From Candidatus Zhuqueibacterota bacterium (GTDB taxonomy: Bacteria; BS750m-G25), in assembly GCA_016783505.1 (NCBI GenBank), contig JADHWK010000001.1, positions 1 to 64,000 on the forward strand: a stretch of 64,000 bases of DNA. Reading direction: 5' to 3'. The notes under the pieces were generated by a model. The model searched no databases and had not been told where the DNA came from. It was given only the letters and a program-made list of their open reading frames with translations. Both the position numbers and the translations under genes were made by a program. Shown one piece after another: positions 1-64,000 of this stretch. The first letter of the stretch is position 1. Each line of letters starts with the position of its first letter.

Positions 1-23
1 TCGTTTAAAGTTAACGAAACCCG

Positions 24-123
24 CCCCGTTAGATATTGAAAATTCAAACTGTTGTTAAAAAGTATCTATTAGATATTTGCTTACATAGGTCTACTAAAAT
101 TATAAGGATTTATCTAAGGGGGG
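24..123. mobile_element. ~100-bp MITE-like element with CCCCGTTAGATA-type terminal inverted repeats
   Basis: ccccgttagata (24-35) vs tatctaaggggg(g) (111-123), one mismatch; ccg on both flanks (21-23, 124-126); AT-rich interior. Confidence 0.55.
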
Positions 124-153
124 CCGTATCGAAGCCCGGCATTAGGCTTTCGT

Positions 154-567
154 ATCAGTCGGGCGCCTGACCGAGCCCGGTTTAGCCGAATACCGAAGGC
201 CGTCATCCCAAGATGCGTCCGCACCGAAAACCGATACGGGCCCCGTGGAGTAAGTTTTACTACTCAACGGGGCGGGCAGCGTTACCGATAACCCAGCTAC
301 ATGACCGTATAAAGAAATAGATCCAAAAAGAAGAACAAAAAAATCATCCTACTTCTTAGTTGCCTTTTCTTGTTAATTTTCAATTCCCAATTTCATCCCG
401 GATCCCGGTTCACGAATCACGGATCACGCATACAACAATCAGCAATCCGGGCAGACGCCCGCCCGTCTGGGCGCAATCGTTTCCCCGGGCGACTGGAATA
501 GAATCGAGTTCTCCCCCTCCAGCACCAACTCCCGCATGTCCTGGTGCAAAATAGAATACGCTAATTT
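154..567 (+). pseudogene. Repeat unit 1: upstream region and 5' fragments of the 3653-4525 gene, start codon lost
   Basis: 154-327 aligns with 3533-3652; AAG at 328 replaces ATG; the KNKKIILLLSCLFLLIFNSQFHPGS and PGDWNRIEFSPSSTNSRMSWCKIEYAN blocks are present but out of frame. Confidence 0.85.
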
Positions 568-658
568 AAAGGGTGTCATTTCCCAGCGCACAGAATTCGA
601 CCACCGATCATATTATCCAAAATATGAGACCATCACCAATCAAAACGGAGTCTTTTAA

Positions 659-700
659 CTTGAAAATATTCCCTATAATGATTATATTGTTATTTTCAAG
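659..700 (+). promoter_or_regulatory. Sigma70-like promoter bracketed by a 10-bp inverted repeat (possible HicB operator)
   Basis: TTGAAA (660-665), 17 bp, TATATT (683-688); cttgaaaata (659-668) and tattttcaag (691-700) are a perfect inverted pair. Confidence 0.55.
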
Positions 701-745
701 AAGGGCATAAAAATGATAAAAGCAATTTTTTGATAAGGAGCAAAT

Positions 746-1036
746 ATGATTAAAAACATTATCTTTAGGGTGGAAATATTTAAGGAAGATGACCAGTACG
801 TTGCGATCTGTCCCGAATTGAACGTATCAAGTTATGGTGATTCAATCGAAGAGGCGAGAAAGGCAATTTCCGAAGCCATTAATCTCTTTTTAGAGGAATG
901 CGAAGAGATGGGAACTTTGAAAGAAGTATTAGAAGAAGCAGGATTTACCCATCTTTTGGTACCTGAAGAAAAATGGATAACTAACGAGCCTGTCTCATTT
1001 GAGAAAATTAATCTTCTCGAGGCCCTCAGTGTCTGA
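746..1036 (+). CDS. hicB: HicB-family antitoxin
   Basis: IFKEDDQYVAICPELNVSSYGDSIEEARKAISEAI is the HicB N-domain motif; AAGGAG RBS. Confidence 0.85.
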   Translation: MIKNIIFRVEIFKEDDQYVAICPELNVSSYGDSIEEARKAISEAINLFLEECEEMGTLKEVLEEAGFTHLLVPEEKWITNEPVSFEKINLLEALSV

Positions 1037-1271
1037 AGGTAAGTTAGTCCCTATACATTATAAAAAACTGACAAAAATATTTGAAAAGGATGGCTTTGTG
1101 GTAAGACGTCGCAAAGGCGATCATATAAGCATGGTGAAACCAGGTATTAAAAGACCTTTGGTCATAAAAACGAGTCCCAAAAAAGTGCCAGTTACTCACA
1201 TCAGAACTAATATGACTACGGCAGGCATGAGTAGGGAACGATTTCTTAAATTGCTTGATGAAGTAAAATAA
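1029..1271 (+). CDS. hicA: HicA-family toxin
   Basis: IFEKDGFVVRRRKGDH motif; basic, ~80 aa; GTG at 1029 overlaps the hicB end. Confidence 0.8.
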   Translation: MSEGKLVPIHYKKLTKIFEKDGFVVRRRKGDHISMVKPGIKRPLVIKTSPKKVPVTHIRTNMTTAGMSRERFLKLLDEVK

Positions 1272-1305
1272 AAATCCCGATAAAATCTAATTAAACAGCC
1301 CCAAA

Positions 1306-1677
1306 ATGAAAAACACAAAAATCATCCTACTTTTTAGTTGCCTTTTCTTATTAATTTTCAATTCCCAATTTCACCCCGGATCACGGATCCAGCATCCAAC
1401 TATCAGCTATCATTCCCAAGCATTCGGGACAATCAACAATCCGGGCAGACGCCCGCCCGTCTGGGCGCAATCAGCAATCGGCAATCAGCAATCCGCATTC
1501 TGCATTCCGAAATCCGGGCAGACGCCCGCCCGTCTGGGCGCAATCGTTACCCCCGGCGATTGGAATAGAATCGAGTTCTCCCCCACCAGCACCAACTCTC
1601 GCATGTCCTGGTGCAAAATAGAATACGCTAACTTTGGGGTAAATATAAATGTCTCAATTTCTTCATTTAACATATAA
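1306..1677 (+). pseudogene. Repeat unit 2: truncated copy of the 3653 gene 5' region
   Basis: Same N-terminal block and PGDWNRIEF...IEYANFGV block, separated by a 7-mer repeat tract; homology stops after FGV. Confidence 0.85.
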
Positions 1678-1711
1678 GAGCAATTGAAAGGAAATTTCTG
1701 AGGGCATTTAG

Positions 1712-1969
1712 ATGGAACAGACAAAATACATTGACAAAGATGAATTCGTAGAGAGGGGGAAAAGAATATATAAAAGGTTAAAACCAAAGTTAGAAAGGGA
1801 TTTTAAAGGGAAAGTAATTGCTATTGAAATTGAGTCTGGTGATTATGTTGTTGGAGAAGACGAACTGGATGCGGCGATAAAGGCGAAAAAGAAATTCCCT
1901 GGGAAGATATTTGATTTCATACGGATTGGATATGAGGTAGTTCATAAACTTCGAAAGGGTAAAGAGTGA
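1712..1969 (+). CDS. Small protein, DUF5678-like partner of a clan AA aspartic protease
   Basis: KGKVIAIEIESGDY...AKKKFPGK...RIG pattern; coupled (GTGA overlap) to the protease gene. Confidence 0.6.
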   Translation: MEQTKYIDKDEFVERGKRIYKRLKPKLERDFKGKVIAIEIESGDYVVGEDELDAAIKAKKKFPGKIFDFIRIGYEVVHKLRKGKE

Positions 1970-2331
1970 TCAAAGGCTTCGTCAATGAGCATGAAGAACC
2001 TATTATTGAATTAACCTTGATTTTAAGAAACGAACCTAGGAATTTCCCCGCGGTTATTGATACCGGATTTAATGGGTATATTAGTGTGCCCGAAAAACAC
2101 GTAAAAAGTTCAGATTGGCTCTTTATGGGTTATGAAGAATATGAGCTGGCTTCAGGAGAGATAGTGAAGGCAAAAACTTATTTAGGAAACATTGTATTTG
2201 ATGAAAAACAAATGCCAACCTTCATTTTATCCTCAACATCCAAGGATATTTTAATTGGCACCCGATTATTGGGGACTAAAACGTTGTTCATAAATTTTAT
2301 TGATAAGAAAGTTGTTATTAATGATAAATAA
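1966..2331 (+). CDS. Clan AA (retropepsin-like) aspartic protease
   Basis: AVIDTGFNG catalytic motif, ELASG flap, ILIGTRLL C-terminal motif. Confidence 0.85.
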   Translation: MIKGFVNEHEEPIIELTLILRNEPRNFPAVIDTGFNGYISVPEKHVKSSDWLFMGYEEYELASGEIVKAKTYLGNIVFDEKQMPTFILSSTSKDILIGTRLLGTKTLFINFIDKKVVINDK

Positions 2332-2397
2332 ATACGCCCTTTTCTTATCTCCCATCATAGGTGAATTTTTATCTTTCATCTTTTATCTTATTTTTCA

Positions 2398-2897
2398 GTC
2401 ACCGATAACCTAGTTCCGATTAACGTATAAATAAACCAAAAATGAAGAACAAAAAAATCATCTTACTTCTTAGTTGCCTTTTCTTATTAATTTTCAATTC
2501 CCAATTTCATCCCGGATCACGGATCATGGATTCAGCTGTCAGCAATCAGTCCCGAGCATTCGGGACTATCAGCCGTCAGCCGTCAGCTTTCAGCCATCTT
2601 TCAAACTTACCACTTAGCAATCAACAATTAACAATCAACAATCAGCAATCAACAATCAGCAATTCATCTCTAACCCCTCCACACTCCGATGCGGCTAACT
2701 CCCCTTCACCTGGTGATTGGAATAAAATTGAGTTCTCCCCCTCCAGCACCAACTCCCGCATGTCCTGGTGCAAAATAGAATACGCTAACTTCGGGGTTTA
2801 CCCTGTTAAATATAAATATTTCAATTTCTTCAATGTTCTATTTGTCAGTTTAAAGGGGTCCCCAATTTTAATATGGGGTTCGGAAATGATTATTTAA
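2398..2897 (+). pseudogene. Repeat unit 3: truncated copy of the 3653 gene 5' region (ORF 2442-2897)
   Basis: Upstream gtcaccgataacc resembles 3606-3640; both conserved blocks present with the longest 7-mer tract; ends in a MITE-like element. Confidence 0.85.
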
Positions 2898-2907
2898 CGG
2901 GGTGAAC
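2796..2907. mobile_element. ~100-bp MITE-like element
   Basis: gtttaccctgttaaata (2796-2812) vs tatttaacggggtgaac (2891-2907), 15/17 inverted match. Confidence 0.55.
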
Positions 2908-2953
2908 TGTAGGGAGTAAATCAACCGAATCATTAATTTCTCAGGAGGATGTC

Positions 2954-3301
2954 ATGAAACCTATTAAATCAATGAAATGTTATGTTTTTAAAGATGTATC
3001 ACCTTTACACATTCTCTTTACTGAAGAGGATGGTGTAATTGTCGTGAGATGTTTAGACTTCAGCATTTCCAGCCACGGTAACACTATCCAAGAAGCCATA
3101 GAATCTATGAATATTGCTTTGATAGATTATATCAGGCATGGTATAGAAAATGGCGATATTGACGCTCTTTTTGACCCTGACCTGAAGGAATATTGGGATT
3201 TATATATGGAGTTAGAGATCGAAGAGGAAAGGAAAAGTTTTAGGGAGCACCTCAAGGAGGTTGAGAAGAATGTTCAGAGTGAAGGATTAATCTATGCTTA
3301 A
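2954..3301 (+). CDS. HicB-like antitoxin
   Basis: EEDGVIVVRCLDFSISSHGNTIQEAIESM resembles the HicB N-domain; AGGAGG RBS. Confidence 0.65.
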   Translation: MKPIKSMKCYVFKDVSPLHILFTEEDGVIVVRCLDFSISSHGNTIQEAIESMNIALIDYIRHGIENGDIDALFDPDLKEYWDLYMELEIEEERKSFREHLKEVEKNVQSEGLIYA

Positions 3302-3509
3302 GCCCAAGGAATTGCGGAAGGTCATCAAAATTCTATCAAACTATGGAATTAAATTCAAATATTCCAAGAGGGGAAAGCATTCGGGTAAGTTTTATAAAGG
3401 GGCGAAATCCTTTCCTGTGAAAGCACATGGTAAAAAGACCGAAATTCTCCCCTATGCGTTAAAGGGATTAATCAAGAAATACGGCTTACCAGAGGATGTT
3501 TTTTATTAA
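3294..3509 (+). CDS. HicA-like toxin
   Basis: 71 aa, basic, K-LRKVIKIL..YG....RGKH....FPVKAHG pattern; overlaps the antitoxin. Confidence 0.6.
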   Translation: MLKPKELRKVIKILSNYGIKFKYSKRGKHSGKFYKGAKSFPVKAHGKKTEILPYALKGLIKKYGLPEDVFY

Positions 3510-3652
3510 CTTTTATAAGGAACAAAGGAAATATCAGTCGGGCGCCTGACCGAGCCAGGTTTAGCCGAATACCGAAGGCCGTCAACGAAAACCGATACGG
3601 GCTGCGTTACCGATAACCCAGCTACATGACCGTATAAAGAAATAGCCCCAAA

Positions 3653-4525
3653 ATGAAAAACAAAAAAATCCTATTACTTTTTAGTTGCTTTTTCCTATTA
3701 TTTCTCAATTCCCAATTTCATCCCGGATCACGGATCATGGATTCAGCTATCAGCAATCAGCAATTAACAATCCTCTCCCCGGGTATCTGGAATAGAATCG
3801 AGTTCTCCCCCACCAGCACCAACTCCCGCATGTCCTGGTGCAAAATAGAATACGCCAACTTTGGTGTCTATTCTGATGGGGCTTCGCCGGAACTTAACCA
3901 CCTTATCGTTAGAAATTGTTCCGACACCGGCATTTGCTTTTCCTCTGTCCCCTCAATCCTTGATCCTTTATCTTTTATTATTGCCGAAGGCAACAGAGTG
4001 GGGTTTCAGTTTGAAGGAGTGGACTCCGGATTAGTGGGAAGGAATGTGGTGGTTGGTAATGATGAAGTGGGGATTGGGTGTAAGACGAATCCGCTGAGAA
4101 TTTCAAATAACCTGCTTAATCGTAATAATACAGGCGTTTTGTGTGAATACGGTTCGCATTCCACTATTGAGCACAATGGAATTCTAAATAATAGCTATGA
4201 AATAATAACACGATGTAGTTCTAATGCGATGGTTAACTTGAACAATTTAGCTAGTAATTTAATTAGGCAGATTCGTATTGAACATAACTCTTTTCCTACG
4301 ATAAATTCTAATAACTTTAGTAATAACCCAGATATTTGTATAAGCTTACTTTGGACCTGGAATGTTAACGCAAAAAACAATTGGTGGGAAACTACAGTTG
4401 AAAATGAAATAGATGAAATGATCTGGGATGGAAATGATGTGAATGATCCGGAACATCCTTTGGGATTTGTGGAATATATTCCTTTTGAGATTTCTATAAT
4501 TGATAGCTCAGGCATTCAGAATTAA
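3653..4525 (+). CDS. Right-handed parallel beta-helix (NosD/PbH1-like) exported protein
   Basis: Signal-like N-terminus; repeated I.NN.I..N..GI units; C-terminal NAKNNWW...IWDGND motif. Confidence 0.75.
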   Translation: MKNKKILLLFSCFFLLFLNSQFHPGSRIMDSAISNQQLTILSPGIWNRIEFSPTSTNSRMSWCKIEYANFGVYSDGASPELNHLIVRNCSDTGICFSSVPSILDPLSFIIAEGNRVGFQFEGVDSGLVGRNVVVGNDEVGIGCKTNPLRISNNLLNRNNTGVLCEYGSHSTIEHNGILNNSYEIITRCSSNAMVNLNNLASNLIRQIRIEHNSFPTINSNNFSNNPDICISLLWTWNVNAKNNWWETTVENEIDEMIWDGNDVNDPEHPLGFVEYIPFEISIIDSSGIQN

Positions 4526-4535
4526 TAATTAAAAA

Positions 4536-5495
4536 ATGGCAAAATTTCTTGTAACCGGCGGCGCTGGCTTCATCGGTTCCAACATTTTTGAAGAGCTTTT
4601 GAAAAGAGGAGAAAAGGTAAGAGTTCTTGATAACTTCTCCACAGGCAAACGAGAAAACATCAGCGATATCTTAAGGGTTTTGTCTAATGACTCAATAACT
4701 CAATTACCTAATAATTTAGAAATAATTGAAGGAGATATAAGAAGTTATCATATTGTCAGAGAAGCAGTTGAAGGGGTGGATTTTATTTTACACCAAGCGG
4801 CTTTGCCTTCTGTGCCTCGTTCTATAAAGGATCCAATAACGACTAATGAGGTTAATGTAAAAGGAACTTTAAATATTTTGTATGCGGCTAAGGATGCTGG
4901 TGTTAAAAGAGTAATTTATGCTTCTTCATCTTCTATTTATGGAGACAGCGAAGTTTTACCAAAGAAAGAAGATATGACACCAAATCCGCTTTCGCCTTAT
5001 GCGGTCTCTAAATTGGCAGGTGAGAAATATTGTCAGGTGTTTTATCAGATTTATGGATTGGAAACGATTTGTTTGAGATATTTCAATGTTTTCGGACCAA
5101 GACAAGACCCGACTTCGCAATATTCAGCAGTGATTCCGAAGTTCATTACAATGATGAAAAAGGGTGAAAGACCCATAATTTATGGGGATGGAAAGCAGAG
5201 CAGGGATTTTACCTATGTGGCGAACGTGGTGGAGGCGAATATTTTAGCTTGCACCGGAAATAATATGACTGGAGAGGTTCTTAATATCGCTTGCAGTGAA
5301 CGATTCACGCTTTTGGATCTGGTTAGGCAATTGAATCACATACTTGGCAAAAATTTTGAGCCTGTGTTTGAACCACCTCGCCCAGGGGATGTGAAGCACT
5401 CAATGGCTGATATTTCGAAAGCTATAAAGGGAATAAACTATTTTGTTAAAACTGATTTTGCTACTGGGATAAAAATTACTACTGAATTTTTGTAA
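4536..5495 (+). CDS. NAD-dependent epimerase (WbpP/WbgU-like extended SDR)
   Basis: TGGAGFIG, HQAALPSVPRS, YAVSK, RYFNVFGPRQDP. Confidence 0.9.
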   Translation: MAKFLVTGGAGFIGSNIFEELLKRGEKVRVLDNFSTGKRENISDILRVLSNDSITQLPNNLEIIEGDIRSYHIVREAVEGVDFILHQAALPSVPRSIKDPITTNEVNVKGTLNILYAAKDAGVKRVIYASSSSIYGDSEVLPKKEDMTPNPLSPYAVSKLAGEKYCQVFYQIYGLETICLRYFNVFGPRQDPTSQYSAVIPKFITMMKKGERPIIYGDGKQSRDFTYVANVVEANILACTGNNMTGEVLNIACSERFTLLDLVRQLNHILGKNFEPVFEPPRPGDVKHSMADISKAIKGINYFVKTDFATGIKITTEFL

Positions 5496-5496
5496 G

Positions 5497-6516
5497 ATGA
5501 ATGAAGATATGGTCAGTGTAGGATTAATCGGTTGTGGATACTGGGGACCCAACTTACTAAGGAATCTTGTTGCCAATCCTAAATGTGAGGTTAAGTGGGT
5601 AGTTGATATTTCAAATAATAGGCAAGAGTATGTTCGCGGCATCTATCCTGCATTAAAGATTACAGATGACTTAGGAGATGTACTTTACGATAATGATGTT
5701 AAAGCAATAATTATAGCCACACCTGCGAAATCACATTACAGTTTAACAATTAGTGCTCTCAAAGCTGGAAAACATGTGCTTGTAGAAAAACCAATGGCAA
5801 TGAAAGTTGAGGAAGTTGACAAAATTGGTACGATAGCTAAAGAAAATAACTTGGTTGCAATGGCAGGGCATACGTTTCTCTACAATGCAGCAGTGCGTTT
5901 AGTTAAACAGTTGATCAATTCTGGTGAACTTGGGGCAATTCGTTACATTTACAGCCAGCGATTGAACCTTGGGCGAATACGTTCAGATGTGGATGCCCTC
6001 TGGAATCTTGCGCCACACGATGTTAGTATCATCCAGTACTGGCTGGGGAATCCTAAACCTGTAAGGGTGACACGAAATGGTATGGCCTATGTGCAAAACG
6101 GCGTGGATGATGTAGTATTCATGAATATTATTTATCCCGGAAATATAATGGCAAATATACATGTGAGTTGGCTTGATCCGCATAAGGTAAGAAGGATGAT
6201 TGTGGTTAGCTCCAAGAAAATGGTGTTGTATGATGATATAGCAGAAAATAAAATAGCAATCTATGATAAAGGAATTGATAGAATGGCGGTATTAGGTGAA
6301 CATATGGATTTTGACGATCCCAGCACATTTACGTTTAACCATCGTTCCGGTGATATTATCTTGCCAAAAATAAATTGGCAGGAGCCATTGAAGGTTGAGA
6401 TCGAACATTTTGTGGATTGTATACTGAATGGGACAGAATGCTTAACTGGTGTAGACCATACAAGAAAGGTCGTAAATATTCTTTCTTTAGGTAAAAGGCC
6501 AACCAATGATCAGTAA
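5497..6516 (+). CDS. Gfo/Idh/MocA oxidoreductase (WlbA/WbpB-like sugar 3-dehydrogenase)
   Basis: GCGYWGPN, HVLVEKP, LAPHD motifs. Confidence 0.85.
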   Translation: MNEDMVSVGLIGCGYWGPNLLRNLVANPKCEVKWVVDISNNRQEYVRGIYPALKITDDLGDVLYDNDVKAIIIATPAKSHYSLTISALKAGKHVLVEKPMAMKVEEVDKIGTIAKENNLVAMAGHTFLYNAAVRLVKQLINSGELGAIRYIYSQRLNLGRIRSDVDALWNLAPHDVSIIQYWLGNPKPVRVTRNGMAYVQNGVDDVVFMNIIYPGNIMANIHVSWLDPHKVRRMIVVSSKKMVLYDDIAENKIAIYDKGIDRMAVLGEHMDFDDPSTFTFNHRSGDIILPKINWQEPLKVEIEHFVDCILNGTECLTGVDHTRKVVNILSLGKRPTNDQ

Positions 6517-6967
6517 GACAGCGGTCGTAAAAGATGCCAAGATTGGTGAAAACACTTATATAGGGGAATTTGCTAATGTTTATGGATGCGAGATTGGCGA
6601 CAACTGTAAAATTGGATCTTATGTAGAAATCCAGAATAATGTTAAAATAGGGAATAATGTTACGATTTCCACGCATTCTTTTATTTGTTCGTTGGTTACG
6701 ATAGAAGACGATGTGTTTATTTCTCATGGGGTTATGACCATTAATGACATTTATCCTCCATCTTTCCGCAAAACCAGTTCAAAAAAACACTGGAAAAAAA
6801 CATTGATAAAAAAGGGGGCTGTGATAGGTAGTAATGCCACCTTGCTACCAGTGACTATCGGGGAAAACGCGTTAGTGGGCGCCGGTGCAGTTGTGACAGA
6901 AGATGTGCCTGATAATTGTGTGGTTGCTGGTAATCCTGCCCAAGTAATTAGAATAAAGGATAAGTAA
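6506..6967 (+). CDS. Hexapeptide-repeat N-acetyltransferase (WbpD/WlbB-like)
   Basis: IGxN hexapeptide repeats, GAGAVVT, VAGNPA. Confidence 0.88.
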   Translation: MISKTAVVKDAKIGENTYIGEFANVYGCEIGDNCKIGSYVEIQNNVKIGNNVTISTHSFICSLVTIEDDVFISHGVMTINDIYPPSFRKTSSKKHWKKTLIKKGAVIGSNATLLPVTIGENALVGAGAVVTEDVPDNCVVAGNPAQVIRIKDK

Positions 6968-6971
6968 ATAT

Positions 6972-8078
6972 ATGGACATACCCTTTGTAGACCTAAAAGT
7001 CCAGTATCAATCCTTAAAGAATGAGATTGATTCAGCTATTCAAAATGTAATCAATGAAACAGGTTTTATTAAAGGGAAGTATGTACAAAATTTTGAAGAA
7101 GAGTATGCTAGAGCTTATGGTGTAAAACACTGTATCAGCTGCGCCAACGGCACTGATGCAATTTACATCAGTTTGAAAGCTCTGGGCATTGGTACCGGTG
7201 ATGAAGTGATCACTGTAGCAAATACTTGGATATCTACTTCCGAGGCAATCACTCAAGCAAGTGCCAGACCCGTATTTGTCGATATTCATCCCGATTATTA
7301 CACTATTAATGTTTCAAAAATAAAAACAAAGATCACTGCTAAGACAAAAGCGATTATTCCCGTCCATTTATTTGGTCAACCAGCGGAAATTGATAAAATA
7401 AATAAAATTTGCGGGGAGTATAATCTCTATTTGATTGAAGATTGCGCTCAGGCTCATTTTGCTGAGTACAAGGGCAAAAAGGTGGGCACATTCGGCATCG
7501 CTGGGACGTTCAGCTTTTATCCGGGCAAGAACCTGGGGGCTTACGGAGACGCGGGGGCCATCATTCCCAATGACGATGATTTTGGGGTTAAGGCGAGAAT
7601 GTTTGCCAATCACGGTTCATTAAAAAAACATCATCATGAATTCGAAGGTATCAACAGCCGTTTGGACGGCCTGCAGGCGGCGATCCTCTCAGTGAAACTA
7701 AAGTACATCAGCGAATGGAATGAAAAGCGCCGTCAGCACGCGCTGAATTATAATGAGTTGCTCTCGAATATTGATGGTATCACAACGCCGAAGATCCACC
7801 CCGATGTGAAGCATGTTTTCCACCTTTACGTAATAAGGATAAATAAAAGGAATGAATTGCAAAAATATCTAAAAGATAGCGGCATAGCAACAGGAATACA
7901 TTATCCAACTCCGCTGCCTTTTTTAAAAGCCTACGAATATCTTAAACATACAAATGAAGATTTTCCCGTTGCATATAAATACAAAGATGAGATTTTATCG
8001 TTACCTATTTTTCCTGAACTAAGTAAAGGTCAAATTCAATATGTTGTAGATTGTATAAAGAGGTTTAATAATGTATAG
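6972..8078 (+). CDS. DegT/DnrJ/EryC1/StrS aminotransferase (WbpE/WlbC-like)
   Basis: IPFVDL, IEDCAQAH, SFYPGKNLGAYGDAG, GIHYP. Confidence 0.92.
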   Translation: MDIPFVDLKVQYQSLKNEIDSAIQNVINETGFIKGKYVQNFEEEYARAYGVKHCISCANGTDAIYISLKALGIGTGDEVITVANTWISTSEAITQASARPVFVDIHPDYYTINVSKIKTKITAKTKAIIPVHLFGQPAEIDKINKICGEYNLYLIEDCAQAHFAEYKGKKVGTFGIAGTFSFYPGKNLGAYGDAGAIIPNDDDFGVKARMFANHGSLKKHHHEFEGINSRLDGLQAAILSVKLKYISEWNEKRRQHALNYNELLSNIDGITTPKIHPDVKHVFHLYVIRINKRNELQKYLKDSGIATGIHYPTPLPFLKAYEYLKHTNEDFPVAYKYKDEILSLPIFPELSKGQIQYVVDCIKRFNNV

Positions 8079-9021
8079 AGATAAAAAAATATCCTTAGTT
8101 ATTCCCGCCTATAAAGAAGAGAACTTAATTAAACCCACTCTTGAAGTTGTACCGGACATAATTGACAAAGTTTATGTTGTGGATGATTGCAGCCCAGATA
8201 ATCAGAATGAAGTTATTTTAGATTGTGCAAGAAAAGATACAAGAATTAAACTTTTGAAGAATGAAGTTAACCAAGGTCCTGGTGGAGCAGTTATAACCGG
8301 TTATATGCAGTCTTCGGTGGAAGGTTATGATATAGCTGTAGTTGTTGGTGGTGATAACCAGATGCCCTTGGATCAGGTTTCCAATTTTCTTGAGCCATTG
8401 GTTAACGGAGAGGCGGACTATACCAAAGGAAACAGGTTTTTAGAATCGGAGGTGGAATATACCCTTAAGAAGATGCCCAAGAAGAGATTATTAGGAAACA
8501 TCATAATCACCGCTTTAACAAAAATATCTTCTGGTTATTACAAATTGATGGACGTAGTTGATGGATATACAGCTATCACTAAAAAAGCGATAGACATGGT
8601 AAATTGGGATAAGGCATGGAGAAAATATGGCTATCCAATGGACTTTCTCATTCGTTTAAACGCTTATGGTCTTAAAGTAAAGGATGTTCCAAGAAGAGCT
8701 ATCTATTTAGAAGGGGAGAGACAGTCGCAAATTAAAGGCTTACGTTATGCTCTCAGAGTCTCTCCAATGTTACTTAAAGGGTTTTTGTGGAGGTTAGTTA
8801 CAAAATATATTTATAGAGATTTTCACCCATTGGTCTTCTTTTACTTTATTGGGATGATATTTCTACCGTTAGGTTTTCTGTTTGGATTATTTTTAATCTA
8901 CCAGCAGATTGCAGGAATAGGAGTATCCGGACCTAGAGCTATTCTTTGCGCTTTAATGCTTATTATGGGTTTACAGTTTTTTCTTTTTGCAATGCTGTTT
9001 GATATGGAAGAAGGAAAGTGA
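8071..9021 (+). CDS. Glycosyltransferase family 2 with C-terminal TM helices
   Basis: VIPAYKEE, VVDDCS, KGNRF, two hydrophobic C-terminal segments. Confidence 0.9.
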   Translation: MYRDKKISLVIPAYKEENLIKPTLEVVPDIIDKVYVVDDCSPDNQNEVILDCARKDTRIKLLKNEVNQGPGGAVITGYMQSSVEGYDIAVVVGGDNQMPLDQVSNFLEPLVNGEADYTKGNRFLESEVEYTLKKMPKKRLLGNIIITALTKISSGYYKLMDVVDGYTAITKKAIDMVNWDKAWRKYGYPMDFLIRLNAYGLKVKDVPRRAIYLEGERQSQIKGLRYALRVSPMLLKGFLWRLVTKYIYRDFHPLVFFYFIGMIFLPLGFLFGLFLIYQQIAGIGVSGPRAILCALMLIMGLQFFLFAMLFDMEEGK

Positions 9022-9061
9022 ACATTTAGGATTAGGAGAATTATTTAGGAGCAAAGAAACA

Positions 9062-9198
9062 ATGAAAATACTTATATCTGTTTTTTTTGTTTTGAAATGC
9101 TTCATGGAGCCAATTTAAGGTTGTTTCATATAATTAAAGAAGCAGGAAAAAGAGGGCATGAAGTTAAATTAATGGTTCCTCATAATGAAGTGGCTTAA
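9062..9198 (+). pseudogene. N-terminal fragment of a GT4-like glycosyltransferase
   Basis: MKILISVF then (frameshifted) HGANLRFVHIIKEAGKRGHEVKLMVPH, then stop. Confidence 0.45.
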
Positions 9199-9402
9199 AA
9201 TGCGAGGAGATCGCAAAGTTTCCAGACTCTCAAAAAGTCTAAAGGGTTCGATTAAACTCCTCGGATCATTAGCTTCGGGAACTCCAACAATCGCAGGGAA
9301 TCTCCCCAACCCTTGAACCGGCCTATTTTAAAAGAGTCCGAATGGAACTCATCTTTAGATGCCTAACTTATTGATTTTCTCAGTTAATTGGAAATAAAAA
9401 AA

Positions 9403-10830
9403 ATGAAGGTATTACTAATCAATCCTCCTTGGACAGTAAAAAAAGGCTACGGGGTAAGGTCCAATTCCAGATGGCCGCATGTTAGGAAGGACAAACATCT
9501 ACCCTTTCCCATATATTTAGGGTATACCGTTTCTGTGCTAGAAAAATCAGGTATTGATGTATCAGTTATAGATTGTATTCCCGATAAGCTTACAAAAGAG
9601 GATCTTACAGAAATAGTTAAAAAAGAAAAACCTCAAATATGCTTCATTGAAACCTCTACCCCAACGTTCATCGAGGATATAGATACTGTAAGGTATTTGA
9701 AAAACAGCATTATTGACATTAAAATAGCCCTTTTTGGACCACATGTTTCGGTTTTCCAAAAGGAGATTATGGAGAAATATGATTTCATAGATATGATCGT
9801 AATTGGCGAATTTGAATATTCAATAAAGGATATATCAAAACAAAAAGACTTGTCTTCTATTGACGGTCTTATATACAGAAAAAATAGAGAGATAATAGTA
9901 AATCCAAAAACCAAGATGATAGAAGAATTAGATGAGTTACCCTTCCCAAATAGAGATAAATTTACGTTAAAACATTATGACGACCACTTGTCATTAACCC
10001 CCTCAATGATGATGATAGCTTCAAGAGGGTGTCCTTTCCAATGTTCGTATTGCCTATGGCCGCAGGTAATGTATGGACATAGATTTAGAAAGAGATCCCC
10101 TAATAATGTTTGCGACGAAATAGGGCTTTTAATCGATAAACATCAAATTAAAGAAGTTAAATTTGATGATGATACATTTGCTCTTGATAAAAATTGGGTA
10201 ATTGAAATTTGTAATGAGATAATAAGAAGAAATATTAACAAAAAAATAATTTGGAGCTGCTTCGGGCATATAACCCAGAACGATGATTATATGTACCAAA
10301 AAATGGCAGAAGCAGGATGCGAACTGATAAGTTTTGGAGTGGAATCAGGTTCGAAAAAGATACTCGCCCAAATTAATAAAAGAATAGATATAGAGAAAGC
10401 ACAACATACCATTTCTATCTGTAAAAATTACGGTATACGTACATATTGTGATTTCATGATAGGGCTTCCCTACGAAACAAAAAAGGATATAGAAAAAAGT
10501 ATTGAAACTGCCATTTTGCTCGACCCTGATATAATTCAGGTAAGTTATGTTGTTCCGTATCCCGGAACCAAAATGTACGATAAAGCCAGAGAAAATGATC
10601 TTTTAATATATCCAGAACAATGGGACAAATACGCATCATGCGAAGCAATTATCAGGACCAGTAGCATTTCTAAAGAGGAACTGGAAAAAATGTACTACAA
10701 GTTCTGGAAGAAATTTTACATAAGACCTTCTTATATAGTTAAAACTTTTAGAAGTGCTGTTTCCTCTAAGGATGAGTTTATAAGAAAAACAAAAGGGTTT
10801 ATCTCGTTTGCAAAAAGATTTTTAATATGA
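9403..10830 (+). CDS. Cobalamin-binding radical SAM protein
   Basis: MKVLLINPP B12-domain start, SRGCPFQCSYC, FDDDTF, GVESGS, PYPGT. Confidence 0.9.
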   Translation: MKVLLINPPWTVKKGYGVRSNSRWPHVRKDKHLPFPIYLGYTVSVLEKSGIDVSVIDCIPDKLTKEDLTEIVKKEKPQICFIETSTPTFIEDIDTVRYLKNSIIDIKIALFGPHVSVFQKEIMEKYDFIDMIVIGEFEYSIKDISKQKDLSSIDGLIYRKNREIIVNPKTKMIEELDELPFPNRDKFTLKHYDDHLSLTPSMMMIASRGCPFQCSYCLWPQVMYGHRFRKRSPNNVCDEIGLLIDKHQIKEVKFDDDTFALDKNWVIEICNEIIRRNINKKIIWSCFGHITQNDDYMYQKMAEAGCELISFGVESGSKKILAQINKRIDIEKAQHTISICKNYGIRTYCDFMIGLPYETKKDIEKSIETAILLDPDIIQVSYVVPYPGTKMYDKARENDLLIYPEQWDKYASCEAIIRTSSISKEELEKMYYKFWKKFYIRPSYIVKTFRSAVSSKDEFIRKTKGFISFAKRFLI

Positions 10831-11987
10831 AAAGTGTTCTAGTTGCTACTCATGATAGAGTATATCCTCTTTATGGCGGGGGAAGCCACAGAGCATTAAA
10901 TCTCTGTAAAAAATTGTCAAATAATGGCTACAAAGTTTCGCTTCTTGCTCCCAGTGTAAAAGATAGGCTGGACAAAATCATTGTTAAGAATATTAAGTTT
11001 TTTGAGGATTATAAAAGCAAAATAGTCGGTGGTTTTTTTTCCCTCTTTGAAGCCTTTATAAAGTCAATAAAACTTGTAAAAGAAAATCCTCTCATAATAG
11101 GTATCGGGGCTCTTGTTATGATCCCACTTTTTGTCTGGGGGAAGATTTTTGGGAAAAGAATTATTTCGTCACCAACTGATATAAACTCTGAATATATGAT
11201 TTATGAAGCAAAAGAGTCCAATAATCTTCTTTTGGGGATTTTTAGTCGTTTTTTAAATATCCTCGAATTGTATACCATTATAAACGCAGATGGCATTATA
11301 GTTGTTTCTGAAGAAATGAAAAAGTACTTGCTTGCCAAAAGGGCAAGGGCCGAGAAGATTACTGTTATCTATGATGGATATAATCCAAAGTTGGGATTAA
11401 AAAACAAGTTCAGATGCAATTTGAAAAAAGGAGGGAAGGTTAATTTTGTTCACCATGGCAGTATTGACGCAAGAGAAGACATAAGTACGCTAATTGATGC
11501 TGTAAAAATATTAAAAAATAAGGGAATTTCCAATTTTCAGATTACTTTCACTGGAAAAGGACTCCGAGAATTGCAGGAAACTGTTATCAAAGAAGAAATA
11601 GATAAATTTTTCATCTTTTCCGGATGGTTATCTAATGAAGAATTAGCCGCCACATTAGAAAATAGTGATTTTGGCTTAATACTAAGAAAAAACATTCTCC
11701 CAAACAATCTTATCACAACAATAAAAATATTTGACTACTGGGCCAGCGGTACAATACCAATAGTGTCGGATTTGAAGGGAATACGTGAAATAGCGACCCT
11801 TGATGAGGCGTTGTTTTTCACCCCTGAGGATCCCAATTCCTTGACGGAACAAATGCAGTATGCAATAAAAAATTTCAATGAGTTATTTAAAATAAGAGAA
11901 GATGGCTTTAAAATGATAGATAAATATAACTTTAATGTAACAGCAAACAAGACGTTTGAGTTTATAATCAACTTATATAATCAATAA
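10827..11987 (+). CDS. Glycosyltransferase family 4
   Basis: GGGSHR N-terminus, ADGIIVVS, KIFDYWASGTIPIVSD. Confidence 0.85.
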   Translation: MKSVLVATHDRVYPLYGGGSHRALNLCKKLSNNGYKVSLLAPSVKDRLDKIIVKNIKFFEDYKSKIVGGFFSLFEAFIKSIKLVKENPLIIGIGALVMIPLFVWGKIFGKRIISSPTDINSEYMIYEAKESNNLLLGIFSRFLNILELYTIINADGIIVVSEEMKKYLLAKRARAEKITVIYDGYNPKLGLKNKFRCNLKKGGKVNFVHHGSIDAREDISTLIDAVKILKNKGISNFQITFTGKGLRELQETVIKEEIDKFFIFSGWLSNEELAATLENSDFGLILRKNILPNNLITTIKIFDYWASGTIPIVSDLKGIREIATLDEALFFTPEDPNSLTEQMQYAIKNFNELFKIREDGFKMIDKYNFNVTANKTFEFIINLYNQ

Positions 11988-11996
11988 TAAACGGAT

Positions 11997-12956
11997 TTGA
12001 CAATCAACAACATACTATCTACATATAAAAATTTTTCCATAATAATAAAAAACGCCTTTTTTATATTAGTACTTATTTTCGTTATAAAGTATTATATATT
12101 TCTGTTTAATAAAATTGACATTAGTTCGATAAATATAAACATCTTCTTTATTTTATTGTCTCTATTTCCACACATGTTAGCATATATACTTCAGGGTACA
12201 TCCTGGTACGTGAGCTTAAAAACCCTGGACTTGCACCCTCCATATATCTCGGCCCTAAAAACCTATTTTATTTCTATAATGGGGAAATACATACCGGGAA
12301 AGGTGTTTATGGTAATATCCAGAATGTATTTATTTAAACAGTATAAGAAAAATCATATTGTTCTGCTGTCATTTTTTATAGAACAGTCTCTATTTCTACT
12401 GTCTATAATAATTTTTTTAGCCCTATCTACTTTTTGGGTTCCCGTAAACAAAATATCAGTTATTTATGAGTATAAATACATTTTTGTTCTCCTGTTTGTA
12501 TTAATTATAGTGGTGCTTATCCCTAGAAATTTATACTTTTTGATGAATAAATTCTCTTCTGCCTACAACAAACTTTTAAAAAAAGACATAGATTTTAAAG
12601 TTATAAAAAAAATAAAAATATCAAATTTTTATAAGATAATCCTTATTGATATATTGAACTGGCTCATATTGGGACTTGCTCTTTTTATATTTATAAACTC
12701 CTTCTTCAATGTAGATTTAAAAAACTTTTTTATTTTTGTTAATATCTATGCCATTGCAAGTTTCATAGGACTAATCTCAGTATTTGCCCCTTCTGGCATA
12801 GGGGTTCGGGAAGGGATAATGGCTTTTTTATTCAACTATTTTGTTTCGCCGGAAGTTGCGCTTATTATACCAATTATGGCAAGGCTGTGGGCAACTTGTA
12901 TCGAAATAATGCTTTTTCTTATGTTCCTGTTGTTAGCAAGAAAAACTAAATATTAA
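11997..12956 (+). CDS. Lysylphosphatidylglycerol-synthase TM domain (UPF0104/flippase-like) membrane protein
   Basis: GKYIPGKV and PSGIGVRE motifs, many TM helices. Confidence 0.8.
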   Translation: MTINNILSTYKNFSIIIKNAFFILVLIFVIKYYIFLFNKIDISSININIFFILLSLFPHMLAYILQGTSWYVSLKTLDLHPPYISALKTYFISIMGKYIPGKVFMVISRMYLFKQYKKNHIVLLSFFIEQSLFLLSIIIFLALSTFWVPVNKISVIYEYKYIFVLLFVLIIVVLIPRNLYFLMNKFSSAYNKLLKKDIDFKVIKKIKISNFYKIILIDILNWLILGLALFIFINSFFNVDLKNFFIFVNIYAIASFIGLISVFAPSGIGVREGIMAFLFNYFVSPEVALIIPIMARLWATCIEIMLFLMFLLLARKTKY

Positions 12957-13077
12957 ATGTATATCCTATTTTATGATAAATACCCTATTTTTTTTGAAAA
13001 TTCCATTATGATAGAAAATACATGCTTGCTTGTTCTGAATCATAACTTAATACTTTTATTTAAGCAGAGGTAATGTA

Positions 13078-14265
13078 ATGGACAACAGTATTTGCATTAT
13101 CGGAGGATGTGGTCATGTAGGTCTGCCACTAGCCGTAGCATTCGCCCAGAAAGGCCAGAAGGTTTGCATTTTTGACATAAACAAAAGTGCTATTGAACTT
13201 GTAAAGAAAGGCAAGTTTCCCTTTAAGGAAGAAGGGGGAGAGAATGCATTAAAAGAGGCTCTTTCAAAAGACAACCTTTCTTTTTCAACATCTCTGAATG
13301 TTATTTCAAAGAGCAAGTTCGTGATCTTCATTCTCGGAACACCGGTGGATAGGCACCTCAATCCCCGGTTTGATATCATAAAAAGAGCGATGAACGAATA
13401 CCTTCCCTATTTTCAGGATGGACAGATTTTCATATTGCGAAGTACGGTATATCCCAGCATTTCAGAAAAAATTAATAATTACCTAAAATCCGAAAAAAAA
13501 AACGTACATGTCGCCTTTTGTCCAGAAAGAATTGCCCAGGGTTACGCATTAACAGAATTATCATCCCTTCCGCAGATAGTATCGGCATTTAGCAAAAAAG
13601 GCCTTGAAGAAGCTAAACGGCTGTTTAATCTCCTGACGAATGATATTATTGTCCTGAACCCCCTGGAAGCGGAACTTGCAAAATTATTTACAAATGTCTG
13701 GAGATATATTTCTTTCGCCATAGCCAACCAGTTTTACATGATAGCAAACGATTACAAACTGGATTTTTACAAGATACATGAGGCAATGACGTATAATTAC
13801 CCACGGGCCAAGCATTTTCCCAAGGCCGGTTTTGCGGCAGGTCCCTGCTTGTTAAAGGATACGATGCAGCTTGCCGCTTTCAACAATAACAACTTTTTCC
13901 TTGGTCACACCGCAATGCTCATAAATGAGGGGCTTCCGAACTACATAGTCAGCAAGTTAAAGGCCAGATTCGACCTAAGAGAGATGAAAATCGGGGTTCT
14001 TGGCATGGCTTTTAAACCCAATAATGATGACAAGAGGGAATCTCTTTCATATAAACTGAAAAAAATACTCGAAATAGAATGCCGGCAGGTTTTATGCACT
14101 GATGTATACATCAAGGACGAAAATTTTGTTGGTGTCGATGAATTAAAAGAATATTCCAATATCATCATTGTCGGGTGTCCGCACAGGGAATACAGGGATT
14201 TAAGCTTCGGGAACAGGCATGTGGTTGATATATGGAACTTCTACGGGAAAGGAGGTATTATCTGA
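13078..14265 (+). CDS. Nucleotide-sugar dehydrogenase (UDP-hexose/UDP-ManNAc family)
   Basis: GGCGHVGLP, LRSTV, CPER, AGPCLLKD, GMAFKPN. Confidence 0.9.
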   Translation: MDNSICIIGGCGHVGLPLAVAFAQKGQKVCIFDINKSAIELVKKGKFPFKEEGGENALKEALSKDNLSFSTSLNVISKSKFVIFILGTPVDRHLNPRFDIIKRAMNEYLPYFQDGQIFILRSTVYPSISEKINNYLKSEKKNVHVAFCPERIAQGYALTELSSLPQIVSAFSKKGLEEAKRLFNLLTNDIIVLNPLEAELAKLFTNVWRYISFAIANQFYMIANDYKLDFYKIHEAMTYNYPRAKHFPKAGFAAGPCLLKDTMQLAAFNNNNFFLGHTAMLINEGLPNYIVSKLKARFDLREMKIGVLGMAFKPNNDDKRESLSYKLKKILEIECRQVLCTDVYIKDENFVGVDELKEYSNIIIVGCPHREYRDLSFGNRHVVDIWNFYGKGGII

Positions 14266-15284
14266 TGAATATACTGGTAACAGGTTCTGCGGGGTTTATA
14301 GCAGGCTACCTCGTTGACGAACTTCTCAAAAAGGGGCACACGGTCTACGGCATAGATAATTACAGTAAATACGGCAAGATCAAAAAAACCTACGATGATC
14401 ACCCAAATTACCATTTAGAAGAGGGCGATGCAAAGGATCTAAAACTCATGAAAGAACTGATCGAGCCCTGCGACCAAGTCGTTGAGATTGCCGCGATGAT
14501 CGGGGGAATAACCTATTTTCATGAGTACGCCTACGACCTGCTTGCCGAAAACGAAAGGATTATCGCAACGGCCTTCGATGCGGCAATCTGGGCGTTTAAG
14601 AACAAAAAATTGAAAAAGATAGATGTCCTTTCATCTTCTATGGTTTTTGAAAACGCAACCAAATATCCTACCCCTGAAGGGCATCAGCTTGAGGCTTCAC
14701 CGCCCTTTTCCACCTATGGGTTTCAAAAACTAGCCTGCGAATATTTTGCAAAGGGAGCATGGGAGCAATACAGGCTTCCGTATACCATAATCAGACCGTT
14801 TAATTGTATCGGAATAGGAGAACAGAAAGCACTGGGGGATAAGGAAATCCTCTCGGGAAATATAAAGCTCGCCATGAGCCATGTCGTACCGGATCTTGTT
14901 CAAAAGGTACTCAAAGGGCAGGACCCGTTGCATATCCTGGGAGACGGTAGCCAGATCAGGCATTACACCTATGGGGCAGATCTTGCAAAAGGTATCGTGA
15001 TGTGTATGGAAAACGAAAAAGCCGTTAACGAGGATTTCAACTTGTCTACTTCGGTAGCCACCACCGTCCTGGAACTTGCTAAGATGATATGGAAGAATAT
15101 AAACGGAGACAAGCCGTTTCGATACGTTTCGGACAAGCCGTTTAAATACGATGTACAGAAGCGAATTCCGGATACGAATAAAGCGAGGGAGATTCTGGGA
15201 TTTGAAGCCACTACCTCTCTCGAAGAAGCTCTAGACGAAATTATTCCATGGATAGAAAATCAGATTAAACTAGGAAACATGTGA
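14265..15284 (+). CDS. NAD-dependent epimerase/dehydratase
   Basis: TGSAGFIA, YGFQK, RPFN; start taken at the ATG overlapping the upstream stop. Confidence 0.88.
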   Translation: MNILVTGSAGFIAGYLVDELLKKGHTVYGIDNYSKYGKIKKTYDDHPNYHLEEGDAKDLKLMKELIEPCDQVVEIAAMIGGITYFHEYAYDLLAENERIIATAFDAAIWAFKNKKLKKIDVLSSSMVFENATKYPTPEGHQLEASPPFSTYGFQKLACEYFAKGAWEQYRLPYTIIRPFNCIGIGEQKALGDKEILSGNIKLAMSHVVPDLVQKVLKGQDPLHILGDGSQIRHYTYGADLAKGIVMCMENEKAVNEDFNLSTSVATTVLELAKMIWKNINGDKPFRYVSDKPFKYDVQKRIPDTNKAREILGFEATTSLEEALDEIIPWIENQIKLGNM

Positions 15285-15414
15285 TATAAAATGCAGTCTA
15301 AAAATTTCTTTAAGGCTGAATACTGCCTTTTGTGGCCGGATAATGAACTATTTAATCACTGGTGGACGTCTGTTTCATCGTTTCAGATATCACAAGGGGC
15401 TGCTTAGATGAAAT

Positions 15415-15482
15415 GAGAAGGTTCGGGTTCGGATAACCTCTCTACTGGCAAAAGGGAAAACCCCAGCCCGTTTCTCGATAAT
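15415..15482 (+). pseudogene. Short remnant of an SDR epimerase N-terminus
   Basis: Reads EKVRV-DNLSTGKREN (1-nt deletion), matching EKVRVLDNFSTGKREN of the 4536 gene. Confidence 0.55.
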
Positions 15483-15519
15483 GATGCTAGATATAAGGAT
15501 TAACTTCTAATACATACAA

Positions 15520-16100
15520 ATGTCTGAAGACTTATATAGCAGAGGATTTAAAGGAACCCTTTATAACTATCTTGGTAGATTTGGTACGCAAGCACTTTCG
15601 TTTTTAATATCTATTTATGTTATTAGGCAATTAAATGTTTCAGCATATGGTATTTATAAGACTTTGATATTCACGGGCCAGTTTTATCGTTATATTATCT
15701 TCTTTTGGTTTACTCTCAATAATCCAACGCTTCTTGCCTGAATATTCAGAGAGAAAAAACTACTGGTAGATCAGAAAAATTTTCACTTCTGGTTTAATTC
15801 TTCGGTTTTTGGAAAGTTTTTTGATAATTCTTGTTTGTTTGATCTTTGTTAATTCCTTAGGGGGGTTTTTTAAAAGCCCCTTTGTTTAGACAGTATTTTC
15901 CAATTTACAGTATTGCTATCCTTGTAATGGTCTCCAATCTAACAGTAGAAAGTGCATTTAACTTACCCTTAATGCAAAAATTTAACAATTTAGCTAAGCT
16001 ATTTTGTGGGAGTATAATATTTCTTCTATTCTATATAAATTGGACTTTTTACGTCAGGAGGAGTTCGAATCTTTCTTTTTCAAAAAAGAACAAAATCTAA
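15520..16100 (+). pseudogene. Frameshifted Wzx-like flippase remnant
   Basis: GTLYNYLGRFGTQALSFLISIYVIRQL...YGIY flippase N-terminus, broken into several short ORFs. Confidence 0.6.
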
Positions 16101-16152
16101 TCTCTTGTCAGTTTTTATCTAACTAAGTGTCCAATTAGAGGGAATCACTCCG

Positions 16153-17337
16153 ATGGAGAAGGTAAATGTGAAACCACTAGTGATAATTTTTATAGTAGCT
16201 ATAATTGCAAGATTTATTTTCTATTTTGCCGTATATCAACCTTTTTCAGATAAATTTAATTGGGGACATTATCCTGGACAATTCAATATGTATTCAGATG
16301 ATAATTATGATGAAATTGCAAGGAATTTAATATCAGGAAAAGGATATACAAAAGATGGAGAATATCCAAATATTGTAAGAACTCCTGTATATCCTTTGAT
16401 TCTTGCTATGCAATTTTTTTTGTTTGGAGATGGTTTTTTCATAAATGTATTTATTAATATCTTATATCAAAGTTTAGTCTGCATAATTTTATATTATTTA
16501 ACTATAATGATTTTTAACAACAATAAGATAGCTATAATATCAAGCTTAATTTGGGCTGTGTATCCTTTGCCAATGCTTCAAGCAATGGGTCCAAACACAG
16601 AGCCTATCTATGAACTATTCTTAATATTTTTTGCTTATTTCTTTTATAAGTTTTATAAATTTAAAAAAATACGTCACTTGATATACTCCTCTATACTATT
16701 GCTTATCATGACAATGACTAGACCAATATCAATATTATTTCCTGTATATTTTCTATTAATCACATTGTTTATTAAAGATTTTATATTTATAACTAAAATA
16801 AAACAGGTTATTATCTTGTTTGTAATTTTTTTGATTGGAGTAGTTCCTTGGATTTACAGGGGTTATACAATTACAGGGGAAATTTTACCTCTAGTATCTT
16901 ATAAACCAATTACTTATTATTTAGATAAAGAGAAATATGAAAGCAATGAATTATTAAAAACTCAAATGGGGTACCCAGAAAAATTAAGGGAAGGAATAAA
17001 AAAACCAACACAGTTTGTCAAAAACTTTTTTATAAGATTGGTTAGATTTTGGTATTATGGCCATTCGACCCCAGTAAGAATTGTTAATGCACTTTTGCAA
17101 TTTCCTATATTGTTATTATCAGTATTTGGAATATGGTGGTCAAAGAAACGAAAAATTTTAATTCTTCCTATCATACTAACAATATGTTATTTTTGGTTAG
17201 CATATGGGGCTACTCATGCTATTTCCAGATATTCTTTCCCAATGATAGCTTTATTGTCTCCATTTATAGCTATTGGAATAATAAAAATATTTAAAATAAT
17301 GAATATCAATGCATTATTTGCAGATATGGAAATTTGA
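16153..17337 (+). CDS. GT-C (ArnT/PMT-like) membrane glycosyltransferase
   Basis: DDNYDEIARNLISGKGY, RTPVYP, TE, TRP and RYSFP motifs; multi-TM. Confidence 0.75.
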   Translation: MEKVNVKPLVIIFIVAIIARFIFYFAVYQPFSDKFNWGHYPGQFNMYSDDNYDEIARNLISGKGYTKDGEYPNIVRTPVYPLILAMQFFLFGDGFFINVFINILYQSLVCIILYYLTIMIFNNNKIAIISSLIWAVYPLPMLQAMGPNTEPIYELFLIFFAYFFYKFYKFKKIRHLIYSSILLLIMTMTRPISILFPVYFLLITLFIKDFIFITKIKQVIILFVIFLIGVVPWIYRGYTITGEILPLVSYKPITYYLDKEKYESNELLKTQMGYPEKLREGIKKPTQFVKNFFIRLVRFWYYGHSTPVRIVNALLQFPILLLSVFGIWWSKKRKILILPIILTICYFWLAYGATHAISRYSFPMIALLSPFIAIGIIKIFKIMNINALFADMEI

Positions 17338-17547
17338 CTTGCTAATTCTCTGAGCTTGCTACAGGGATGAATTATCTTAATATATTCCTATTACACCTAT
17401 TGGAATGCTTTGCTTATTAAAGCTATAACCACTCAATTAAAGTAACGTTTCATAAGACATATGTAATTTCATAAGATTAGATTCAACAGTTTTTCTTGCC
17501 ACAATTCTATATAATGCCTGATATACTTCATAATATAGGTAAATGTA

Positions 17548-18504
17548 ATGCAACTAAATAAGAAAAAAGTTTTGGTTACTGGGGGGGCGGGAGCAATTGG
17601 CTCAAATCTTGTAAAGTCTCTTTTAGAAAAAGATAATTTAGTATTTGTTATTGATGATTTTAGCTCTGGTTTTAGGGAAAATATTCCAGATGACCCTAAT
17701 TTGATTCTTATTAAAGGAGACATAAATAATGATAATATGTTGGATAAAGTTTTTTCTGATAATATATATTGCGTTTTTCATCTAGCAGCACATTTTGCTA
17801 ACCAAAATTCTATTGAACATCCATTTGATGATTTAAATACTAATGGAATGGGAACGTTAAAAATTTTGGAAAGATGCCGTAAATATAATGTTAAAAAATT
17901 CATTTATTCGTCTTCTTCGTGTGTGTATGAAAATTCTGAAAAACCTTTCTCTGAATCCTTTAGCAAAAAAGTTGAGACTCCATATGGTATTACAAAACTA
18001 TTAGGTGAACAATACACCTTATTTTACCATGAGTATCATAAAATAAATTCAGTAGTAGTACGCTATTTCAACAGTTATGGACCTGGCGAGAGACCAGGTA
18101 GATACAGAAACGTAATACCTAATTTTATTTTTAGAGCAATAAATAATAATCCATTAATTATAACGGGGGATGGAACTGAAACTCGCGATTTTACTTATGT
18201 TCATGATATTGTTAGTGGTACAATTTTAGCTGCCGAGACAGAAGAAGTATCCGGTGAAGTTTTTAATATTGGAACCGGGAAAGAAACCAAAATACATGAA
18301 TTGGCAATGATTATAAACGAAATTGTCGGAAACGAAGCGGGAATTGAATTTGTTGAAAAAAGAGATTGGGACCAAATAAAAAATCGGATTGCCAATATAT
18401 CAAAAGCAAGAAAGTTGTTAAACTATAAGACCGAGGTTAGCCTTAATGTAGGTTTACAAAAGACGTATGATTGGTTTATTCAAAATAAAATAGTGGAACA
18501 TTAA
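17548..18504 (+). CDS. NAD-dependent epimerase/dehydratase
   Basis: TGGAGAIG, HLAA, YGITK, RDFTYV. Confidence 0.9.
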   Translation: MQLNKKKVLVTGGAGAIGSNLVKSLLEKDNLVFVIDDFSSGFRENIPDDPNLILIKGDINNDNMLDKVFSDNIYCVFHLAAHFANQNSIEHPFDDLNTNGMGTLKILERCRKYNVKKFIYSSSSCVYENSEKPFSESFSKKVETPYGITKLLGEQYTLFYHEYHKINSVVVRYFNSYGPGERPGRYRNVIPNFIFRAINNNPLIITGDGTETRDFTYVHDIVSGTILAAETEEVSGEVFNIGTGKETKIHELAMIINEIVGNEAGIEFVEKRDWDQIKNRIANISKARKLLNYKTEVSLNVGLQKTYDWFIQNKIVEH

Positions 18505-19256
18505 TGATTTACATTTTATTACCTGCTTACAATGAAGAAGAAGGTCTAGAAAAGCTTCTAGTTCGAATAGATCGTTTAGCTAAAACTTTTTTTTCAGAAT
18601 ATAAACTCATTATCGTAAATGACGGGAGTAGTGATCATACTGTTCAAGTTATTCAAACGCATTTAAAAGAAATGCCTATAGAATTAATAAATTTTGAAAA
18701 AAACAAAGGTATTACAGAAGTTTTTATGGTTGGATTTAAGCGTGTTTGTAAGTTAGGCAAAGATAATGATATTTGCATAACTCTTGATTCTGATAACACT
18801 CAAAGTCCTTTTGTAATTCTTGATATATTACAAAAATTAAATGAAAGATTTGATTTAGTAGTAGCTTCACGTTTTGCAAAGGGGGGCGGAATGGTAGGAG
18901 CACCATTTTTCCGGAAGCTTTTAAGTTTGGGAGTAGCTTATCTATTACGCAAAACTATTCCTATTAAAGGCGCTCGAGACTATTCAACCTTTTATAGAGG
19001 ATATCGAGTGGGTTTAATTCGAAAAGCGTTTAATCAATATGGTGATAATCTTTTGGAGGGGCATGGCTTCTCTGGAATGGCAAATATGCTGATTCGACTT
19101 TGTTCCATGACAGATAAAGTAACTGAAGTTGGACTAGTACTTCGGTATGACTTGAAGGAAGGTGGGTCAGGAATGAATATTCTAAAAACAGTAAAAGGAT
19201 ATTTAAAATTGCTCTATATAAACATAAGAAAACAAAGAAATATACAACTCATATGA
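18504..19256 (+). CDS. GT2, DPM1-like polyprenol-phosphate glycosyltransferase
   Basis: LPAYNEE, VNDGSSD, DSD, VVASRF. Confidence 0.88.
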   Translation: MIYILLPAYNEEEGLEKLLVRIDRLAKTFFSEYKLIIVNDGSSDHTVQVIQTHLKEMPIELINFEKNKGITEVFMVGFKRVCKLGKDNDICITLDSDNTQSPFVILDILQKLNERFDLVVASRFAKGGGMVGAPFFRKLLSLGVAYLLRKTIPIKGARDYSTFYRGYRVGLIRKAFNQYGDNLLEGHGFSGMANMLIRLCSMTDKVTEVGLVLRYDLKEGGSGMNILKTVKGYLKLLYINIRKQRNIQLI

Positions 19257-20095
19257 TGTTGTTACAATTGTTAAAAGGGGAACTTATGTATAATCAATCA
19301 AATAATAGCACTACAAATTGGCAAAAAGTCTACGAAGTGATAAAAGAGTCGGGTGGATGGGGATACCTTTCCAAAATTATAGTTAAATGCTTATGCAGTG
19401 AAATAGGGGATATACAGAACAAGAAAATAATTGAAGTAGGAAGTGGTTCTGGTCGAAATTCACTTGAATTAGCTAAAAAAGGTGCTTATGTAACTTTGTT
19501 AGACTATGCTAAAGATGTTTTAAATGTTACTAAATATTATTTTAAACAGAACAAATTAAATGCTGAATATGTTAATGCTTCCTTATTTGAAATGCCATTT
19601 CCAGACGATACATTTGGTGTAGTATGGAATGCTGGAGTTATGGAGCACTGGGTTGGCTCCGAACAAGTTAACGCACTTAAAGAAATGATAAGAATTTGTA
19701 AAAAAGAGGGTGTTGTTATTACTTTAAATCCTTATGCTGGTTCATTGCTACATAAGTCTGGAAAATGGATTCTGAAAAAACTGGGAAGATACCCATTCGT
19801 AAATGAGATTGATGTACAGACTTTAGAACAACAGATGAAGAAAGCAGGAGGTAATATAATAAAAAGAGAATATTCTACTGGGTTCTTCGTTCTATTTGTT
19901 GGTGCGTTCTTAAGATTATCATTATTACCTTTTGGGAAAATTTTTTTACTCCCGTTCAAATTATTGAATTCATTTTTTTCGTATATGGATTCGAATTTTC
20001 TGGGCAGATTTTTTTATCGGGTAGATAGGTATTTATCCAAATTATTAGGGGGATATCTTTTAGTATCGGTAATAAAAAAGAAAAATGAAAGATAA
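19253..20095 (+). CDS. Class I SAM-dependent methyltransferase
   Basis: IEVGSGSG, MPFPDDTF, GVMEH. Confidence 0.88.
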   Translation: MMLLQLLKGELMYNQSNNSTTNWQKVYEVIKESGGWGYLSKIIVKCLCSEIGDIQNKKIIEVGSGSGRNSLELAKKGAYVTLLDYAKDVLNVTKYYFKQNKLNAEYVNASLFEMPFPDDTFGVVWNAGVMEHWVGSEQVNALKEMIRICKKEGVVITLNPYAGSLLHKSGKWILKKLGRYPFVNEIDVQTLEQQMKKAGGNIIKREYSTGFFVLFVGAFLRLSLLPFGKIFLLPFKLLNSFFSYMDSNFLGRFFYRVDRYLSKLLGGYLLVSVIKKKNER

Positions 20096-21620
20096 AATAT
20101 ATTTAATATTAATTATTACTTTCTTATTAATTTTATTAGCAATATGTATTAACTTAATAAAATACACACAAAAATACACAGCAGTTTTTAGTGACAGTAC
20201 TCATTATATTTCCCATTCAGCAAAAATGTCCATTTGCCTTCGAGATTGGGATTTTATTAATTTTGCAAAATTGGTCGGTCTTTTTAAGAAAAGTCCCATA
20301 TATGTGATGTATCTATCGTTTTTTTTTAGGATATTTGGTGTTTCAATTTTGAATGCCAGAATAGCCTCATTTATATTATTACCGTTGTTACTTGTTTTAT
20401 TCTATTTTTCTACTCAGTTTTATTTAAAAGAAAAATTGTTTAGCTTATTAGGAGTTTACATTTTGTTAGGCTCAAAGGTTATCCTTAATTATTCAATTAG
20501 ACCTATGCCTTTTATGCTTTCTTTAGTCATAGGTATGGTGGCAGTAATTACATTTCAAGTTTTTTTGAAAAAGAGAAATATCAAATATGGAGTTATCTTT
20601 GGTGTTTTATTAGCACTATTATTCCTAACCAGATTACAGGTTTTTGTGTTTATTTTCTCTGGGACTTTGTTTACTTTTTTTATAATGTGGAAAAAAAAGA
20701 AAATCGTGTTTAAAGAAATTTTTTACATAATATTCCCTATTATAGTAACATCAGTAATATGGGGAATAATTGGTTTTTTTGGTTATATTTATCATTATGG
20801 AGTTGATTATATGGATATTGTAGGTTCAAGATGGACTTTAGACAACCTATTCTATTACCCAATGAGTATTTACAAGGAGTTTATTTCTTTCAAATTATTA
20901 ATAATTGCCTTAGTTCCTTTATTTATCTTCTCGTTAGTAAAAGAATTAAAATCAGAATTTGTAATTTTTCTATCCTCTGGCTTATTATTTGGAACTTTGC
21001 TTTTAACCTATCATACTTTAAATACCCCATTTGTTTATGCATTCTATTTCATTGTAATTGTTTTTATTGCAATAATAGGATTGCAAAAATTATCAGTTTA
21101 TAATTCTAAAATAATAAAATATTTTTTCATTATAGTTATTGCTGCTACAATTCTAAATCCGATTTTTGCTTTAAATAAAATAAAAGTTGCATCCCCGAAG
21201 GGTTTAGATAAACCGTTAGAAAATTGCTATGTTTTTTTTAAGAATCATGAACAAGACAATGTATATTTTATGGGATCATCGGGTTGGTTTTATTATAATA
21301 ATCTTAACTTATATAATATCATCAATAATATTAAGAAAAAGTATCCAGAAATCAAGGAATTAAACAGAATATTTCCATTTCGTTTTTTCCCAAAGAGAAT
21401 AAAAACTGAAGCAAATTATCTCATTCGGATAGTTTATTATCAGAATAGTACAGCTTTAGCTACTGGGTATGGAGAACATATCGGCTCTTTTCTACCAATA
21501 CAGTTGCAAAACGTTGATAAAGAAATTGGGGTTTTTAATTTTATAAGAAATTCAATCACAGAAATTGATAGAATTGACTATCCTGATGCTGAATTAACTA
21601 TTTATTTTTACAAAACTTAA
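20085..21620 (+). CDS. GT-C (ArnT/PMT-like) membrane protein
   Basis: DSTHY loop, P.Y...FFRIFGVS...ARI, LLFLTR; about 11 TM helices and a soluble tail. Confidence 0.6.
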   Translation: MKDKIYLILIITFLLILLAICINLIKYTQKYTAVFSDSTHYISHSAKMSICLRDWDFINFAKLVGLFKKSPIYVMYLSFFFRIFGVSILNARIASFILLPLLLVLFYFSTQFYLKEKLFSLLGVYILLGSKVILNYSIRPMPFMLSLVIGMVAVITFQVFLKKRNIKYGVIFGVLLALLFLTRLQVFVFIFSGTLFTFFIMWKKKKIVFKEIFYIIFPIIVTSVIWGIIGFFGYIYHYGVDYMDIVGSRWTLDNLFYYPMSIYKEFISFKLLIIALVPLFIFSLVKELKSEFVIFLSSGLLFGTLLLTYHTLNTPFVYAFYFIVIVFIAIIGLQKLSVYNSKIIKYFFIIVIAATILNPIFALNKIKVASPKGLDKPLENCYVFFKNHEQDNVYFMGSSGWFYYNNLNLYNIINNIKKKYPEIKELNRIFPFRFFPKRIKTEANYLIRIVYYQNSTALATGYGEHIGSFLPIQLQNVDKEIGVFNFIRNSITEIDRIDYPDAELTIYFYKT

Positions 21621-21621
21621 G

Positions 21622-22914
21622 ATGATAAAAATTCCATTTTACTTACTTCTCTTTTGGGAATACACAAAAGCTTTTTGGAGTGATCCATCTTATATAGTAT
21701 TTGTAAAGTATCCTGGATATTTTAATTATATAGATGAAGTTTTAACATTGATTCTTCTTTTTAATCTAATATACCACAAGAAACTACATATATTTTTTAA
21801 TAAATTTCCTATCCAGAAAGAACTATTGTTATTCATATATGTAACTATACTTTCTTCGGTAATAAATTATGTGGGGTTTAGGGCTTTTTTTTCCTTTACA
21901 AGTGCATTTATTAAACCTTTTATATTATTTGCATATATAATGATATATATGAAAAATTTCAGAAAAAATATCTATAAATATATTATATTTTTCGGAATGA
22001 TTCAGATTCCAATCTTAATACCCCAGTTTATAATGAATAGATATTTGAGGCCAGATTGGTTGACAGATTTTGCACATGGGACATTTACTAACGCTCATCT
22101 TGAAGGGGCTTATATTACATTTTGTATTATTATATTAATATGTCATTATTTTTATGGAAAAAAGATTTTTAATAATGATACAAAAAAAAGGCAGTTACTT
22201 TTATTGTTTTTGTTTTTTGGTGTTCTAGTAGTAACAGAGACAAAACATATTTGGATATTAATGCCAATAATCATGATTTCTGTTTTTCTAATGTTAAGGG
22301 TTAAGAACAAAACTAATATTATGATTGGAATGATAATTACTTTTTTGCTTTTTGTGTTTGGCCTGAAGACTTTTTGGCCAAGTCCTTATAATTATTTGAT
22401 TGGATATAAAAATAAAAATTTTTCAGAGATTGGTAAAATTCAAGGTTTATATACAATATCGAATACAATAAATAGTTCTAATAATCCAGTTTTAGGTGTG
22501 GGTCCTAGTATGTTTATAACTGGGGATGCAGATAAGAGAAGGGTGCAATTATTCGAAAAAATTTTTTATAAAAGTAAATATGTAAAAAGTAAGTTTTATA
22601 CGAGTGAATATGGTATGTTGTCAGATTTACTCGGGATTTGGGTAGAGATAGGTTATTTGGGAATAATTACTTTTTTGTTATTATATTTTAAAACATTTAG
22701 AATTATTAAAATGAAAAAAACGAATAAATATAACCTTGAATATACAATTGTTATAGTATCATTAATTTATCTGTTCAGTGCAGACTTTATGCATAGATAC
22801 ATTTCCGTATCAATTGCAGTTTATACTTGTTGGATGACAATTGCATATTATATTGATAAGGTATTAGTATCTAAAAATTTAAAATATGATAAAACAATTC
22901 AAGAAGAAATTTGA
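21622..22914 (+). CDS. Wzy/O-antigen-ligase-like polytopic membrane protein
   Basis: GTF..AH, PVLGVGPS, EIGYLGII motifs. Confidence 0.6.
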   Translation: MIKIPFYLLLFWEYTKAFWSDPSYIVFVKYPGYFNYIDEVLTLILLFNLIYHKKLHIFFNKFPIQKELLLFIYVTILSSVINYVGFRAFFSFTSAFIKPFILFAYIMIYMKNFRKNIYKYIIFFGMIQIPILIPQFIMNRYLRPDWLTDFAHGTFTNAHLEGAYITFCIIILICHYFYGKKIFNNDTKKRQLLLLFLFFGVLVVTETKHIWILMPIIMISVFLMLRVKNKTNIMIGMIITFLLFVFGLKTFWPSPYNYLIGYKNKNFSEIGKIQGLYTISNTINSSNNPVLGVGPSMFITGDADKRRVQLFEKIFYKSKYVKSKFYTSEYGMLSDLLGIWVEIGYLGIITFLLLYFKTFRIIKMKKTNKYNLEYTIVIVSLIYLFSADFMHRYISVSIAVYTCWMTIAYYIDKVLVSKNLKYDKTIQEEI

Positions 22915-24244
22915 TTTATTTTTTGATAAAATATTAATAATTTCACAAAAAAGAGTAATAAAACACACTTTTATATATGTTATATCCGTAATATTAGGAA
23001 AAGCTGTAAATATATTTCTTTTACCTATATATACAAGAATACTAAGTCCTTCACAATATGGTAAGCTTGATTTAATATTTGTAATTTTATCAGGTCTGGT
23101 TTTATTAGCAAGTCTTCAATTAGAATCAGCATTGGCCAGATATTTTACGAGTTATAAAAACATTGAGGAAAGAAAAAAATTTAATTCTACGTTAATATAT
23201 ATTATACTTTTTTTGGGTTTTTTTGTATCAATTTTTATTGTTATCGCAATTTACAAAAATATTATTCATATTAGTATATTAGAAGATGTCAAATATTCTT
23301 TATATATAATTATTTTAACGTTAACTCCTAGAATTATATTGGACCAGTTTTTATATATATTAAGGTTAGAAAAAAATGTTAAAAAATTTGCAATTGTCAA
23401 TACACTAAATCTCTTGTGTACAGCATTACTTTCCATTGTATTAGTAATAGGATTTAAGCTTGGTATACTTGGTATAGTTTCTGCCCAATTTATAAGCACT
23501 TTAGCCTTTGCAATTATTACATTTATACTTGTAAGAAAGTATTATGTTTTAAAATTCAATGTTAATTTATTGAAAAAGAGTTTGAGGTACAGTATTCCTT
23601 TAATGCCCGCTGTTATTTTAAGTTGGTTCCGATTTTCAGTTTGGCGGTTCTTAATAATAGATAAGTTTGGTACAGAAGGATTGGGAATGTTTGCTGTGGC
23701 ATTCAGACTAAGTATGTTCGCACAGATTTTAGTGGAAGCAATAAAGTTAACCTGGTTCCCTTATATTTTTGGTTTTGAGATAAGTAAAGCGAAAAAAGTA
23801 ACGATTGATGCCTTTAGGATATTATCAATTGGTGGTGGGTTAATGTCTATTGCTATTGTTTTGTCTTCTCCGTTATTAGTAAAGATTTTTACGGGACCTG
23901 GATATGAGAAATCTGTAGATATTTTAAGAATAATGGCATTTGTCCCTATGGCAAATATTCTACTTTCTACTGCAGCAACAACTTCATGTTTAATGGAAAG
24001 AACTTTTCATAACAGTATAAGCAATTTTATAGGTATAACTTTTGGTGTTATATTATTTTATTTTATATTTCCAAAGAGTATGGGATTAATATCTGCACCA
24101 CTTGCTCAATTGATTTCATTATGGATAAGTATTATATATATAAATTTAGTTTCTAAATATATTTTTAAAATAAAATTAAATGCCGAAAAAGTTGCAATCA
24201 TAGTTGCATTAGTTACAACGGTAGTATTAGTTGTATTTATGTAG
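22886..24244 (+). CDS. wzx: Wzx-type oligosaccharide flippase
   Basis: FLLPIYTRILSPSQYG, LRYSIPL, GMFAVAFR. Confidence 0.85.
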   Translation: MIKQFKKKFDLFFDKILIISQKRVIKHTFIYVISVILGKAVNIFLLPIYTRILSPSQYGKLDLIFVILSGLVLLASLQLESALARYFTSYKNIEERKKFNSTLIYIILFLGFFVSIFIVIAIYKNIIHISILEDVKYSLYIIILTLTPRIILDQFLYILRLEKNVKKFAIVNTLNLLCTALLSIVLVIGFKLGILGIVSAQFISTLAFAIITFILVRKYYVLKFNVNLLKKSLRYSIPLMPAVILSWFRFSVWRFLIIDKFGTEGLGMFAVAFRLSMFAQILVEAIKLTWFPYIFGFEISKAKKVTIDAFRILSIGGGLMSIAIVLSSPLLVKIFTGPGYEKSVDILRIMAFVPMANILLSTAATTSCLMERTFHNSISNFIGITFGVILFYFIFPKSMGLISAPLAQLISLWISIIYINLVSKYIFKIKLNAEKVAIIVALVTTVVLVVFM

Positions 24245-24339
24245 TGCTTTGTATATTTTCATTTTTAGTTTTTAGGAGGGAGTTTCGCCAGTTAGTGAAG
24301 ATGTTTGAAGTAGAATCCATTGTGTACGCATCTTAGGAC

Positions 24340-24390
24340 AATATCCTCAGACAGCATCCTGAATCTAATGGAATGATTGAACGTTTTCAA
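24340..24390 (+). mobile_element. Tiny IS3/IS481-like integrase-core remnant
   Basis: Translates RQHPESNGMIERFQ (PxxNGxxERF rve motif); no surrounding ORF. Confidence 0.5.
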
Positions 24391-24498
24391 TATCAATCTT
24401 GTTTGTGGTATGGTTAGGACTTTATTTATACAACTTGAATTATAAAAGGATAAATTTGGAACAGAAAAATGGAATCCTTTTAAGGAATTGATTTAAAG

Positions 24499-25275
24499 AT
24501 GGTCAAAGAGTTTCAATACGATCTTCATTGTCATTCTAATTTTTCATTTGATTGTAATACAAAAATAGAAGATTTAATAAAAAACGCAATTAAAGTTGGA
24601 TTAAGTGGGATTGCAATCACAGATCATGATACAATCGAGGGTGTAATCGAAACTCAGAAACTCGGAGCGCCAATTAAAATTATTCCAGGAATAGAAAAAA
24701 CTTTGGATGATGGTTCACATATTATTGGTTTGTTTGTTAAAAAGGAAATTAAGTCTAAATGCCTTTTCGAAGTTATCTCAGAGATTCGAGGGCAAGGTGG
24801 ACGGGTAATTATACCTCACCCCTTTAAAGAATACACTGGATTGTTTAGATCGGAAATGAAAAGAACAGAGGAATTCAAACAATATGTGCTAACCCTTGTT
24901 GATGGAATTGAAATATATAATGCGAAGTATTCATTTTCTAATAATCAATTGATGAAGGGAATTGTATTACCTAATAGATTACCAAGATTAGCAGTAAGTG
25001 ATAGCCATTATTCCTTTACAGTGGGTAGAGGAAGAACAGGATTTAGTAATGAAATTACTAATAATAGATTACCTAAAAATGATTCCATCTATATTGAAAC
25101 GAGATCCAAAAGCACATCTAACCAATCAGGAAAGCCCAAAAAAGAAATGGCTATGATCAAATACGTCAAAATTATTGCAAAAATGATCAGGTTATATCCA
25201 TTTCTGAAAAAACTAAAAATAAACTACTTAGAACATAAAAATTATAGGTTAAAGATGAAAAGGATAGAGTTATGA
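24499..25275 (+). CDS. PHP-domain phosphoesterase
   Basis: DLHCHS, ITDHD, PGIE, PHP, SDSH. Confidence 0.88.
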   Translation: MVKEFQYDLHCHSNFSFDCNTKIEDLIKNAIKVGLSGIAITDHDTIEGVIETQKLGAPIKIIPGIEKTLDDGSHIIGLFVKKEIKSKCLFEVISEIRGQGGRVIIPHPFKEYTGLFRSEMKRTEEFKQYVLTLVDGIEIYNAKYSFSNNQLMKGIVLPNRLPRLAVSDSHYSFTVGRGRTGFSNEITNNRLPKNDSIYIETRSKSTSNQSGKPKKEMAMIKYVKIIAKMIRLYPFLKKLKINYLEHKNYRLKMKRIEL

Positions 25276-26348
25276 TACCAAACAACTTCATTCAAAATAT
25301 AGCTCCTTATAATTCCCGTAGGCCTGATGTTGTTGCTTATGACAAAAGGGATAATAACGTTTTAAAATTGGATTGGAATGAATGTATAGTGGCTCCTTCT
25401 CCTAAAGTGATTAATTCGATTTTGTCTTTTGTGCGCATGAAGAATGCATTGAATTGGTATCCAGATGTGGAAGCCAAAGCTTTGAAAGAAGGACTGTCCA
25501 GATATGTAGCATTACCAACAAACTTTATCGAGGTTTTTAACGGCTCTGACGCAGCGTTAGAATATATAACGAGGGTGTATTTAAATCAAGATTCGGATGT
25601 AATAACACCTTTTCCCTATTATGACAATTTTAGAATATATGTCCTGAGTTGCGGAGCAAAAATCGAGATAATTAAATTTGATGATCCTTTCAAGGTTGAA
25701 CTTGACAAGATTACTAAGGCTATATCCACCAAGACTAAATTGATTTACATAATAAATCCCAACAACCCTACTGGTGTTTTTATAAATCCTGAGGAACTAA
25801 AAGAAATAATCTTTTTACATAGAAATACGCTGTTTGTTATTGATGAAGCTTATTATGAATTTTGTGGAAAAACCACTGCGTCTTTCGTAACGACATTTAA
25901 TAACTTAATTGTAGTAAGGACGTTTTCGAAAGCTTTTGGGCTTGCGGGGGCGCGATGTGGGTATATTATTTCACAACCCGAAAATATAAAAGCTATTAAT
26001 AAAATAAGGGTTGGAAAAAGTGTGAACAGCATAGCACAGGTGGCGGCACTTGCTGCCTTGAGAGACATTGATTACATGAAACGCTATGTAAATGAGGTCA
26101 AGAAAAGTAAAAAATTTGTTGTAAATTATTTGAAACAGAAAGGTTATAAATGTGTGGATTCTCATGCTAATTTTGTACTTTTAAGAGTAGATAATCCTTC
26201 AAAAATCGTTCAATTACTCGAACGAAAAGACGTTTATGTCAGAAGTCGGGATACAATATCCCAAATGAAAGGTTTTATTAGAATCACGATTGGCACATTG
26301 GAAATTGCTAAGAGATTATGTTCAATTCTAAATTCTATATTGAATTAA
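25272..26348 (+). CDS. HisC/CobD-like PLP-dependent aminotransferase
   Basis: KLDWNE, NPNNPTG, DEAY, RTFSKAFGLAGARCG. Confidence 0.88.
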   Translation: MIPNNFIQNIAPYNSRRPDVVAYDKRDNNVLKLDWNECIVAPSPKVINSILSFVRMKNALNWYPDVEAKALKEGLSRYVALPTNFIEVFNGSDAALEYITRVYLNQDSDVITPFPYYDNFRIYVLSCGAKIEIIKFDDPFKVELDKITKAISTKTKLIYIINPNNPTGVFINPEELKEIIFLHRNTLFVIDEAYYEFCGKTTASFVTTFNNLIVVRTFSKAFGLAGARCGYIISQPENIKAINKIRVGKSVNSIAQVAALAALRDIDYMKRYVNEVKKSKKFVVNYLKQKGYKCVDSHANFVLLRVDNPSKIVQLLERKDVYVRSRDTISQMKGFIRITIGTLEIAKRLCSILNSILN

Positions 26349-26355
26349 GTAATTT

Positions 26356-28182
26356 ATGTTTGCCATAATAAAATTTTCAAAAAGTCATTTAGTAAAGCAG
26401 TTAAATTACCCCAATAACATCAAAGTGATAGGTAAATGTTCTGGAAATAAATCAACCTTTACGATTTTTGAAGATGGAAGTTTTGTATATCCAATAATCA
26501 AAACAAGTTCTGATAATCTTAATTATTCGGTTTTTTTGGGTAAAATCTATAACATTGGTTCGCAAGTCATAAATAGCAACTCTGATATTATAAGGATCTT
26601 ACTAGAACATTTAGAAAAATATGGTTCTAAGGGTATGTCAAAGGTAAATGGCAGTTACATATTCATGGTATATGATTTCGGATCTGATTATTTAAAATTG
26701 TATAATGACCGCTATTCGAGCATACTTCTATATTATTTTTGGTCCAATGATTTTTTAATTATTTCAAATACTATAAAATCTATAATAAATATGAGTTCTC
26801 TCGATTTTACTTTAAACTCATTATATATTACAGATATGTTGACTTATAATTACGTACTTGGTACAAACACACCTTTCAAGGAAATAAAATGCCTACCAGC
26901 TGCAAGTCACCTAAAAGCTTCAAAGGGTAAGCTTTTTATTTTGAAATATTGGGATTTCAATTATGGAAAACTTAAGGGAATTGATTATATAGAAACAAGA
27001 GAAGCAATTGGAGAAAAATTTGTAACCGCTATATCGCGTCGTATTTCGTCTAATGATCAAATAATTTTGCCTTTATCAGGGGGGCTAGACTCACGGGCTA
27101 TTTTGGGTGGATTGCTTGAGAATATTAATGCAGATCGGATATTAACTTTCACATTTGGTGCGAGAAACAGTTATGAACAAATTTTTGCTAAGAAAGTAGC
27201 AAAGAAAGTAGGTGTAAAACATATTCCTCTACCCTTTGATTTAAGAAAGCCGTTGACAATTATTAAGGATATATTTAATAATAATGAAGGAATGTATAAA
27301 ATTTTACCAGATTTTCCTTCTTTTCAATATCAACAACTTCAAAAATATGGCCAATTAATTTTTAGTGGTTATCTTGGGGATCCTTTGATGGGATCTCATA
27401 TTGATCCTTCAATTGTTGGAAATCATAAAGAGCCTAAAGATTTGCAGGATTATGTAAAATGTGTTTTTTCTCGAATTAATAAAAATCCTTGGGATATCGT
27501 TAAACATTCATCTCCAAAAATGTTAAAAAATATTAATCCAATGTTTACATTATATGAGTCATTGCGTGAAAATAAAAATGAGAATCTTATTCATTTCTAT
27601 GAAAATTGGTATTGGCACTGTCATTCTTATAAAAGAACATATTTTGCAGTATTAGTATTTAGAAATCTATTTATTTATGTTACACCTTTTCTTGATAATG
27701 AACTCTTGGATTTTGTTTTTGATTTGCCTTTAGTATACAGAGTTAATCAGCGTATTTACAAGGATATGTTGATCCACAGATATGGATATTTGTTTGATGA
27801 TATGCCAGTAAAAGGGAATGTCTTCCACTTAAAGAAGTATTACATTAAAGAAAAGTATGATAAGGTTTTGGCGAAATTAAATGTGGTATCAGAAAAGTAT
27901 TTCAATAAGAGTTTCTATCCTCAGCCTAGTAATAATTATGTTTCCTACAGGTACCTATTTAAATTGGAAAAAGGCTCATATTGGTCTCTTCTAGATAGTG
28001 CAAAGAAATATTTATCTGAAAAAGATCTTTTAGATGAAGGGTATTTGAATAATATTATGAAGTTCCATAGCAGTTATAAGAAAGATTTCAATTTACTGTT
28101 CCAAGCAATTATTACCTTGGCGTTTTTACTCAAAAATGTTAGGGTAGGGGTGAAAGAAGTTTTTAACTCTTTCGAAGAATAG
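26356..28182 (+). CDS. Asparagine-synthase-like ATP-dependent amide synthetase lacking the N-terminal Cys
   Basis: PLSGGLDSR PP-loop, SGYLGD, TPFLD; N-terminus is MFAIIK, not MCG. Confidence 0.8.
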   Translation: MFAIIKFSKSHLVKQLNYPNNIKVIGKCSGNKSTFTIFEDGSFVYPIIKTSSDNLNYSVFLGKIYNIGSQVINSNSDIIRILLEHLEKYGSKGMSKVNGSYIFMVYDFGSDYLKLYNDRYSSILLYYFWSNDFLIISNTIKSIINMSSLDFTLNSLYITDMLTYNYVLGTNTPFKEIKCLPAASHLKASKGKLFILKYWDFNYGKLKGIDYIETREAIGEKFVTAISRRISSNDQIILPLSGGLDSRAILGGLLENINADRILTFTFGARNSYEQIFAKKVAKKVGVKHIPLPFDLRKPLTIIKDIFNNNEGMYKILPDFPSFQYQQLQKYGQLIFSGYLGDPLMGSHIDPSIVGNHKEPKDLQDYVKCVFSRINKNPWDIVKHSSPKMLKNINPMFTLYESLRENKNENLIHFYENWYWHCHSYKRTYFAVLVFRNLFIYVTPFLDNELLDFVFDLPLVYRVNQRIYKDMLIHRYGYLFDDMPVKGNVFHLKKYYIKEKYDKVLAKLNVVSEKYFNKSFYPQPSNNYVSYRYLFKLEKGSYWSLLDSAKKYLSEKDLLDEGYLNNIMKFHSSYKKDFNLLFQAIITLAFLLKNVRVGVKEVFNSFEE

Positions 28183-28583
28183 TTTCTATGGAGGTTAACG
28201 AATTTTCATGCTAGGTGGAAACATAGACTTAGAATAGGTACCATAGGTGTGATTAATCCTGATTACCGACGTAGACATTCAGGGAATCCTTATGACTACT
28301 GGATTGCTCATAATACAAGATTGAGAGTTTAGCTAGTAGAGGAACTCAAAAATTTTAGGGTACCGGATTGCTTTTGATTGATAGGGTAAAGTTCAATAAA
28401 TTCTTTAATGAATTTTATGTCCATCCTCCTCGGTTCCCAAACTACGAGAGGTATTTGTTTCATTCACTGCCTATTAAAAAATTGTTTGGCTTTTAGGGAA
28501 AATATATTCATGTCTAATGGAAATAATCAAATAAATGAGAAAGCAAATGCTCAGCAATCTAAATAATTCCTGATAGTTATCTA

Positions 28584-29729
28584 ATGGCTAATAATTTCCT
28601 TATTAAAAATTTATTTTATATAAGTAGAGCAAAGATTCCATCAACAACAGCAAATAGTATTCAGGTAATGAAAATGTGTAATGCTTTTTCAAAAATTGGC
28701 TTGAATGTAGTTTTATTTGTAGAAAGTCAAAAAAAGTTAGGAAAACAATTAAATGATGTTTTTAATTTTTATGGGGTTAATAATAATTTTAAAATAATAA
28801 AATTAAAAAAAATGAAAATAAAAGGTCATACCCATATTTATGTATTATATATTTTAGCAAAAATTTTTAATGAAAAAGAAAGTTTGGTATATAGTAGGGA
28901 TTTATTTGGATGTTTCTATTCTACATTATGTGGAATGGATACTATGCTAGAATCACATACTCCTGTCTTTTATTACCAAAGCAAGTTAGCTAAGCTATTA
29001 TTTAAAATCCTAATTAATAGGAAAAACTTTAAAAAATTAATAGTAATATCAGAAGCATTAAAAAATTATTATATTCAAAACTTTCCAGAATTAACAGATA
29101 AAATTTTGGTTGCTCATGATGGAGCTGACGTTTCAAAGAATATAAAAAATATAGGGCGAAAAAAAGATTGGCCTGGGAGAAATGATGCTTTAAAAATTGG
29201 ATATATGGGTCACCTATATAATGGTAAAGGTATAGAAATTATCTCTAAATTGTGTAAGATATTGCCTGAGTTTGATTTCCACATAATTGGTGGGACAGAA
29301 GAAGATATTAATCATTGGAAGAAAAAAGTAATTGGTAAGAATATTTTGTTTCACGGTTTTATTCCTCCAAATAAACTTGAAATATATCGTCAAAAGTTTG
29401 ATATTTTGCTTGCCCCGTATCAAATGAGAGTTTGTGGAGTAGGAAAAGGTGGTGATATAGGAAACTGGATGTCTCCTCTAAAGATTTTCGAATACATGTC
29501 CTCTGGGGTTCCAATAATTGCTTCAGATTTAACTGTATTAAGAGAAGTGCTGCAAGACGAATTCAATGCTCTATTAGTACCTCCTGATGATATTAATAAA
29601 TGGAAAGATGCAATATTGAGGTTGAGAAATGACCCTGATCTTTCTTGCAGAATTGCTAAAAATGCTAAAGCAGAGTTTAATAAAAAATATACATGGGAGA
29701 AAAGAGCTAGAATAATTTTAAATTATTAA
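28584..29729 (+). CDS. Glycosyltransferase family 4
   Basis: ANSIQVMKMC, SPLKIFEYM. Confidence 0.9.
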   Translation: MANNFLIKNLFYISRAKIPSTTANSIQVMKMCNAFSKIGLNVVLFVESQKKLGKQLNDVFNFYGVNNNFKIIKLKKMKIKGHTHIYVLYILAKIFNEKESLVYSRDLFGCFYSTLCGMDTMLESHTPVFYYQSKLAKLLFKILINRKNFKKLIVISEALKNYYIQNFPELTDKILVAHDGADVSKNIKNIGRKKDWPGRNDALKIGYMGHLYNGKGIEIISKLCKILPEFDFHIIGGTEEDINHWKKKVIGKNILFHGFIPPNKLEIYRQKFDILLAPYQMRVCGVGKGGDIGNWMSPLKIFEYMSSGVPIIASDLTVLREVLQDEFNALLVPPDDINKWKDAILRLRNDPDLSCRIAKNAKAEFNKKYTWEKRARIILNY

Positions 29730-29766
29730 GCTATTATTTTTGAAGAATAAAGCAGTTTAACGAGTT

Positions 29767-30879
29767 TTGATTGGAACAAAAGTGATAAAAATATTAATGG
29801 TTATAGATAGTCTCCGTGCTGGAGGCAAAGAAAGGCAGTTAATCGAATTATCGAAGGGATTAAGATATAAGAAAGAAATTAAATATGAATTAGCTGTAAT
29901 GTCAGATAAAATTCATTATACTGAAGCTTGGGAAACAAGTAATAAAATCTATTTTCTAATCAGAAAAGTTAAAAAAGATCCAATAATATTTTTCAAATTA
30001 TTAAAGATCTGTAAAGAGTTTAAACCCAATATTATCCAAACTTGGGATTCTATGACATCCATATATGCTCTACCTGTTGCAAAATTCTTAGGTATAAAAT
30101 TAATAAACTTTATGATTCGTGATGCACCATCTCAACTGCATTTTTTTGATAAATCTAGGATAAGATCAAAACTAACTTTTCCATTTTCAGATATAATTGT
30201 ATCTAATTCTTATGCGGGTCTTCAATCTTATGAAGCCCCAACAAATAAGAGTATTTGCATTCATAATGGCTTTGATTTTAGTAGAATTGAAAATCTTTTA
30301 CCAAAAAAAATAATTAAAGAGAAATTTGGTATAAAGAATGAAAAAGTTATAGGAATGGTAGCATCTTTTTCTGAAAATAAAGATTATAAAACCTATTTTA
30401 AGTCTGCAGAAAATATATTAAGTAAAAATGATAAAGTGATATTTTTATCAATAGGAGATGGACCAAATCTTAAAAGATGTCAAAATATGGTAAATGTTAA
30501 ATTTAAAGATAAAATTAAATTTCTACGAAAACAAAAAAATATAGAATCAATTGTTAATATTTTTGATATTGGAGTTCTTGCTACTTTTACGGAAGGAATA
30601 CCTAATTCAATAATGGAGTATATGGCTTTAGGTAAACCTGTTGTTGCAACTAACGGCGGAGGAATAAACGAATTGGTAGTTGATGGTGTTACTGGGTTTT
30701 TGGTTGAATCCGAAAATATTTATGAGATGGTGGAAAAGATAGAATTTTTACTAAAAAATGAAAATGTTGCAAGGTCTATGGGAAATAAAGGTAAAGAAAG
30801 GCTGATTAAAGAATTTGATCTAGATAGAATGACAGATAAATTTATAACTCTGTACCAAAAATTGTTAATCAGTAAATGA
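29767..30879 (+). CDS. Glycosyltransferase family 4
   Basis: GGKERQ, EGIPNSIMEYMALGKPVV. Confidence 0.9.
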   Translation: MIGTKVIKILMVIDSLRAGGKERQLIELSKGLRYKKEIKYELAVMSDKIHYTEAWETSNKIYFLIRKVKKDPIIFFKLLKICKEFKPNIIQTWDSMTSIYALPVAKFLGIKLINFMIRDAPSQLHFFDKSRIRSKLTFPFSDIIVSNSYAGLQSYEAPTNKSICIHNGFDFSRIENLLPKKIIKEKFGIKNEKVIGMVASFSENKDYKTYFKSAENILSKNDKVIFLSIGDGPNLKRCQNMVNVKFKDKIKFLRKQKNIESIVNIFDIGVLATFTEGIPNSIMEYMALGKPVVATNGGGINELVVDGVTGFLVESENIYEMVEKIEFLLKNENVARSMGNKGKERLIKEFDLDRMTDKFITLYQKLLISK

Positions 30880-32087
30880 GAATTGTTATAGCTAATAAGT
30901 TTTACTATCCTCGTGGTGGTGATTGTAGATATACCATAGAATTAGAAAAGTTGCTGTTGTCTCATGGACATGAAGTAGCAATTTTTTCAATGAAATATCA
31001 AAAAAATCTCTCTAATGAATGGGACAATTATTGGCCAAGAGAGTTAAATTACTCCGAAAAGAATAAAAAAAATGTTTTTAGATCTATATTTAGACCATTA
31101 TATAGTATGGAGGTCAAAAGAAACTTTGAAAAATTTATTAATGAATTCAACCCGGATATTGTTCATTTAAATAATATACATTCACAGTTATCCCCTCTTA
31201 TTGCAAGAATTGCATATAATAAAAACATTCCTGTTATTTGGACTTTGCATGATTACAAACTTCTTTGCCCCGCATATACCTTTTTATCTAATGGAAAAAT
31301 TTGCGAGAAATGTATACGAAACAATAAACTCTTTGTAGTAGTGAATCGATGTATAAAGGGTTCAATAAGAGCCAGCATAATTGGTTATTTGGAATCACTT
31401 ATCTGGAGCAAGAAAAAGTTAAGTCAAATAGTAGACTATTTTATATGTCCAAGCCTTTTTATGAAAAAGAAAATGATTGAGGGTGGTTTTTCATCTAATA
31501 AGCTAATAGTTTTAAACAATTTTATTGGGAATGATTATTTTGATTTTCGAACTTCTGATAAAGAAGATTATTATTGCTACTTTGGTAGAATATCAGTTGA
31601 AAAAGGTTTAGCAACCTTGCTAGAAGTTGCTAAAAGTATTCCTTTTGGATTAAAGATTGTTGGAGAAGGTCCCTCATTATCTCAATATAAACATAAATAC
31701 CAAAATAAATACATTCATTTCTTAGGCTATAAAACAGGAGGCGAATTAAAAGAAGTGATTGAAAGGGCGAAGTTTACGGTTATCCCGTCCAAATGCTATG
31801 AAAATTTTCCATTTTCTATTGTAGAATCGTTTGCATTAGGTACTCCAGTTTTGGGTGCTAGTATAGGTGGCATTCCTGAGTTAGTAAGGGGTGGGGAAAC
31901 TGGTTTAACTTTTGAAGCCGGGAATTCATTGGATTTAAAAGAAAAAATTCTATATCTTTTGGATAACCCTGATGTAATTATAGAAATGGGAAAGAACGCC
32001 AGGAAATTCGTTGACGAAAATCTTAATCAGGAAAAATATTACAAAAAACTAATGAATGTCTATCAAATGGCTATGGCAAAAAATTGA
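30876..32087 (+). CDS. Glycosyltransferase family 4
   Basis: TLHDYKLLCP, YENFPFSIVESFALGTPV. Confidence 0.9.
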   Translation: MRIVIANKFYYPRGGDCRYTIELEKLLLSHGHEVAIFSMKYQKNLSNEWDNYWPRELNYSEKNKKNVFRSIFRPLYSMEVKRNFEKFINEFNPDIVHLNNIHSQLSPLIARIAYNKNIPVIWTLHDYKLLCPAYTFLSNGKICEKCIRNNKLFVVVNRCIKGSIRASIIGYLESLIWSKKKLSQIVDYFICPSLFMKKKMIEGGFSSNKLIVLNNFIGNDYFDFRTSDKEDYYCYFGRISVEKGLATLLEVAKSIPFGLKIVGEGPSLSQYKHKYQNKYIHFLGYKTGGELKEVIERAKFTVIPSKCYENFPFSIVESFALGTPVLGASIGGIPELVRGGETGLTFEAGNSLDLKEKILYLLDNPDVIIEMGKNARKFVDENLNQEKYYKKLMNVYQMAMAKN

Positions 32088-32113
32088 TACTTAAAAAAAT
32101 TGAGAGATAAAAA

Positions 32114-33121
32114 ATGAGGAATATAGTCCAGGCAAGTTTAATTGTTACAAATAGATGTAATGCAAGATGCCAAATGTGTGAAATTTGGAAATATCCAACC
32201 GAACCATCAGAGGAAATAGATCCAAAGTATTATGAAAAATTACCTCCAGGTTTAAGAATTAATGTTACTGGAGGTGAACCCATGATTAGATCAGATATTG
32301 AAGAAACTTTTAAAATTCTTTATCCAAAAGCCTACTTATTGGAATTAAGTACAAATGGTTATTTTACAGACAGAATTGTGCACCTCGCAGAAAAATATCC
32401 AAACATTTTAATTCGGGTAAGCGTTGAAGGATTATCTGCACTTAATGACAAATTAAGAGGTATTCCAAATGGTTTTGATCATGCATTGAGGACAATTTTA
32501 GAGTTAAAAAAAACTAAATGTAAGAATATTGGTTTTTCTGTTGTGATTTCACCACAAAATGTATCTGATCTTCTTCATCTATATGAACTGTGTTGCTATT
32601 TAGGAATAGAGTTGGGAAATTCAGTAATGCACAATTCATGGTATTTTCACAAAATGGATAATCCAATAGCAGGTGATGAAAGAACATGGCGGATGGAAAA
32701 TGAATTTATAAAAGCACACCTAAGGTCGTCCCGTAGAGGTATAAAAAACAAACTGAAGGATTATGCTAGGGCATATTTTAATATGAGTATTTCAAAAAGA
32801 TTACGGGGTGATCCTCCAGGTTATCGCCCTCCATGTGGAGCGGGCACAGATTTCTTTTTTGTTGACCCCTGGGGAAACGTCTCTCCTTGTAACGGTTCGG
32901 ATGATGAATGGATAATGGGCAACTTAAAAGATAACTCGTTTGAAAATATTATGAATTCCGAAAAAGCTAAAGAAGCGATGGAAAAAGTTCGGAATTGTAA
33001 GAAAGAATGTTGCTTTGTCGTCACCGAACGCCATGATATAGTTCGTAGACCATGGAAAGTATTCTACTGGATTTTGAAAAACAAAATAAAATTGGCATTA
33101 AATTTTCCTGTGGAGTTTTAA
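32114..33121 (+). CDS. Radical SAM protein with SPASM/Twitch-like C-terminus
   Basis: CNARCQMC, TGGEP, CGAG...DPWGNVSPC...GNL...C..C. Confidence 0.88.
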   Translation: MRNIVQASLIVTNRCNARCQMCEIWKYPTEPSEEIDPKYYEKLPPGLRINVTGGEPMIRSDIEETFKILYPKAYLLELSTNGYFTDRIVHLAEKYPNILIRVSVEGLSALNDKLRGIPNGFDHALRTILELKKTKCKNIGFSVVISPQNVSDLLHLYELCCYLGIELGNSVMHNSWYFHKMDNPIAGDERTWRMENEFIKAHLRSSRRGIKNKLKDYARAYFNMSISKRLRGDPPGYRPPCGAGTDFFFVDPWGNVSPCNGSDDEWIMGNLKDNSFENIMNSEKAKEAMEKVRNCKKECCFVVTERHDIVRRPWKVFYWILKNKIKLALNFPVEF

Positions 33122-33123
33122 CG

Positions 33124-34227
33124 GTGAAAATCGCTGTTTTCGGAATAAGGGGTTTTCCTAAAGTTCAGGGGGGTGTAGAAAAACATTGTGAGGAATTATA
33201 TCCACGTTTAGCTAATTTTGGTTGTAAAATGGTAGTATTTACAAGGACACCGTTTATTCCAAGAAAGAACAGAGTTAAAAAATGGAAAAAGGTTCATTTT
33301 ATTCATTTATGGTGTCCAAAAGTTAAAGGTTTAGAGGCTTTATTTCACTCTTTCTTGGCATCTTTAATAACTCTATCTAAAAATCCTGAAATGGTTCATA
33401 TACATAATATTGGTCCATCATTATTCTTGCCCTTATTAAAAATATTCGGGTTAAAGGTAATTGTTACTTATCATAGCCCAAATTATGAACATGAGAAATG
33501 GAACTATCTATCAAAAAAGATATTAAAATTGGCTGAGAGAATCGTTATGCGTTTAGCCGATAGGGTTATATTTATTTCTAATTTTCAATTCAAAAAGTTA
33601 GGGTCTCTTTCAAAAAGCCAATGTATTCCAAATGGGATAGTACTACCTAAAGCTCCTTTGCAAAATGATTATTTATCCTATTTGAATCTTAATAATACCA
33701 AATACATTTTAGGAGTTGGTAGGCTTACACCTGAGAAAGGTTTTCTTGATCTAGTTAAAATATTTTCTAAGTTTGATAATAATTGGAAACTGGTAATAGT
33801 AGGCGGTGCTGATTATAAAAGTAAATACTATAATGATATTATTAGACATGCAAACCAAAATAAAAATATTATCTTAACGGGAATATTATCAAGTGAACCA
33901 TTATCTCAATTATATTCTGCCGCTTCATTATTTGTTCTTCCATCTTATCACGAGGGGCAGTCTTTGGCATTATTAGAAGCTTTAAGTTATGGACTTCCAG
34001 TATTAGTAAGTGATATTCATGCAAATAAAGAATTCAAATTACCAAAATATAGGTATTACCCTCTAGCTGATTTAGAAGCTCTTAATATAAAAATTAAAAG
34101 TTCAATGAAAATAGGTATAAATAATAAAGAAAAAAAAGATCAGATTGAAATGTTGAAACAAAACTATAATTGGTCCAAAATTGCGAAACAAACTTTTCAA
34201 GTTTATAATAGTGTCACGAATTTTTGA
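33124..34227 (+). CDS. Glycosyltransferase family 4
   Basis: KIAVFGIRGFPKVQGGVE, PSYHEG..LALLEA; GTG start at 33124. Confidence 0.9.
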   Translation: MKIAVFGIRGFPKVQGGVEKHCEELYPRLANFGCKMVVFTRTPFIPRKNRVKKWKKVHFIHLWCPKVKGLEALFHSFLASLITLSKNPEMVHIHNIGPSLFLPLLKIFGLKVIVTYHSPNYEHEKWNYLSKKILKLAERIVMRLADRVIFISNFQFKKLGSLSKSQCIPNGIVLPKAPLQNDYLSYLNLNNTKYILGVGRLTPEKGFLDLVKIFSKFDNNWKLVIVGGADYKSKYYNDIIRHANQNKNIILTGILSSEPLSQLYSAASLFVLPSYHEGQSLALLEALSYGLPVLVSDIHANKEFKLPKYRYYPLADLEALNIKIKSSMKIGINNKEKKDQIEMLKQNYNWSKIAKQTFQVYNSVTNF

Positions 34228-34241
34228 GATAGGGAGAGCAG

Positions 34242-35672
34242 TTGCTAAAACAACACCGCACACTATTTAGCGCCTTATTCATCGCCTTCGACTTCCTGAT
34301 ACTCAACTTAGCTTTTCTGTTGGCCTACCAGATCCGGTTCCTCGGCAGGAGCATCATAGTAGATCAAATCTACTTTCAGTTACTGCTTGTTTCCAACCTG
34401 ACCTGGTTAATAGGAATTTCCGCATTCAGTTTATACGGTGAGAGAAGAACGGAAAGGCTTTTTGCCGAAATCTATCCGGTTCTAAAAACTATTTTCGTCG
34501 TATTTGTTTTAATATTTTCCTTTATCACCCTTTACAAAGCCCATTACTACTCCCGCCTGTTTTTGGGTTACTTTTTAATTTTAATCACTGTTTTACTTAT
34601 TCTGAGCCGCGTCACTACCTGGGCGGTGTTTCGCTGGCTGCGGAAAAGGGGCCGCAACACCCGGAATTTGCTCATCGTTGGCGCCGGAAGGGCCGGGGAA
34701 AAATTACTGGATCTTATTGAGGATAACCCGGGCTATGGCTATCGGATGGCCTATTATTTAGATGATAGGCCCGGTGAGGGGCTGCTGGCCCGCTTGAAGA
34801 AGTTAAAAGATCTCAAAGTAGGAAAAGTTAAAGAACTGGAAGGAATTCTTGCCAACAATCCTATGTCCAAAATGGGGGACATTGAGGAGGTGTTGATTGC
34901 CCTGCCCTTATCGAATGGTAAAGTGATTAATAGCCTGATAAGCACCTGTGATTATTACGGCATAAAGCCTAAAGTCATCCCCGATTTCTTCTGGTCCCTC
35001 CCCCAGAAAATTTCCCTTGACAGCTTTGCCGATGTGCCAGTAATTTCGTTACGGGAATTTCCATTAGATTATGCCCACAACAGGCTTTTGAAAAGATGTT
35101 TTGATATTTTGGTTTCGTCCCTGATACTCTTATTTTATCCCATAATTTATGCAATAATCGGAACCGCCATAAAACTGTCATCCAGGGGGCCGGTATACTT
35201 TAAACAGGAGCGCACTGGGTTGAATAATAGGAATTTCGACTTTTATAAATTCCGTTCCATGCAGCAGCATTCACCTGAGATAGCCAACACCCTTCAGGCC
35301 ACCAAAGATGATCCCCGCATTACGGCGGTGGGACGCTTCTTAAGGAAAACCAATCTGGATGAGATTCCCCAGATCATCAATGTGTTCAAAGGAAACATGA
35401 GCTTAGTCGGTCCCCGCCCCCATATGCTGAAGCATACCGACCAATACCAGAAACTGGTGCCCAAATATATGGTTCGCCACCTTATAAAACCCGGCATGAC
35501 AGGGTGGGCCCAGGTGAACGGCTATCGGGGGGAAACTAAGCGGGTGGAATTGATGAAAAGAAGGGTGGAATATGACCTTTATTACATTGAGAACTGGTCG
35601 TTCTGGTTTGATATAAAGATTTTATTCCTTACCCTATGGGTGGTGCTCAAAGGGCAGGAGATGGCGTATTAA
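34242..35672 (+). CDS. wcaJ: WcaJ-like undecaprenyl-phosphate hexose-1-phosphate transferase
   Basis: N-terminal TM helices, [44 protein letters not shown]. Confidence 0.9.
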   Translation: MLKQHRTLFSALFIAFDFLILNLAFLLAYQIRFLGRSIIVDQIYFQLLLVSNLTWLIGISAFSLYGERRTERLFAEIYPVLKTIFVVFVLIFSFITLYKAHYYSRLFLGYFLILITVLLILSRVTTWAVFRWLRKRGRNTRNLLIVGAGRAGEKLLDLIEDNPGYGYRMAYYLDDRPGEGLLARLKKLKDLKVGKVKELEGILANNPMSKMGDIEEVLIALPLSNGKVINSLISTCDYYGIKPKVIPDFFWSLPQKISLDSFADVPVISLREFPLDYAHNRLLKRCFDILVSSLILLFYPIIYAIIGTAIKLSSRGPVYFKQERTGLNNRNFDFYKFRSMQQHSPEIANTLQATKDDPRITAVGRFLRKTNLDEIPQIINVFKGNMSLVGPRPHMLKHTDQYQKLVPKYMVRHLIKPGMTGWAQVNGYRGETKRVELMKRRVEYDLYYIENWSFWFDIKILFLTLWVVLKGQEMAY

Positions 35673-35884
35673 TCAGAAATTAGAAACTTGAAGTCAGAAA
35701 CTAGAAAAAGAAACTAGAAACCTGAAATCAGAAATATGAAACTAGTTGTAGCGCAGCGGAAACCCGTAAGGGAAACAAGAAACTAGAGGGGTATTGAAAT
35801 TCAGGGAGAACGGAAAAGAAATGGATAAATGGATAAACGGCTGAAAGGCAAAATTGCTAAATGGCTAAACTGTTGAATGGCTAA
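35671..35884 (+). repeat. Degenerate 7-mer tract (GAAACTA/GAAATCA) followed by an 8-mer tract (ATGGATAA/ATGGCTAA)
   Basis: Visible periodicity; related tracts at 36787-36833, 37182-37312, 37767-37830, 40529-40555, 41430-41552, 44386-44455, 45726-45860, 54866-54906. Confidence 0.85.
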
Positions 35885-35978
35885 AAATACAATTTAACGA
35901 CGTAGTAATTCAAATAATATATCCAAAAGTAATTGAGACCATAAAATTTCGTTTTTTAGTTATAAAGTGAGGTAACCC

Positions 35979-36257
35979 ATGATGACAGAAATTATTGAAT
36001 TGAAAAAAAAGGGAATATATCTTCGCAGAAAATTTCTTGAACAATTAGGTTTGAAAACTGGTGACCGAGTGATTATTGAGGTGAAGCCTAAAAGCGTAGA
36101 GGTTGTTCCTTTAACCCATAATCAAGCAACCCTTAAGCTTCTTGAACGGCTTTCACTACCTGCTGGAGCGCTAAAGAATAAAGCTGAGAATCCAGATGCG
36201 AGAATAGATTTACAAGATGAGATCGGCGGAGATATCTATGATGAGAGTATTGATTGA
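35979..36257 (+). CDS. AbrB/MazE-type antitoxin
   Basis: KGIYLRRKFLEQLGLKTGDRVIIEV swapped-hairpin motif. Confidence 0.75.
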   Translation: MMTEIIELKKKGIYLRRKFLEQLGLKTGDRVIIEVKPKSVEVVPLTHNQATLKLLERLSLPAGALKNKAENPDARIDLQDEIGGDIYDESID

Positions 36258-36720
36258 TACTCGCCTTTGGGGGTTGGCTTTGAAGGTCCCCTATTATGAT
36301 GACAAAGATCCAGTTAAGGAATATGCTCTGCAGGCTGATCACTTTATTAGGGAACGCTTAGAGCAGGATCTGATTTGCGTTACGACACAATTGCTGGCTG
36401 AAATTCATCATGTCTTGACGACCAGGGGTAGGAAACTACCATCATCTGATGCAGAGGTGGTGGTTAAAGAAATTCTGGATAGCGAGCGTTCTATTTTTCG
36501 TAATCCTAATAAGGATACAATCTTACAGGCTCTACGGCTTAGCACCAAATGTGATATCCATATCTGGGACTTTCTACTTGTATTGCCATTTAAAGGCGAA
36601 TTGGACAGAATTTATACTATGGATCCTCATTTTAGAGAATGTAAGCATTTGCAAGTTGCCCCTGTCGAAAATCCACTGGGGGTATGGAGGTTAGAAGGCG
36701 CATTATTAGGTAAAAATTAA
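36241..36720 (+). CDS. PIN-domain (VapC-like) toxin
   Basis: MRVLIDT, LAEI, IWDFL, YTMDPHF. Confidence 0.85.
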   Translation: MRVLIDTRLWGLALKVPYYDDKDPVKEYALQADHFIRERLEQDLICVTTQLLAEIHHVLTTRGRKLPSSDAEVVVKEILDSERSIFRNPNKDTILQALRLSTKCDIHIWDFLLVLPFKGELDRIYTMDPHFRECKHLQVAPVENPLGVWRLEGALLGKN

Positions 36721-36746
36721 TTCTTCTATGATTTTACTGTAAGGGG

Positions 36747-36820
36747 CCGGTTTACTTTAAGCAGGAGCGCAGCGGAAACCCGTAAGGGAAATCAGAAATC
36801 TGAAACTAGAAGTGTGAAAT
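36747..36820 (+). repeat. 74-bp direct repeat (second copy 37727-37800), beginning with a wcaJ GPVYFKQER fragment
   Basis: One mismatch between copies; 36743-36771 matches wcaJ 35186-35214 with two synonymous changes. Confidence 0.9.
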
Positions 36821-37186
36821 ATGAAGTATGAAAAAGAAGAAAAACCGGAAGATCTAAAAGTCAGAACTAAGAAGTATGCCTTACGGGTGATTAAACTGGT
36901 AAATACCCTTCCCAAAAACATGGTAGCCCATGAAATCGGAAGACAGTTGTTGAAGGCGGGGACATCGGTAGGTGCGAATACGCGATCAGCATATCGTGGG
37001 AGGTCAAGAAAAGAATTTATTTCCAAAATAGGGGTTGTTATTGAAGAATGTGATGAATCGCTTTTCTGGATGGAAATTTTAGTTGAATCTGGAATTATGA
37101 AAGAAAATATTTTAAAACCTTTAATGAATGAGGCTGACGAATTGATTTCCATATTTGTATCTATTTCAAAGAAAAACAAGCAATAG
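36821..37186 (+). CDS. Four-helix-bundle protein (23S rRNA IVP/TIGR02436-like)
   Basis: DLKVRTKKYALRVI, RQLLKAGTSVGAN, EFISKIGVVIEECDESLFWMEIL. Confidence 0.9.
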   Translation: MKYEKEEKPEDLKVRTKKYALRVIKLVNTLPKNMVAHEIGRQLLKAGTSVGANTRSAYRGRSRKEFISKIGVVIEECDESLFWMEILVESGIMKENILKPLMNEADELISIFVSISKKNKQ

Positions 37187-37332
37187 AAAACTAGAAAGCC
37201 GAAACTTGAAGTATGAAAAAAATATGAAAAACAATTATTTCCAACTTCCACCTTTTCCAAAGGGATCCCGAGACTTCGGGACAAGTTTCTAGTTTCAATG
37301 TTTTTAGTTTTAAAATAGAGGGGGTTTTACCA

Positions 37333-37602
37333 ATGGCAATCAAAGTGGATTTATCGGAATTTAAGGTGTTAGATTCACCGAACGATATTGAAGTTCCTGA
37401 TTGGATGAGCAGGATAAGAAGCGAAGATATGCCAGAGTTTATTGCGGATATTGTGAAGGCTTATTTATATGGATTGAGAACCGGGGATTTTTCAAAGGCT
37501 AAAGAAGAACTGGAAACCTGGCGAGAGACCGTTGAGCTATGTTATGATCTTCCTGAAAAGGAGGAGGTGTCGGTTCGGTGGAGGGACCTTAAGGATGTAT
37601 GA
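37333..37602 (+). CDS. Putative antitoxin
   Basis: 89 aa, acidic, ending VRWRDLKDV; overlaps a RelE-like remnant. Confidence 0.5.
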   Translation: MAIKVDLSEFKVLDSPNDIEVPDWMSRIRSEDMPEFIADIVKAYLYGLRTGDFSKAKEELETWRETVELCYDLPEKEEVSVRWRDLKDV

Positions 37603-37720
37603 GAAGGGCAAGTACAGGATAAAAACCCCTTTCGGTTATCGCATTGTCTACGAAATAGCCGAGAAGGAATCATTGGTTAGGATTTATAAGATTGATACAC
37701 GGGTAAGTATTGGTTATTAA
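37595..37720 (+). pseudogene. RelE/ParE-like toxin, internally deleted
   Basis: MYE joined to KYRIK..GYRIVYEI.....V.IYKI (RelE C-terminal half); only 41 codons. Confidence 0.6.
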
Positions 37721-37971
37721 AATGGTCCGGTTTACTTTAAGCAGGAGCGCAACGGAAACCCGTAAGGGAAATCAGAAATCTGAAACTAGAAGTGTGAAAT
37801 CAGAAATATTAAACTAGAAAGCAGAAGTTAGTGAAGATGAGCTATGCCGGTTTTTTACTAATCCTAACTTGGATCTGTATGGACCGGCTTTCATTTTTTT
37901 CTTGTGAAAGGGGATTTTTTGTTGTATATTTTAAAAAATCACTAACCACTTTGTAATCCAGAAGCATTATT

Positions 37972-38289
37972 GTGAAAAAAGAGATAGATTTTATATACTA
38001 CTTCGATTTAGACAATCGACTTAGAGTAAGTGCATTGAAGGAAAAGAAGGAAATACAGGAATTTATTGTTCAATATGAAGCCTTTATTCAAAAGAAATGG
38101 CGGTCCATTGTTCGATACGACACAAGTCACGGTTTTATTCATAAGGACACTATGCATCCAGATCAAAAACAGGACAAATTCCCTATATTTTTTATGACCT
38201 ATGAAGTGGCATTTACCTATGCCATAGCCGATATCAAGAGGTTTTGGCAAATATATCGGGATAATTATGAAAAGGAGATAAGGAAATGA
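37972..38289 (+). CDS. Small TA-like toxin candidate (RYD..HG..H motif)
   Basis: IVRYDTSHGFIHKD; ATGA overlap with the next gene; TTGTGA-17-TATATT promoter at 37902-37930. Confidence 0.55.
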   Translation: MKKEIDFIYYFDLDNRLRVSALKEKKEIQEFIVQYEAFIQKKWRSIVRYDTSHGFIHKDTMHPDQKQDKFPIFFMTYEVAFTYAIADIKRFWQIYRDNYEKEIRK

Positions 38290-38537
38290 AGCAAGAAGAA
38301 TTAGCGGAAAAGAACTTGGATCTCTTCCATGAATTCATGATGTATGTCTTAGAGAAGCCCGATATCCTTGACCGAATACCCAAGGGTGCTCAGCTTGTTA
38401 TTCTTCCTGAGGATGATCCGGAACTTTGTCAGAAAAATCTGGAAATTGTACGTAAGAGAAAGGAAGAAGGTCAAACGGTGGTAACCGTGAAGATGCTCAC
38501 CCCTAAACGAGTAGTGCCCAAAATAGCAGTGTCTTAG
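38286..38537 (+). CDS. DUF5647-like small protein, putative antitoxin
   Basis: KNLDLFHEF..YVLE.PDIL..IPKGAQLVILPEDDPELC pattern (family recalled, not searched). Confidence 0.55.
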   Translation: MKQEELAEKNLDLFHEFMMYVLEKPDILDRIPKGAQLVILPEDDPELCQKNLEIVRKRKEEGQTVVTVKMLTPKRVVPKIAVS

Positions 38538-38579
38538 TTTGAACTAATTTGTATAAATGACTACTGTCCTGATAATTCC

Positions 38580-38918
38580 AATGATCCCCGAATAACAAAA
38601 TTTGGAAAATTTATCCGTAAATATAGTCTCGATGAATTGCCGCAATTATTCAATGTTCTAAAGGGTAATATGAGTCTTGTGGGCCCAAGGCCATGCTTGC
38701 CTTATGAATGGGATGCTTATGACAGATGGCATAAAAGGAGGCTTGATGTGAGACCTGGATGTACGGGGCTCTGGCAGGTAAGCAGCAGAAGCGAAGTTGG
38801 ATTTGATGATTCTGTCATTCTCGATTTATACTATATTCAAAACATGTCACCCTGGTTTGATCTTCAATTAATTCTAAAAACCATACCAACGATGATTACC
38901 GGATATGGTGGAAAATGA
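38580..38918 (+). pseudogene. 3' fragment of a second, paralogous sugar transferase
   Basis: [38 protein letters not shown] through to a stop; no N-terminus. Confidence 0.85.
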
Positions 38919-39480
38919 GCAACGAACAAGACGAACTGAACTAACATTTTTACTAAAAGCTGAGTAAAGCACATTGTTTTACAAGCAAAGTATGTGTGGA
39001 GCAAACAGCAATCAATTAGGTTCCCTCCCCCTTGCCCCCCACCTATCCTCCCCCCATAATGGTGGGAGAACAAAGAAGGGGGGATTAATATGGGGGAGGG
39101 TTTCGGTCAGGTCAGTCAGGCGGGTATTTTGCAGAACTATCGCAATTGATAATTTAGGGGTTTTATGTTTGGAACCGCTCTAAAGAGCGATTCTGGTTAA
39201 CTAATTGCTAAACAAAATATTAACTAGAACCTTATCCCGATGCTTCGGGATAGGTTCTGGACATTAGCAACGTTTACTAGTTGTGCCACAGACCCAGGCG
39301 CATGACTGATCGGTCAGGCGCCCGACTGAAGGGAGGGGAATGGAAAGGATAGATACTAATGACATTCCGCCGTTGCCAACGAATGGCGATATCCGCTCAT
39401 ATTTTTTATGAAGTTGACCAAAAGGCAACCGTAGCGGTGAATGAAATATAGGTATTTATTAAGATAAGGAAGGGTTTGAG

Positions 39481-39723
39481 ATGGCATGCCGTAAAAAAGT
39501 GTTGAGCGTTCCCCCCTCTTTTTTGGAGATAGAACAATTAGCCAGATACTACGCAAAAGGGAAAGGGATTTCATTTTCAGCCTTTGTCTGGCAAGCAGTT
39601 GAGCATTATATACGGGAACAATTAGGTGAAGAAGAACTTCCTGCTGATGTTATCTGTGAACTTGATATTATGGAAAAAGAAATGGATCAGGGTGGGTATC
39701 TTCTGCTTCAGAACTTAAAATGA
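39481..39723 (+). CDS. RHH-like antitoxin
   Basis: LSVPPSFL....YAKGKGISFSAFVWQAVEHY; ATGA overlap with RelE. Confidence 0.65.
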   Translation: MACRKKVLSVPPSFLEIEQLARYYAKGKGISFSAFVWQAVEHYIREQLGEEELPADVICELDIMEKEMDQGGYLLLQNLK

Positions 39724-39977
39724 CCTGGGAGGTCAGGATATCCCGAGAAGTTGTTCGATACCTTTCCCGCATGGAAGAGAAGCGGAGCCAGATACTCCGA
39801 GAAATATTAAAAGGCTTTCGTGAAAATCCCTTTGTGGGAGATGTAAAACCGATAAAAGTACGTCCCAGCATGTATCGCAGGCGAGTGGGTGCATGTAGAA
39901 TCATCTAATCGATTGACTATGAAGCTCATATTGTTAAAGTACTGAGGATAGGAACAAGAGGGGATATCTACAAGTAG
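39720..39977 (+). pseudogene. relE: RelE-family toxin with nonsense mutation
   Basis: MTWEVRIS...YRRRVGACRII*SID...VKVLRIGTRGDIYK*; in-frame TAA at 39906-39908. Confidence 0.85.
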
Positions 39978-40088
39978 TGAAGACCAGAGTTCACTGACCT
40001 TATTATAGAATGGGCTTCGGCATAGAAAGAGTACCTAATTTTATAGATTAATAGCTAACAATCATTATCTTTTTAGTTTATTTTTGTT

Positions 40089-40182
40089 AGGGTTTGTTCG
40101 TTCAGCGGTCAAATAGAAGATTTTGTAAAAAGAGTGACAGCAGTTCTGAAGAGTGAATCTCAAAATTGAAGTCAAAATCGAT
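40089..40182 (+). pseudogene. 3'-end fragment of the 45048-45494 toxin-like gene
   Basis: Aligns with 45414-45507 (FSGQIEDFVKRV.AVL.SESQN* and downstream bases). Confidence 0.85.
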
Positions 40183-40214
40183 TATGGTCCATATTTCTGA
40201 AAATCCTTATCTAA

Positions 40215-40530
40215 CAGGCCACTAAAGATGATCCCCGCATTACGGCGGTGGGCCGCTTCTTAAGGAAAACCAACTTGCCCCGATAATTCACAACCTAATA
40301 ATCACAGTTACCAATCATTTACATTAACTATGACATAGCTACCAAAATATTACCAATTAACGCATTAATTATCGGGGTTGGACGAGATTCCTCAGATCAT
40401 CAATGTATTCAAAGGAAACATGAGTTTAGTCGGTCCCCGTCCCCATATGCTGAAGCATACCGATCAATATCAGAAGCTAGTGCCCAAATACATGGTCCGC
40501 CATTTAGTAAAACCCGGCATGACCGGGTGA
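40215..40530 (+). pseudogene. wcaJ fragment A (QATKDDPR...PGMTG), interrupted by a MITE
   Basis: Aligns with 35295-35504 over 70 codons. Confidence 0.92.
40278..40377. mobile_element. 100-bp MITE, copy A
   Basis: Perfect 11-bp TIR ccccgataatt/aattatcgggg; ttg duplicated on both sides; intact wcaJ shows the empty site. Confidence 0.9.
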
Positions 40531-40590
40531 AAATTAAAAACTAGAAAGCAGAAAGAAGACTTTTTGATCTGGGGACAAAGAGAATAAAAG

Positions 40591-40848
40591 GTGAAAAGTA
40601 TTGACTATACACGCCATGCCAGAAATAAGTTTGATATCCTGAAACGGCATGGCTTTGAGGTGACTCCAGATCAGGTTGAGGAAACTGTATTGAACCCTGA
40701 AAAGGTGATCCCACAGCCAGGCGGCAGATTCATCGCCCAGAAAGGGATCACCGAGCGGCACGTGCTACGGGCTGTGTACCGGGAGGAAGAAGAGACACGT
40801 AAGGTGATCACTTTTTACCCAGGAAGGAGAGAGCGTTATGAAACTTAA
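40591..40848 (+). CDS. DUF4258-like toxin candidate
   Basis: YTRHARNK, VLNPE, HVLRAVY, VITFYP. Confidence 0.75.
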   Translation: MKSIDYTRHARNKFDILKRHGFEVTPDQVEETVLNPEKVIPQPGGRFIAQKGITERHVLRAVYREEEETRKVITFYPGRRERYET

Positions 40849-41059
40849 CTATGATCGAGAAGAAGACATCTTGATGATTGAAACAACCCCTGAAGGCACC
40901 ATTGATCACGCTGAGCACACGGGGCCGTTCATAGCGCATTTCAGTCGGGATGGGCAACTCTTGTTATTGGAAATTCTCGATGCCAGTGAATTTCTGTCCT
41001 CGCTGATTAAGGCCACCCTTCGCGGGCAGGAACAAGAACTACCATTTACTGTTGGATAG
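40838..41059 (+). CDS. DUF2283-like antitoxin candidate
   Basis: MKLNYDREEDILMI...DGQLLLLEILDAS. Confidence 0.8.
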   Translation: MKLNYDREEDILMIETTPEGTIDHAEHTGPFIAHFSRDGQLLLLEILDASEFLSSLIKATLRGQEQELPFTVG

Positions 41060-41064
41060 AAAAC

Positions 41065-41430
41065 GCAGACTGAAGCAGCAACGGCTGGACCAAAACGAGG
41101 CCATTGGGGCCAGTCTTCAAAATAAAGGACGATCCACGAGTTACGCAGGTAGGCTATTTTTTAAGGAAAACCAACTTGCCCCGATAATTCACAACCTAAT
41201 AATCACAGTTACCAATCATTTACATTAACTATGACATAGCTACCAAAATATTACCAATTAACGCATTAATTATCGGGGTTGGATGAGATTCCCCAGATCA
41301 TCAATGTATTCAAAGGAAACATGAGCTTAGTCGGTCCCCGGCCCCATATGCTTATGCATACCGATCAATATCAGAAGCTGGTGCCCAAATACATGGTACG
41401 TCATTTGGTAAAACCCGGCATGACAGGCTG
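41065..41430 (+). pseudogene. Chimeric sugar-transferase fragment B, interrupted by a MITE
   Basis: Left part GPVFKIKDDPRVTQVG (non-wcaJ paralog type); right part wcaJ-like through PGMTGW. Confidence 0.85.
41179..41278. mobile_element. 100-bp MITE, copy B (identical to copy A, same site)
   Basis: Base-by-base identical to 40278-40377; ttg duplicated on both sides. Confidence 0.9.
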
Positions 41431-41620
41431 GAAGGTAGAAATTAAAAACTTGAAATCAGAAACTGGAAGTATGAAAAGAATTCGAAAGGAAAATCACTGT
41501 TATCTTAGATTTTCTCCCGAGACTTCGGGACAAGTTTCAAGTTTCTAATTTTAAAGTGGGTGGTGGTCAAGGGGCAGGCCTGCTCGCCCCTTTTCAAAAA
41601 GGTAATGTCTTTGCACAATT

Positions 41621-41645
41621 GGAGGCGAGCCTGCTCGCCTTTTTT
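41621..41645 (+). terminator. Rho-independent terminator-like hairpin, with a partial tandem copy at 41571-41605
   Basis: aggcgag-cctg-ctcgcct followed by a T-run; gcctgctcgcc..tttcaaaaaggta occurs twice. Confidence 0.45.
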
Positions 41646-41802
41646 CAAAAAGGTAGGGTTACTGTTGACGAGGTGTTAGAAGAGATCAGGAAACAGGCTC
41701 AGGAAAAGATCAATGGCTGAACGGCCTTTGGGGCAATGGTCTGAAAGTTACATCTTTTAAAAAACAAAAAATTAACTTGATTAGTATTGTTCATTTTGTT
41801 CG

Positions 41803-41975
41803 TTGCAAAAGAAAGGAGTCAAAACGAACATTGCTGTTGTTGGAATTGGATATTGGGGACCAAATTTGGTTAGAAATTGTGTGGAGAATCTTGACATCAA
41901 GGATGTTTATGCCGTAGATATTGATCCATCCCGGTTAGAATTTATCAAGTCAAAGTATAATTCCGTTATTATCGT
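41803..41975 (+). pseudogene. N-terminal fragment of a Gfo/Idh/MocA oxidoreductase
   Basis: IAVVGIGYWGPNLVRN...VDID; truncated at a palindromic element near 41995. Confidence 0.8.
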
Positions 41976-42097
41976 TGAGCCCGGTAATATTGAGATTAAC
42001 CCACAGTTTTAACGGTGGGATTAAGCTGTAAGAAATCAATTTTCAACCCCTTTAGGGGTTTTTAAAGAAGGTTCAGCGTTATAATGCGGAGATATTT

Positions 42098-42232
42098 ATG
42101 AATGTTCCATTTCTTGATTTAAAAGCCCAGTTACTAAAGATCAGATCAGAAATACAAAAACGATTTTCAGAAATCATAGATAATACATCCTTTGTCTGTG
42201 GAAAAGGAGTGGCAGAGTTTGAAGATAATTTT
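42098..42232 (+). pseudogene. 135-bp duplicate of the 5' end of the degT-like gene at 43222
   Basis: Near-identical to 43222-43356. Confidence 0.92.
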
Positions 42233-42331
42233 AAAGCGATCCGATACCGTTAGTTAAGCGCCCGACTGATTTTGACCTTTTTGCAATAAACCCATTTATC
42301 CTCCGAAATTTTTCAGCAGGATAAATATTAA

Positions 42332-42634
42332 ATGAAACATCTTCCTATTTTCTTAAGTAAGTATTTCTGGGAGGTAGATTTTGCATCCCTTGATGCAGAA
42401 AAATACCCTAAATATGTCATCGAAAGGATATTAGAGTATGGGGATATTAAGGCAATTCGGTGGATGAAGAAAAATTTCAGTCTTGATGAGATTAAAAATG
42501 TCCTGTATAACACAAGGGGACTGACTTTAAGAAGTGCCACCTTTTGGGCAATAGTTTTGGGAATACCAAAAAAGAGTATCAAATGTTTGAGCAAGCCCTA
42601 TCTGGAAATACGAAAACTGTTCTGGCCTTATTAG
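42332..42634 (+). CDS. DUF6922-like antitoxin partner
   Basis: YFWEVD...LD......YVIERILEYGD motif. Confidence 0.75.
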   Translation: MKHLPIFLSKYFWEVDFASLDAEKYPKYVIERILEYGDIKAIRWMKKNFSLDEIKNVLYNTRGLTLRSATFWAIVLGIPKKSIKCLSKPYLEIRKLFWPY

Positions 42635-43221
42635 GAGACTCAGATGTTTTAGCTTATTCCTATCTTGCCGGTGGAACAGGAATAGCTCTTCAACTTGGTC
42701 ATAGAATATCAATAGACCTTGACTTCTTCACTCCTGAGGAGTTTGATATTGATGCTCTTGTTAAAAGACTTAATGAAATAAACCAGTTTACACTTGAGGA
42801 AAAAAAATGGGGAACCGTAACGGGTGAGTTTGGCGAAGTGAAGTTTAGCATTTTTGTCTACCAGTATCCAGTAATTTTGCCCTTCAAATCATTTCTCAAA
42901 GTAAATATTATGGATGTTCGTGAAATTGCGGCGATGAAACTAGAAGCAATTGCAACGAGGGGAAAGAAGCGGGATTTCATTGACCTTTATTTTGTCGTGC
43001 AGGGAATTGAAGGACTTAAAGGCATTCTTTCGCTGTATAATAAGAAATACGGAAAATTTGGGAACAAAATGGTTCATATTATGAAAGGCCTTACCTATTT
43101 TGAAGATGCCGAGGCGGAGGAGTTACCAAGAATGTTAGTCCCGGTGGATTGGAAAGAGGTAAAGAGATTCTTTGAAGAAGAGGTCAGAAAAATAGGAAGG
43201 GAGTTCTTGGAAGGAGGTTAA
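42583..43221 (+). CDS. AbiEii/AbiGii-like nucleotidyltransferase toxin
   Basis: YLAGGTGIALQLGHRISIDLDFF, AAMKL.AI..RG.KRDFIDLY. Confidence 0.88.
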   Translation: MFEQALSGNTKTVLALLGDSDVLAYSYLAGGTGIALQLGHRISIDLDFFTPEEFDIDALVKRLNEINQFTLEEKKWGTVTGEFGEVKFSIFVYQYPVILPFKSFLKVNIMDVREIAAMKLEAIATRGKKRDFIDLYFVVQGIEGLKGILSLYNKKYGKFGNKMVHIMKGLTYFEDAEAEELPRMLVPVDWKEVKRFFEEEVRKIGREFLEGG

Positions 43222-44313
43222 ATGCAAGTTCCATTTCTTGATTTAAAAAGCCAGTTACCAAAAATCAGATCAGAAATACAAAATCGGTTTTCAGAAATCA
43301 TAGATAATACATCCTTTGTCTGTGGAAAAGGAGTGGCAGAGTTTGAAGATAATTTTTCTAAACTTCACGGAGTGAAGTATACAGTCGGTATAAGTTCAGG
43401 CACAGACGGCAATCATTTAGCCATGTTATGTTTAGGAATTGGAGCCAATGACGAAGTCGTTGTTCCTGTCAATACATTTATTGCCACAGCAGAGGGTATA
43501 TCGCATGCAGGGGCCACACCGATTTTTTTAGATGTAAATGAGAAATCATTTAACATAGATGTAAACAAAATTGAACAGTCAATTACCCCAAAAACTAAAG
43601 CCATTAATCCGGTTCATCTATTTGGTAAACCGGCTGAAATGCAAACAATTCTTTAAATTGCAGAGAAATATAACCTTAAGGTAATTGAGGACGCTGCCCA
43701 GGCCCATACGGCTTCTTATAATAATAAAAAAGTAGAAAATTTAGGGGATGTGGCCTCATGGCCTTTTTATTCCGGGAAAAATCTCGGTGCCTGGGGTGAA
43801 GCCGGAGCTATTACTACAAATAGCGAAGAGATTAATAAAAAAGCAAAAGATTTACGCGATCATGGCTCTGATAAAAAATATTACCATGATTTAATAGGTC
43901 ATAACTATCGTATGTCTGAATTTCAAGCCGCTGTCCTCAATGTAAAAATGAAATACATTGAAGAATGGACAGAAATGCGAAGATCGAATGCCAAAAAATA
44001 TTATGAGCATTTAAAGGATATAGGACAAGTAATAACCCCAGTTGAAATGGACGGCGTCCGACATATATACCATTTATATGTAATCAGAGCACCAAATCGT
44101 GATAAGCTTCAGGATTTTTTAAAGGAAAATGGAATCGCTACAGGTTTACATTATCCTATACATTTGCACCTTACAGGGGCTTATTCGCGTCTTGGCTACA
44201 AAAAAGGCGACTTCCCTGTTGCAGAAAAGTTAGCAGATGAAATTCTTTCACTCCAAATGTATCCAGAATTGTCCGAAGAACAGACAGATTATGTATGTGA
44301 AAAAATAAAATAA
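43222..44313 (+). pseudogene. DegT-family aminotransferase with internal stop
   Basis: In-frame TAA at 43654-43656; the frame continues IAEKYNLKVIEDAAQAH...GKNLGAWGEAG. Confidence 0.88.
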
Positions 44314-44519
44314 TTTTATTGTAACCTATAATTGCATAGTATTCTAAGAACCATAACTTTTGCCATAAGGGGGATTGGAACGTTTTAATCAGAAACTAGA
44401 AACTTGTCCCGAAGTCTCGGGATGAAATCTGAAACTAGAAAAAAGAAACTAGAGGCGTATTGAAATTCAGGGAGAATAGGAAGAAATAGATCGATGGATA
44501 AGAAAAGAAATGGGTAAAT

Positions 44520-44670
44520 GCCCCCCTGGGAGCGTAGCCTCCTACCCTAGTCGCAAAGCGATCTTGCCTGCCCGTGGCCGGGCTACGGCCAGGGGGACCG
44601 GGCACGGCGGACCGGTCGGCCTGCCCGGCCAGGGAGACCCGCCTAGGGGCAGGTAAGGCCCGTCTGGGGA
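44520..44670. repeat. GC-rich nested palindromic insertion in an 8-mer tract
   Basis: Abrupt GC-rich block with tggcc/ggcca, cctgccc/gggcagg and gcccgtctggg motifs, between ATGGATAA-type repeats. Confidence 0.55.
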
Positions 44671-44773
44671 TAAGTGGATAGATGGACAAGTGGATTTTTT
44701 GTTGTAAATTAACAATAAGAAAATTAAAAGAGGGAACCGAAGGGGGCTTTTTTACCAATAGGAGGATACAATT

Positions 44774-45058
44774 ATGAGTACAGAAAGCAAATCAAGGAAA
44801 ATGTCCAAAGAGGAGTTTACCCAGAAAGTAAACAGCCTTGAGCTGTCGCCCGATAAGGCTATCGCAAAGCTAGCCGAACAGCTTTATAAGTATGAGAAGA
44901 AATATAATCTACGTTCGGAGATATTCTACAAGCTAATCGTAGGTACGCCTGCCGAGGACACCCCGGATTTCATTGCATGGGCTATATGTTATAGAACTTA
45001 CTTCCGCACGCTTCAATCAAAGTTGTCCATTGAGGAGGTCGGTACTGGTGTTGTATGA
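44774..45058 (+). CDS. Antitoxin candidate (TumA-like)
   Basis: L..YEKKYNL.SE.FY.........DF..W pattern; AGGAGG RBS. Confidence 0.6.
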   Translation: MSTESKSRKMSKEEFTQKVNSLELSPDKAIAKLAEQLYKYEKKYNLRSEIFYKLIVGTPAEDTPDFIAWAICYRTYFRTLQSKLSIEEVGTGVV

Positions 45059-45494
45059 TTCCTACCAGCGGAGGCTGATTATTGATCGCTGTTGGCTGAT
45101 TTATGATCTTATTACGGAGACATTCGCTGTTCCACACCAGTTTCACATCGATTTTCCTTTAATGGTGGAGGTTGCTTTGATCTCCGGCTATCTTCAGGTT
45201 CTTGTGGAGATTAGTCGAAAAGGTCATTTGTTACATATCCACGAGGAATACGATTTTAGAAACCACGAGCTTGTAATCAGGGTCTACAGCTATAACCTTT
45301 TGCATAAAAGCAAACACAATATCATCCGGGCTGACCCCCTTCCCCACTATCGAGTTGATTATAGACGTCGCAAGCTGGCGCATTTTCCTCATCATCTGCA
45401 CGAGGAAAAAGGAAGGATTTGTTCATTCAGCGGTCAAATAGAAGATTTTGTGAAACGAGTGGCAGCAGTTCTGGAGAGTGAATCTCAGAATTGA
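45048..45494 (+). CDS. DUF6516/TumE-like toxin candidate
   Basis: YSYN......IIRADPLPHY......FPHHLH motif; GTG start overlapping the antitoxin. Confidence 0.65.
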   Translation: MLYDSYQRRLIIDRCWLIYDLITETFAVPHQFHIDFPLMVEVALISGYLQVLVEISRKGHLLHIHEEYDFRNHELVIRVYSYNLLHKSKHNIIRADPLPHYRVDYRRRKLAHFPHHLHEEKGRICSFSGQIEDFVKRVAAVLESESQN

Positions 45495-45505
45495 AGTCAA
45501 AACCG

Positions 45506-45718
45506 ATGGATCTTGTAAAGACGCCTGAAAAGCATATTGATATCGAGAATTTTATAGAGCCTGAAGATCCTAAACAATCTAAAGACCCAAAGGTATATGT
45601 CCAATCAACCTTTTTCGAAAAGATAAATTCTTTACCATTGTTTGGAATGATGAACTTAAGATGCAAGAGTGAAAAAGTACGTAAAAAGTACCATAAGCTA
45701 TTAATACAAGAAGATTAA
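45506..45718 (+). CDS. Small hypothetical protein
   Basis: Open frame only; no recognised motif. Confidence 0.3.
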   Translation: MDLVKTPEKHIDIENFIEPEDPKQSKDPKVYVQSTFFEKINSLPLFGMMNLRCKSEKVRKKYHKLLIQED

Positions 45719-46141
45719 GTTGTTTTGAAATCAGAAACCTGAAAATAAAAGTATGAAAAAAATATAATGACAATTTTCTATCCAACTTCGACCTTTCCCA
45801 AAGGAATCCCGAGACTTCGGGACAAATTTCTAGTTTCCAGTTTCGATGTTTCTAGTCTCAAAATAATGGAGCTGAAATAGAAATGGAAGGAAAAGAAAAA
45901 ATTTTAAATTTTCCAGCTCTGTGGAAATATCTTGCTGACCCCATATTATTGAAAAATAGGTTCCAATGCATTAAAAATAAAGGAATTAAATCGATCCTTG
46001 TTTGAAACAAGTGGATGTCTTTATTATTCAGAACCTTAACGTTGGCTTATTAGTAACTTTTTCAATAAAATAGGGACATTAGGTTAAATTCCAGGAGAAC
46101 CATAATATTAATGTTTCAAATCTTGCCATGATAACCTCAAT

Positions 46142-46165
46142 AAAAAAGCCCCTCGAAAGGGGCTT
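46142..46165 (-). terminator. Rho-independent terminator after tRNA-fMet
   Basis: Minus strand aagcccct-ttcg-aggggctttttt. Confidence 0.85.
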
Positions 46166-46176
46166 AAATTTTATTG

Positions 46177-46250
<74 letters not shown>

Positions 46251-46258
46251 TTATATTA

Positions 46259-46287
46259 AATTTAACAATTTTTAATTCAAAAGTCAA
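46259..46287 (-). promoter_or_regulatory. Sigma70-like promoter of tRNA-fMet
   Basis: TTGACT-17 bp-TAAATT with an extended TG, ending 8 bp before the tRNA. Confidence 0.65.
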
Positions 46288-47510
46288 GATTTTTTATCGT
46301 TTTTTACTCTGGTAATTAAAATAATCTGCGGTCTTCTTTCCGAGGTCTTTAGAGTGGTAAATTGATAGTTCTCCCAGGTGATCCTCTGCTTGGTTCTGGG
46401 TATCTCCCCCAATTGGCTGGTTATGAACCCGCTCAAAGTGCGGTAGTTCCCATGGGGGAGGGAAATTCCCAATTGCGAGTGCACATCCTGGACCCGCATC
46501 CGGGCACTAACAACCACCTTCCCCTCCTTGATCTTCCAATACCCCTTATAGACCCGGTCAAACTCATCTTCAATGGTCCCGAAGAGCACCTCAAGGACAT
46601 CCTCGAGGGTCACCAACCCCGCGGTTCCCCCGTATTCGTCCACGGCAATGACAACGGTGGACCGGCTTTTCCGCATCTCCCGGAAGAGGAGTCCGATGGA
46701 CTTGAACCCCGATACAAATTTGACCCCCCGCATAATTTCGTTCAACTGAACCGGCCCTTTAAACATATCCTTTGCGAATACCATTCCCCTTATGTGATCA
46801 ATATCCCTCTCATACACTGGGAGCTTGGTATAGCCCGATTGCAAGAAGGTCATCTTGACCTGAGAAAGGGGTGTTTCTAAATCCAGACTCACAATTTCAG
46901 CCCGGGGGGTCATAATATCCCTAACCGACATCCCTGCCAAACCGAGCACTCTCGATATAATCTTCTCTTCTTGCTTTCCCAAGCCTCCCCCCTCCCGGGC
47001 GGCCTGAAACACGTATTTTAGATCCCGGCGGGTAAACACCGTATTTCTCATGTCCCGGTCCAAATTAAAAAGTCCGCTTAGCCGCCTGGATATGGAAGCT
47101 GTCACCTTCACAACCGGAAACAGAACGGCATATACCACCCAAAAGGGAAAGACCAGCCCCAAAAGGGCCCGGTCGGCCATTTCACGAAACAGACTTTTAG
47201 GAATGATCTCACCCACAACCAGTATAAAGCAAGAAACGAGGACCAAAATAAGACCCTCCGAGAGACCCCATACCTTCATGGTGATAGTAGCCAGGGAAGA
47301 GAAGGCGACCAAGGCGATGTTGTTTCCCACTAAGATAGTGGATAGAAAATTATCCGGCCTTTGTAGAAACCGGCCTATAAGCTTAGCTCCCCTCCTTTGT
47401 TTACGCTCCCAGATCTTTATTCGATAGCGGTCTGCGGCTAAGAAGCTGATTTCAGTGGCGGAGAAAAAAGCCGATAGGAGAAGAAGCAAACTGAGCCATA
47501 TCCATATCAT
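46284..47510 (-). CDS. CNNM/hemolysin-family protein (DUF21-CBS-CorC)
   Basis: SAFFSATE, ILVGNN, GEIIPK, IMTPR, VDEYGGTAGLVTLED. Confidence 0.92.
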   Translation of the reverse strand: MIWIWLSLLLLLSAFFSATEISFLAADRYRIKIWERKQRRGAKLIGRFLQRPDNFLSTILVGNNIALVAFSSLATITMKVWGLSEGLILVLVSCFILVVGEIIPKSLFREMADRALLGLVFPFWVVYAVLFPVVKVTASISRRLSGLFNLDRDMRNTVFTRRDLKYVFQAAREGGGLGKQEEKIISRVLGLAGMSVRDIMTPRAEIVSLDLETPLSQVKMTFLQSGYTKLPVYERDIDHIRGMVFAKDMFKGPVQLNEIMRGVKFVSGFKSIGLLFREMRKSRSTVVIAVDEYGGTAGLVTLEDVLEVLFGTIEDEFDRVYKGYWKIKEGKVVVSARMRVQDVHSQLGISLPHGNYRTLSGFITSQLGEIPRTKQRITWENYQFTTLKTSERRPQIILITRVKNDKKS

Positions 47511-47592
47511 CTAATCTTCACCCCCCCGAAAAAACTGTTTTCCCAATTAAGGATTTTCGGAAAACCACCCGACAAACAGCCTCTCCCCTATT

Positions 47593-48219
47593 TCAGATGT
47601 CGAAACGCTTTCCCGGTTCCCATTCCACCGCTCCGCGGCACAGGTTCATCAGCATCTCCTTAAGTTCGGTCTTCTTCTCCGGGGGAATAGCGACGAGCAT
47701 GCTGACCCGCCTGTCCTGTTGAATCTCATTGACTTCCCCACCAAACCGGGATACCAGACCCTGCACCCTGGAAACATAGGGATGGTCAAATCTGACCCTT
47801 ACCCCCTCCAAAATTTTCATGGGATGAAGAGAACACTGTTCAAGGGTGGCAGCGGCACACCGGTGGTAGGCCCGGACTAATCCCCCCTTGCCCAGTTTCG
47901 TCCCCCCGAAGTAGCGGATGACGATCACCAGAGTGTTCGTTAAGTGTCTCCTTTCAATAGCCTGTAAAATGGGAATCCCCGCCGTCCCTGAGGGCTCCCC
48001 ATCGTCGTGATAACGCAAAACCCTGCCCTCCCCCGCCCCAAGCCAGTAGGCACAGGGACGGTGGCTGGCATGGTGATACTCCCGGGTCAATGCTTTGATA
48101 AGGGATAAGGCCTCCTCCGGAGTAGCGACCGGAAAGGCCCTACCGATAAAACGGGACCCCTTCACCCTGATCTCGGCTGAGCACCCTACTTTTATCGTGA
48201 AATACTTACCATTTATCAT
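47593..48219 (-). CDS. yigZ: YigZ/IMPACT family protein
   Basis: KGSRFI, DDGEPSGTAG, VIRYFGGTKLGKGGLVRAY. Confidence 0.92.
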   Translation of the reverse strand: MINGKYFTIKVGCSAEIRVKGSRFIGRAFPVATPEEALSLIKALTREYHHASHRPCAYWLGAGEGRVLRYHDDGEPSGTAGIPILQAIERRHLTNTLVIVIRYFGGTKLGKGGLVRAYHRCAAATLEQCSLHPMKILEGVRVRFDHPYVSRVQGLVSRFGGEVNEIQQDRRVSMLVAIPPEKKTELKEMLMNLCRGAVEWEPGKRFDI

Positions 48220-48283
48220 TATAACAATTTAATTCTTTTTCGGCCAAAAATCAAGAACAAAAAGGGCCGTAGGTGACCAACAC

Positions 48284-48308
48284 AAAAAACCGGTCTTGAA
48301 AGGCCGGT
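48284..48308 (-). terminator. Rho-independent terminator candidate
   Basis: Minus strand accggcctttcaagaccggtttttt. Confidence 0.55.
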
Positions 48309-48764
48309 AGAGTTGAAACATGTAAGATATTACTATTTTTTTTGAGGGATACAAAGGCCCTGCCTTTGCATAATAGCCAATTCAGAACCGATAGGTCAAA
48401 TTCAACAGTTCAAGCGATAAAACGTCCCTTTTTCGTGTGAGATCAACAGAAAGATTACACCCACTTCAGAGACTGCCAAAGCAGCCTGGCAGAAGATCTA
48501 GGAAAGGATAACATAGGCAACAAGTATGGGCAATCTACGAGACACGATCATCTGTAAAACAATTGGATATATGGATGGTTGGATAAATGCCAAATTTGGT
48601 TATTGGGAGTATTCTCCGGTATAAGGATAAATGGAAATTGGTTCATGAACTGATAATGTCTCAGACCAAGATTTTTCTGGTTTGCTATTCTTATCCACTT
48701 ATCCATCTATCCATTTCTTTTCTATTCCTCTTTTTCCCTTATCTTCCCTTCCTCATTCCCCCCT

Positions 48765-49925
48765 CTATTTAGCCTTCCCCGCTTTTTCCCGAATGATCGT
48801 CCGGGCGATGACCGATCTTTGAATCTGGTTAGTCCCCTCGTAAATCTGAGTAATCTTGGCGTCCCGCATGAACTTCTCAATGGGATAGTCCCTCATGTAG
48901 CCGTAACCACCGAAGATCTGCACCGCATCGGTAGTGACCTTCATAGCCACATCCGAGGCGAACAGCTTGCACATGGCCGAGGGTTGGGCGATGTTCCTGG
49001 CCCCGGCGTCAATCGTCCGGGCGGCGGAGTAAACCAGGGATCGGGCGGCTTCGATCTGGGTAGCCATGTCGGCCAGCATAAACTGAATGGCCTGAAAGGA
49101 GATGATGGACTGGCCGAACTGCACCCGTTCCCGGGCATACTCGACGGCCAGGTCTAAAGCCCCCTGGGCAATACCCACAGCCTGGGCCGCCACCCCGGGA
49201 CGGGAGCGATCCAGGGTCTTCATGGCCACCATAAACCCCTCCCCCTCATTCCCGATGCGATTCCCCGCCGGCACTTTACAATCCTGGAACAACAGTTCGC
49301 AGGTGGGCGAGGCCCGAATACCCATCTTATCCTCGTGTTTCCCGTAGGAGAAACCCTCAAACCCCTCCTCGACGATGAAGGCGGTAGCGCCCCGGCTTCC
49401 CCTGGAGGGATCTGTGGAGACGATAACAGTATAAAGCTTGGCAACGCCCCCGTTAGTGATAAAATGTTTGGTCCCGTTCATAATATAATAGTCCCCTTTC
49501 CGCACCGCCCTGGTTTGGATCGCCGCCGCGTCGGAGCCGGCGTTGGGCTCGGTCAGGGCAAAGCCAGCCAGCATCTTCCCCGCCGCCAGGTCGGGCAGGT
49601 ATTTCTCCTTCTGTTCCTTGGAGCCACTGATGATAATGGGAAAGGTCCCCAGTGCAGTGGCCGATACCGACAGGGCGATTCCCCCGCATGCCCGTGAAAT
49701 CTCCTCGGTAATCAGTGACAGCTCCATCACCCCTCCCCCCAGGCCACCGTACTCTTCCTCAATATAAAACCGATAAAAATCCATGTCGGCAAATATCTTG
49801 ACCAGATCCCAGGGGAAGGTCCCCTCCTTATCGTATTTCGCAGCCACCGGCTTCACCTTCTCCTGGGCCACCTTCCGGGCCAGGGCCTGAAGCTCGCTCT
49901 GCTCCTCGGTCAATAAATAATCCAT
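48765..49925 (-). CDS. Acyl-CoA dehydrogenase (butyryl-CoA dehydrogenase-like)
   Basis: FALTEPNAGSD, KMGIRASPT, GGYGY, IYEGTNQIQR. Confidence 0.95.
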   Translation of the reverse strand: MDYLLTEEQSELQALARKVAQEKVKPVAAKYDKEGTFPWDLVKIFADMDFYRFYIEEEYGGLGGGVMELSLITEEISRACGGIALSVSATALGTFPIIISGSKEQKEKYLPDLAAGKMLAGFALTEPNAGSDAAAIQTRAVRKGDYYIMNGTKHFITNGGVAKLYTVIVSTDPSRGSRGATAFIVEEGFEGFSYGKHEDKMGIRASPTCELLFQDCKVPAGNRIGNEGEGFMVAMKTLDRSRPGVAAQAVGIAQGALDLAVEYARERVQFGQSIISFQAIQFMLADMATQIEAARSLVYSAARTIDAGARNIAQPSAMCKLFASDVAMKVTTDAVQIFGGYGYMRDYPIEKFMRDAKITQIYEGTNQIQRSVIARTIIREKAGKAK

Positions 49926-50247
49926 TTAACCTCCAAAGTATTTTACTCTTCCAAAAACTCATAGGAACAAGACTCATGTGGTTTAAAGTAAATAAGAATA
50001 TCAGCAGATCAGTAGGAAGGAGATCAGACTACCAAAATATCAGATTTCCATAGAATACTTCCAACCCGTTAATCCTCAAAGACCCACAGTTATTGTTACG
50101 CCTTTAATCTACAAAAATTATAATTTATTCACGACTTTTCATACTTGGAAATTTTCTGTCTCTTCATACCCTTGTCCCCCCATCTCCCCTGGTCCTTTGC
50201 TAACTTAGGGTTAATCGACAATCCCTTTAGCTAAACAGCTATGGGAA

Positions 50248-50955
50248 TTAAAATATTTCCATTTTCTTGAGGGCGTCCTGAGCCGCCCGCTGGCTGGCCT
50301 CCTTCTTGGTTCTCCCTCCCCCCTTACCGATTATACCCCCGCCAACATTCACTTCAATCAAAAAATATTTGTCGTTATCCGGGCCCCGTTCCTCCTTCAA
50401 GATATATATCGGGTCGGCCTCCCCCCTGGCGTGAAGATATTCAAGAAGAGTACTTTTGTAATTCCGGGTCGCCTTTGACTTCAACACCTCGCCTAAGTAA
50501 CGGAAGATAAGACGATGAATAACCCCCTCCGTTTCTTTGTATCCCCCATCCAGATACACCGCCCCCACTACCGCTTCCAGGGCGTCGCCCAGAATAGAAA
50601 GCCTCTGTCGCCCGCCCGTCTTCTCCTCCCCCCGGCCCAGAATCATAAACCGCCCCATATCAAGCTGAAGGGCCCTCCGGGCCAGATGCTTACGGCTTAC
50701 CAACAGGGCCTTGATCTGGGTCAGTTCCCCCTCATCTTTGTCAGGATATTTCTGGTAAAGAAAATCGGCGGCCGCCATGCCTATAACGGCATCCCCCAAA
50801 AACTCGAGCCTCTCGTTGAATCTATCCCCGTAGCTTTTTTCACCTTGGGGAGCGGAGCGGTGGATCAGGGCATGTTCCAGGTACCCCCGGTCCTTGAACC
50901 GATAGCCGAGCTCAGCCTCCAATTCCCCCAGCTTCGGAGATGAATCATTCACCAT
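50248..50955 (-). CDS. rnc: Ribonuclease III
   Basis: NERLEFLGDAV, DALEA, C-terminal dsRBD. Confidence 0.96.
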   Translation of the reverse strand: MVNDSSPKLGELEAELGYRFKDRGYLEHALIHRSAPQGEKSYGDRFNERLEFLGDAVIGMAAADFLYQKYPDKDEGELTQIKALLVSRKHLARRALQLDMGRFMILGRGEEKTGGRQRLSILGDALEAVVGAVYLDGGYKETEGVIHRLIFRYLGEVLKSKATRNYKSTLLEYLHARGEADPIYILKEERGPDNDKYFLIEVNVGGGIIGKGGGRTKKEASQRAAQDALKKMEIF

Positions 50956-50957
50956 GG

Positions 50958-52220
50958 CTATAAAAATCTCTTAAGGGCAAGGCAGGCGTTGTGTCCCCCA
51001 AAGCCGAAGGTGTTACTTAAGGCCACCCTCACAGGACAGGACACCGCTTGGTTGGGGGTGTAGTTGAGGTCACAGTTGGGATCGGGCACTTCGTAGTTGA
51101 TGGTGGGTGGGATCAAGGAATGCTTTATGGCGAGCACACAGGCAATGAACTCAATTCCCCCGGCGGCTCCCAGCAGGTGCCCGGTCATAGATTTAGTGGA
51201 GCTGATATGTACCCGATAGGCATAATCGCCAAAGACGGTTTTGATGGCTTCTGTCTCCAAGCGGTCGTTATAGTCGGTAGATGTACCGTGGGCGTTGATA
51301 TATTCTACATCGCTGGGCTTCAGCCCGCCGTCTTTTAGTGCCAACGCCATTGCCCGCACCGCCCCTTCCCCCCCTGGGGCCGGGGCCGTAATGTGATAGG
51401 CATCGGCCGTTAAGCCAATACCTACCAGCTCTGCTAAGATGTCCGCCCCCCTGCCCTGGGCGTGCTCCAGGGATTCTAAGACAACTATCCCCGCCCCCTC
51501 GCCCATGACAAACCCGTCCCGTTCCTTATCAAAGGGTCGCGAGGCCTGCTGGGGTTGGTGATTGCGGGTGGATATAGCCTTCATGGCGTTGAACCCGGCT
51601 ACCCCCATCCGGGTAATGGGGGCTTCTGCCCCCCCGGCCACCATCGCGTCGGCGTCCCCACGTTGGATGAGGATAGTGGCATCGGCGATGGCGTGGCTGG
51701 CGGTGGCGCAGGCGGAAACGGTGGAGTAATTGGGACCCTTAAGTTTATACTTCATGGAAATGTAACCAGGGGCGATGTCAGCGATTATCATGGGGATAAA
51801 AAATGGGCTGATCCGCCTCGGCCCGTGGGATTGTAATTTGATCACCTGATCCTCAAAGACGTACATACCGCCGATTCCGGAACCCACCACTACCCCGATC
51901 CGATCCAGGTCCTCCTTGTCAAGAACAAGCCCGGAGTCCTCAATGGCCTGAGCGGCCGCCGCCATGGCATAATGGGTGAAGGCGTCCATGCGCCTGGCTT
52001 CCTTGCGGTGGATGAAATCCTCAGGACAAAATCCCTTCACCTCAGCAGCGATCTGGGTGTCGAATCCGGTGGGATCAAACCTGGTGATGCGGTCAACCCC
52101 GCTCCTGCCGTGGATTAGCCCATCCCAAAAATCCTCCACGTTCAACCCCAGCGGGGTAACCGCACCCAATCCGGTAACCACCACCCGCCGATTCGATCTT
52201 CTGTGGGACCGATCAGCCAT
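50958..52220 (-). CDS. fabF: Beta-ketoacyl-ACP synthase II
   Basis: RRVVVTGLG, SACAT, NAHGTST, SNTFGFGGHN. Confidence 0.96.
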   Translation of the reverse strand: MADRSHRRSNRRVVVTGLGAVTPLGLNVEDFWDGLIHGRSGVDRITRFDPTGFDTQIAAEVKGFCPEDFIHRKEARRMDAFTHYAMAAAAQAIEDSGLVLDKEDLDRIGVVVGSGIGGMYVFEDQVIKLQSHGPRRISPFFIPMIIADIAPGYISMKYKLKGPNYSTVSACATASHAIADATILIQRGDADAMVAGGAEAPITRMGVAGFNAMKAISTRNHQPQQASRPFDKERDGFVMGEGAGIVVLESLEHAQGRGADILAELVGIGLTADAYHITAPAPGGEGAVRAMALALKDGGLKPSDVEYINAHGTSTDYNDRLETEAIKTVFGDYAYRVHISSTKSMTGHLLGAAGGIEFIACVLAIKHSLIPPTINYEVPDPNCDLNYTPNQAVSCPVRVALSNTFGFGGHNACLALKRFL

Positions 52221-52242
52221 GATCTAAAGGCATTCCTTAATT

Positions 52243-52485
52243 TTATTCCTTGCTTTCCACCTTTTCCTTGAGATAGTTGACGGCATCCCCGACAGTGGTG
52301 ATCTTCTCGGCATCTTCATCGGGGATTTCGACCCCGAATTCTTCTTCAAACGCCATGACTAGCTCCACCGTATCCAGAGAATCGGCCCCCAAATCATCCA
52401 CAAAGTGGGCCTCGTTAGTCGCCTGAGCCGGGTCCACCCCTAACTGATCGACGATGATCTCCTTAACCCTGTCTTCTAAGGCCAT
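52243..52485 (-). CDS. acpP: Acyl carrier protein
   Basis: [20 protein letters not shown]. Confidence 0.97.
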
Positions 52486-52582
52486 GTCTACACCTCCTTT
52501 TCTTTCATTACTTCATTTCCTCTTCCTATATTTTAATGGTAGTCATCAGGTTGGGATAAATGTTCTAAATCCATACCTAAAT

Positions 52583-52757
52583 AAATCCGAAACTCGAATA
52601 TCGAAATCTCTCAGAGCCGTTGGCTCTACGAGCCATAGGCCGAAACAAACTCAAAATACAAATATCAAATGTTCAAAACGTTTAAATCGTATTGTTTTGG
52701 ATTTTGAGTTTTGGTAATTTGTATTTGTTTCGAGATTAGGATTTCGTGCTTCGAATT
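52583..52757. repeat. Long imperfect inverted repeat built of 7-mer units, with an inserted hairpin
   Basis: aaatccgaaactcgaa...caaaac (52583-52679) pairs with gttttgg...cttcgaattt (52694-52757); agagcc-gtt-ggctct insert near 52613. Confidence 0.7.
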
Positions 52758-52759
52758 TT

Positions 52760-53503
52760 TTACATTACCATTCCCCCATCAATATGAACCACCTGGCCGG
52801 TGATATAGCTGGCATCTTCAGAGACCAAAAAGCGCACGGCACGGGCAACATCCTCAGGTTGTCCCGGCCGTTTCAGGGGAATTACCGTTAAGAAGGCCTC
52901 TTTAGCAGCTTCGGGCAGATCTTTGGTCATCTCGGTCTCAATATACCCCGGGGCCACCGCATTGACCCTAACCCCACGGGGGGCCAGTTCCTTGGCCAGG
53001 GATTTGGTCAGCCCGATGAGGCCCGCTTTGGATGCGGCGTAGTTGGTCTGACCGGCGTTCCCCATCACCCCGACAACGGAAGCGATGCTGACAATGACCC
53101 CTCCTCGCTGCTTCATCATAACCTTAGCCGCCGCCCGGCAACAATTGAAGGCTCCTTTTAAATTAACGGCGATTACCCGGTCCCAATCCTCCTCCCCCAG
53201 GCGAACGATGAGATTATCCCTGGTAATCCCGGCGTTATTCACCAGGATGTCAAGCCGGCCGTAGTCAGAGACTGCCCTTTCGATCATTTCCTGGGCCTGA
53301 CCGAAATCGGAGACATCGGTTTTCAGGGCCAGGGCCTTTCCCCCCAGCTCTTTCAGCTCCGATGCTACCCTCTCCGCTCCTTCTATATCAATGTCGGATA
53401 GGACGACAGTTGACCCGCAGGTGGCCAACTCCAGGGCAATGGCCCGGCCGATGCCCCGGCCCGCCCCGGTGACCACGGTCACCTGGTGCTTCAGATTACT
53501 CAT
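52760..53503 (-). CDS. fabG: 3-oxoacyl-ACP reductase
   Basis: TGAGRGIG, NNAGITRD, YAASKAG. Confidence 0.96.
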   Translation of the reverse strand: MSNLKHQVTVVTGAGRGIGRAIALELATCGSTVVLSDIDIEGAERVASELKELGGKALALKTDVSDFGQAQEMIERAVSDYGRLDILVNNAGITRDNLIVRLGEEDWDRVIAVNLKGAFNCCRAAAKVMMKQRGGVIVSIASVVGVMGNAGQTNYAASKAGLIGLTKSLAKELAPRGVRVNAVAPGYIETEMTKDLPEAAKEAFLTVIPLKRPGQPEDVARAVRFLVSEDASYITGQVVHIDGGMVM

Positions 53504-53542
53504 AACTCACCACAGATCATCACGGAATAACACAGATTACGA

Positions 53543-54469
53543 TTACTCCTGGAAAATATTTGCAATCTCCCCTACTGTCCCTACAGTCTGACAGGTCACC
53601 CCCCGGTCAATCCGTTTCAACAGCCCCTGTAGCACCCGTCCCGGTCCCACCTCATAAAATAGGTTAACCCCATCCCTGATCATATTCCCTACCGATTGAG
53701 CCCACCGAACCGGATGGGTTAACTGGGCAACGAGCAGATCCCGAATCTCTCCGGGTCCAGTTACCGGCCTCGCATTCACATTGGCGTAGACCGGAATTTT
53801 TGCCGGCCCGACGGAGGTCTGTTTCAGGGCTTCCCCCAGGCCCCTTCGGGCGTCCTCCATCAGTGGGGAATGAAAGGCCCCGGATACCACCAGCTCCTTT
53901 ACTATCCGGGCACCACTTTCCTCAGCCAGGGCCATGGCCCTATGAACCCCCGCAAGGGTACCTGAAATGACTATCTGTCCCGGGGAATTGAAGTTAGCAG
54001 ACTTAACCACCCCCTCCACTGAGGCCTCACCACAGAGGGCCTTTACCACCTCTTCGGTCAGCCCCATTACCGCCGCCATCGTCCCCAGATGATCCTCTCC
54101 CGCTTTTTGCATCAGCTCCCCCCGAAGTTTGACCAGAGTCAAGGCTTCCTCAAAATCTAAAGCGTCAGCACAGACTAAGGCTGAATATTCCCCCAGCGAA
54201 TGCCCGGCGGCAACGGCGGGTTTGATTCCCCGCTCCTTCAGAATTTCTGAGAGCACATAGCTGTGTACAAAGATGGCCGGCTGTGTGATCTTGGTTTGTT
54301 TCAGCTCCTCTTCGGGGCCTTCGAAAGAAATTTTTTTTAAATCAAAGCCCAAAAGATCAGAGGCTTTATCGTAAACCCGATGGGCAAAAGGGAATTTGTG
54401 GTAAAGATCCCTTCCCATTCCGACATATTGCGAAGCCTGTCCAGGAAAAAGAAAAGCGAGTTTGGTCAT
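53543..54469 (-). CDS. fabD: Malonyl-CoA:ACP transacylase
   Basis: FPGQASQ, TQPA, GHSLGE, SGAFHS. Confidence 0.96.
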   Translation of the reverse strand: MTKLAFLFPGQASQYVGMGRDLYHKFPFAHRVYDKASDLLGFDLKKISFEGPEEELKQTKITQPAIFVHSYVLSEILKERGIKPAVAAGHSLGEYSALVCADALDFEEALTLVKLRGELMQKAGEDHLGTMAAVMGLTEEVVKALCGEASVEGVVKSANFNSPGQIVISGTLAGVHRAMALAEESGARIVKELVVSGAFHSPLMEDARRGLGEALKQTSVGPAKIPVYANVNARPVTGPGEIRDLLVAQLTHPVRWAQSVGNMIRDGVNLFYEVGPGRVLQGLLKRIDRGVTCQTVGTVGEIANIFQE

Positions 54470-54506
54470 GAGGGTAAAATCAGCAATTGTTTCTTTGGTC
54501 TTTTCC

Positions 54507-54584
54507 TTATTTCATTCCTGGAGGCAATATTCGAGCACTATGAACAACTGCCAAAACGTCTATTCTATCTGGTTTGATACGATA
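54507..54584 (-). pseudogene. C-terminal remnant of a RelE/ParE-like toxin
   Basis: Alternative frame reads YRIKPDRIDVLAVVHSARILPPGMK*. Confidence 0.6.
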
Positions 54585-54762
54585 ACCCAAACTTTGCTCG
54601 GACTTCTTTCACATCCAGCGTCTGCCCGGAATCACTATCCAGCAAACCGGCTTCAATTGCCTGGCGCACATAGATTCTATACATGAGATCATCCCAACTA
54701 GCATCTTCAGATAAATCCTCTATCAGATGTTGAGCTTCTTTTTTCACACTAGCCGTTGTCAT
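54565..54762 (-). CDS. Putative antitoxin inserted in the fab operon
   Basis: LIEDLSEDASWDDLMYRIYVRQAIEAGL.D...G..LD..EVR.KF pattern of RelE/ParE-partner antitoxins; AAGGAG RBS. Confidence 0.7.
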   Translation of the reverse strand: MTTASVKKEAQHLIEDLSEDASWDDLMYRIYVRQAIEAGLLDSDSGQTLDVKEVRAKFGLSYQTR

Positions 54763-54912
54763 ATCATCACTCTCCTTTTATTAACTTGTATCTATGGTAG
54801 CTTTGGTAATAATTTAAATATGTCTTGAACGGAGATCACCGGAAATCCAAACGTTTTTCAGATTCCCATTCTCTAGTTTCTAATTTCTAGTTTCTGGTTA
54901 TAGTTTGTATTC

Positions 54913-55908
54913 TTACATTCTCACCAGGGCCGAACCCCAGGTGAACCCTCCCCCGAAGACCACCATCAAGCACAGATCCCCCTCCTTCAGCCGCCGGGCT
55001 TTGCGGGCCTCGTCCAAGGCGATGGGAATGGATGCGGACGAGGTGTTGCCGTAGCGTTCGATGTTCACAAACACCTTTTCCATGGGCATGCCCAGCCGCT
55101 TGGCGGTGGCCCGAATGATACGAATATTGGCCTGATGGGTGATCAAAAGATCAACCTGATCTTTCGTTATGCCCGTCTGCTCTAAGATTTTTATGGCCGC
55201 ATCCCCCATACACTGAACAGCCGATTTGAACACCTCCCGCCCCTTCATCTTGAGAAAATGCAGCCCTTCGTCTACGGTGCGGTGGCTGGCGGGGAATCGG
55301 GACCCCCCCCCGGGGGAGTATAGGAGATCGGCCAGGCTGCCGTCGCTCATCATATAGGTTCCCAGGATTCCCCGGGGGCCGTTGGCGGGCTTTAACAGAA
55401 CCGCACCAGCACCATCCCCAAACAAAACGCAGGTGGCCCGATCCTCCCAATCCGTCATTGAGGTTAAAATCTCAGCACCGATGACCAGGGCGTTCTTATA
55501 TCCCCGGGTCTGGATGAGGCTGTCGGCTAAAGCTAACCCATACACGAAGGCGGAGCAGGCGGCGCTGATGTCGAAGGCAACCGCCTTTTTCGCCCCGAGC
55601 TTGTCCTGAACATAGACGGCGGTGGCCGGAAACTTGGCATCCCCGGTAACCGTGCCCACCAGGAGCAAATCCACATCTCTGGGGTCCGTCTGGCCCTCTT
55701 CCAGGGCCTTCAGAGCCGCTTCAGTGCACAGATCCGAGTTGGCGGTCCCCTCCTCGACGATGAACCGGCTCTGAATACCGGTGCGCTCCCGAATCCACTC
55801 GTCCGTGGTGTCCACAATCTTTTCCAGATCCTGGTTGGTCAGCACCTTAGGGGGCACGGCCCTACCCGTGCCCACGATCATGGAATGGGCTTTATTCTTC
55901 TCAGGCAA
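54913..55908 (-). CDS. fabH: Beta-ketoacyl-ACP synthase III
   Basis: WIRERTGI, AACS, HQAN, GNTSSAS; start placed at the TTG overlapping the plsX end (uncertain). Confidence 0.95.
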   Translation of the reverse strand: MPEKNKAHSMIVGTGRAVPPKVLTNQDLEKIVDTTDEWIRERTGIQSRFIVEEGTANSDLCTEAALKALEEGQTDPRDVDLLLVGTVTGDAKFPATAVYVQDKLGAKKAVAFDISAACSAFVYGLALADSLIQTRGYKNALVIGAEILTSMTDWEDRATCVLFGDGAGAVLLKPANGPRGILGTYMMSDGSLADLLYSPGGGSRFPASHRTVDEGLHFLKMKGREVFKSAVQCMGDAAIKILEQTGITKDQVDLLITHQANIRIIRATAKRLGMPMEKVFVNIERYGNTSSASIPIALDEARKARRLKEGDLCLMVVFGGGFTWGSALVRM

Positions 55909-56911
55909 ATTGGTACTCCGGCCGGGACAACTGTTCCCGGATATGATCATTTATTTTTTCCCCTATCACCCTCAGGGTCATCATGATGGCGTTCTTAATA
56001 GCCAGGGGGGTGGAGGACCCGTGGCAGATGACGGTTATCCCCCGGATGCCCAGCAGGGGCACCCCCCCATATTCTTCGTAGTCAAAACGTTTCTTAACCC
56101 GGTGGAAGGTTGATTTCATCAACAGCGACCCCACCCGGGCGAAGGGGCTTTTTTTCACATCCTCCCGAAATTTACGGTTAATTAGCCGGGGGATACTCTC
56201 GGCAAACTTCAGCAGGATGTTGCCCACAAACCCATCGCAAACCATCACGTCCGCCCCCCCGGCGAGGATGTCTGTCCCCTCGACGTTACCCACAAAATTC
56301 AGGGGGCTTTTCTCAAACAGCCGATGGGCTTGGGTGATAAGGTCATCCCCTTTGGAACTCTCCTGGCCAATGTTGAGCAGGGCCACCCGGGGATCTTTCC
56401 TCTCCAAAATATGGCTTACGTAAATGCTCCCCATAGCCCCGAATTGGACCAGATTGCAGGGCTTCACCCTGGGATTAGCCCCCACGTCCAAAAGCAAGAC
56501 GGGGCCCCTCTCGCTGGGGATGAAGGCCCCGATCACGGGCCGGTGCACACCCGGTATTCTTCCCAGCTTGGTCAGCGAGGCCACCATCGCCGCCCCGGTG
56601 TTCCCAGCGCTGATGACCGCGTCCACCCTCCCTTCCCGATGGAGGCGAATTGCTTCTGTGATGGAAGAATCCCGCTTCTCCCTTATGACAGCGGTGGCCG
56701 CCTCGTGCATGCCCACCACCCCATCGGTATGGACAATCTCCAAACCTTCACCAGCCCACTCAAGATACCCCAGTTCCCGCCGGATGTCGGCCGCCCTACC
56801 GACCAAAACAATCCGGTGTCCCTCCCCCAGGGATTTCAGCGACTCTACCGCCCCAGCCACAACGGCTCCGGGGGCAAAATCCCCCCCCATAGCATCCAAA
56901 GCGATCCTCAC
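55901..56911 (-). CDS. plsX: Phosphate acyltransferase PlsX
   Basis: IALDAMGGDFAP, SAGNTGA, CDGFVGN. Confidence 0.96.
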   Translation of the reverse strand: MRIALDAMGGDFAPGAVVAGAVESLKSLGEGHRIVLVGRAADIRRELGYLEWAGEGLEIVHTDGVVGMHEAATAVIREKRDSSITEAIRLHREGRVDAVISAGNTGAAMVASLTKLGRIPGVHRPVIGAFIPSERGPVLLLDVGANPRVKPCNLVQFGAMGSIYVSHILERKDPRVALLNIGQESSKGDDLITQAHRLFEKSPLNFVGNVEGTDILAGGADVMVCDGFVGNILLKFAESIPRLINRKFREDVKKSPFARVGSLLMKSTFHRVKKRFDYEEYGGVPLLGIRGITVICHGSSTPLAIKNAIMMTLRVIGEKINDHIREQLSRPEYQFA

Positions 56912-56931
56912 GGCTCACCCCTCGGTTATAT

Positions 56932-57114
56932 TTATGTCTCCTTAGGGATGATCACCGACCGACCCCGATAATAGCCGCAGTTAGGACAAACCCGGTGGGG
57001 AAGCTTGGGCTCATGGCAGTTTGGACATTCGACCACCGTGGGCGGGGAGAGCTTCCAATGGGTCCTCCGCTTATCCCGCCTCGAGCGGGAAATCTTTCGT
57101 TTTGGTACAGCCAC
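56932..57114 (-). CDS. rpmF: 50S ribosomal protein L32
   Basis: (M)[20 protein letters not shown]...CPNCGYY. Confidence 0.96.
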
Positions 57115-57203
57115 AGGTTCTCCTTCAATCACAGAGTTGCGAACTCAACCCCTATCAGAAATTCCGAAAAATTTAAATACACATGACACTAAACTTTAGC
57201 AAA

Positions 57204-57372
57204 AAACCGTTGAAACGGTTATAAATGACGTTTTGTGTTTCGATCAACCCCGAAGCTTCGGGGTTATTTATTATCAGTCAGGCGCCAGACCTATTTGAAC
57301 ACGATAGCCCCCGAATTTATTCGGGGGGTATATTTCGCACTAACAATAAAACCAACCAATTTATCGGTTTTC
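57204..57372. repeat. Composite palindromic extragenic element
   Basis: Hairpins aaccgtt-gaa-acggtt, aaccccgaagcttcggggtt and cccccgaat-tt-attcggggg, plus a TCAGTCAGGCGCC unit at 57274. Confidence 0.7.
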
Positions 57373-57424
57373 TTCACTGTACATTATGAAATTTACCAAA
57401 TTTCGGTAACTAGCAAATTTTAAA

Positions 57425-57928
57425 TCAATCCTTTTGCAGCAATTCTTCCAACCCCTTCCAGCGGGGATCAACCGGTCTTTCCCTACAGGCGCATGATTCT
57501 CGGTTAAGGTTCGCCCCGCACTGGGGACACAGGCCTCGACAGTCCTCCTTGCAGAGATGTTTGGAAGGAAGGGCAAGCATCAGGGCTTCCCTGACATCCC
57601 CGCTGAGGTCAATCTCTGAAGTCTGGGGTTTTGACCATCTCACCTCCCCGTTTGGGGGGGAATCAAAATCCCTCGGTGAAGGGAAAAAAACGATGTCAAT
57701 TTTCCCTTCTATACTCCGGTTAAAGAGCTCCAGACAGCGGTCGCAGGTGAATGACCCCGAGGCTTCCGCAGAGAGTCTGACCAGTAGTTGATCCCCGCCC
57801 TTGTCAATGCGGATGTCTGCCTGTAGGTTTCCCTTAAAAAACTCTTCCGGAAGCCCAACCTGGGAGCAGGGAATGGTAAATCGAAACCGGTTGACCCCTT
57901 CTTTCAGCTCTCCAAGTTTAATTTTCAT
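57425..57928 (-). CDS. yceD: YceD/DUF177 protein
   Basis: CDRCL, LCKEDCRGLCPQCGANLN, DPRW; TTGACT-17-TAAATT promoter at 57937-57965. Confidence 0.93.
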   Translation of the reverse strand: MKIKLGELKEGVNRFRFTIPCSQVGLPEEFFKGNLQADIRIDKGGDQLLVRLSAEASGSFTCDRCLELFNRSIEGKIDIVFFPSPRDFDSPPNGEVRWSKPQTSEIDLSGDVREALMLALPSKHLCKEDCRGLCPQCGANLNRESCACRERPVDPRWKGLEELLQKD

Positions 57929-58046
57929 TGGGAGTTAATTTAATACATAAAACCCAAATAGTCAAGAATTTTTTGGGGAATTCCAGATAAGATAAAAATC
58001 TCAAAAACAAAAAACCCCATCGTTGAATGGGGCCTTCTTTCTGAAT

Positions 58047-58163
58047 GTAGCCGCAGGCTTTCGGACAGGAGCCCGACTGACATGCCTGCGCCCTGTCAGG
58101 TCAGTCAGGCGCCTGACTGACGCATGAATGAATGGTATCCTCGCACCCATAAAGGGTGCGGCT
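58047..58163. repeat. GTAG-type REP-like element with nested 20-bp palindromes
   Basis: gtagccgca...tgcggct ends; cgcaccc-ataaa-gggtgcg hairpin; perfect palindrome tcagtcaggcgcctgactga at 58101-58120 and a variant at 58061-58080. Confidence 0.7.
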
Positions 58164-58188
58164 TTTCATGGTAATCCCTCCTTGAATG

Positions 58189-58938
58189 TTAGAAATTCAA
58201 AATTAGTACTCCATTTATCAAAATACCACTTGCATCAACGTCATATCCCAATTCATTCTTCGCAGCCCATTTCATATATATATAAGTAGCATCAATCGAG
58301 AAGTTAAAATCCTCATTTATTTCCACTTCCACACTAAAATAGGTTTGGACAGGGATTAAGCCTTTTTTATAGGAATATCCCTCGTGGGCAAATCCATCAA
58401 TTATTGTTCTCACATGTGAATAACGCATTTTAGTCCAGCCGGGTCCCGTCCCGACACCAAAAGAAAAACCATACAATCTATTCATAGTTAAATTATAGTT
58501 GAGGTTGAATAATAAGACATAAGCAATCAATTGGACCTTCTCAGTTTCTGTAGTAAGATAACTTGGGTTTTCAACGTAAGGTCTTTTCTCTGTAAGTGAT
58601 TTATGGGGATCATTTTCTTGAATTGAGTCAGTGAAATAGTTAAAAGAAATTATATAATTCAATTTATCATAGAAATGTTTTTTCTTAAAAATTATTTTTG
58701 CAATAAAGTCTTTGTCTCCATCAAATTTACCGGCCTTATAAGGAATAAAATATCTATTCGCATCTTCCATCCAAGGTTTATAATACCCCATTCCAATAGC
58801 AAATTTAAAGGGAAGTTTTACGCTTTTCTTTTCAATCTCTGTGTCTTTATCCTGAGCGCCTAGAGAATCAGAAAATAAAACTAATAACAACAACTTGATG
58901 ACCAAAAGAATTCTAATATGCTTCACTATCGGAGACAT
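58189..58938 (-). CDS. Hypothetical outer-membrane beta-barrel-like protein
   Basis: Signal peptide, alternating aromatic/hydrophobic strands, C-terminal Phe; AT-rich relative to its neighbours. Confidence 0.55.
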   Translation of the reverse strand: MSPIVKHIRILLVIKLLLLVLFSDSLGAQDKDTEIEKKSVKLPFKFAIGMGYYKPWMEDANRYFIPYKAGKFDGDKDFIAKIIFKKKHFYDKLNYIISFNYFTDSIQENDPHKSLTEKRPYVENPSYLTTETEKVQLIAYVLLFNLNYNLTMNRLYGFSFGVGTGPGWTKMRYSHVRTIIDGFAHEGYSYKKGLIPVQTYFSVEVEINEDFNFSIDATYIYMKWAAKNELGYDVDASGILINGVLILNF

Positions 58939-59186
58939 GGACAGATTGAATTAATATTTCACCAAACAGGCAAATTCTTTACATCTCTATCTTATTGGCT
59001 AATTCTATTTCAGCAAAAGGAAAGAAAGTGCTAAATTTGAATTGTTAGTTTTCACCGCGTTAAAATAACTATTCTAAATTTAAAATTGACATTAACATAG
59101 AAAACTATAAAACGGATTCTTCATCAAATAGGTAAACATCCTTACGGATGTCACTCCCCGGAATTTTAACTACCCCCTTCCTCGAA

Positions 59187-60599
59187 TTATTTCTTGCCCA
59201 TCAGATAAGCATGAATTGACCTGGCTGCCTTCTTCCCCTCCCCCATGGCCAGGATCACGGTGGCGGCCCCTAATACAATATCGCCCCCCGCCCAGACCCG
59301 GCGTTTTGAGGTTCTAGCGGTGTCCTGGTCTGCCAGTATGTTTCCCCACTTTGAGGTTTTTAAACCTGGGGTTGTGTTGGGCACCAACGGATTGGGCCCG
59401 TTTCCGATGGCCACCACCACTGTATCCGCTTCCATCATAAATTCCGACCCCGGAATAGGTACTGGCCTCCGCCGGCCTGAACTATCGGGTTCCCCCAATT
59501 CCATCTTCAGGCACTCCATTCCGGTAACCCAGCCTTCTTCGTTCCCCAGCATCCGTTTGGGATTAGTCAGTAGGTTAAAGATGATCCCTTCCTCCTCGGC
59601 CCGCTCGATCTCCTCGATCCGGGCCGGCATCTCCTTGCGGGAACGGCGGTAAACGATCTGAACCTCTTCGGCCCCTAACCTTAAGGCCGTTCGGGCCGAA
59701 TCCATGGCCACGTTCCCCCCCCCGATGACGGCCACCCTGCGGCTTCTGGCGATTGGGGTGTCATATTGGGGGAAAAGATAGGCCTTCATCAGGTTGGACC
59801 GGGTAAGGTATTCGTTGGCTGAATACACCCCATTCAGGTTTTCCCCGGGGATGTTCATGAAGTAGGGCAGCCCGGCCCCGGTGCCCAGAAAGACCGCATG
59901 ATACCCGTTTTTCAGCAGATCATTCACCGTTTGGATCTTGCCTATGACGGCATTGGTTTTGATCTGGACCCCCATGCTTTTCACGTAGTCCACCTCGGCC
60001 TGGACAATGGACTTGGGAAGCCGGAATTCGGGGATGCCGTAGACCAACACCCCTCCTGTTTTATGCAGGGCCTCAAAGATGGTTACCTGATGTCCCTTCT
60101 TAGCCAGCTCTCCGGCCACCGTAAGCCCGGCCGGGCCCGATCCAACCACGGCCACCCTTTTACCGGTGGGGGGGGCAATTTCAGGCACTTCCACCCGACC
60201 GGTATTCCGCTCATAATCGGCGGCGAACCTTTCTAAGGCGCCGATGGCTACCGGCTCACCCTTAATTCCCAGAACGCACACCAGCTCGCATTGATCCTCC
60301 TGGGGACACACCCGGCCGCAGATGGCGGGGAGGGCGTTATCCTCTTTGATCTTGCGCGCTGCCCCCAGAAAGTCCCCCTCCTGGATCAGCTTGATGAAGG
60401 CGGGGATGTCAATCTCCACCGGACAACCGTCCACACACTTTGGCTTCTTACACATGATACAGCGGGTGGCCTCCAGGATCGCCACCTCTGGGGTAAAGCC
60501 GTAGGGGACCTCGTTGAAATTATGGATGCGATCCTCAGGATTTTGCCCCGGTATCCGCTGGCGGGGAATTTTTTCCTTCTTTTTCTTTAAAGGTTCCAT
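59187..60599 (-). CDS. NfnB/SudA-like flavoprotein (GltD-like subunit)
   Basis: RCIMCKKPKCVDGCP, CGRVCPQE, GSGPAG, GGGNVAMD; start may extend to 60656. Confidence 0.9.
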   Translation of the reverse strand: MEPLKKKKEKIPRQRIPGQNPEDRIHNFNEVPYGFTPEVAILEATRCIMCKKPKCVDGCPVEIDIPAFIKLIQEGDFLGAARKIKEDNALPAICGRVCPQEDQCELVCVLGIKGEPVAIGALERFAADYERNTGRVEVPEIAPPTGKRVAVVGSGPAGLTVAGELAKKGHQVTIFEALHKTGGVLVYGIPEFRLPKSIVQAEVDYVKSMGVQIKTNAVIGKIQTVNDLLKNGYHAVFLGTGAGLPYFMNIPGENLNGVYSANEYLTRSNLMKAYLFPQYDTPIARSRRVAVIGGGNVAMDSARTALRLGAEEVQIVYRRSRKEMPARIEEIERAEEEGIIFNLLTNPKRMLGNEEGWVTGMECLKMELGEPDSSGRRRPVPIPGSEFMMEADTVVVAIGNGPNPLVPNTTPGLKTSKWGNILADQDTARTSKRRVWAGGDIVLGAATVILAMGEGKKAARSIHAYLMGKK

Positions 60600-60727
60600 T
60601 AACCGATCTACATTAATTTCTAACGAACTAAAGATTGCATTGGGGCTTTCGGACATTCGAAGTTATCCGATAAGACTCCGTCCATATCGGACCTACGATT
60701 CTATCCATTTATCCATCCATTTCTTTT

Positions 60728-61582
60728 CTATTCCCCCAGTCTCGAATGTTCCTCCTGTTTCCCTTTATGATATGCTTCCCAAGAAACCTTCTCCTGGTCG
60801 AGATACATCCGCTGTCGCTTGATGAGACCGTCAAAGTTCACCCGATGGCCGTCGAACTCGGGTCCGTCAACGCAGGCAAACTTCGTCTCGCCCCCCACCT
60901 CAACCCGACAGGCACCGCACATACCGGTGGCGTCCACCATAATGGGGTTCAGGCTGACGATAGTGGGAAGGTCATGGGTCCGGGTCAACTTACAGATCAT
61001 CTTCATCATAATCACGGGACCGACGGCAAACACCTGATCAATGGATGTGCCGGAATCAATGAGGTTCTTCAAGACATCGGTGACGAATCCATGATGTCCG
61101 TAACTGCCGTCATCGGTGGAGATCAAAAGTTGGTGGGAGGTCCGTGCCATCTCCTTCTCCATGATTAGCAGTTCTTTAGTCCGGGCTCCGATGATGGAGA
61201 TCACCCCGTTACGGGCCCCCTTCAGGGCCTTGGCGATGGGATAGATGGGGGCGATCCCGATCCCCCCCCCGATACAGACCACTGTGCCGAACCTTTCAAT
61301 ATGGGTAGGTTTTCCTAAGGGCCCCACTACATCCTGCAGGGAATCGCCTTCACCCAAGGTGGCCAAGTGCTCGGTGGTTTTACCGACCACCTGGAAGACG
61401 ATACGGATGATCCCCTTTCGGGGCCAGGCGTCAGCGATGGTAAGCGGGATGCGCTCCCCCTGCTCGTTAATGCGGAGGACGATGAACTGACCAGCCTTCC
61501 GCTTGCGGGCCACCAAGGGAGCGTCAATATCGAACTCCACTACCCCCTCAGCCAGCACCCTTTTTCGCAGAATTTCGTTCAC
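60728..61582 (-). CDS. NfnA/SudB-like FAD/NAD-binding 2Fe-2S subunit
   Basis: GERIPLTI, GGGIG, MVDATGMCGACR, CVDGPEF. Confidence 0.9.
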   Translation of the reverse strand: MNEILRKRVLAEGVVEFDIDAPLVARKRKAGQFIVLRINEQGERIPLTIADAWPRKGIIRIVFQVVGKTTEHLATLGEGDSLQDVVGPLGKPTHIERFGTVVCIGGGIGIAPIYPIAKALKGARNGVISIIGARTKELLIMEKEMARTSHQLLISTDDGSYGHHGFVTDVLKNLIDSGTSIDQVFAVGPVIMMKMICKLTRTHDLPTIVSLNPIMVDATGMCGACRVEVGGETKFACVDGPEFDGHRVNFDGLIKRQRMYLDQEKVSWEAYHKGKQEEHSRLGE

Positions 61583-61625
61583 TGACTTTCTATCCCCTTT
61601 AGAAACTCGTAACAGTTCACCTCAT

Positions 61626-61716
61626 TGTCATTCTTAGCGCAGTGAAAAATCTCTTTTTTGATAAGCACTATGACAATAGGAGATTCTTCCCCCGAAGGTT
61701 CGGGGTCAGAATGACA
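61626..61716. repeat. TGTCATTCT...AGAATGACA palindromic extragenic element
   Basis: Terminal 9-bp inverted repeat, inner aatctc/gagatt, and a ccccgaa-gg-ttcgggg hairpin. Confidence 0.7.
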
Positions 61717-61823
61717 TCCCAACACTTAATTTGGGATTAGCATGGAAATTTATTCCGATCAGTCAGGCGCCTGACCAACGCCAGACTGACCTTTGCTTAC
61801 ACCTCAATAATAAGTTTGTGAAG

Positions 61824-63044
61824 CTATGTTTGTTCTTTTCTAGCCATCTGTTTCACGATCTTTTCCGTGTCCTCGGCGATCACCAACTCCTCATTGGTCG
61901 GTACCACCAATACCTTAACCTTACTAGTTGGGGTGCAGATAAATCCCTCCTTGCTAACCATGGCGTTATTGGCTTCAAAATCGAGCTCAATTCCTAGGAA
62001 GGCCAGCTTCCGGCAGCAAAGCTCCCTTACTTCGGGGGCGTTCTCCCCGATTCCTCCGGTAAAGACCACCCCATCCAGTCCCCCCATGGCGGCTCCGTAG
62101 GCAGCGATATACTTCCTCACCCGGTAACAGAAGACGGCCAGGGCCAATCTTGCCCGACGATGGCCATTTTGGGATTCTTGCAAGATCTCCCTCATGTCGT
62201 TCGATACCCCGGAAATACCCAGCAGTCCGGAATGTTTGTTGAGAAGGACGTTGGCATCGCCCAGCGAGAGCTCCTCCCGACCCATGATGTGGAGGAGGGC
62301 CGCCGGGTCCACATCCCCGCACCGGGTGCCCATCAGCAGCCCTTCCACCGGGGTAAATCCCATTGAGGTGTCTATGGATACTCCCCCGTCCACCGCCGCC
62401 ATACTGCACCCGTTTCCCAGATGGCAGGTGACCAGTTTGAGCTCCTTTATATCCCGACCCAGCATCCCCGCCGCCCGCCGGGAGATATAATAGTGGGAGG
62501 TGCCGTGAAAACCATATCGCCGGATGCCGTATTTTTTATAGAGTGAATAGGGAATACCGTATAGGTAAGCGAAGTCTGGCATTTGGGAGTGGAAGGCAGT
62601 GTCGAATACCGCCACCTGGGGGGCTTGGGGAAGGAGGCGTCCGCAGGCCTTGATCCCCTTAATGTTATGGGGATTGTGGAGAGGGGCCAGCTCGATGCAC
62701 TCCTCCAGTTGATCCATGACCTCGGGGTTGATGAGAACCGATGTCCTGAACTTCTCCCCCCCATGTACCACCCGGTGCCCCACTGCGGCGATCTCCCCAC
62801 TGTCAGTGATCACCCCATGATTAGCGGACAGAAGAATAGAGAGAACGCATTCAATGGCCGCTTGATGATCGGGAATGGCCGCCGCAAGTTTTACCTTATC
62901 CCCGTCGTAACGCCGATGGGAAAGCACCGCCCCTTTCATCCCGATCCGTTCCATCAATCCCCTGGCTAAGGCCTTCCGCCCGGTCATTTCAATGAGCTGA
63001 TACTTGACCGAGGAACTACCGCAGTTTAAGACTAAAATCTTCAT
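61824..63044 (-). CDS. ackA: Acetate kinase
   Basis: LVLNCGSSS, GHRVVHGG, APLHN, YGFHGTSH, PTNEE. Confidence 0.96.
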   Translation of the reverse strand: MKILVLNCGSSSVKYQLIEMTGRKALARGLMERIGMKGAVLSHRRYDGDKVKLAAAIPDHQAAIECVLSILLSANHGVITDSGEIAAVGHRVVHGGEKFRTSVLINPEVMDQLEECIELAPLHNPHNIKGIKACGRLLPQAPQVAVFDTAFHSQMPDFAYLYGIPYSLYKKYGIRRYGFHGTSHYYISRRAAGMLGRDIKELKLVTCHLGNGCSMAAVDGGVSIDTSMGFTPVEGLLMGTRCGDVDPAALLHIMGREELSLGDANVLLNKHSGLLGISGVSNDMREILQESQNGHRRARLALAVFCYRVRKYIAAYGAAMGGLDGVVFTGGIGENAPEVRELCCRKLAFLGIELDFEANNAMVSKEGFICTPTSKVKVLVVPTNEELVIAEDTEKIVKQMARKEQT

Positions 63045-63068
63045 GTTCAATACCACAAGGCAATTCTT

Positions 63069-63494
63069 TCAACAAAGTTCCTCTTCTTTGAAGAAGAAGG
63101 CCACCTCTCGAACGCCATTCTCGGGACTGTCCGACCCGTGGACGGCGTTCCGCTCGATGTTTTCAGCATAGAGTTTGCGAAGGGTGCCCGGGTCGGCCTG
63201 GGCCGGGTCGGTAGCCCCGATGACCCGCCTCAGACGGGACACGGCGTCCTCCCCTTCCAGGGCCATGAGCACCACCCTCCCGGAGGTGACATAGTTAAGA
63301 AGACCCTCATAAAAGGGTTTGCCCCGGTGGACAGCGTAGAAATCGGCCGCTTGGTCCCGGGAGAGCCTCACCATCCTCATGCCCCGGATGATGAACCCCT
63401 CCTGTTCAATACGCCTGATGATGTCCCCGATGTGACCCTTGCCCACCCCATCAGGTTTAATAATTAACAAAGTCCTTTCGAACATATTCTCCAT
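63069..63494 (-). CDS. ndk: Nucleoside diphosphate kinase
   Basis: IIKPDGV, NAVHGSD. Confidence 0.96.
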   Translation of the reverse strand: MENMFERTLLIIKPDGVGKGHIGDIIRRIEQEGFIIRGMRMVRLSRDQAADFYAVHRGKPFYEGLLNYVTSGRVVLMALEGEDAVSRLRRVIGATDPAQADPGTLRKLYAENIERNAVHGSDSPENGVREVAFFFKEEELC

Positions 63495-63503
63495 TTTGAA
63501 AAC

Positions 63504-64000
63504 TTAGCCCTTCGGCAAAATGTCTTCCACTAATTTGTCAATAATTCGACTTACCTGCTCGGTGCACTGACTAAAGGCCGCCAGTAGTTTCTCTTCCGGG
63601 GGCTGGCCATCAGAATCGGAAAAGCCCAGCACTCGGGCCGCCCTTCCCAAGGATTGGGGATACAGGGTATCGTCGGCCGCCGAGGAAAGTCGGTAGACAT
63701 CCCGCAGGTTTTTAAGAAAATCGAAGGCTTCGGAAAGCTCCTGAAATTCCCGGGTGTGATCTTTATCTATCTTCCCCAACGTTTCGAAGAGCCGGTTGCT
63801 GATAGGCTCCCTCAACCGATACCGGGCCTTATACATCAACAGCACCATCTCGATGTCCCGAAGCCCCCCCCGGGACTCCTTCACATTCAGCTCCGTCCCT
63901 TCACAATGCCGGGACTCGATCTCGCCCTTCATCTCACAAACATAAGACTCCCATTTTTCAAAGATGTGGGGCTTGATGATCCTCTCCTCAAATTCCCTTT
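63504..64000 (-). CDS. C-terminal part of a GlnE/GlnD-like nucleotidyltransferase (runs off the window)
   Basis: NVKESRGGLRDIE motif; frame is open beyond 63932. Confidence 0.6.
   Translation of the reverse strand, partial: REFEERIIKPHIFEKWESYVCEMKGEIESRHCEGTELNVKESRGGLRDIEMVLLMYKARYRLREPISNRLFETLGKIDKDHTREFQELSEAFDFLKNLRDVYRLSSAADDTLYPQSLGRAARVLGFSDSDGQPPEEKLLAAFSQCTEQVSRIIDKLVEDILPKG

Follow-up and report, generated by a model that had tools for sequence, protein, structure and literature searches.

Toxin-antitoxin cassettes separated by fragments of neighbouring genes at the borders of a polysaccharide locus in a Candidatus Zhuqueibacterota genome

Known systems related to a proposed capture of DNA without mobility genes

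Homology-facilitated illegitimate recombination was reportedly described by de Vries and Wackernagel and by Prudhomme et al. in 2002, and the insertion of restriction-modification (RM) systems accompanied by long target duplication is said to have been observed by Nobusato et al. in 2000. Orphan CdiA-CT/CdiI modules are grouped with the Rhs displacement arrays.

Three reports describe related systems. In E. coli, 56 of 60 recombinants obtained through one-ended homology had arisen by recircularisation of the fragment and its integration through one crossover, which duplicated 109-950 bp at the gene end (Amarir-Bouhram, Goin and Petit 2011, PMC3240628). RM systems were found between flanking repeats of 45-423 bp without mobility genes, and a life cycle of insertion, repeat-mediated amplification and release was proposed for them (Furuta, Abe and Kobayashi 2010, PMC2853133). 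For Rhs arrays, homologous recombination with circular intermediates was proposed (Jackson et al. 2009, PMC2935791). Long target duplication, described for RM, is not applied to toxin-antitoxin (TA) pairs in the reviews consulted, PMC3874152 among them.

Anatomy of the two arrays

The window analysed here, 64,000 nt of contig JADHWK010000001.1, contains a polysaccharide locus (GC 0.26-0.40, against ~0.52 in the backbone) set between two co-oriented arrays, at 1-3650 on the left and 35673-46170 on the right. The arrays hold the ten TA-like pairs already recognised in a sequence-only reading of this DNA, together with one single-gene cassette (Table 1). TA families were matched by eight of the ten pairs, several below the curated cut-off; in the cassette at 1712-2331, the retropepsin-like protease matched TIGR03698 with 55 bits, also under its cut-off. 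Most of the cassettes lack obvious promoters. At the DNA level, the rest of the genome contains no paralogue of any cassette, which argues against intragenomic transposition.

Table 1. Positions of cassettes, gene fragments and anchor genes in the window.
Feature	Position	Strand	Remark
REP-like hairpin element	153-205	+	part of entry 153-567
Beta-helix 5' stub 0	273-567	+	lacks its start codon; not in frame
CarboxypepD_reg-like gene fragment	570-702	+	fuller copies on contigs C38 and C43
HicB-like/HicA cassette	746-1271	+	HicA match 5e-9
Beta-helix 5' stub 1	1292-1640	+	ORF 1306-1677 still in frame
85-aa ORF and retropepsin-like aspartic protease, overlapping genes	1712-2331	+	TA-like from layout only
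Beta-helix 5' stub 2	2398-2800	+	ORF 2442-2897 in frame
115-aa ORF/HicA-like cassette	2954-3509	+	HicA 1.9e-4, under cut-off
Upstream element and intact beta-helix lipoprotein gene (3653-4525)	3532-4525	+	left anchor
Polysaccharide locus	4536-34227	+	epimerases, GFO oxidoreductase, DegT, glycosyltransferases, Wzy, Wzx, radical SAM
Intact Bac_transf sugar transferase (ST; 34242-35672)	34242-35900	+	right anchor; native tail of 7-mers, GNRA-type hairpin, 8-mers
MazE/AbrB-like antitoxin and 167-aa partner	35979-36720	+	partner without family match
ST copy a, ~30-nt internal fragment (36743-36771)	36743-36833	+	joined to hairpin and 7-mers by AGCGCA microhomology
23S-rRNA-IVS/four-helix-bundle protein gene	36821-37186	+	single-gene cassette
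Palindromic unit, 7-mer arms around hairpin TCCCGAGACTTCGGGA	37179-37317	.	further copies 41437-41557, 44380-44453 (inverted), 45719-45865
89-aa antitoxin-like ORF and 41-aa C-terminal remnant of ParE/RelE-like toxin	37333-37720	+	
ST copy b, ~30-nt internal fragment (37721-37750), hairpin and 7-mers	37721-37820	+	92% to copy a
DUF7718/DUF5647 pair	37972-38537	+	
ST fragment c, 3' end of distant ST gene	38560-38918	+	40% aa identity to resident gene
Multicopy REP/MITE-like element	39102-39340	.	at least 15 loci in genome
RHH-like antitoxin and RelE/ParE-like toxin	39481-39971	+	in-frame TAA at 39906-39908
TumE 3' end copy	40089-40182	+	91% to 45414-45507
ST fragment d (ST nt 35295-35507)	40215-40530	+	105-nt TIR-bounded insertion at 40274-40378
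DUF4258/DUF2283 pair	40591-41059	+	
ST fragment e	41116-41431	+	90% to fragment d; same 105-nt insertion
GFO/IDH/MocA-type oxidoreductase 5' fragment	41803-42012	+	37% aa identity to resident 5497-6516
DegT 5' copy	42098-42232	+	94% to 43222-43356
DUF6922/AbiEii pair	42332-43221	+	stop abuts DegT start
Second DegT gene	43222-44313	+	in-frame TAA at 43654-43656; 43% aa identity to resident DegT 6972-8078
TumA-like/TumE-like pair and 75-aa ORF	44774-45718	+	TumA/TumE 44774-45494
tRNA-Met(CAT)	46176-46250	-	closes right array; its 3' end faces array

The separators are partial copies of the beta-helix, ST and DegT genes. Three extra beta-helix 5' copies and one DegT 5' copy had been reported from the letters alone; both counts were confirmed, and the beta-helix copies are 79-94% identical to 3598-3870. 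The same reading listed five ST 3' fragments; five pieces are present, but they are heterogeneous, since two are short internal fragments, one comes from a distant ST, and fragments d and e, which match the resident gene at 89-97% identity, do not include its final 165 nt. Missing from that list were the TumE 3' copy, the oxidoreductase fragment and the CarboxypepD_reg-like fragment, the last being 82% identical to C38:318-442 and C43:2511-2628.

Seven beta-helix stubs end at five different points, four of the stubs within ~10 nt of each other. Two share a junction and differ in their 5' alleles, and two carry a different signal-peptide allele; the junction of stub 1 also occurs in a stub on contig C38, which, like C43, bears an alternative stub array. 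The varied end-points and the common junction with different 5' alleles tell against any fixed site of recombination and speak for stubs having recombined with each other.

It might still be supposed that a recombinase of unrecognised type, encoded elsewhere or lost, used palindromic units made of a hairpin and 7-mers as attC-like sites and built a divergent integron-like array. Four palindromic units of 120-150 nt, folding at about -28 kcal/mol, do lie at cassette borders and were found only in this window; co-orientation, the scarcity of obvious promoters, an internally deleted integron-integrase-like gene on contig C44 and a genome only 59.9% complete would agree with such a system. We consider it very doubtful, however, as there are four units for 11 cassettes, and most borders are neighbour-dependent gene stubs that differ at every locus genome-wide. 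The 7-mer tracts noticed at the stubs are indeed there, but with 109 of them across this MAG they are a generic intergenic feature of it. As had been claimed, no integrase or IS transposase was found in the window (no match to PF00589, PF01797, PF00665 or PF01609), nor, by a crude test, any attC-type R''/R' pair of the form RYYYAAC...GTTRRRY.

Some stubs in the right array are relics of distant or unrelated glycan genes (37-43% aa identity: ST fragment c, the oxidoreductase and the second DegT). Deletions have eroded many stubs, and several toxins are disrupted, so that addiction cannot act on these now. Part of the array is thus a graveyard rather than a tidy cassette store. Taken further, whole earlier glycan loci or islands beside tRNA-Met might have decayed by deletion, leaving stubs as random relics and TA pairs as last survivors, with no cassette-by-cassette insertion. 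The three distant relics, which stand in a plausible operon order (ST, oxidoreductase, DegT), fit locus decay better than cassette-wise insertion, and internal deletions at microhomologies, MITE-like insertions within stubs, in-frame stops in DegT and toxins, the adjoining tRNA 3' end and the foreign GC content and strain variability of the glycan locus point the same way. As an account of the arrays as a whole, decay is nevertheless rather unlikely: it leaves unexplained the four beta-helix stubs with nearly coincident ends and, at other loci (see below), lone TA pairs with end copies of ffh, lon, etfB or a TPR gene, 57-190 nt long, closely on either side, and both an integrase remnant and a repeated tRNA-Met fragment are absent.

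Recurrence, ancestry and assembly of the stubs

The sequence-only reading had attributed the cassettes to a glycan-locus system, a view that does not hold, as the stub/TA architecture is genome-wide. On other contigs, TA pairs are bracketed by stubs of ffh (116-nt repeat, 98% identity, antitoxin and PIN), lon (57 nt, MNT/HepT), etfB (three copies, ParE pairs), a TPR gene (188 nt, PIN) and other genes. Flanking direct repeats were found at 8 of 20 TA toxin loci (PIN/ParE/HicA) and at 24 of 400 random positions (p = 3e-5), and at 7 of 60 PIN loci in 40 unrelated genomes. Three observations count against reading these repeats as traces of capture: the other 12 of the 20 TA loci have none, about half of 36 other repeat-bounded intervals contain ordinary genes, and many repeats, at only 78-88% identity, have drifted too far apart to recombine efficiently by homology at present.

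When pooled, the differences that set stubs apart from intact genes number 106, 63 and 178 at the first, second and third codon positions. The ST stubs alone give 4/1/28 (28 synonymous and 3 non-synonymous codons), and in a housekeeping subset 71 of 121 differences are at the third position, whereas a neutrally decaying copy is expected to show a third-position share of at most ~45%. It follows from this bias that the stubs go back to functional alleles that had diverged, as would be the case if a piece of a foreign gene travelled with the cassette. The bias, along with the distinct signal-peptide allele of two beta-helix stubs, tells against a true long target duplication of the kind proposed for RM, in which a cassette would insert across breaks with a wide stagger, or else at a replication fork, and recipient sequence would be copied on both sides, the copies diverging later. 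Repeats of 57-420 nt without mobility genes do match the RM cases (45-423 bp; PMC2853133), and ffh, the youngest case, is the 98% identical one. Moreover, the same synonymous bias could arise if ordinary allelic recombination replaced the intact gene after duplication in situ. On balance, we regard such duplication as distinctly improbable.

Co-occurring strain alleles could also have been threaded into false tandem arrays, since the source is a short-read MAG of 89 contigs in which the left array begins at a contig end, contigs break in repeats, C38 and C43 carry alternative arrays, and a 70-nt identical block in the DegT repeat permits another path. An artefact of this kind is extremely improbable, however. 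All junctions in 37771-46206, whether from stub to cassette or from cassette to stub, are bridged by error-free contigs from runs of two studies, one of which may be the source sample; the repeats, at 79-94% identity, are not identical; the stub 1 ORF is also recorded from a 40,180-nt contig; and 3.4 kb of the C38 array is reproduced in a separate record (L027). L027, the only related strain fragment (98.2% identical), is colinear with C38 over these 3.4 kb, so the proposed comparison with relatives, made on this one fragment, revealed no cassette turnover.

Strain variation is apparent in two runs, in which ST and the glycan part were covered less deeply than the array and backbone (20 against ~50, and 40 against ~60). 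The ST mini-fragment near 36750 is where a second haplotype runs into the reference. The assembled contigs of the runs, which break at repeats, revealed neither an empty site nor a haplotype without cassettes nor a circle.

Proposed capture by one-ended homology and comparison with known systems

The arrays lie at borders between conserved genes and hypervariable DNA, and ordinary recombination, acting through a single gene held in common, accounts for their layout better than a new type of mobile element would. Specifically, we give an even chance to their being scars of repeated capture of foreign DNA via one-ended homology, the fragment being either recircularised and inserted by one crossover or taken in through homology-facilitated illegitimate recombination, followed by retention of addiction modules. 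The intermediate, circular or one-ended, and the order of events are inferred as follows. Another strain would bear a different small insert beside the same conserved gene, and a fragment spanning that gene into the insert would enter the cell. Because homology would be limited to the gene piece, the fragment might recircularise and integrate by a single RecA-dependent, Campbell-type crossover, or else be integrated by the illegitimate route. Either way, DNA would be added and none replaced, and every event would end with one gene that is intact but chimeric and one stub displaced from it, so that repeated events would stack cassettes; stubs would later recombine with one another and be eroded by deletions. 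Direct repeats would also invite loop-out deletion, and since cells losing a working addiction module would die, such modules would be kept and TA pairs would come to dominate.

Relative to the intact genes, 5' stubs stand upstream for beta-helix and DegT and 3'-side fragments downstream for ST, on one strand throughout, and additive, homology-driven insertion of the Campbell type agrees with this order and with the co-orientation of cassettes. The homology-directed growth first suggested for the arrays is therefore retained in part: the anatomy, the codon-position bias and the E. coli precedent (PMC3240628) fit it, whereas the unrelated relics fit it less well.

One-ended-homology integration likewise yields foreign DNA flanked by a partial gene-end duplication, with one intact and one truncated copy, but it was studied in a laboratory E. 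coli plasmid system at low frequency (PMC3240628), and it is not known to give rise to natural arrays or to prefer TA cargo. With RM long target duplication the arrays share an addiction-type unit, devoid of transposase and integrase, between long direct repeats of variable length that duplicate target sequence and frequently run into a gene end. The RM cases are single insertions recognised by comparison with empty sites (PMC2853133), whereas here multi-cassette arrays at several anchors are read from the anatomy of one genome, and the codon positions point to one of the repeats having been imported as an allele, not copied from the target.

In the Rhs C-terminal displacement arrays, too, homology is anchored in part of a conserved gene, laterally acquired units push the previous end aside, and dissociated stubs stand in tandem with toxin and immunity cargo; there, however, the anchor is the core of the toxin gene itself and the stub is the toxin tip (PMC2935791). 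The present arrays use unrelated anchors (beta-helix lipoprotein, ST, DegT, ffh, lon, etfB) and self-contained TA cargo. Chromosomal integrons and CALINs resemble them in their co-oriented small cassettes, often of TA type, with repeated elements between, but here no IntI gene lies beside the array, attC-type sites were not found, and the separators are pieces of neighbouring genes that change with the locus. The earlier remark that no named system of this structure was known is not upheld: the arrays belong to a known kind, with the RM insertions among their closest counterparts, and here consist of TA pairs in multi-cassette arrays at several anchors.

Cassettes and anchor-gene fragments of the two arrays

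The window takes up the initial 64 kb of a 197-kb contig, and the MAG (89 contigs, 2.51 Mb, 59.9% complete) is the sole genome of its phylum in the genome collection searched. The polysaccharide locus has a GC content of 0.26-0.40 against ~0.52 for the backbone, and a tRNA-Met 3' end forms the terminus of the right array. The sequence-only reading had counted ten TA-like pairs at both flanks of this locus, and this number was recovered (Table). All 11 cassettes, including one single gene, are on the plus strand, and their small size and common orientation are integron-like. A TA-family match (HicA, MazE, ParE, DUF4258/DUF2283, AbiEii, or TumA/TumE) was found for eight of the ten pairs, several under curated cut-offs, and two were TA-like by layout only. 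Where two small adjacent or overlapping genes have a toxin or antitoxin family match, they are predicted to be type II or type IV toxin-antitoxin cargo. At least three array toxins are truncated or stop-interrupted. Cassette DNA has no paralogues elsewhere in the genome, and thus, nothing points to intragenomic transposition.

A lone in-frame TAA interrupts otherwise whole toxin, IVS, or DegT frames in the window (39906-39908 and 43654-43656) and on two other contigs of the MAG (C38:4578-5036 and 3924-4220; C26:2237-2473). Judging from these frames, nonsense inactivation seems likelier than a code change.

Self-comparison of the window also bore out the partial anchor-gene copies (stubs) described beside the cassettes, and added the TumE, oxidoreductase, and CarboxypepD_reg-like fragments, which were absent from the earlier list. 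Five sugar transferase (ST) pieces do lie downstream of the intact ST gene, as had been stated, but they are heterogeneous and not uniformly 3' parts. Two are ~30-nt internal bits fused at an AGCGCA microhomology to a hairpin and 7-mer tail, a tail also found 3' of the intact ST gene. The DegT 5' copy (135 nt, 94%) lies upstream of the AbiE cassette and is followed by a second DegT gene, which is interrupted by a stop in frame and shares just 43% identity with the DegT of the polysaccharide locus. The 105-nt insertion found in two ST fragments (40274-40378 and 41175-41279) is identical in both and bounded by the inverted repeats CCCCGATAATT...AATTATCGGGG; by its structure it looks like a MITE, and no further copy was found in the assembled genome.

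Table. Coordinates and content of the main features of the window, and of the clearest cassette-like layouts elsewhere in the genome.
Feature	Position	Description
Polysaccharide locus	4536-35672	Epimerases, GFO-type oxidoreductase, DegT, glycosyltransferases, Wzy, Wzx, radical-SAM enzymes, initiating Bac_transf sugar transferase
Intact beta-helix gene	3653-4525	Lipoprotein
Fatty-acid synthesis and other housekeeping genes	from 46.3 kb	Minus strand
Beta-helix 5' copies	273-567; 1292-1640; 2398-2800	Three, upstream of the intact gene
CarboxypepD_reg-like fragment	570-702	
HicB-like/HicA pair	746-1271	Left array
85-aa ORF/retropepsin-like protease	1712-2331	Left array; overlapping genes
Second HicA pair	2954-3509	Left array
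MazE-like gene and 167-aa partner		Right array
23S-IVS four-helix-bundle gene		Right array; single gene
Antitoxin and 41-aa ParE-like remnant		Right array
DUF7718/DUF5647		Right array
RHH and RelE-like gene		Right array; in-frame TAA in the RelE-like gene
DUF4258/DUF2283		Right array
DUF6922/AbiEii		Right array
TumA/TumE		Right array
ST internal segments	40215-40530; 41116-41431	89-97% identical, without the last 165 nt; common 105-nt TIR-bounded insertion
Distant sugar-transferase end	38560-38918	40% amino-acid identity
TumE 3' copy	40089-40182	
Oxidoreductase 5' fragment		37% identical to the resident gene
ffh		Last ~150 nt duplicated around an antitoxin-PIN pair (116 nt, 98%)
lon		Gene end duplicated around MNT/HepT
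etfB		Three copies of the gene end around ParE pairs
TPR gene		End and terminator on both sides of a PIN pair

Four further beta-helix stubs were found on C38 (over all its 6.1 kb) and on another contig, C43 (first 5 kb), interleaved with PIN, MazF-like, MNT/HEPN, RelE, and IVS genes. The end-points of the stubs vary (five among seven stubs). Two stubs have a common junction and the same next 35 nt, yet carry different signal-peptide alleles, showing that stubs recombine with one another and that no fixed site is used. Identities among the stubs do not rise toward the intact gene and give no stack chronology. Among 47 candidates, six proteins were shorter homologues of the beta-helix protein, namely four of the organism's own stubs and two C-terminal pieces from ENA. 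On C43 (6219-8998), a 420-aa ORF adjoins a UDP-glucose dehydrogenase-like gene; visual inspection of the ORF listing suggests that it could be an insertion of the homing-endonuclease or intein type.

Over codon positions 1/2/3, stubs differed from intact genes at 106/63/178 sites, pooled over 28 pairs of which a few probably have wrong frames. For three ST comparisons, the distribution was 4/1/28, with 28 synonymous versus 3 non-synonymous codons. A copy made in place and left to decay is expected to have a third-position share of about 45% or less, and the excess over this value implies that both copies were functional genes during most of their divergence. This codon pattern suggests that one repeat is an imported, diverged functional allele. 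The bias fits a piece of a foreign allele imported with the cassette, and would also fit a later allelic replacement of the live gene.

Repeats, recombinases, and strain variation

The 7-mer tracts, which had been noted as joined to the anchor-gene copies, are rejected as a cassette signal when the whole genome is considered. The 109 tandem tracts are mostly intergenic, 81 being outside and 28 inside open frames of at least 120 aa, which make up 86% of the genome, and their presence beside stubs is explained by the native anchor-gene tails, in which such tracts occur. Common heptamer units are AATCAGC, AACAATT, and AAACTAG, with examples at 1467-1497, 2618-2663, 35675-35745, and 54872-54899. 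In the beta-helix gene and its stubs, a 7-mer tract separates the signal peptide from the first conserved motif, two stub ORFs being in frame. Short tandem heptamer repeats are known from some cyanobacteria, which these tracts recall.

Found only in the window, four palindromic units (120-150 nt), each a hairpin flanked by 7-mer arms, lie at some cassette borders. An inverted-repeat search detected no IS-type terminal inverted repeats around single cassettes, only these hairpin/7-mer units. Multicopy REP/MITE-like elements are present at 39102-39340 (at least 15 genomic loci) and 44520-44615 (~10 loci), with contig depth up 8-fold. REP-like hairpins are common across the genome; on contig C89 (1060-1879), a RAYT-like Y1 transposase gene (PF01797, 1.7e-25) lies between 186-nt direct repeats (91%) of paired hairpins, and two more Y1 genes were found on contigs C32 and C80.

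Within the window, the description of the arrays as free of integrases and IS elements held: six-frame searches gave no match to a tyrosine recombinase, Y1 transposase, rve, or DDE_Tnp_1. When the genome, as far as it is assembled (59.9% complete), was searched in six frames for PF00589, eight matches were obtained, none in C1:1-64000, and no intI was found beside the arrays. The attC sites of integrons are imperfect palindromes at cassette 3' ends with R''/R' sequences RYYYAAC...GTTRRRY. A crude motif test of little power detected no attC-type R''/R' pair with a spacing of 50-160 nt, whichever strand of the arrays and controls was scanned, and no tRNA-Met fragment of at least 25 nt was present elsewhere in the window. 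On another contig (C44:2866-5545), a tyrosine-recombinase gene with an integron-integrase-like N-terminus carries an internal deletion and a frameshift, and its last codons start a 127-nt direct repeat (89%) bracketing a 506-aa deaminase-HATPase_c_4 gene.

Metagenome data were analyzed as assembled contigs. At least 92% of the sampled right-array words were present in the contigs of four runs from two studies, and Logan contigs of four runs from four studies were compared with the window. Over 37771-46206, every stub/cassette junction was bridged in both directions by error-free contigs in runs X1 and X2 (one of them possibly the source sample). Depth over the glycan and ST part was lower than over the array and backbone (~20 vs 50 in X1, 40 vs 60 in X2), and a second haplotype, differing at 14 sites in 36645-36746, merged with the reference at an ST mini-fragment. 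These results indicate that the glycan locus is strain-variable, with a break-point at a stub. Neither a cassette-less form nor a circle was demonstrable in the assembled contigs of the runs. Contigs of X6 covered 42161-47982 at ~97-98% with no cover at 36006-42017, and those of X5 were patchy; missing cover is not evidence here.

Most contig joints, for example 35768 to 39309 and 44547 to 44629, were set aside since they stem from multicopy REP/MITE-like elements. The joint 35506 to 41439, which connects ST copies of 90% identity and is supported on one side by just 30 nt, was likewise rejected. A minor joint in X1 (38981 to 39465, depth 8) reflects a minor haplotype without 38982-39464, which suggests presence or absence of the REP/MITE cluster only. 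A metagenome scan with the beta-helix protein reduced 585 pattern matches to one confirmed locus, L027, a 98.2% relative of C38 that is colinear over 3.4 kb and thus uninformative on turnover. At its contig end (3400-3590), a CarboxypepD_reg/beta-helix-like ORF continues into sequence bearing a metallo-beta-lactamase-type HxHxDH motif, owing either to a further junction or to chimerism of the contig end.

Recurrence of the layout across the genome

Contrary to the earlier supposition, the layout is not tied to the glycan locus; clear cases occur at ffh, lon, etfB, and a TPR gene. Scanning the whole genome for local direct repeats of 55-450 nt, with at least 78% identity and a spacing of 0.5-4 kb, yielded 53 clusters. 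Before cargo sorting, 17 were left out, three of them belonging to the arrays of the window and 14 put down on visual inspection to tandem-repeat genes, duplicated paralogues, or complex regions with multiple repeats. Of the 36 remaining intervals, ~12 contained TA or TA-like pairs, two contained GIY-YIG genes, one a RAYT-type Y1 transposase, and two defence-like genes, while ~18 held ordinary genes or were explained by REP-type repeats or paralogy. Among 20 toxin loci from a family search (PIN 11, ParE 6, HicA 3), eight had flanking repeats, compared with 24 of 400 random positions (p = 3e-5). In 40 unrelated genomes, 7 of 60 PIN loci were flanked by repeats, ~3 of them as tight cassettes. 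The layout thus exists elsewhere but is enriched here. In one unrelated genome (locus L035, G031:C10:16079-21650), a VapB/VapC-like pair of ~680 nt (2480-3279 of the locus) lies between two perfect 61-nt copies of what looks, from its sequence, like a tRNA gene 3' part, and no integrase was found within the 5.5 kb of that locus.

Inferred mechanism and comparison with known systems

Altogether, the original observation is confirmed and extended, and its interpretation is in part supported. From the anatomy, an intact gene and a stub with cargo between them, we infer a single crossover between the chromosome and a circle carrying a gene piece and foreign DNA. Where strains differ beside a conserved gene, that gene would be the sole homology, and capture through it would add DNA, so that arrays would grow. 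TA pairs may dominate because direct repeats favour loop-out, which a live addiction module would penalise. The arrays also have a real graveyard component, with relics of unrelated glycan genes, deletions, and broken toxins. Such a route has been shown experimentally with one-ended homology in E. coli (PMC3240628): in 56 of 60 recombinants, the incoming fragment had been trimmed and recircularised and had entered through a single crossover, with 109-950 bp of the lacZ end duplicated, and just four were true homology-facilitated illegitimate recombination events.

We consider it rather unlikely that the addiction modules of this lineage spread as recombinase-free units of stub and cassette. 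A loop-out circle with one stub as homology arm would be reinserted by RecA beside the same gene in other cells, giving purely additive arrays at any conserved gene bordering variable DNA, with growth resembling that of an integron but independent of an integrase, and with the TA pair as both cargo and brake on collapse.

The movement of chromosomal TA pairs without transposase or integrase is poorly explained so far. If confirmed, our reading would add TA systems to the reach of one-ended homology capture, a way of gaining genes that is known but under-studied, and would explain the pile-up of defence and addiction genes next to conserved genes at the margins of variable loci, for instance surface-glycan clusters. 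Even then, the arrays would not represent a new mobile-element class.

With integrons and CALINs, the arrays share small co-oriented cassettes, but no IntI gene was found beside them and no attC by the crude motif test. They differ from a tRNA-targeting integrative island, which has an integrase and a direct repeat of the tRNA 3' part at its far border, in having no integrase and no repeated tRNA-Met fragment in the window, although the far border may fall beyond the contig end. As in Rhs-type displacement arrays, tandem displaced gene ends, each with its own cargo, lie next to one intact gene; however, the anchors are a beta-helix lipoprotein, Bac_transf, and DegT rather than a toxin core, and the stubs have no toxin domain.

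The architecture had been considered to be without a named system, but insertion with long target duplication, known for restriction-modification (RM) systems, describes it, as does one further system. In these insertions (PMC2853133), the repeats span 45-423 bp and mobility genes are absent; an insertion-amplification-release cycle has been proposed for them. The criteria of Furuta et al. 2010 include direct repeats of >30 bp and an insert of <20 kb with addiction genes; here, repeats of 57-420 nt enclose inserts of 0.4-1.5 kb with TA pairs, likewise with no mobility gene in or beside the insert. The criteria also ask for an empty-site genome with a single copy of the repeat, and the one related fragment from the metagenome scan was colinear. 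Both repeats should moreover derive from the recipient target, whereas the third-position bias hints at an imported allele, an effect that later allelic replacement could mimic. The reviews and searches consulted state the long-repeat mode for RM systems and not for TA pairs. For TA pairs between target or gene-end duplications, the literature searched gave a single case, from Microcystis, in which identical 152-bp repeats enclose a ParE/ParD pair (PMC7935541), and the supplementary figures of PMC2853133 may hold more. In the present genome, this long-repeat signature, until now described for RM systems, marks eight of the 20 toxin loci as well as arrays of multiple cassettes beside several unrelated anchors.

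Follow-up and report, generated by a model that had tools for sequence, protein, structure and literature searches.

Chromosomal toxin-antitoxin (TA) pairs have a patchy distribution and are seemingly mobile, most of them without a mobility gene, and how they move is an old open point. Insertion of restriction-modification gene complexes with long target duplication was reportedly described by Nobusato et al. in 2000. The Vibrio superintegron is a chromosomal cassette array rich in TA cassettes, where the TA pairs are thought to stabilise the array. At rhs and cdiA loci, orphan toxin-immunity modules lie behind the gene, and fragments of its conserved part alternate with two-gene modules and are reshuffled by recombination. 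Islands at tRNA genes target the end of the gene and supply a replacement copy, and tandem accretion at one attachment site is shown by SXT at the 5' end of prfC and by the CIME elements of Streptococcus thermophilus. The same kind of accretion, leaving partial copies of the target, is described for tycheposons at tRNA genes in a preprint (10.1101/2020.12.28.424599). According to Furuta, Abe and Kobayashi 2010 (PMC2853133), restriction-modification complexes without mobility genes sit between long direct repeats, 46 to about 420 bp in length, that arise by duplication of part of the target and in many cases overlap a gene's 3' end. The same paper places these modules mostly in competent species, proposes that they amplify through the repeats and follow a 'virus-like life cycle', and supplies the criteria for insertion with long target duplication followed here.

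The DNA analysed, referred to as the window, consists of bases 1–64,000 of contig C1 (JADHWK010000001.1) from Candidatus Zhuqueibacterota bacterium GCA_016783505.1, an uncultured marine bacterium whose genome is a metagenome bin, 59.9% complete. The left edge of the window is the contig end. Gene A denotes a secreted beta-helix gene (product matching Pfam Beta_helix with E 3.4e-9 and NosD with E 1.6e-5), and gene B a CarboxypepD_reg-like lipoprotein gene. Family scores were read against cut-offs of 27 bits for Pfam HicA and HicB_lk_antitox and 57.35 bits for TIGR03698. The Logan contigs, from two studies (X1 and X2), are 31-mer contigs, not reads.

Table 1. Features of the gene A array at the left end of the window, with positions counted from its first base.
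Feature	Position	Strand	Description
Unit 1	153–565	+	dead gene A 5' stub with long upstream region; AAG in place of ATG; frameshifted
Gene B internal fragment	566–702	+	fused to unit 1 at IEYAN/LKGVISQRTEF; 82–83% identical to gene B copies on C38 and C43
Antitoxin-like gene remnant	714–737	+	probable; first six codons MIKAIF, then stops (comparison by eye)
Cassette 1	746–1271	+	HicB-like gene 746–1036, HicA toxin gene 999–1271 (Pfam)
Unit 2	1288–1639 (start approximate)	+	5' stub with open frame (ORF 1306–1677); upstream homology only about 13 nt
Palindromic-element remnant, 31 nt	1640–1670	+	at unit 2 junction; identical to copy behind C38 stub
Cassette 2	1712–2331	+	85-aa ORF 1712–1969, clan AA aspartic protease-like gene 1966–2331
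Unit 3	2398–2803	+	5' stub with open frame (ORF 2442–2897); upstream homology 44 nt
Palindromic element, about 105 nt	2797–2909	.	…TTTACCCTGTTAAATA … TATTTAACGGGGTGAA…; left arm shares 6 nt GTTTAC with unit 3 stub
Cassette 3	2954–3509	+	115-aa ORF 2954–3301, HicA-like gene 3294–3509
Unit 4	3532–4525	+	repeat copy 3532–3870 onward; 121-nt upstream region common to unit 1, and intact 290-aa beta-helix gene (3653–4525)

Four copies of the first 350–400 bp of gene A, all on the same strand, are interleaved with three different small gene pairs, an arrangement reported in the initial annotation and confirmed by repeat search and alignment (Table 1). A 29-mer of the shared block occurs exactly four times in the window and in none of 100 shuffles. 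Every stub retains the outer (5') part of the gene, and the intact copy adjoins the gene body. The direct repeats flanking the cassettes are 350–415 nt long, well above the 30 bp asked of long target duplications, and their coding part is not a dispersed family: in a genome search it was confined to arrays on C1, C38 and C43. The far upstream part belongs to dispersed repeats. A conserved block of 85–95 nt within the 5' region contains …WNRIEFSPTSTNSRMSWCKIEYAN…, and 76–78 of 84–85 nt of this block are identical in every pair of units, a divergence of about 8% that is equal among all four. The loss of the ATG and the frameshift noted for the most distal unit are both present, the conserved block and the start-proximal part of unit 1 lying in different frames (ORFs 370–501 and 536–658; alignment). 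This decay fits the suggested polarity, which places the oldest unit at the greatest distance from the intact gene, but an age order is not shown, because all unit pairs are equally diverged. For annotation, short signal-peptide ORFs ahead of such genes should be regarded as stubs, not genes.

The cassettes are uniformly small (0.7–1.5 kb) and no two are alike. Every cassette examined has the orientation of its host gene, and 12 of 12 TA-like modules in the gene A arrays lie on the stub strand (binomial p 0.0005). Cassette 1 had been called hicBA; its HicA match scores 36.6 bits, above the cut-off, and its HicB_lk_antitox match 20.8 bits, below it, and with a HicA domain beside a HicB-like antitoxin the pair is predicted to be a HicAB type II TA module. 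The second pair had been named DUF5678-like plus aspartic protease: for DUF5678 no Pfam match was found at E up to 5, and the 85-aa ORF matches no family, whereas the protease-like ORF, whose translation contains IDTGF, matches TIGR03698 with E 8.4e-15 and 55 bits, below the cut-off. In cassette 3 the HicA-like gene scores 21.9 bits, also below the cut-off, and its 115-aa partner gives only a hint of DUF7387 (E 0.095). Ahead of cassette 1, the antitoxin-like gene of which MIKAIF appears to be the remnant is whole in the relative P0002 (…GIKMLKAIRAIYDNG…), and the type of fusion seen between unit 1 and gene B recurs in proteins P0002 and P0003.

At the unit ends, the left sides vary in position, lying 13, 44 and at least 121 nt upstream of the ATG, while on the right side homology is lost, in unit-4 coordinates, at about 3859 in unit 1, 3866 in unit 2 and 3876 in unit 3. 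The alignment of stub ends that had been proposed thus places the breaks within about 15 nt. Nearly shared right ends with scattered left ends are what is expected of a duplicated segment, from −x to J, around an insert. The shared breakpoints claimed at first are, however, not three independent hits. The same 26–31 nt follow the break in units 2 and 3 and in a stub on C38 (unit 2 and C38 agree at 31 of 31 positions), so these three inherit one junction, and the fusion of unit 1 to the gene B fragment is the only separate event among the window stubs. The unit 3 junction falls within the 6-nt overlap GTTTAC, between codons FGVY and an arm of the palindromic element, and unit 2 and the C38 stub carry a shortened form of it. 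Elsewhere in the stub family, on C38 and C43, the breaks are dispersed, one position lying past about codon 8 and others at WCK, RNCS and DEVGI. Units 1 and 4 and the metagenome contig L043 have a 43-nt run in common without a mismatch, with the junction at its edge, and all four units match exactly over its 29-nt core; in the 15 nt after this run, five positions differ between intact copies. Breaks of independent events that nearly coincide, about 8–25 nt apart, are found at three genes, gene A, ETF and Bac_transf (the last at residues 347, 352 and 355).

Further stubs and TA pairs of the gene A family lie on two other contigs, C38 and C43. The array continues to the left of the window, as had been suspected, since in L043 the sequence directly left of the window's first base contains a TumE pair and a second gene that is truncated. 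L043 consists of window 1–517 followed by window 3812–4291, both at 100% identity. It is a recombinant between units 1 and 4 that has one hybrid 5' copy and lacks the three cassettes, and it comes from the same strain and is not an ancestral empty site; cassettes can thus be lost, at least as DNA molecules. The crossover in this one molecule type lies in a 25-nt identical run inside the shared block, 50–75 nt before the junction, and at this distance from the junction it is homologous, not site-specific. No close relative was present among the 40 genomes examined. Because no locus has an empty-site relative, we infer insertion from the anatomy. A right-hand array contains a plain 901-nt tandem duplication (90–93% identity); two mirror-image arrays flank a 31-kb polysaccharide cluster, with the stubs facing outward on both sides.

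The layout of the gene A array recurs across the genome, a point missed by the initial annotation and one that changes what the array is. Downstream of ffh come an 82-aa ORF, a PIN gene and a 3' fragment of ffh, with a 116-nt repeat of 98% identity, and beyond this repeat the intact gene and the fragment have unlike tails. Behind ETF, two ParE-type pairs are each followed by an ETF 3' fragment, and a like layout is found at NfeD, UDG, a TPR gene, a cNMP-binding gene and DegT (a 5' stub with AbiEii). At the loci other than the gene A array of the window the repeats measure 67–400 nt. Twenty toxin genes obtained from three family searches (11 PIN, 3 HicA and 6 ParE) were scored for direct repeats of at least 50 nt around the toxin gene, with 300 random spots as control. 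Eight of the 20 were bracketed by direct repeats of a neighbouring gene end, against 10 of 300 spots (Fisher p 1.6e-6), and 4 of 16 when the gene A arrays were left out (p 0.003). A wider count gives 17 of 33, but only the 20-gene count is unbiased, because the repeat screen itself supplied 5 of the 33 and the arrays being studied supplied others. When the window cassettes, the ORFs taken as genes on C38 and C43 and the other loci were scanned with Pfam, no mobility gene appeared in or beside an insert at a TA locus, and all inserts are shorter than 20 kb; no recombinase or transposase match lay in or beside the gene A arrays or the other TA loci scanned. The sole integrase-related match, an N-terminal integrase fragment on C44, adjoins a pair of repeats lacking a TA gene. 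The search for ComEC was negative and that for DprA yielded a weak match only, in this 59.9% complete genome.

We give about an even chance to the reading that the array is a stack of type II TA cassettes, raised at one gene's 5' end through repeated insertion with long target duplication. What follows on the recombination route, on donors and on an addiction ratchet is inferred. Each event would set a TA pair of about 0.7 kb before the gene body and supply the first 350–400 bp of the gene a second time; the gene would remain whole, and the older 5' copy would stay upstream as a stub. Incoming DNA would pair with the chromosome in the conserved block, and its far end would be joined illegitimately at the downstream edge of the block; the event may be a single crossover involving a circularised piece of DNA with the gene end and the TA pair, or one-sided, homology-facilitated illegitimate recombination. 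After the first junction, ordinary homologous recombination between 5' copies would suffice to gain or exchange cassettes. TA addiction would work against cassette loss through the same recombination, and the array would tend to grow; for the pairs described here, toxicity and addiction are predictions from sequence. Two features sit less easily with this route. Uniform co-orientation is not predicted by homology-driven joining, so that selection for compatible transcription has to be invoked, and for the near-coincident independent breaks at three genes a fixed attachment site is a simpler account than the edge of an identity block. A bolder and doubtful extension is a dedicated copy-in route, guided by homology, for the spread of small addiction cassettes in this lineage, in which the conserved end of any host gene may serve as a landing pad, rebuilt at each event, to give integrase-less integron-like arrays; the mirror-image arrays would then be the worn edges of a polysaccharide locus that is repeatedly swapped as one unit, its ends carrying TA pairs along.

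A fixed attachment site is what would be expected if the cassettes were relics or integrase-less satellites of site-specific integrating elements that bring a replacement gene end, successive integrations pushing older ones outward and only the TA pair outlasting decay. This is a possible, if rather unlikely, origin. The architecture matches exactly that of attL and attR with a displaced gene fragment and an intact copy beside the gene body, the unlike tails at ffh look as if an element had supplied a new gene end, cassettes 2 and 3 and a C38 cassette have one common end of 26–31 nt, and a trans-acting recombinase could be unassembled in a genome 59.9% complete. Stacking with partial target copies is described for tycheposons (10.1101/2020.12.28.424599). 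About ten target genes would however need about ten specificities, and the eight PF00589 matches in the assembly all lie on other contigs or, on C36, 38 kb away, none beside a TA locus. Moreover, no integrase remnant is present in the cassettes of the gene A arrays or the other TA loci scanned, the cassettes keep to their narrow size range, the only recombinant observed crossed away from the junction, and of 65 pattern matches to the gene A 5' block in viral contigs none was confirmed. A working integron-like platform, where the stub or the palindromic element would be a site for some recombinase and a stub promoter would drive the cassettes, is improbable. It would account for the shared strand of all 12 modules, for the integron-like cassette sizes, for the lack of terminator-like sites on the + strand in 1–4700 and for the location of four of the six clearly paired palindromic-element copies within gene A arrays. 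Yet no IntI-like gene lies nearby, the repeats are 350–400-nt gene fragments and not attC hairpins, promoter-like sites are not enriched in the array (11 against a shuffle mean of 12.1), cassette 1 has no palindromic element, and copies of the element lie in ordinary intergenic sequence on C81 and C84 as well. Its arms (5' GTTAAAT, 3' ATTTAAC) are in reverse order to those of attC (R'' RYYYAAC … R' GTTRRRY).

Without any insertion mechanism, an old tandem duplication of the 5' region and an upstream TA pair could have been amplified by unequal crossing-over, followed by swaps of TA pairs with other strains through double crossovers in the repeats on either side. The single inherited junction of three units, the homologous recombination between units proven by L043, the tandem duplication in the right-hand array and the other antitoxin-like gene of P0002 at the hicBA position, of which six codons remain in the window, all speak for such a history. 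We nevertheless consider it unlikely. Simple amplification would not produce a separate right-hand junction with the upstream region of the gene for each cassette (at 13, 44 and 121 nt from the ATG), the cassettes all differ from one another, divergence is the same for every pair of units, and single recent events at unrelated genes, such as the 98% repeat at ffh, are left unexplained. It is very improbable that the array is an assembly artefact in which one-cassette strain variants were chained through the shared repeat. The genome is indeed a metagenome bin, the array lies at a contig end, the gene A family breaks the assembly into C1, C38 and C43, and L043 is an alternative path through the same repeat. 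The units, however, are about 8% apart and have unique linkers, and therefore each join is unique. The tandem order first described is upheld by Logan contigs of both studies, which bridge four of the six cassette-unit joins (cassette 1 to unit 2, cassette 2 to unit 3, unit 3 to cassette 3, and cassette 3 to the upstream region of unit 4), with no single contig among those listed covering a whole unit. Depths in X1 are similar for the three cassettes (53.5, 48 and 53.8, versus 41.3 for the gene body), and the C38 array is collinear with an independent contig, L044 (98% over 3.4 kb).

When repeated insertion with long target duplication is compared with the known systems, rhs and cdiA loci are alike in that conserved fragments of one gene alternate with two-gene toxin and protector modules and recombine with each other. 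Their fragments are 3'-proximal and in frame with a secreted toxin domain, whereas here signal-peptide ends stand beside separate cytoplasmic type II TA genes. With the Vibrio superintegron the array shares small co-oriented cassettes, many TA pairs and repeats between them, but it has no IntI, attI or attC, and its repeats are fragments of a protein-coding gene. Assignment to integrons or CALIN was rejected: C1, C38 and C43 carry no IntI-type tyrosine recombinase (in a genome 59.9% complete), the separators are gene fragments, and the sole hairpin element, judged against attC by arm order, is reversed-armed and also occurs outside arrays. In tycheposon-like accretion, too, newer units push older ones outward, partial target copies lie between units, the intact target stands at one end and the element supplies a replacement gene end; here there is no integrase or remnant of one, about ten targets are used in one genome, the units are 0.7–1.5 kb, and the recombinant is homologous and not at a fixed core. 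The restriction-modification insertions resemble the present arrays as addiction modules without mobility genes between long direct repeats of the target. In the part of the literature examined that contains both 'long target duplication' and 'toxin-antitoxin', the former term appears only in the reference list; the present case would link TA pairs to this route, which now becomes testable. The genome keeps footprints of TA movement stacked several deep at one gene, with a natural recombinant for comparison. In contrast to the restriction-modification insertions, the cargo consists of predicted type II TA pairs, both 5' and 3' gene ends are used, successive breaks nearly coincide, and the process appears to be iterated at one gene end, giving arrays of different cassettes.

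The left end of the window contains an array in which four copies of the 5' region of one gene alternate with three distinct pairs of small genes. The initial annotation had described this order, and repeat search, alignment and profile searches agree with it (coordinates in the table). The source is a metagenome bin of 2.51 Mb in 89 contigs, 59.9% complete; the window is positions 1-64000 of contig C1, and other C numbers denote other contigs of the bin. The repeated gene, here called gene A, is intact in unit 4 and reduced to 5' stubs in units 1 to 3. Its product, of 290 residues, has a signal peptide, a linker of low complexity and a right-handed beta-helix, with Pfam matches to Beta_helix (E 3.4e-9) and NosD (E 1.6e-5). 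A 29-mer from its conserved block is present in exactly four copies in the window, against none in 100 shuffles. Unit 1, the distal copy, had been said to lack its ATG and to be frameshifted; both are so, AAG standing in the ATG position. The intervening pairs (cassettes 1 to 3) resemble toxin-antitoxin (TA) modules, but the label "DUF5678-like" for the 85-residue reading frame of cassette 2 was not confirmed by profile search.

Features of the two arrays in the window and of loci with the same layout elsewhere in the genome (window coordinates unless a contig is named)
Feature	Position	Content	Basis
Unit 1	153-565	gene A 5' stub; same strand as units 2-4	repeat search, alignment
Cassette 1	746-1271	HicB-like + HicA	profile search
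Unit 2	~1288-1639	gene A 5' stub; same strand as units 1, 3, 4	repeat search, alignment
Cassette 2	1712-2331	85-aa ORF + clan AA aspartic protease-like gene	TIGR03698, E 8.4e-15, slightly below cut-off
Unit 3	2398-2803	gene A 5' stub; same strand as units 1, 2, 4	repeat search, alignment
Cassette 3	2954-3509	115-aa ORF + HicA-like gene	profile search
Unit 4	3532 into intact gene A (3653-4525)	intact copy; same strand as units 1-3	repeat search, alignment
Mirror array	34242-45715	MazE-like, DUF7718/DUF5647, DUF2283, AbiEii, TumE	
DegT 5' stub	42098-42232	then AbiEii toxin gene, then DegT	repeat, Pfam scan
ffh	C36:54882-57380	then 82-aa ORF, PIN gene, ffh 3' fragment	116-nt repeat at 98%
ETF	C23:80-3319	then two ParE-type pairs, ETF 3' fragment after each	
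NfeD	C72:40796-42923	duplicated 3' end around small insert	
UDG	C24:26684-28862	duplicated 3' end; insert with PIN gene	
TPR gene	C26:21647-23205	duplicated 3' end; insert with PIN gene	
cNMP-binding gene	C5:3352-5822	duplicated 3' end around small insert	
C16 locus	C16:340-1325	MNT/HepT pair bracketed by repeats	
AsnB	C19:9812-13185	duplicated 3' end; insert is a methyltransferase	

The left ends of the units vary, lying 13, 44 and at least 121 nt upstream of the ATG, while the homology of the stubs ends at about 3859, 3866 and 3876 for units 1, 2 and 3 (in unit 4 coordinates). The 26 nt after the break are identical behind units 2 and 3, and the 31 nt behind unit 2 are identical to those behind a stub on C38. 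Behind unit 3, these 26 nt form the left arm of a palindromic element (about 105 nt), and this arm overlaps gene A by 6 nt (GTTTAC); a shortened form of this junction is present at unit 2 and at the C38 stub. Because this post-break sequence is shared, the junctions of unit 2, unit 3 and the C38 stub descend from one event. Unit 1 is fused, at the codons IEYAN, to an internal piece of another gene, called gene B, whose product is a CarboxypepD_reg-like lipoprotein; at the fusion point, genes A and B are similar over about 23 nt. The same kind of fusion occurs in two proteins of relatives (P0002 and P0003). Between the gene B fragment and hicBA, an antitoxin-like gene that P0002 has in full is reduced to six codons (MIKAIF), which indicates that a later cassette overwrote an earlier one. 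Units 1 and 4 and the metagenome contig L043 share an identical 43-nt run, and the junction lies where this run ends; a 29-nt core of the run is exact in all four units, and beyond the junction the sequence is locally diverged.

Outside the window, the coding part of the gene A 5' region is found in this genome on only two other contigs: C38 has three copies, and C43 begins with one stub and another of about eight codons. Here the copies alternate with TA-type genes of the DUF2281/ParE, MNT/HEPN-like, PemK, PIN and RHH types, and the breakpoints are scattered (after about codon 8, at WCK, at RNCS and at DEVGI). The shared breakpoints initially proposed are near-coincident within the window, but those of units 2 and 3 represent a single inherited event, and breakpoints outside the window vary. 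All TA-like modules of the gene A arrays (12 of 12) have the same orientation as the stubs (binomial p 0.0005). The overlap between C43 and C38 is exact over 122 nt. One continuous array of C43 and C38 (both reverse-complemented) and C1 was considered and dropped, the join of C38 to C1 being unsupported by L043. In L043, the right part matches C1 at 100%, but the leftmost 141 nt are only 92% identical to the end of C38; a further, unassembled gene B copy must therefore lie left of the window. The DNA directly to the left, as seen in L043, contains the truncated end of another gene B copy, a reading frame and a TumE toxin gene, so that the array does continue beyond the window, as had been suspected.

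Several repeats accompany the arrays. The palindromic element (arms TTYACCCTGTTAAATA and TATTTAACAGGGTGAA) occurs at 2797-2909, in three copies on C38, at C81:14618-14720 and at C84:64747-64845; the gene A arrays hold four of its six clearly paired copies, and one copy interrupts a 23S_rRNA_IVP-type gene at the C43/C38 overlap. It was ruled out as an attC-like site, the C81 and C84 copies lying in ordinary intergenic DNA. A 22-nt near-palindrome, TATCAGTCGGGCGCCTGACCGA, forms the exact left boundary of the homology between units 1 and 4; it is located at 153-174, 3532-3553 and 39310-39329, with more than 40 sites genome-wide, on both strands and many contigs. The promoter region of gene A is one copy of an intergenic repeat, about 250 nt long and containing nested hairpins, which is dispersed upstream of unrelated genes (about 100-300 and 3532-3625 in the window; C19:27617-27800, C31:19353-19491, and on C13, C47, C2, C53 and C34). 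This repeat has no Rfam match; as the sole match in the whole window at gathering thresholds is a tRNA (46177-46250), the repeats upstream of gene A correspond to no known RNA. Promoter-like sites were at chance level in a promoter and terminator scan. The linker of gene A is formed by (CAATCAG)n-like 7-nt repeat runs, open in every frame (1454-1518, 2611-2675 and 3740-3776). A 44-nt unit with the hairpin CAGACGCCCGCCCGTCTG, present once in unit 1 (435-478) and twice in unit 2 (1429-1472 and 1502-1545), is linker read in differing frames.

An assembly artefact is an unlikely source of the array. Logan contigs from two studies span the joins of cassette 1 to unit 2 and of cassette 2 to unit 3, and run from unit 3 through cassette 3 to the region upstream of unit 4; these are 31-mer contigs, too short to span a unit. 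An independent contig, L044, aligns collinearly with the C38 array over 3.4 kb, at 98%. Depths in the Logan run X1 are 41.3 for the gene body and 53.5, 48 and 53.8 for the three cassettes. X1 and X2 also have two full-depth joints with sides of only 30-36 nt: 695>2422 runs from where the gene B fragment ends to the sequence preceding unit 3, and 699>315 leads back to the beginning of unit 1. Paralogous copies may be their source. A third joint, 1539>2645, has depth 3 in set X5. L043 matches window positions 1-517 followed by 3812-4291, each at 100%: unit 1 is joined to unit 4, without any of the three cassettes. The switch lies within a 25-nt identical run, 50-75 nt upstream of the junction, so the units do recombine, here homologously and not at a fixed site. 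A chimeric contig would be the other explanation and is disfavoured, a 25-nt overlap being shorter than usual assembly word sizes; the 31-mer Logan contigs neither show nor exclude a recombinant of this type.

A mirror image of the array is located right of the 31-kb polysaccharide cluster (4536-35669), which ends in an intact Bac_transf gene (34242-35669). On its 3' side, TA-like pairs alternate with internal or 3' fragments of this gene, starting at residues 347, 352 and 355. On both sides the intact copy is turned towards the cluster, and the fragments face away from it. Two of the Bac_transf fragments are a plain 901-nt tandem duplication (40224-41462). Both contain about 100 nt of inserted sequence, its inverted ends being CCCCGATAATT … AATTATCGGGG (40278-40371 and 41179-41272), absent from the intact gene. 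Runs of an (AGAAACT)n-like 7-nt repeat follow the gene and its fragments (35671-35753 and seven more sites, 36790-45769).

The same anatomy recurs at other genes: a small insert lacking mobility genes lies between two copies of a gene-end segment. Comparison of the genome with itself gave 131 direct-repeat pairs spaced 400-4000 nt, many of which are not insertions (internal repeats of large genes, Por_Secre_tail domains, dispersed repeats). Reading frames near most pairs other than large-gene internal repeats were scanned against Pfam, in 29 stretches on 26 contigs. At every locus with this layout the insert is co-oriented with its host gene. The ffh copies have differing tails beyond their repeat, and the two ETF 3' fragments start within about 8 nt of one another, with no junction sequence in common. 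The DegT stub (135 nt) shares 94% identity with the beginning of DegT at 43222, a gene that is itself split (43222-43653 and 43750-44310). In an unbiased set of 20 toxin genes from three family searches (11 PIN, 3 HicA and 6 ParE), eight are bracketed by direct repeats (at least 50 nt, 75% identity, within 2 kb on either side), compared with 10 of 300 random 350-nt spots (Fisher p 1.6e-6); leaving out the gene A arrays, the count is 4 of 16 (p 0.003). A wider list, with 17 of 33 bracketed, is biased, since five of its genes came from the repeat screen itself and others from the arrays analysed here. The Pfam scans revealed no recombinase or transposase domain in or beside these loci; the lone exception, on C44, is the N-terminal fragment of an integrase, adjacent to a repeat pair without a TA gene. 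The eight PF00589 matches of the assembly are all away from these loci.

The initial observation stands, while its interpretation holds only in part. We give about an even chance to the array being the most elaborate case of a genome-wide insertion of TA pairs with duplication of the host gene end. Donor DNA containing a gene end and a TA pair would pair within the conserved block and be joined illegitimately at the block edge; the joining could be a single crossover of a circular molecule or one-sided, homology-facilitated illegitimate recombination. The position of the junction, at the edge of the identical run with diverged sequence beyond, counts in favour of this edge-joining. The repeated 5' copies would then permit further additions, exchanges and losses by homologous recombination, with TA addiction tilting the outcome toward growth. 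ComEC was not found and DprA has only a weak match, which is uninformative at 59.9% completeness.

Relics or satellites of site-specific integrating elements would better account for the near-coincident breakpoints and the replaced gene tails, and would resemble the stacking of tycheposons (10.1101/2020.12.28.424599); the many site specificities required, the lack of any integrase trace and the crossover position in L043, which does not fit, make such an origin of the cassettes unlikely. It is quite improbable that local duplication and cassette exchange are the whole explanation: they account for the inherited junction, but leave unexplained the right-hand junctions unique to each cassette and the occurrence of single events at unrelated genes. 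An integron-like platform, with which the co-orientation of the cassettes and the absence of plus-strand terminators in the terminator scan would agree, is very improbable, being without IntI and attC and having its palindromic element elsewhere too.

For gene A itself, a search of 5.8 billion proteins gave only three matches, all from the same lineage. No close homologue was found among 40 genomes called relatives, the next-best match having 35% identity in the beta-helix part. Pattern matches to the gene A 5' block in viral contigs (65), and pattern matches in species-representative genomes (74), included no confirmed relative.

In two of the seven papers found to name both "long target duplication" and "toxin-antitoxin", the former stands only among the references, and we found no description there of the process for type II TA pairs. 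The Kobayashi group applied the term "insertion with long target duplication" to restriction-modification modules, whose repeats, according to PMC2853133, measure 46 to about 420 bp and often lie over the 3' end of a gene. The cases described there are mostly from competent species, and amplification via the repeats is proposed.

Follow-up and report, generated by a model that had tools for sequence, protein, structure and literature searches.

Why are fragments of a sugar-phosphate transferase gene stacked downstream of its intact copy, and why does the fragment that we call S1 differ from that copy almost exclusively at synonymous sites? These questions are raised by a window of 64,000 nucleotides (the whole stretch of DNA analysed here), taken from the start of contig C1 of a metagenome-assembled genome; the assembly has 89 contigs and 2.51 Mb, at a completeness of about 60%. 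A polysaccharide-synthesis locus occupies 3.6-35.7 kb of the window on the + strand and ends with a gene of wcaJ type, hereafter the anchor gene (34242..35672, + strand). The anchor gene is intact and encodes a WcaJ-type undecaprenyl-phosphate glucose phosphotransferase of 476 aa, which scores above the TIGR03023 equivalog cut-off (481.7 bits against 410.75, with model positions 2-453 of 453 covered) and carries the domains PF02397 (Bac_transf, residues 284-470, E 8.8e-69) and PF13727 (CoA_binding_3, residues 61-236). GC3 reaches 0.55 in the anchor gene against 0.21 in the glycosyltransferase gene upstream, and GC content is 26-33% across the block at 16-34 kb; this block looks compositionally foreign, whereas wcaJ looks native-like. 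Right after the anchor stop comes a heptamer-repeat array (GAAACTA/GAAATCA) with the hairpin GCGGAAACCCGTAAGGG (35673..35790, + strand; repeat families D2 and D15), and the same heptamer/hairpin module is found downstream of several of the gene fragments. The array considered here extends over 10.5 kb between the anchor gene and a tRNA-Met (46176..46250, - strand, its 3' end towards the array), small ORFs being interleaved with gene fragments all along. Beyond the tRNA-Met, GC is about 50% instead of about 40%, and the gene strand switches.

Stub S1 lies in this array on the + strand, in two parts: codons 352-372 of the gene at 40215..40277, and codons 373-421, then TGA, at 40381..40530. Once the 100-bp element that separates them (40278-40377) and a second TTG are taken out, S1 (40215-40277 plus 40381-40527) aligns without gaps to 35295-35504, that is, to anchor codons 352-421. 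S1 is a pseudogene fragment, its reading frame being restricted to codons 352-421 with a 103-nt insertion within and a TGA at 40528-40530; after codon 421, heptamer-repeat DNA takes the place of the remaining gene, and the stop codon of the gene is not reached. The original prediction had counted 18 synonymous codon differences and one I to V change over 70 codons, and our recount gives exactly these numbers at exactly the same coordinates: 4 synonymous and 0 non-synonymous codons in 21 for the left part, 14 and 1 in 49 for the right part. According to the Nei-Gojobori method, this corresponds to 18 synonymous changes for 46.0 sites and 2 non-synonymous changes for 164.0 sites (dN/dS 0.022; Fisher p 8.5e-12), the second non-synonymous change coming only from path-averaging of CTT>TTA. 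The 20 base differences are distributed 3/0/17 over codon positions 1/2/3, and random single changes in this sequence would alter the protein in 70-78% of cases. The signal is unusually clean because S1 spans the most conserved motifs of the enzyme.

Could S1 be a local duplication of the 3' part of the gene, produced for instance as a long target duplication when a cassette inserted, and then subject to neutral decay? Long direct repeats around addiction units without mobility genes are on record (PMC2853133), and the array itself contains, some 2 kb from S1, a pair that fits: the 5' stub of a DegT-type aminotransferase gene at 42098-42232 shares 94% identity with 43222-43356, and the two differ by 2 codons synonymously and by 4 non-synonymously (dN/dS 0.75). 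Judged by its codons, this pair looks like the product of local decay. For S1, the probability of finding at most one non-synonymous codon in 19 is 1.3e-9 under a model with both copies drifting and 3.3e-6 under a model with the gene constrained and the local copy drifting, and its synonymous divergence from the anchor is about 0.55, with an identity of 89-97%. Moreover, the 20 differences can be polarised by S2, another stub of the same region: 11 are private to the anchor, the I>V change among them, 5 are private to S1, and 4 are three-way. The I>V change sets the anchor apart from both S1 and S2, and all 5 S1-private changes are synonymous, so that S1 is free of point decay. Local duplication followed by neutral decay is hardly credible for S1 in the light of these values. 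S1 diverged under strong purifying selection within the lineage of the anchor, and no point decay is detectable in it. Its divergence inside a functional allele and not as a local decaying copy, as proposed before, is thus borne out by a dN/dS of 0.02 over the catalytic core, rather than near 1, and by S1-private changes that are all synonymous.

It could also be supposed that the array is an assembly artefact, in which strain variants of one gene have been strung together in the contig of a metagenome-assembled genome. The sequence does come from a metagenome bin in 89 contigs, some 60% complete, and strain variants are present in the sequencing runs, in the last quarter of the anchor gene (e.g. 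at 35474 and 35504). Logan contigs of two studies, X1 (2024) and X2 (2020), bear on this point; the assembly may have been built from one of these runs, in which case the other is independent. Contigs of X1 and X2 match 39311-40289, 40395-41190 and 41311-42193 with 0 differences, and consequently link a TumE-like stub to the left part of S1, the right part of S1 via the intervening cassette to the left part of S2, and the right part of S2 to the next genes. They end inside both copies of the 100-bp element, since it is an exact repeat. Depth is even over 40010-42179, at about 41-60 in X1 and 44-83 in X2. With the contigs of two studies linking the stubs without a single difference and at even depth, an artefact appears extremely improbable. 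Two further joints, 35730/35734>44424 and 44479>35954, were considered as a trace of array loss and rejected as such, their depths being equal (19.8 in X1, 8.13 in X2) and both being read as one contig; we read them as a strain variant in which the spacer after wcaJ differs. One contig of low depth (6.8 in X1, 4.6 in X2) matches S1 as far as 40502 and, after 7 other letters, the anchor from 35487 onwards; it may hint at a third allele running past codon 422. The other joints had short sides (20-30 letters) or low depth and were left unused.

From which gene, then, does S1 come? S2 (41095..41578, + strand) lies 901 nt beyond S1 and comprises, in this order, a left part, the 100-bp element (41179-41278), codons 373-422, a repeat element at 41437-41560, and what is left of the last codons at 41557-41578. 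The left part belongs to another Bac_transf subtype (GPVFKIKDDPRVT); of its 21 codons, 9 differ synonymously and 6 non-synonymously from the anchor. In the 49 codons right of the insertion, anchor, S1 and S2 are roughly equidistant, the three pairs differing by 14+1, 12+2 and 11+1 synonymous+non-synonymous codons; the last figure is that of S1 and S2 (12 differing codons), which agree on 11 states against the anchor. The differences between anchor and S2 are distributed as a mosaic, with 2 sites in the first 77 nt or so past the element and 13 in the remainder. In a tree of the 70 codons with 28 rows, made of anchor, S1, S2 and their 25 nearest homologues, the three form one clade (support 99/97); since these homologues include no near alleles, the tree speaks for the grouping with the anchor and for nothing finer. 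The other Bac_transf genes of the genome are 35% and 33% identical to the anchor. Together, the single clade and the low identity of the paralogues mark S1 and S2 as alleles of the orthologue to which the anchor itself belongs. A second intact paralogue, which would have changed the donor, was also sought as the source of the stubs, and none that is close was found in the 2.51-Mb assembly of this roughly 60% complete genome.

A donor allele was searched for more widely. Among 60 other genomes, all of them 'same domain' kin, the best non-self match to the anchor gene is 43% identical (50/61 genomes have some match to it), and in the 'Candidatus Zhuqueibacter pondensis' MAG that is rich in the 100-bp element the best match is at 39%. 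In metagenome contigs, with 115 confirmed stretches, the best non-self match reaches 60%, over residues 306-471 only. In a collection of 5.8 billion proteins, the best non-self match is 42% over the full length, and no entry is close except the protein of the window itself, on 3 contigs. The donor allele is thus absent from the genomes, metagenome contigs and proteins searched, and the stub would retain sequence from sister lineages never sampled.

We suppose that S1 is probably the stranded 3' segment (codons 352-421) of another, once-working wcaJ allele, left there through displacement of the gene end. At wcaJ, an intact gene is followed by cassettes and then by a direct copy of its 3' part that starts abruptly; a crossover within the gene end, by DNA that imports or preserves a second copy of it, would leave such an arrangement. 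Cassette-bearing DNA, mostly toxin-antitoxin (TA) modules, would have been spliced into the 3' part of wcaJ by recombination in conserved motifs. At each event the gene would stay whole, a homologous 3' end being imported or retained, while the other copy would be stranded downstream. Repeated events, together with replacement of the whole polysaccharide locus, could then have heaped up stubs and cassettes between wcaJ and the tRNA-Met, and the same process may have operated at the 5' end of the locus. Under this scheme each stub belonged to a working gene, here or in the donor, until it was stranded, which would leave synonymous differences only. The damage to S1 after stranding would be purely structural, the 100-bp element having entered behind codon 372 and codons 422-476 having disappeared. 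The source allele of S1 presumably lived in another strain. As to the route of insertion, circular or linear imports may have entered by homologous single-crossover, or a recombinase may have served that acts in trans or has meanwhile been lost; recombination through homology is favoured by the lack of an integrase, the variety of target genes and the mosaic of differences between the three alleles.

At least five transferase stubs are present in the array (G1, G2, S3, S1 and S2). G1 (36744..36770, + strand; D13, D15) contains codons 316-324 (GPVYFKQER) and is joined at AGCGCA to the hairpin/heptamer module; G2 (37724..37750, + strand; D13) has the same nine codons and the same junction, its unit being 90% identical to that of G1 over 100 nt. 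In agreement with what had been noticed earlier, both differ from the anchor only synonymously, G1 by 2 and G2 by 3 codons with 0 non-synonymous changes, in a tiny sample of 9 codons. S3 (38577..38918, + strand) is a whole 3' end including its own stop, corresponds to PF02397 profile positions 91-178, and belongs to a different Bac_transf lineage: its aa identity is 41% to the anchor and 76% to a transferase gene in another metagenome locus (L061). The starts of S1, S2 and S3 all fall within about 10 codons of the DDPRIT motif.

Other remnants come from a sugar operon. An oxidoreductase N-terminal stub and the 135-bp DegT-type 5' stub already mentioned are found at 41803..42253 (+ strand), and a DegT-type aminotransferase pseudogene at 43222..44313 (+ strand) consists of two ORFs (43222-43656 and 43750-44313) with a gap of about 94 bases; its aa identity to the intact DegT gene of the locus (6972-8078) is 43-49%. 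Alternatively to displacement, S1, S2 and S3 would be the remains of one or more further polysaccharide loci, long resident in the same genome. Each would have had a functional initiating transferase and would have been disrupted not long ago as cassettes inserted and segments were deleted, with no import from another strain. The oxidoreductase stub and the DegT pseudogene, in the same array and the same orientation, fit with this, as does the different lineage of S3, and a formerly working paralogue would likewise give a dN/dS near 0. On such a history, however, at least three copies of the 70-codon region must share nearly one left boundary, and close tandem paralogues are expected to homogenise, while S1 and S2 are alleles of the anchor's orthologue. 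It also fails to explain why stubs and cassettes are associated in the same way with single-copy housekeeping genes (lon, ffh). We consider this origin unlikely. S3 and the oxidoreductase and DegT remnants do derive from other gene sets, and replacement of the whole locus has contributed too, alongside the displacement of gene ends that we favour for S1.

S1 and S2 share two lesions, the 100-bp element after codon 372 and a heptamer-repeat junction at codon 421/422. The element (40278..40380 in S1, + strand, with the second TTG of the flanking repeat) has perfect terminal inverted repeats over 11 bp (CCCCGATAATT / AATTATCGGGG), and the flanking direct repeat is the 3-bp TTG. Its copies in S1 and S2 are identical at 100/100 bases, and these are the only two full copies in this genome, in addition to one solo end. 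Elsewhere, the termini define a genuine family, with 70 copies at 68 loci, 66 of these loci lying in one 'Candidatus Zhuqueibacter pondensis' MAG; those copies are of 82-112 bp, have 4-bp TTAA duplications in 45/70 cases, and their interior sequence is unrelated to the 100-bp element. The element may be compared with miniature inverted-repeat elements with YTAR-like targets, putatively of the IS5 group. Its 11-bp termini are those of the 70 copies, but here the repeat is a 3-bp TTG and the two copies sit at the same codon of two stubs. A known RNA or intron was considered for the element and set aside, as Rfam at gathering thresholds finds the tRNA alone over 35600-46400.

Two dead copies drifting apart cannot give shared lesions with 11 synonymous differences between them. 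Several possibilities may be put forward. Since both stubs carry AACTTGGA where the anchor gene has AATCTGGA, the element could have inserted separately into each; short patches could have been copied in from working alleles; or the unit formed by the right part of S1, the cassette and the left part of S2 could have entered through a crossover inside the element. As a bolder addition, the element might home to the conserved transferase motif in its AACTTGGA version; if true, this would account for identical copies in two unlike stubs. The shared lesions are left unexplained by a simple serial displacement.

The shared lesions, together with the synonymous differences, would also fit patchy conversion from working alleles, and this leads to the idea that stubs are maintained in place, either by short-patch gene conversion or by selection as homology arms or a recombination reservoir. 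The mosaic anchor-S2 pattern and the 11 states common to S1 and S2 point in the same direction. Conversion by the present anchor would nevertheless wipe out the differences, of which 20 remain; the stubs encode the same protein sequence and so offer no variation to select; and S1 is both interrupted and truncated. Maintenance in place is therefore, in our opinion, very unlikely, and we retain the displacement of gene ends as the origin of S1. As a separate observation, running counter to displacement, S1 breaks off before the stop codon of the gene, which a freshly displaced end should include.

A mirror image of this array is found at the opposite end of the locus (153..3861, + strand; D1, D3, D10, D12, D19), with three 5' stubs of the first gene of the locus (3653-4525). 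Each of these stubs consists of a promoter region and the first 95 codons or so, followed by a small cassette, and the cassettes encode HicB-like pairs and a clan AA protease-like pair. The suggestion that these blocks too differ mostly at synonymous sites was right in part: it holds for a conserved 25-codon block, where each pair differs by 2-3 synonymous and 0-2 non-synonymous codons, and fails for the signal-peptide block, where the figures are 2-3 and 4-7. The excess of synonymous changes at this end is modest.

The cassettes of the right array are also small, all on the + strand. From the anchor towards the tRNA-Met, they include a MazE/AbrB-like antitoxin ORF (35979..36720; PF04014 E 1.8e-4, below the gathering score) with a partner of 167 aa which has no family match, the NCBIfam search of this cassette being empty; a DUF7718/DUF5647 gene pair (37972..38537; Pfam); and two small overlapping ORFs in the layout of a TA pair (39481..39908), without family match. 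A 3' stub of a TumE-like toxin gene follows just before S1 (40089..40182; D14), 91% identical to 45414-45507, with 4 synonymous and 3 non-synonymous codons in 26. Between S1 and S2 lies a DUF4258-like/DUF2283 pair (40591..41059; PF14076 weak, E 0.0043; PF10049 E 1.1e-7), and further on come a DUF6922/AbiEii type IV TA pair (42332..43221) and a TumA/TumE-like pair (44774..45494; PF20126, with NF045776 and NF045777 matches below their cut-offs). No recombinase family was found among the 27 array ORFs scanned. Tyrosine recombinases (PF00589) gave 0 matches on the 197-kb contig C1, all 8 genome matches being on other contigs, and integrase-driven islands were discarded on this ground.

Is this architecture peculiar to the polysaccharide locus? 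Comparison of the genome with itself gave 288 local direct-repeat pairs and 38 pair-ORF rows in which a single copy falls within an ORF of 150 aa or longer; for 24 such places the ORFs were scanned against Pfam. In five further genes, the last 66-130 nt recur 0.7-1.7 kb downstream with a TA module between. At lon the intervening module is of MNT/HepT type, and the stub ends at a separate stop that is more diverged. UPF0175 and a PIN-like protein are found at a CDF transporter gene, a PIN protein at a UDG-family gene and likewise at ffh, and ParE-type pairs at an ETF-domain gene, where there are two stubs. The repeats mostly take in the stop codon and a few bases past it. At other places single non-TA genes sit between such repeats, and some repeat pairs are intergenic and not gene ends (e.g. 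C54). Synonymous to non-synonymous codons at the lon, CDF, UDG, ffh and ETF stubs are 7:4, 3:5, 8:3, 2:0, 6:4 and 8:3; a weaker synonymous excess is expected of poorly constrained protein tails. It is all the same an observation counter to displacement, and the codon counts of these five genes, taken alone, would be compatible with local duplication.

We tentatively extend displacement, as a minor possibility, to the whole lineage: its small cassettes, mostly TA but also single metabolic genes, might spread by this general route with no need for a recombinase of their own. A cassette would carry a piece of a conserved gene end as a homology arm, cross over within it and strand the previous end. 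If this were true, the wcaJ, lon, ffh, UDG-family, CDF and ETF-domain stubs would be footprints of one active mobility system, in which addiction modules would secure the retention of integrated copies.

What is particular here is that stubs of several lineages are stacked at both ends of a polysaccharide locus, and that the same architecture, with TA cargo and free of recombinase, recurs at housekeeping genes of the same genome. In the literature searched, nothing specific was met on TA cassettes bounded by gene-end duplications, of which the print record may still hold some, nor on polysaccharide-locus remnants, for which absence from print is not implied. S1 is evidence that a gene fragment next to a polysaccharide locus can be what remains of another working allele, stranded there, and not a decayed local copy. 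The observations suggest that TA modules in this lineage are acquired through gene-end replacement, which bears on the exchange of addiction modules and of surface-polysaccharide loci among uncultured marine bacteria.

A displaced gene-end remnant is a kind of scar known from icd/icdC and rhs, and several systems may be compared with the present one. O-antigen and capsule loci are replaced by recombination in conserved flanking genes. The window resembles them in its foreign block beside a native-like flank gene and in the remnants of other sugar genes at the edge of the locus. A clean double crossover does not duplicate the flank; for the stacked stubs, events that are one-sided or involve a single crossover are required.

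A second comparison concerns insertion accompanied by a long target duplication. In the restriction-modification units described by Furuta, Abe and Kobayashi 2010 (PMC2853133), long direct repeats of 46-423 bp, copied from the target, stand on either side, often at the 3' end of a gene; transposase and integrase are absent, the mechanism is given as unknown, and the repeats are near-identical, e.g. 417/423. Here also, addiction-type units lie between long repeats and mobility genes are absent. Since duplication repeats would be near-identical, the 89-97% identity and the almost exclusively synonymous differences indicate that S1 was not made in place. The genomes and metagenome contigs searched offered no relative in which the site is empty.

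Another parallel is that of icd and icdC. The e14 prophage in icd of Escherichia coli integrates site-specifically, brings a replacement gene end as part of its attachment site and leaves icdC behind, and icdC differs from the working icd end mainly by synonymous and conservative changes (PMC13626634). As at e14 (and phage 21), the insertion at wcaJ is in the 3' part of the gene, with a displaced C-terminal fragment remaining downstream as a pseudogene. Whereas e14 has its own site-specific recombination, the contig here is integrase-free, the inserts are TA cassettes of 0.5-1 kb, and the stubs are stacked. Unlike icdC, S1 is itself truncated and interrupted; S3 does reach its stop, and S2 keeps a last-codon remnant.

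Stacking is found in the C-terminal displacement of rhs loci (Jackson et al. 2009, PMC2935791), where dissociated ends are stacked beyond an intact gene and each opens with a conserved fragment, as do the stubs described here. For these stacks of displaced tips, single-crossover homologous recombination with circular DNA carrying a gene fragment was proposed. The rhs tips encode different toxins, and it is this that the exchange serves, whereas in the wcaJ array the stubs encode the same protein segment and it is the cassette cargo that varies.

Duplicated gene ends surrounding TA modules are found elsewhere in the genome G000, at C1:105099-106024, C1:124707-125648, C23:884-2681, C24:27043-28811 and C36:54945-56206 (loci L183, L184, L104, L185 and L188). 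The duplicated 3' ends belong to lon, a CDF transporter gene, an ETF-domain gene, a UDG-family gene and ffh, with a second copy lying 0.7-1.7 kb downstream; the ETF-domain gene possesses two such stubs. Between the copies we observed an MNT/HepT, PIN or ParE-type module, and no recombinase was found near these five repeat loci. The same repeat architecture also encloses non-TA cargo, at C28:21822-23369, C33:11805-16535, C57:6751-9529, C63:8871-9990 and C81:27293-30959 (L186, L187, L190, L191 and L200). This cargo consists of single genes (mannosylglycerate synthase, a 1431-aa BadF/BcrA-type activase, a B12-radical SAM protein and an FkbM methyltransferase) or, in the fifth case, of a block of three genes between 121-nt repeats displaying 98% identity.

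Within the array downstream of wcaJ, an AbiEii/DUF6922 pair is flanked by a 135-nt 5' stub and a DegT pseudogene (window 42098-43356 with both 135-nt copies). The two 135-nt copies share 94% identity with a dN/dS of 0.75 and look like a local duplication accompanied by decay. The array also carries a repeat element of ~130 nt (37179-37320, 41437-41560 and 45719-45865), built from the hairpin TCCCGAGACTTCGGGA together with inverted heptamers and heptamers of the GAAACTA type, which in G000 is confined to this region and is positioned immediately 3' of stop codons and at stub junctions. Heptamer arrays occur at 35676-35745, 36774-36837, 37754-37831 and 44417-44452. Summed contig depth in the sequencing runs X1 and X2 reaches 5-12x that of adjacent bins at the spacers 39142-39575 and 44350-44783, which therefore contain repeats common in these metagenomes.

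The 100-bp inverted-repeat element interrupting two of the wcaJ stubs (40278-40377 and 41179-41278) has the termini CCCCGATAATT and AATTATCGGGG. In public genomes, 70 copies sharing these termini were found at 68 loci (L109-L176), 66 of which come from one 'Candidatus Zhuqueibacter pondensis' MAG. They are mostly 83 or 107 bp long, and 45 of the 70 display TTAA duplications. One more solo right end is present in G000, at C36:47396.

At the other side of the polysaccharide locus, the entire left array is bounded by a 53-nt direct repeat (153-205 and 3532-3584, 98% identity between copies) holding the palindrome CAGTCGGGCGCCTGACCG; related palindromes lie at 39305-39340, 58096-58131 and 61754-61789. 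The middle of the locus (16000-34200) has a GC content of 26-33%, compared with a G000 average of 46% and ~52% in the core past 46 kb. This block looks imported, and its composition break coincides with the start of wcaJ.

A transferase gene with a duplicated end also exists in an organism other than G000, on a metagenome contig (L021, 1019-3645; also L026 and L065). Downstream of this gene, which is 44% identical to the intact wcaJ (34242-35672), lie first a 307-aa ORF and next a 140-nt repeat of the gene's terminal 47 codons, with 88.6% DNA and 85% protein identity to the gene itself, the insert being bounded by perfect 33-nt repeats.
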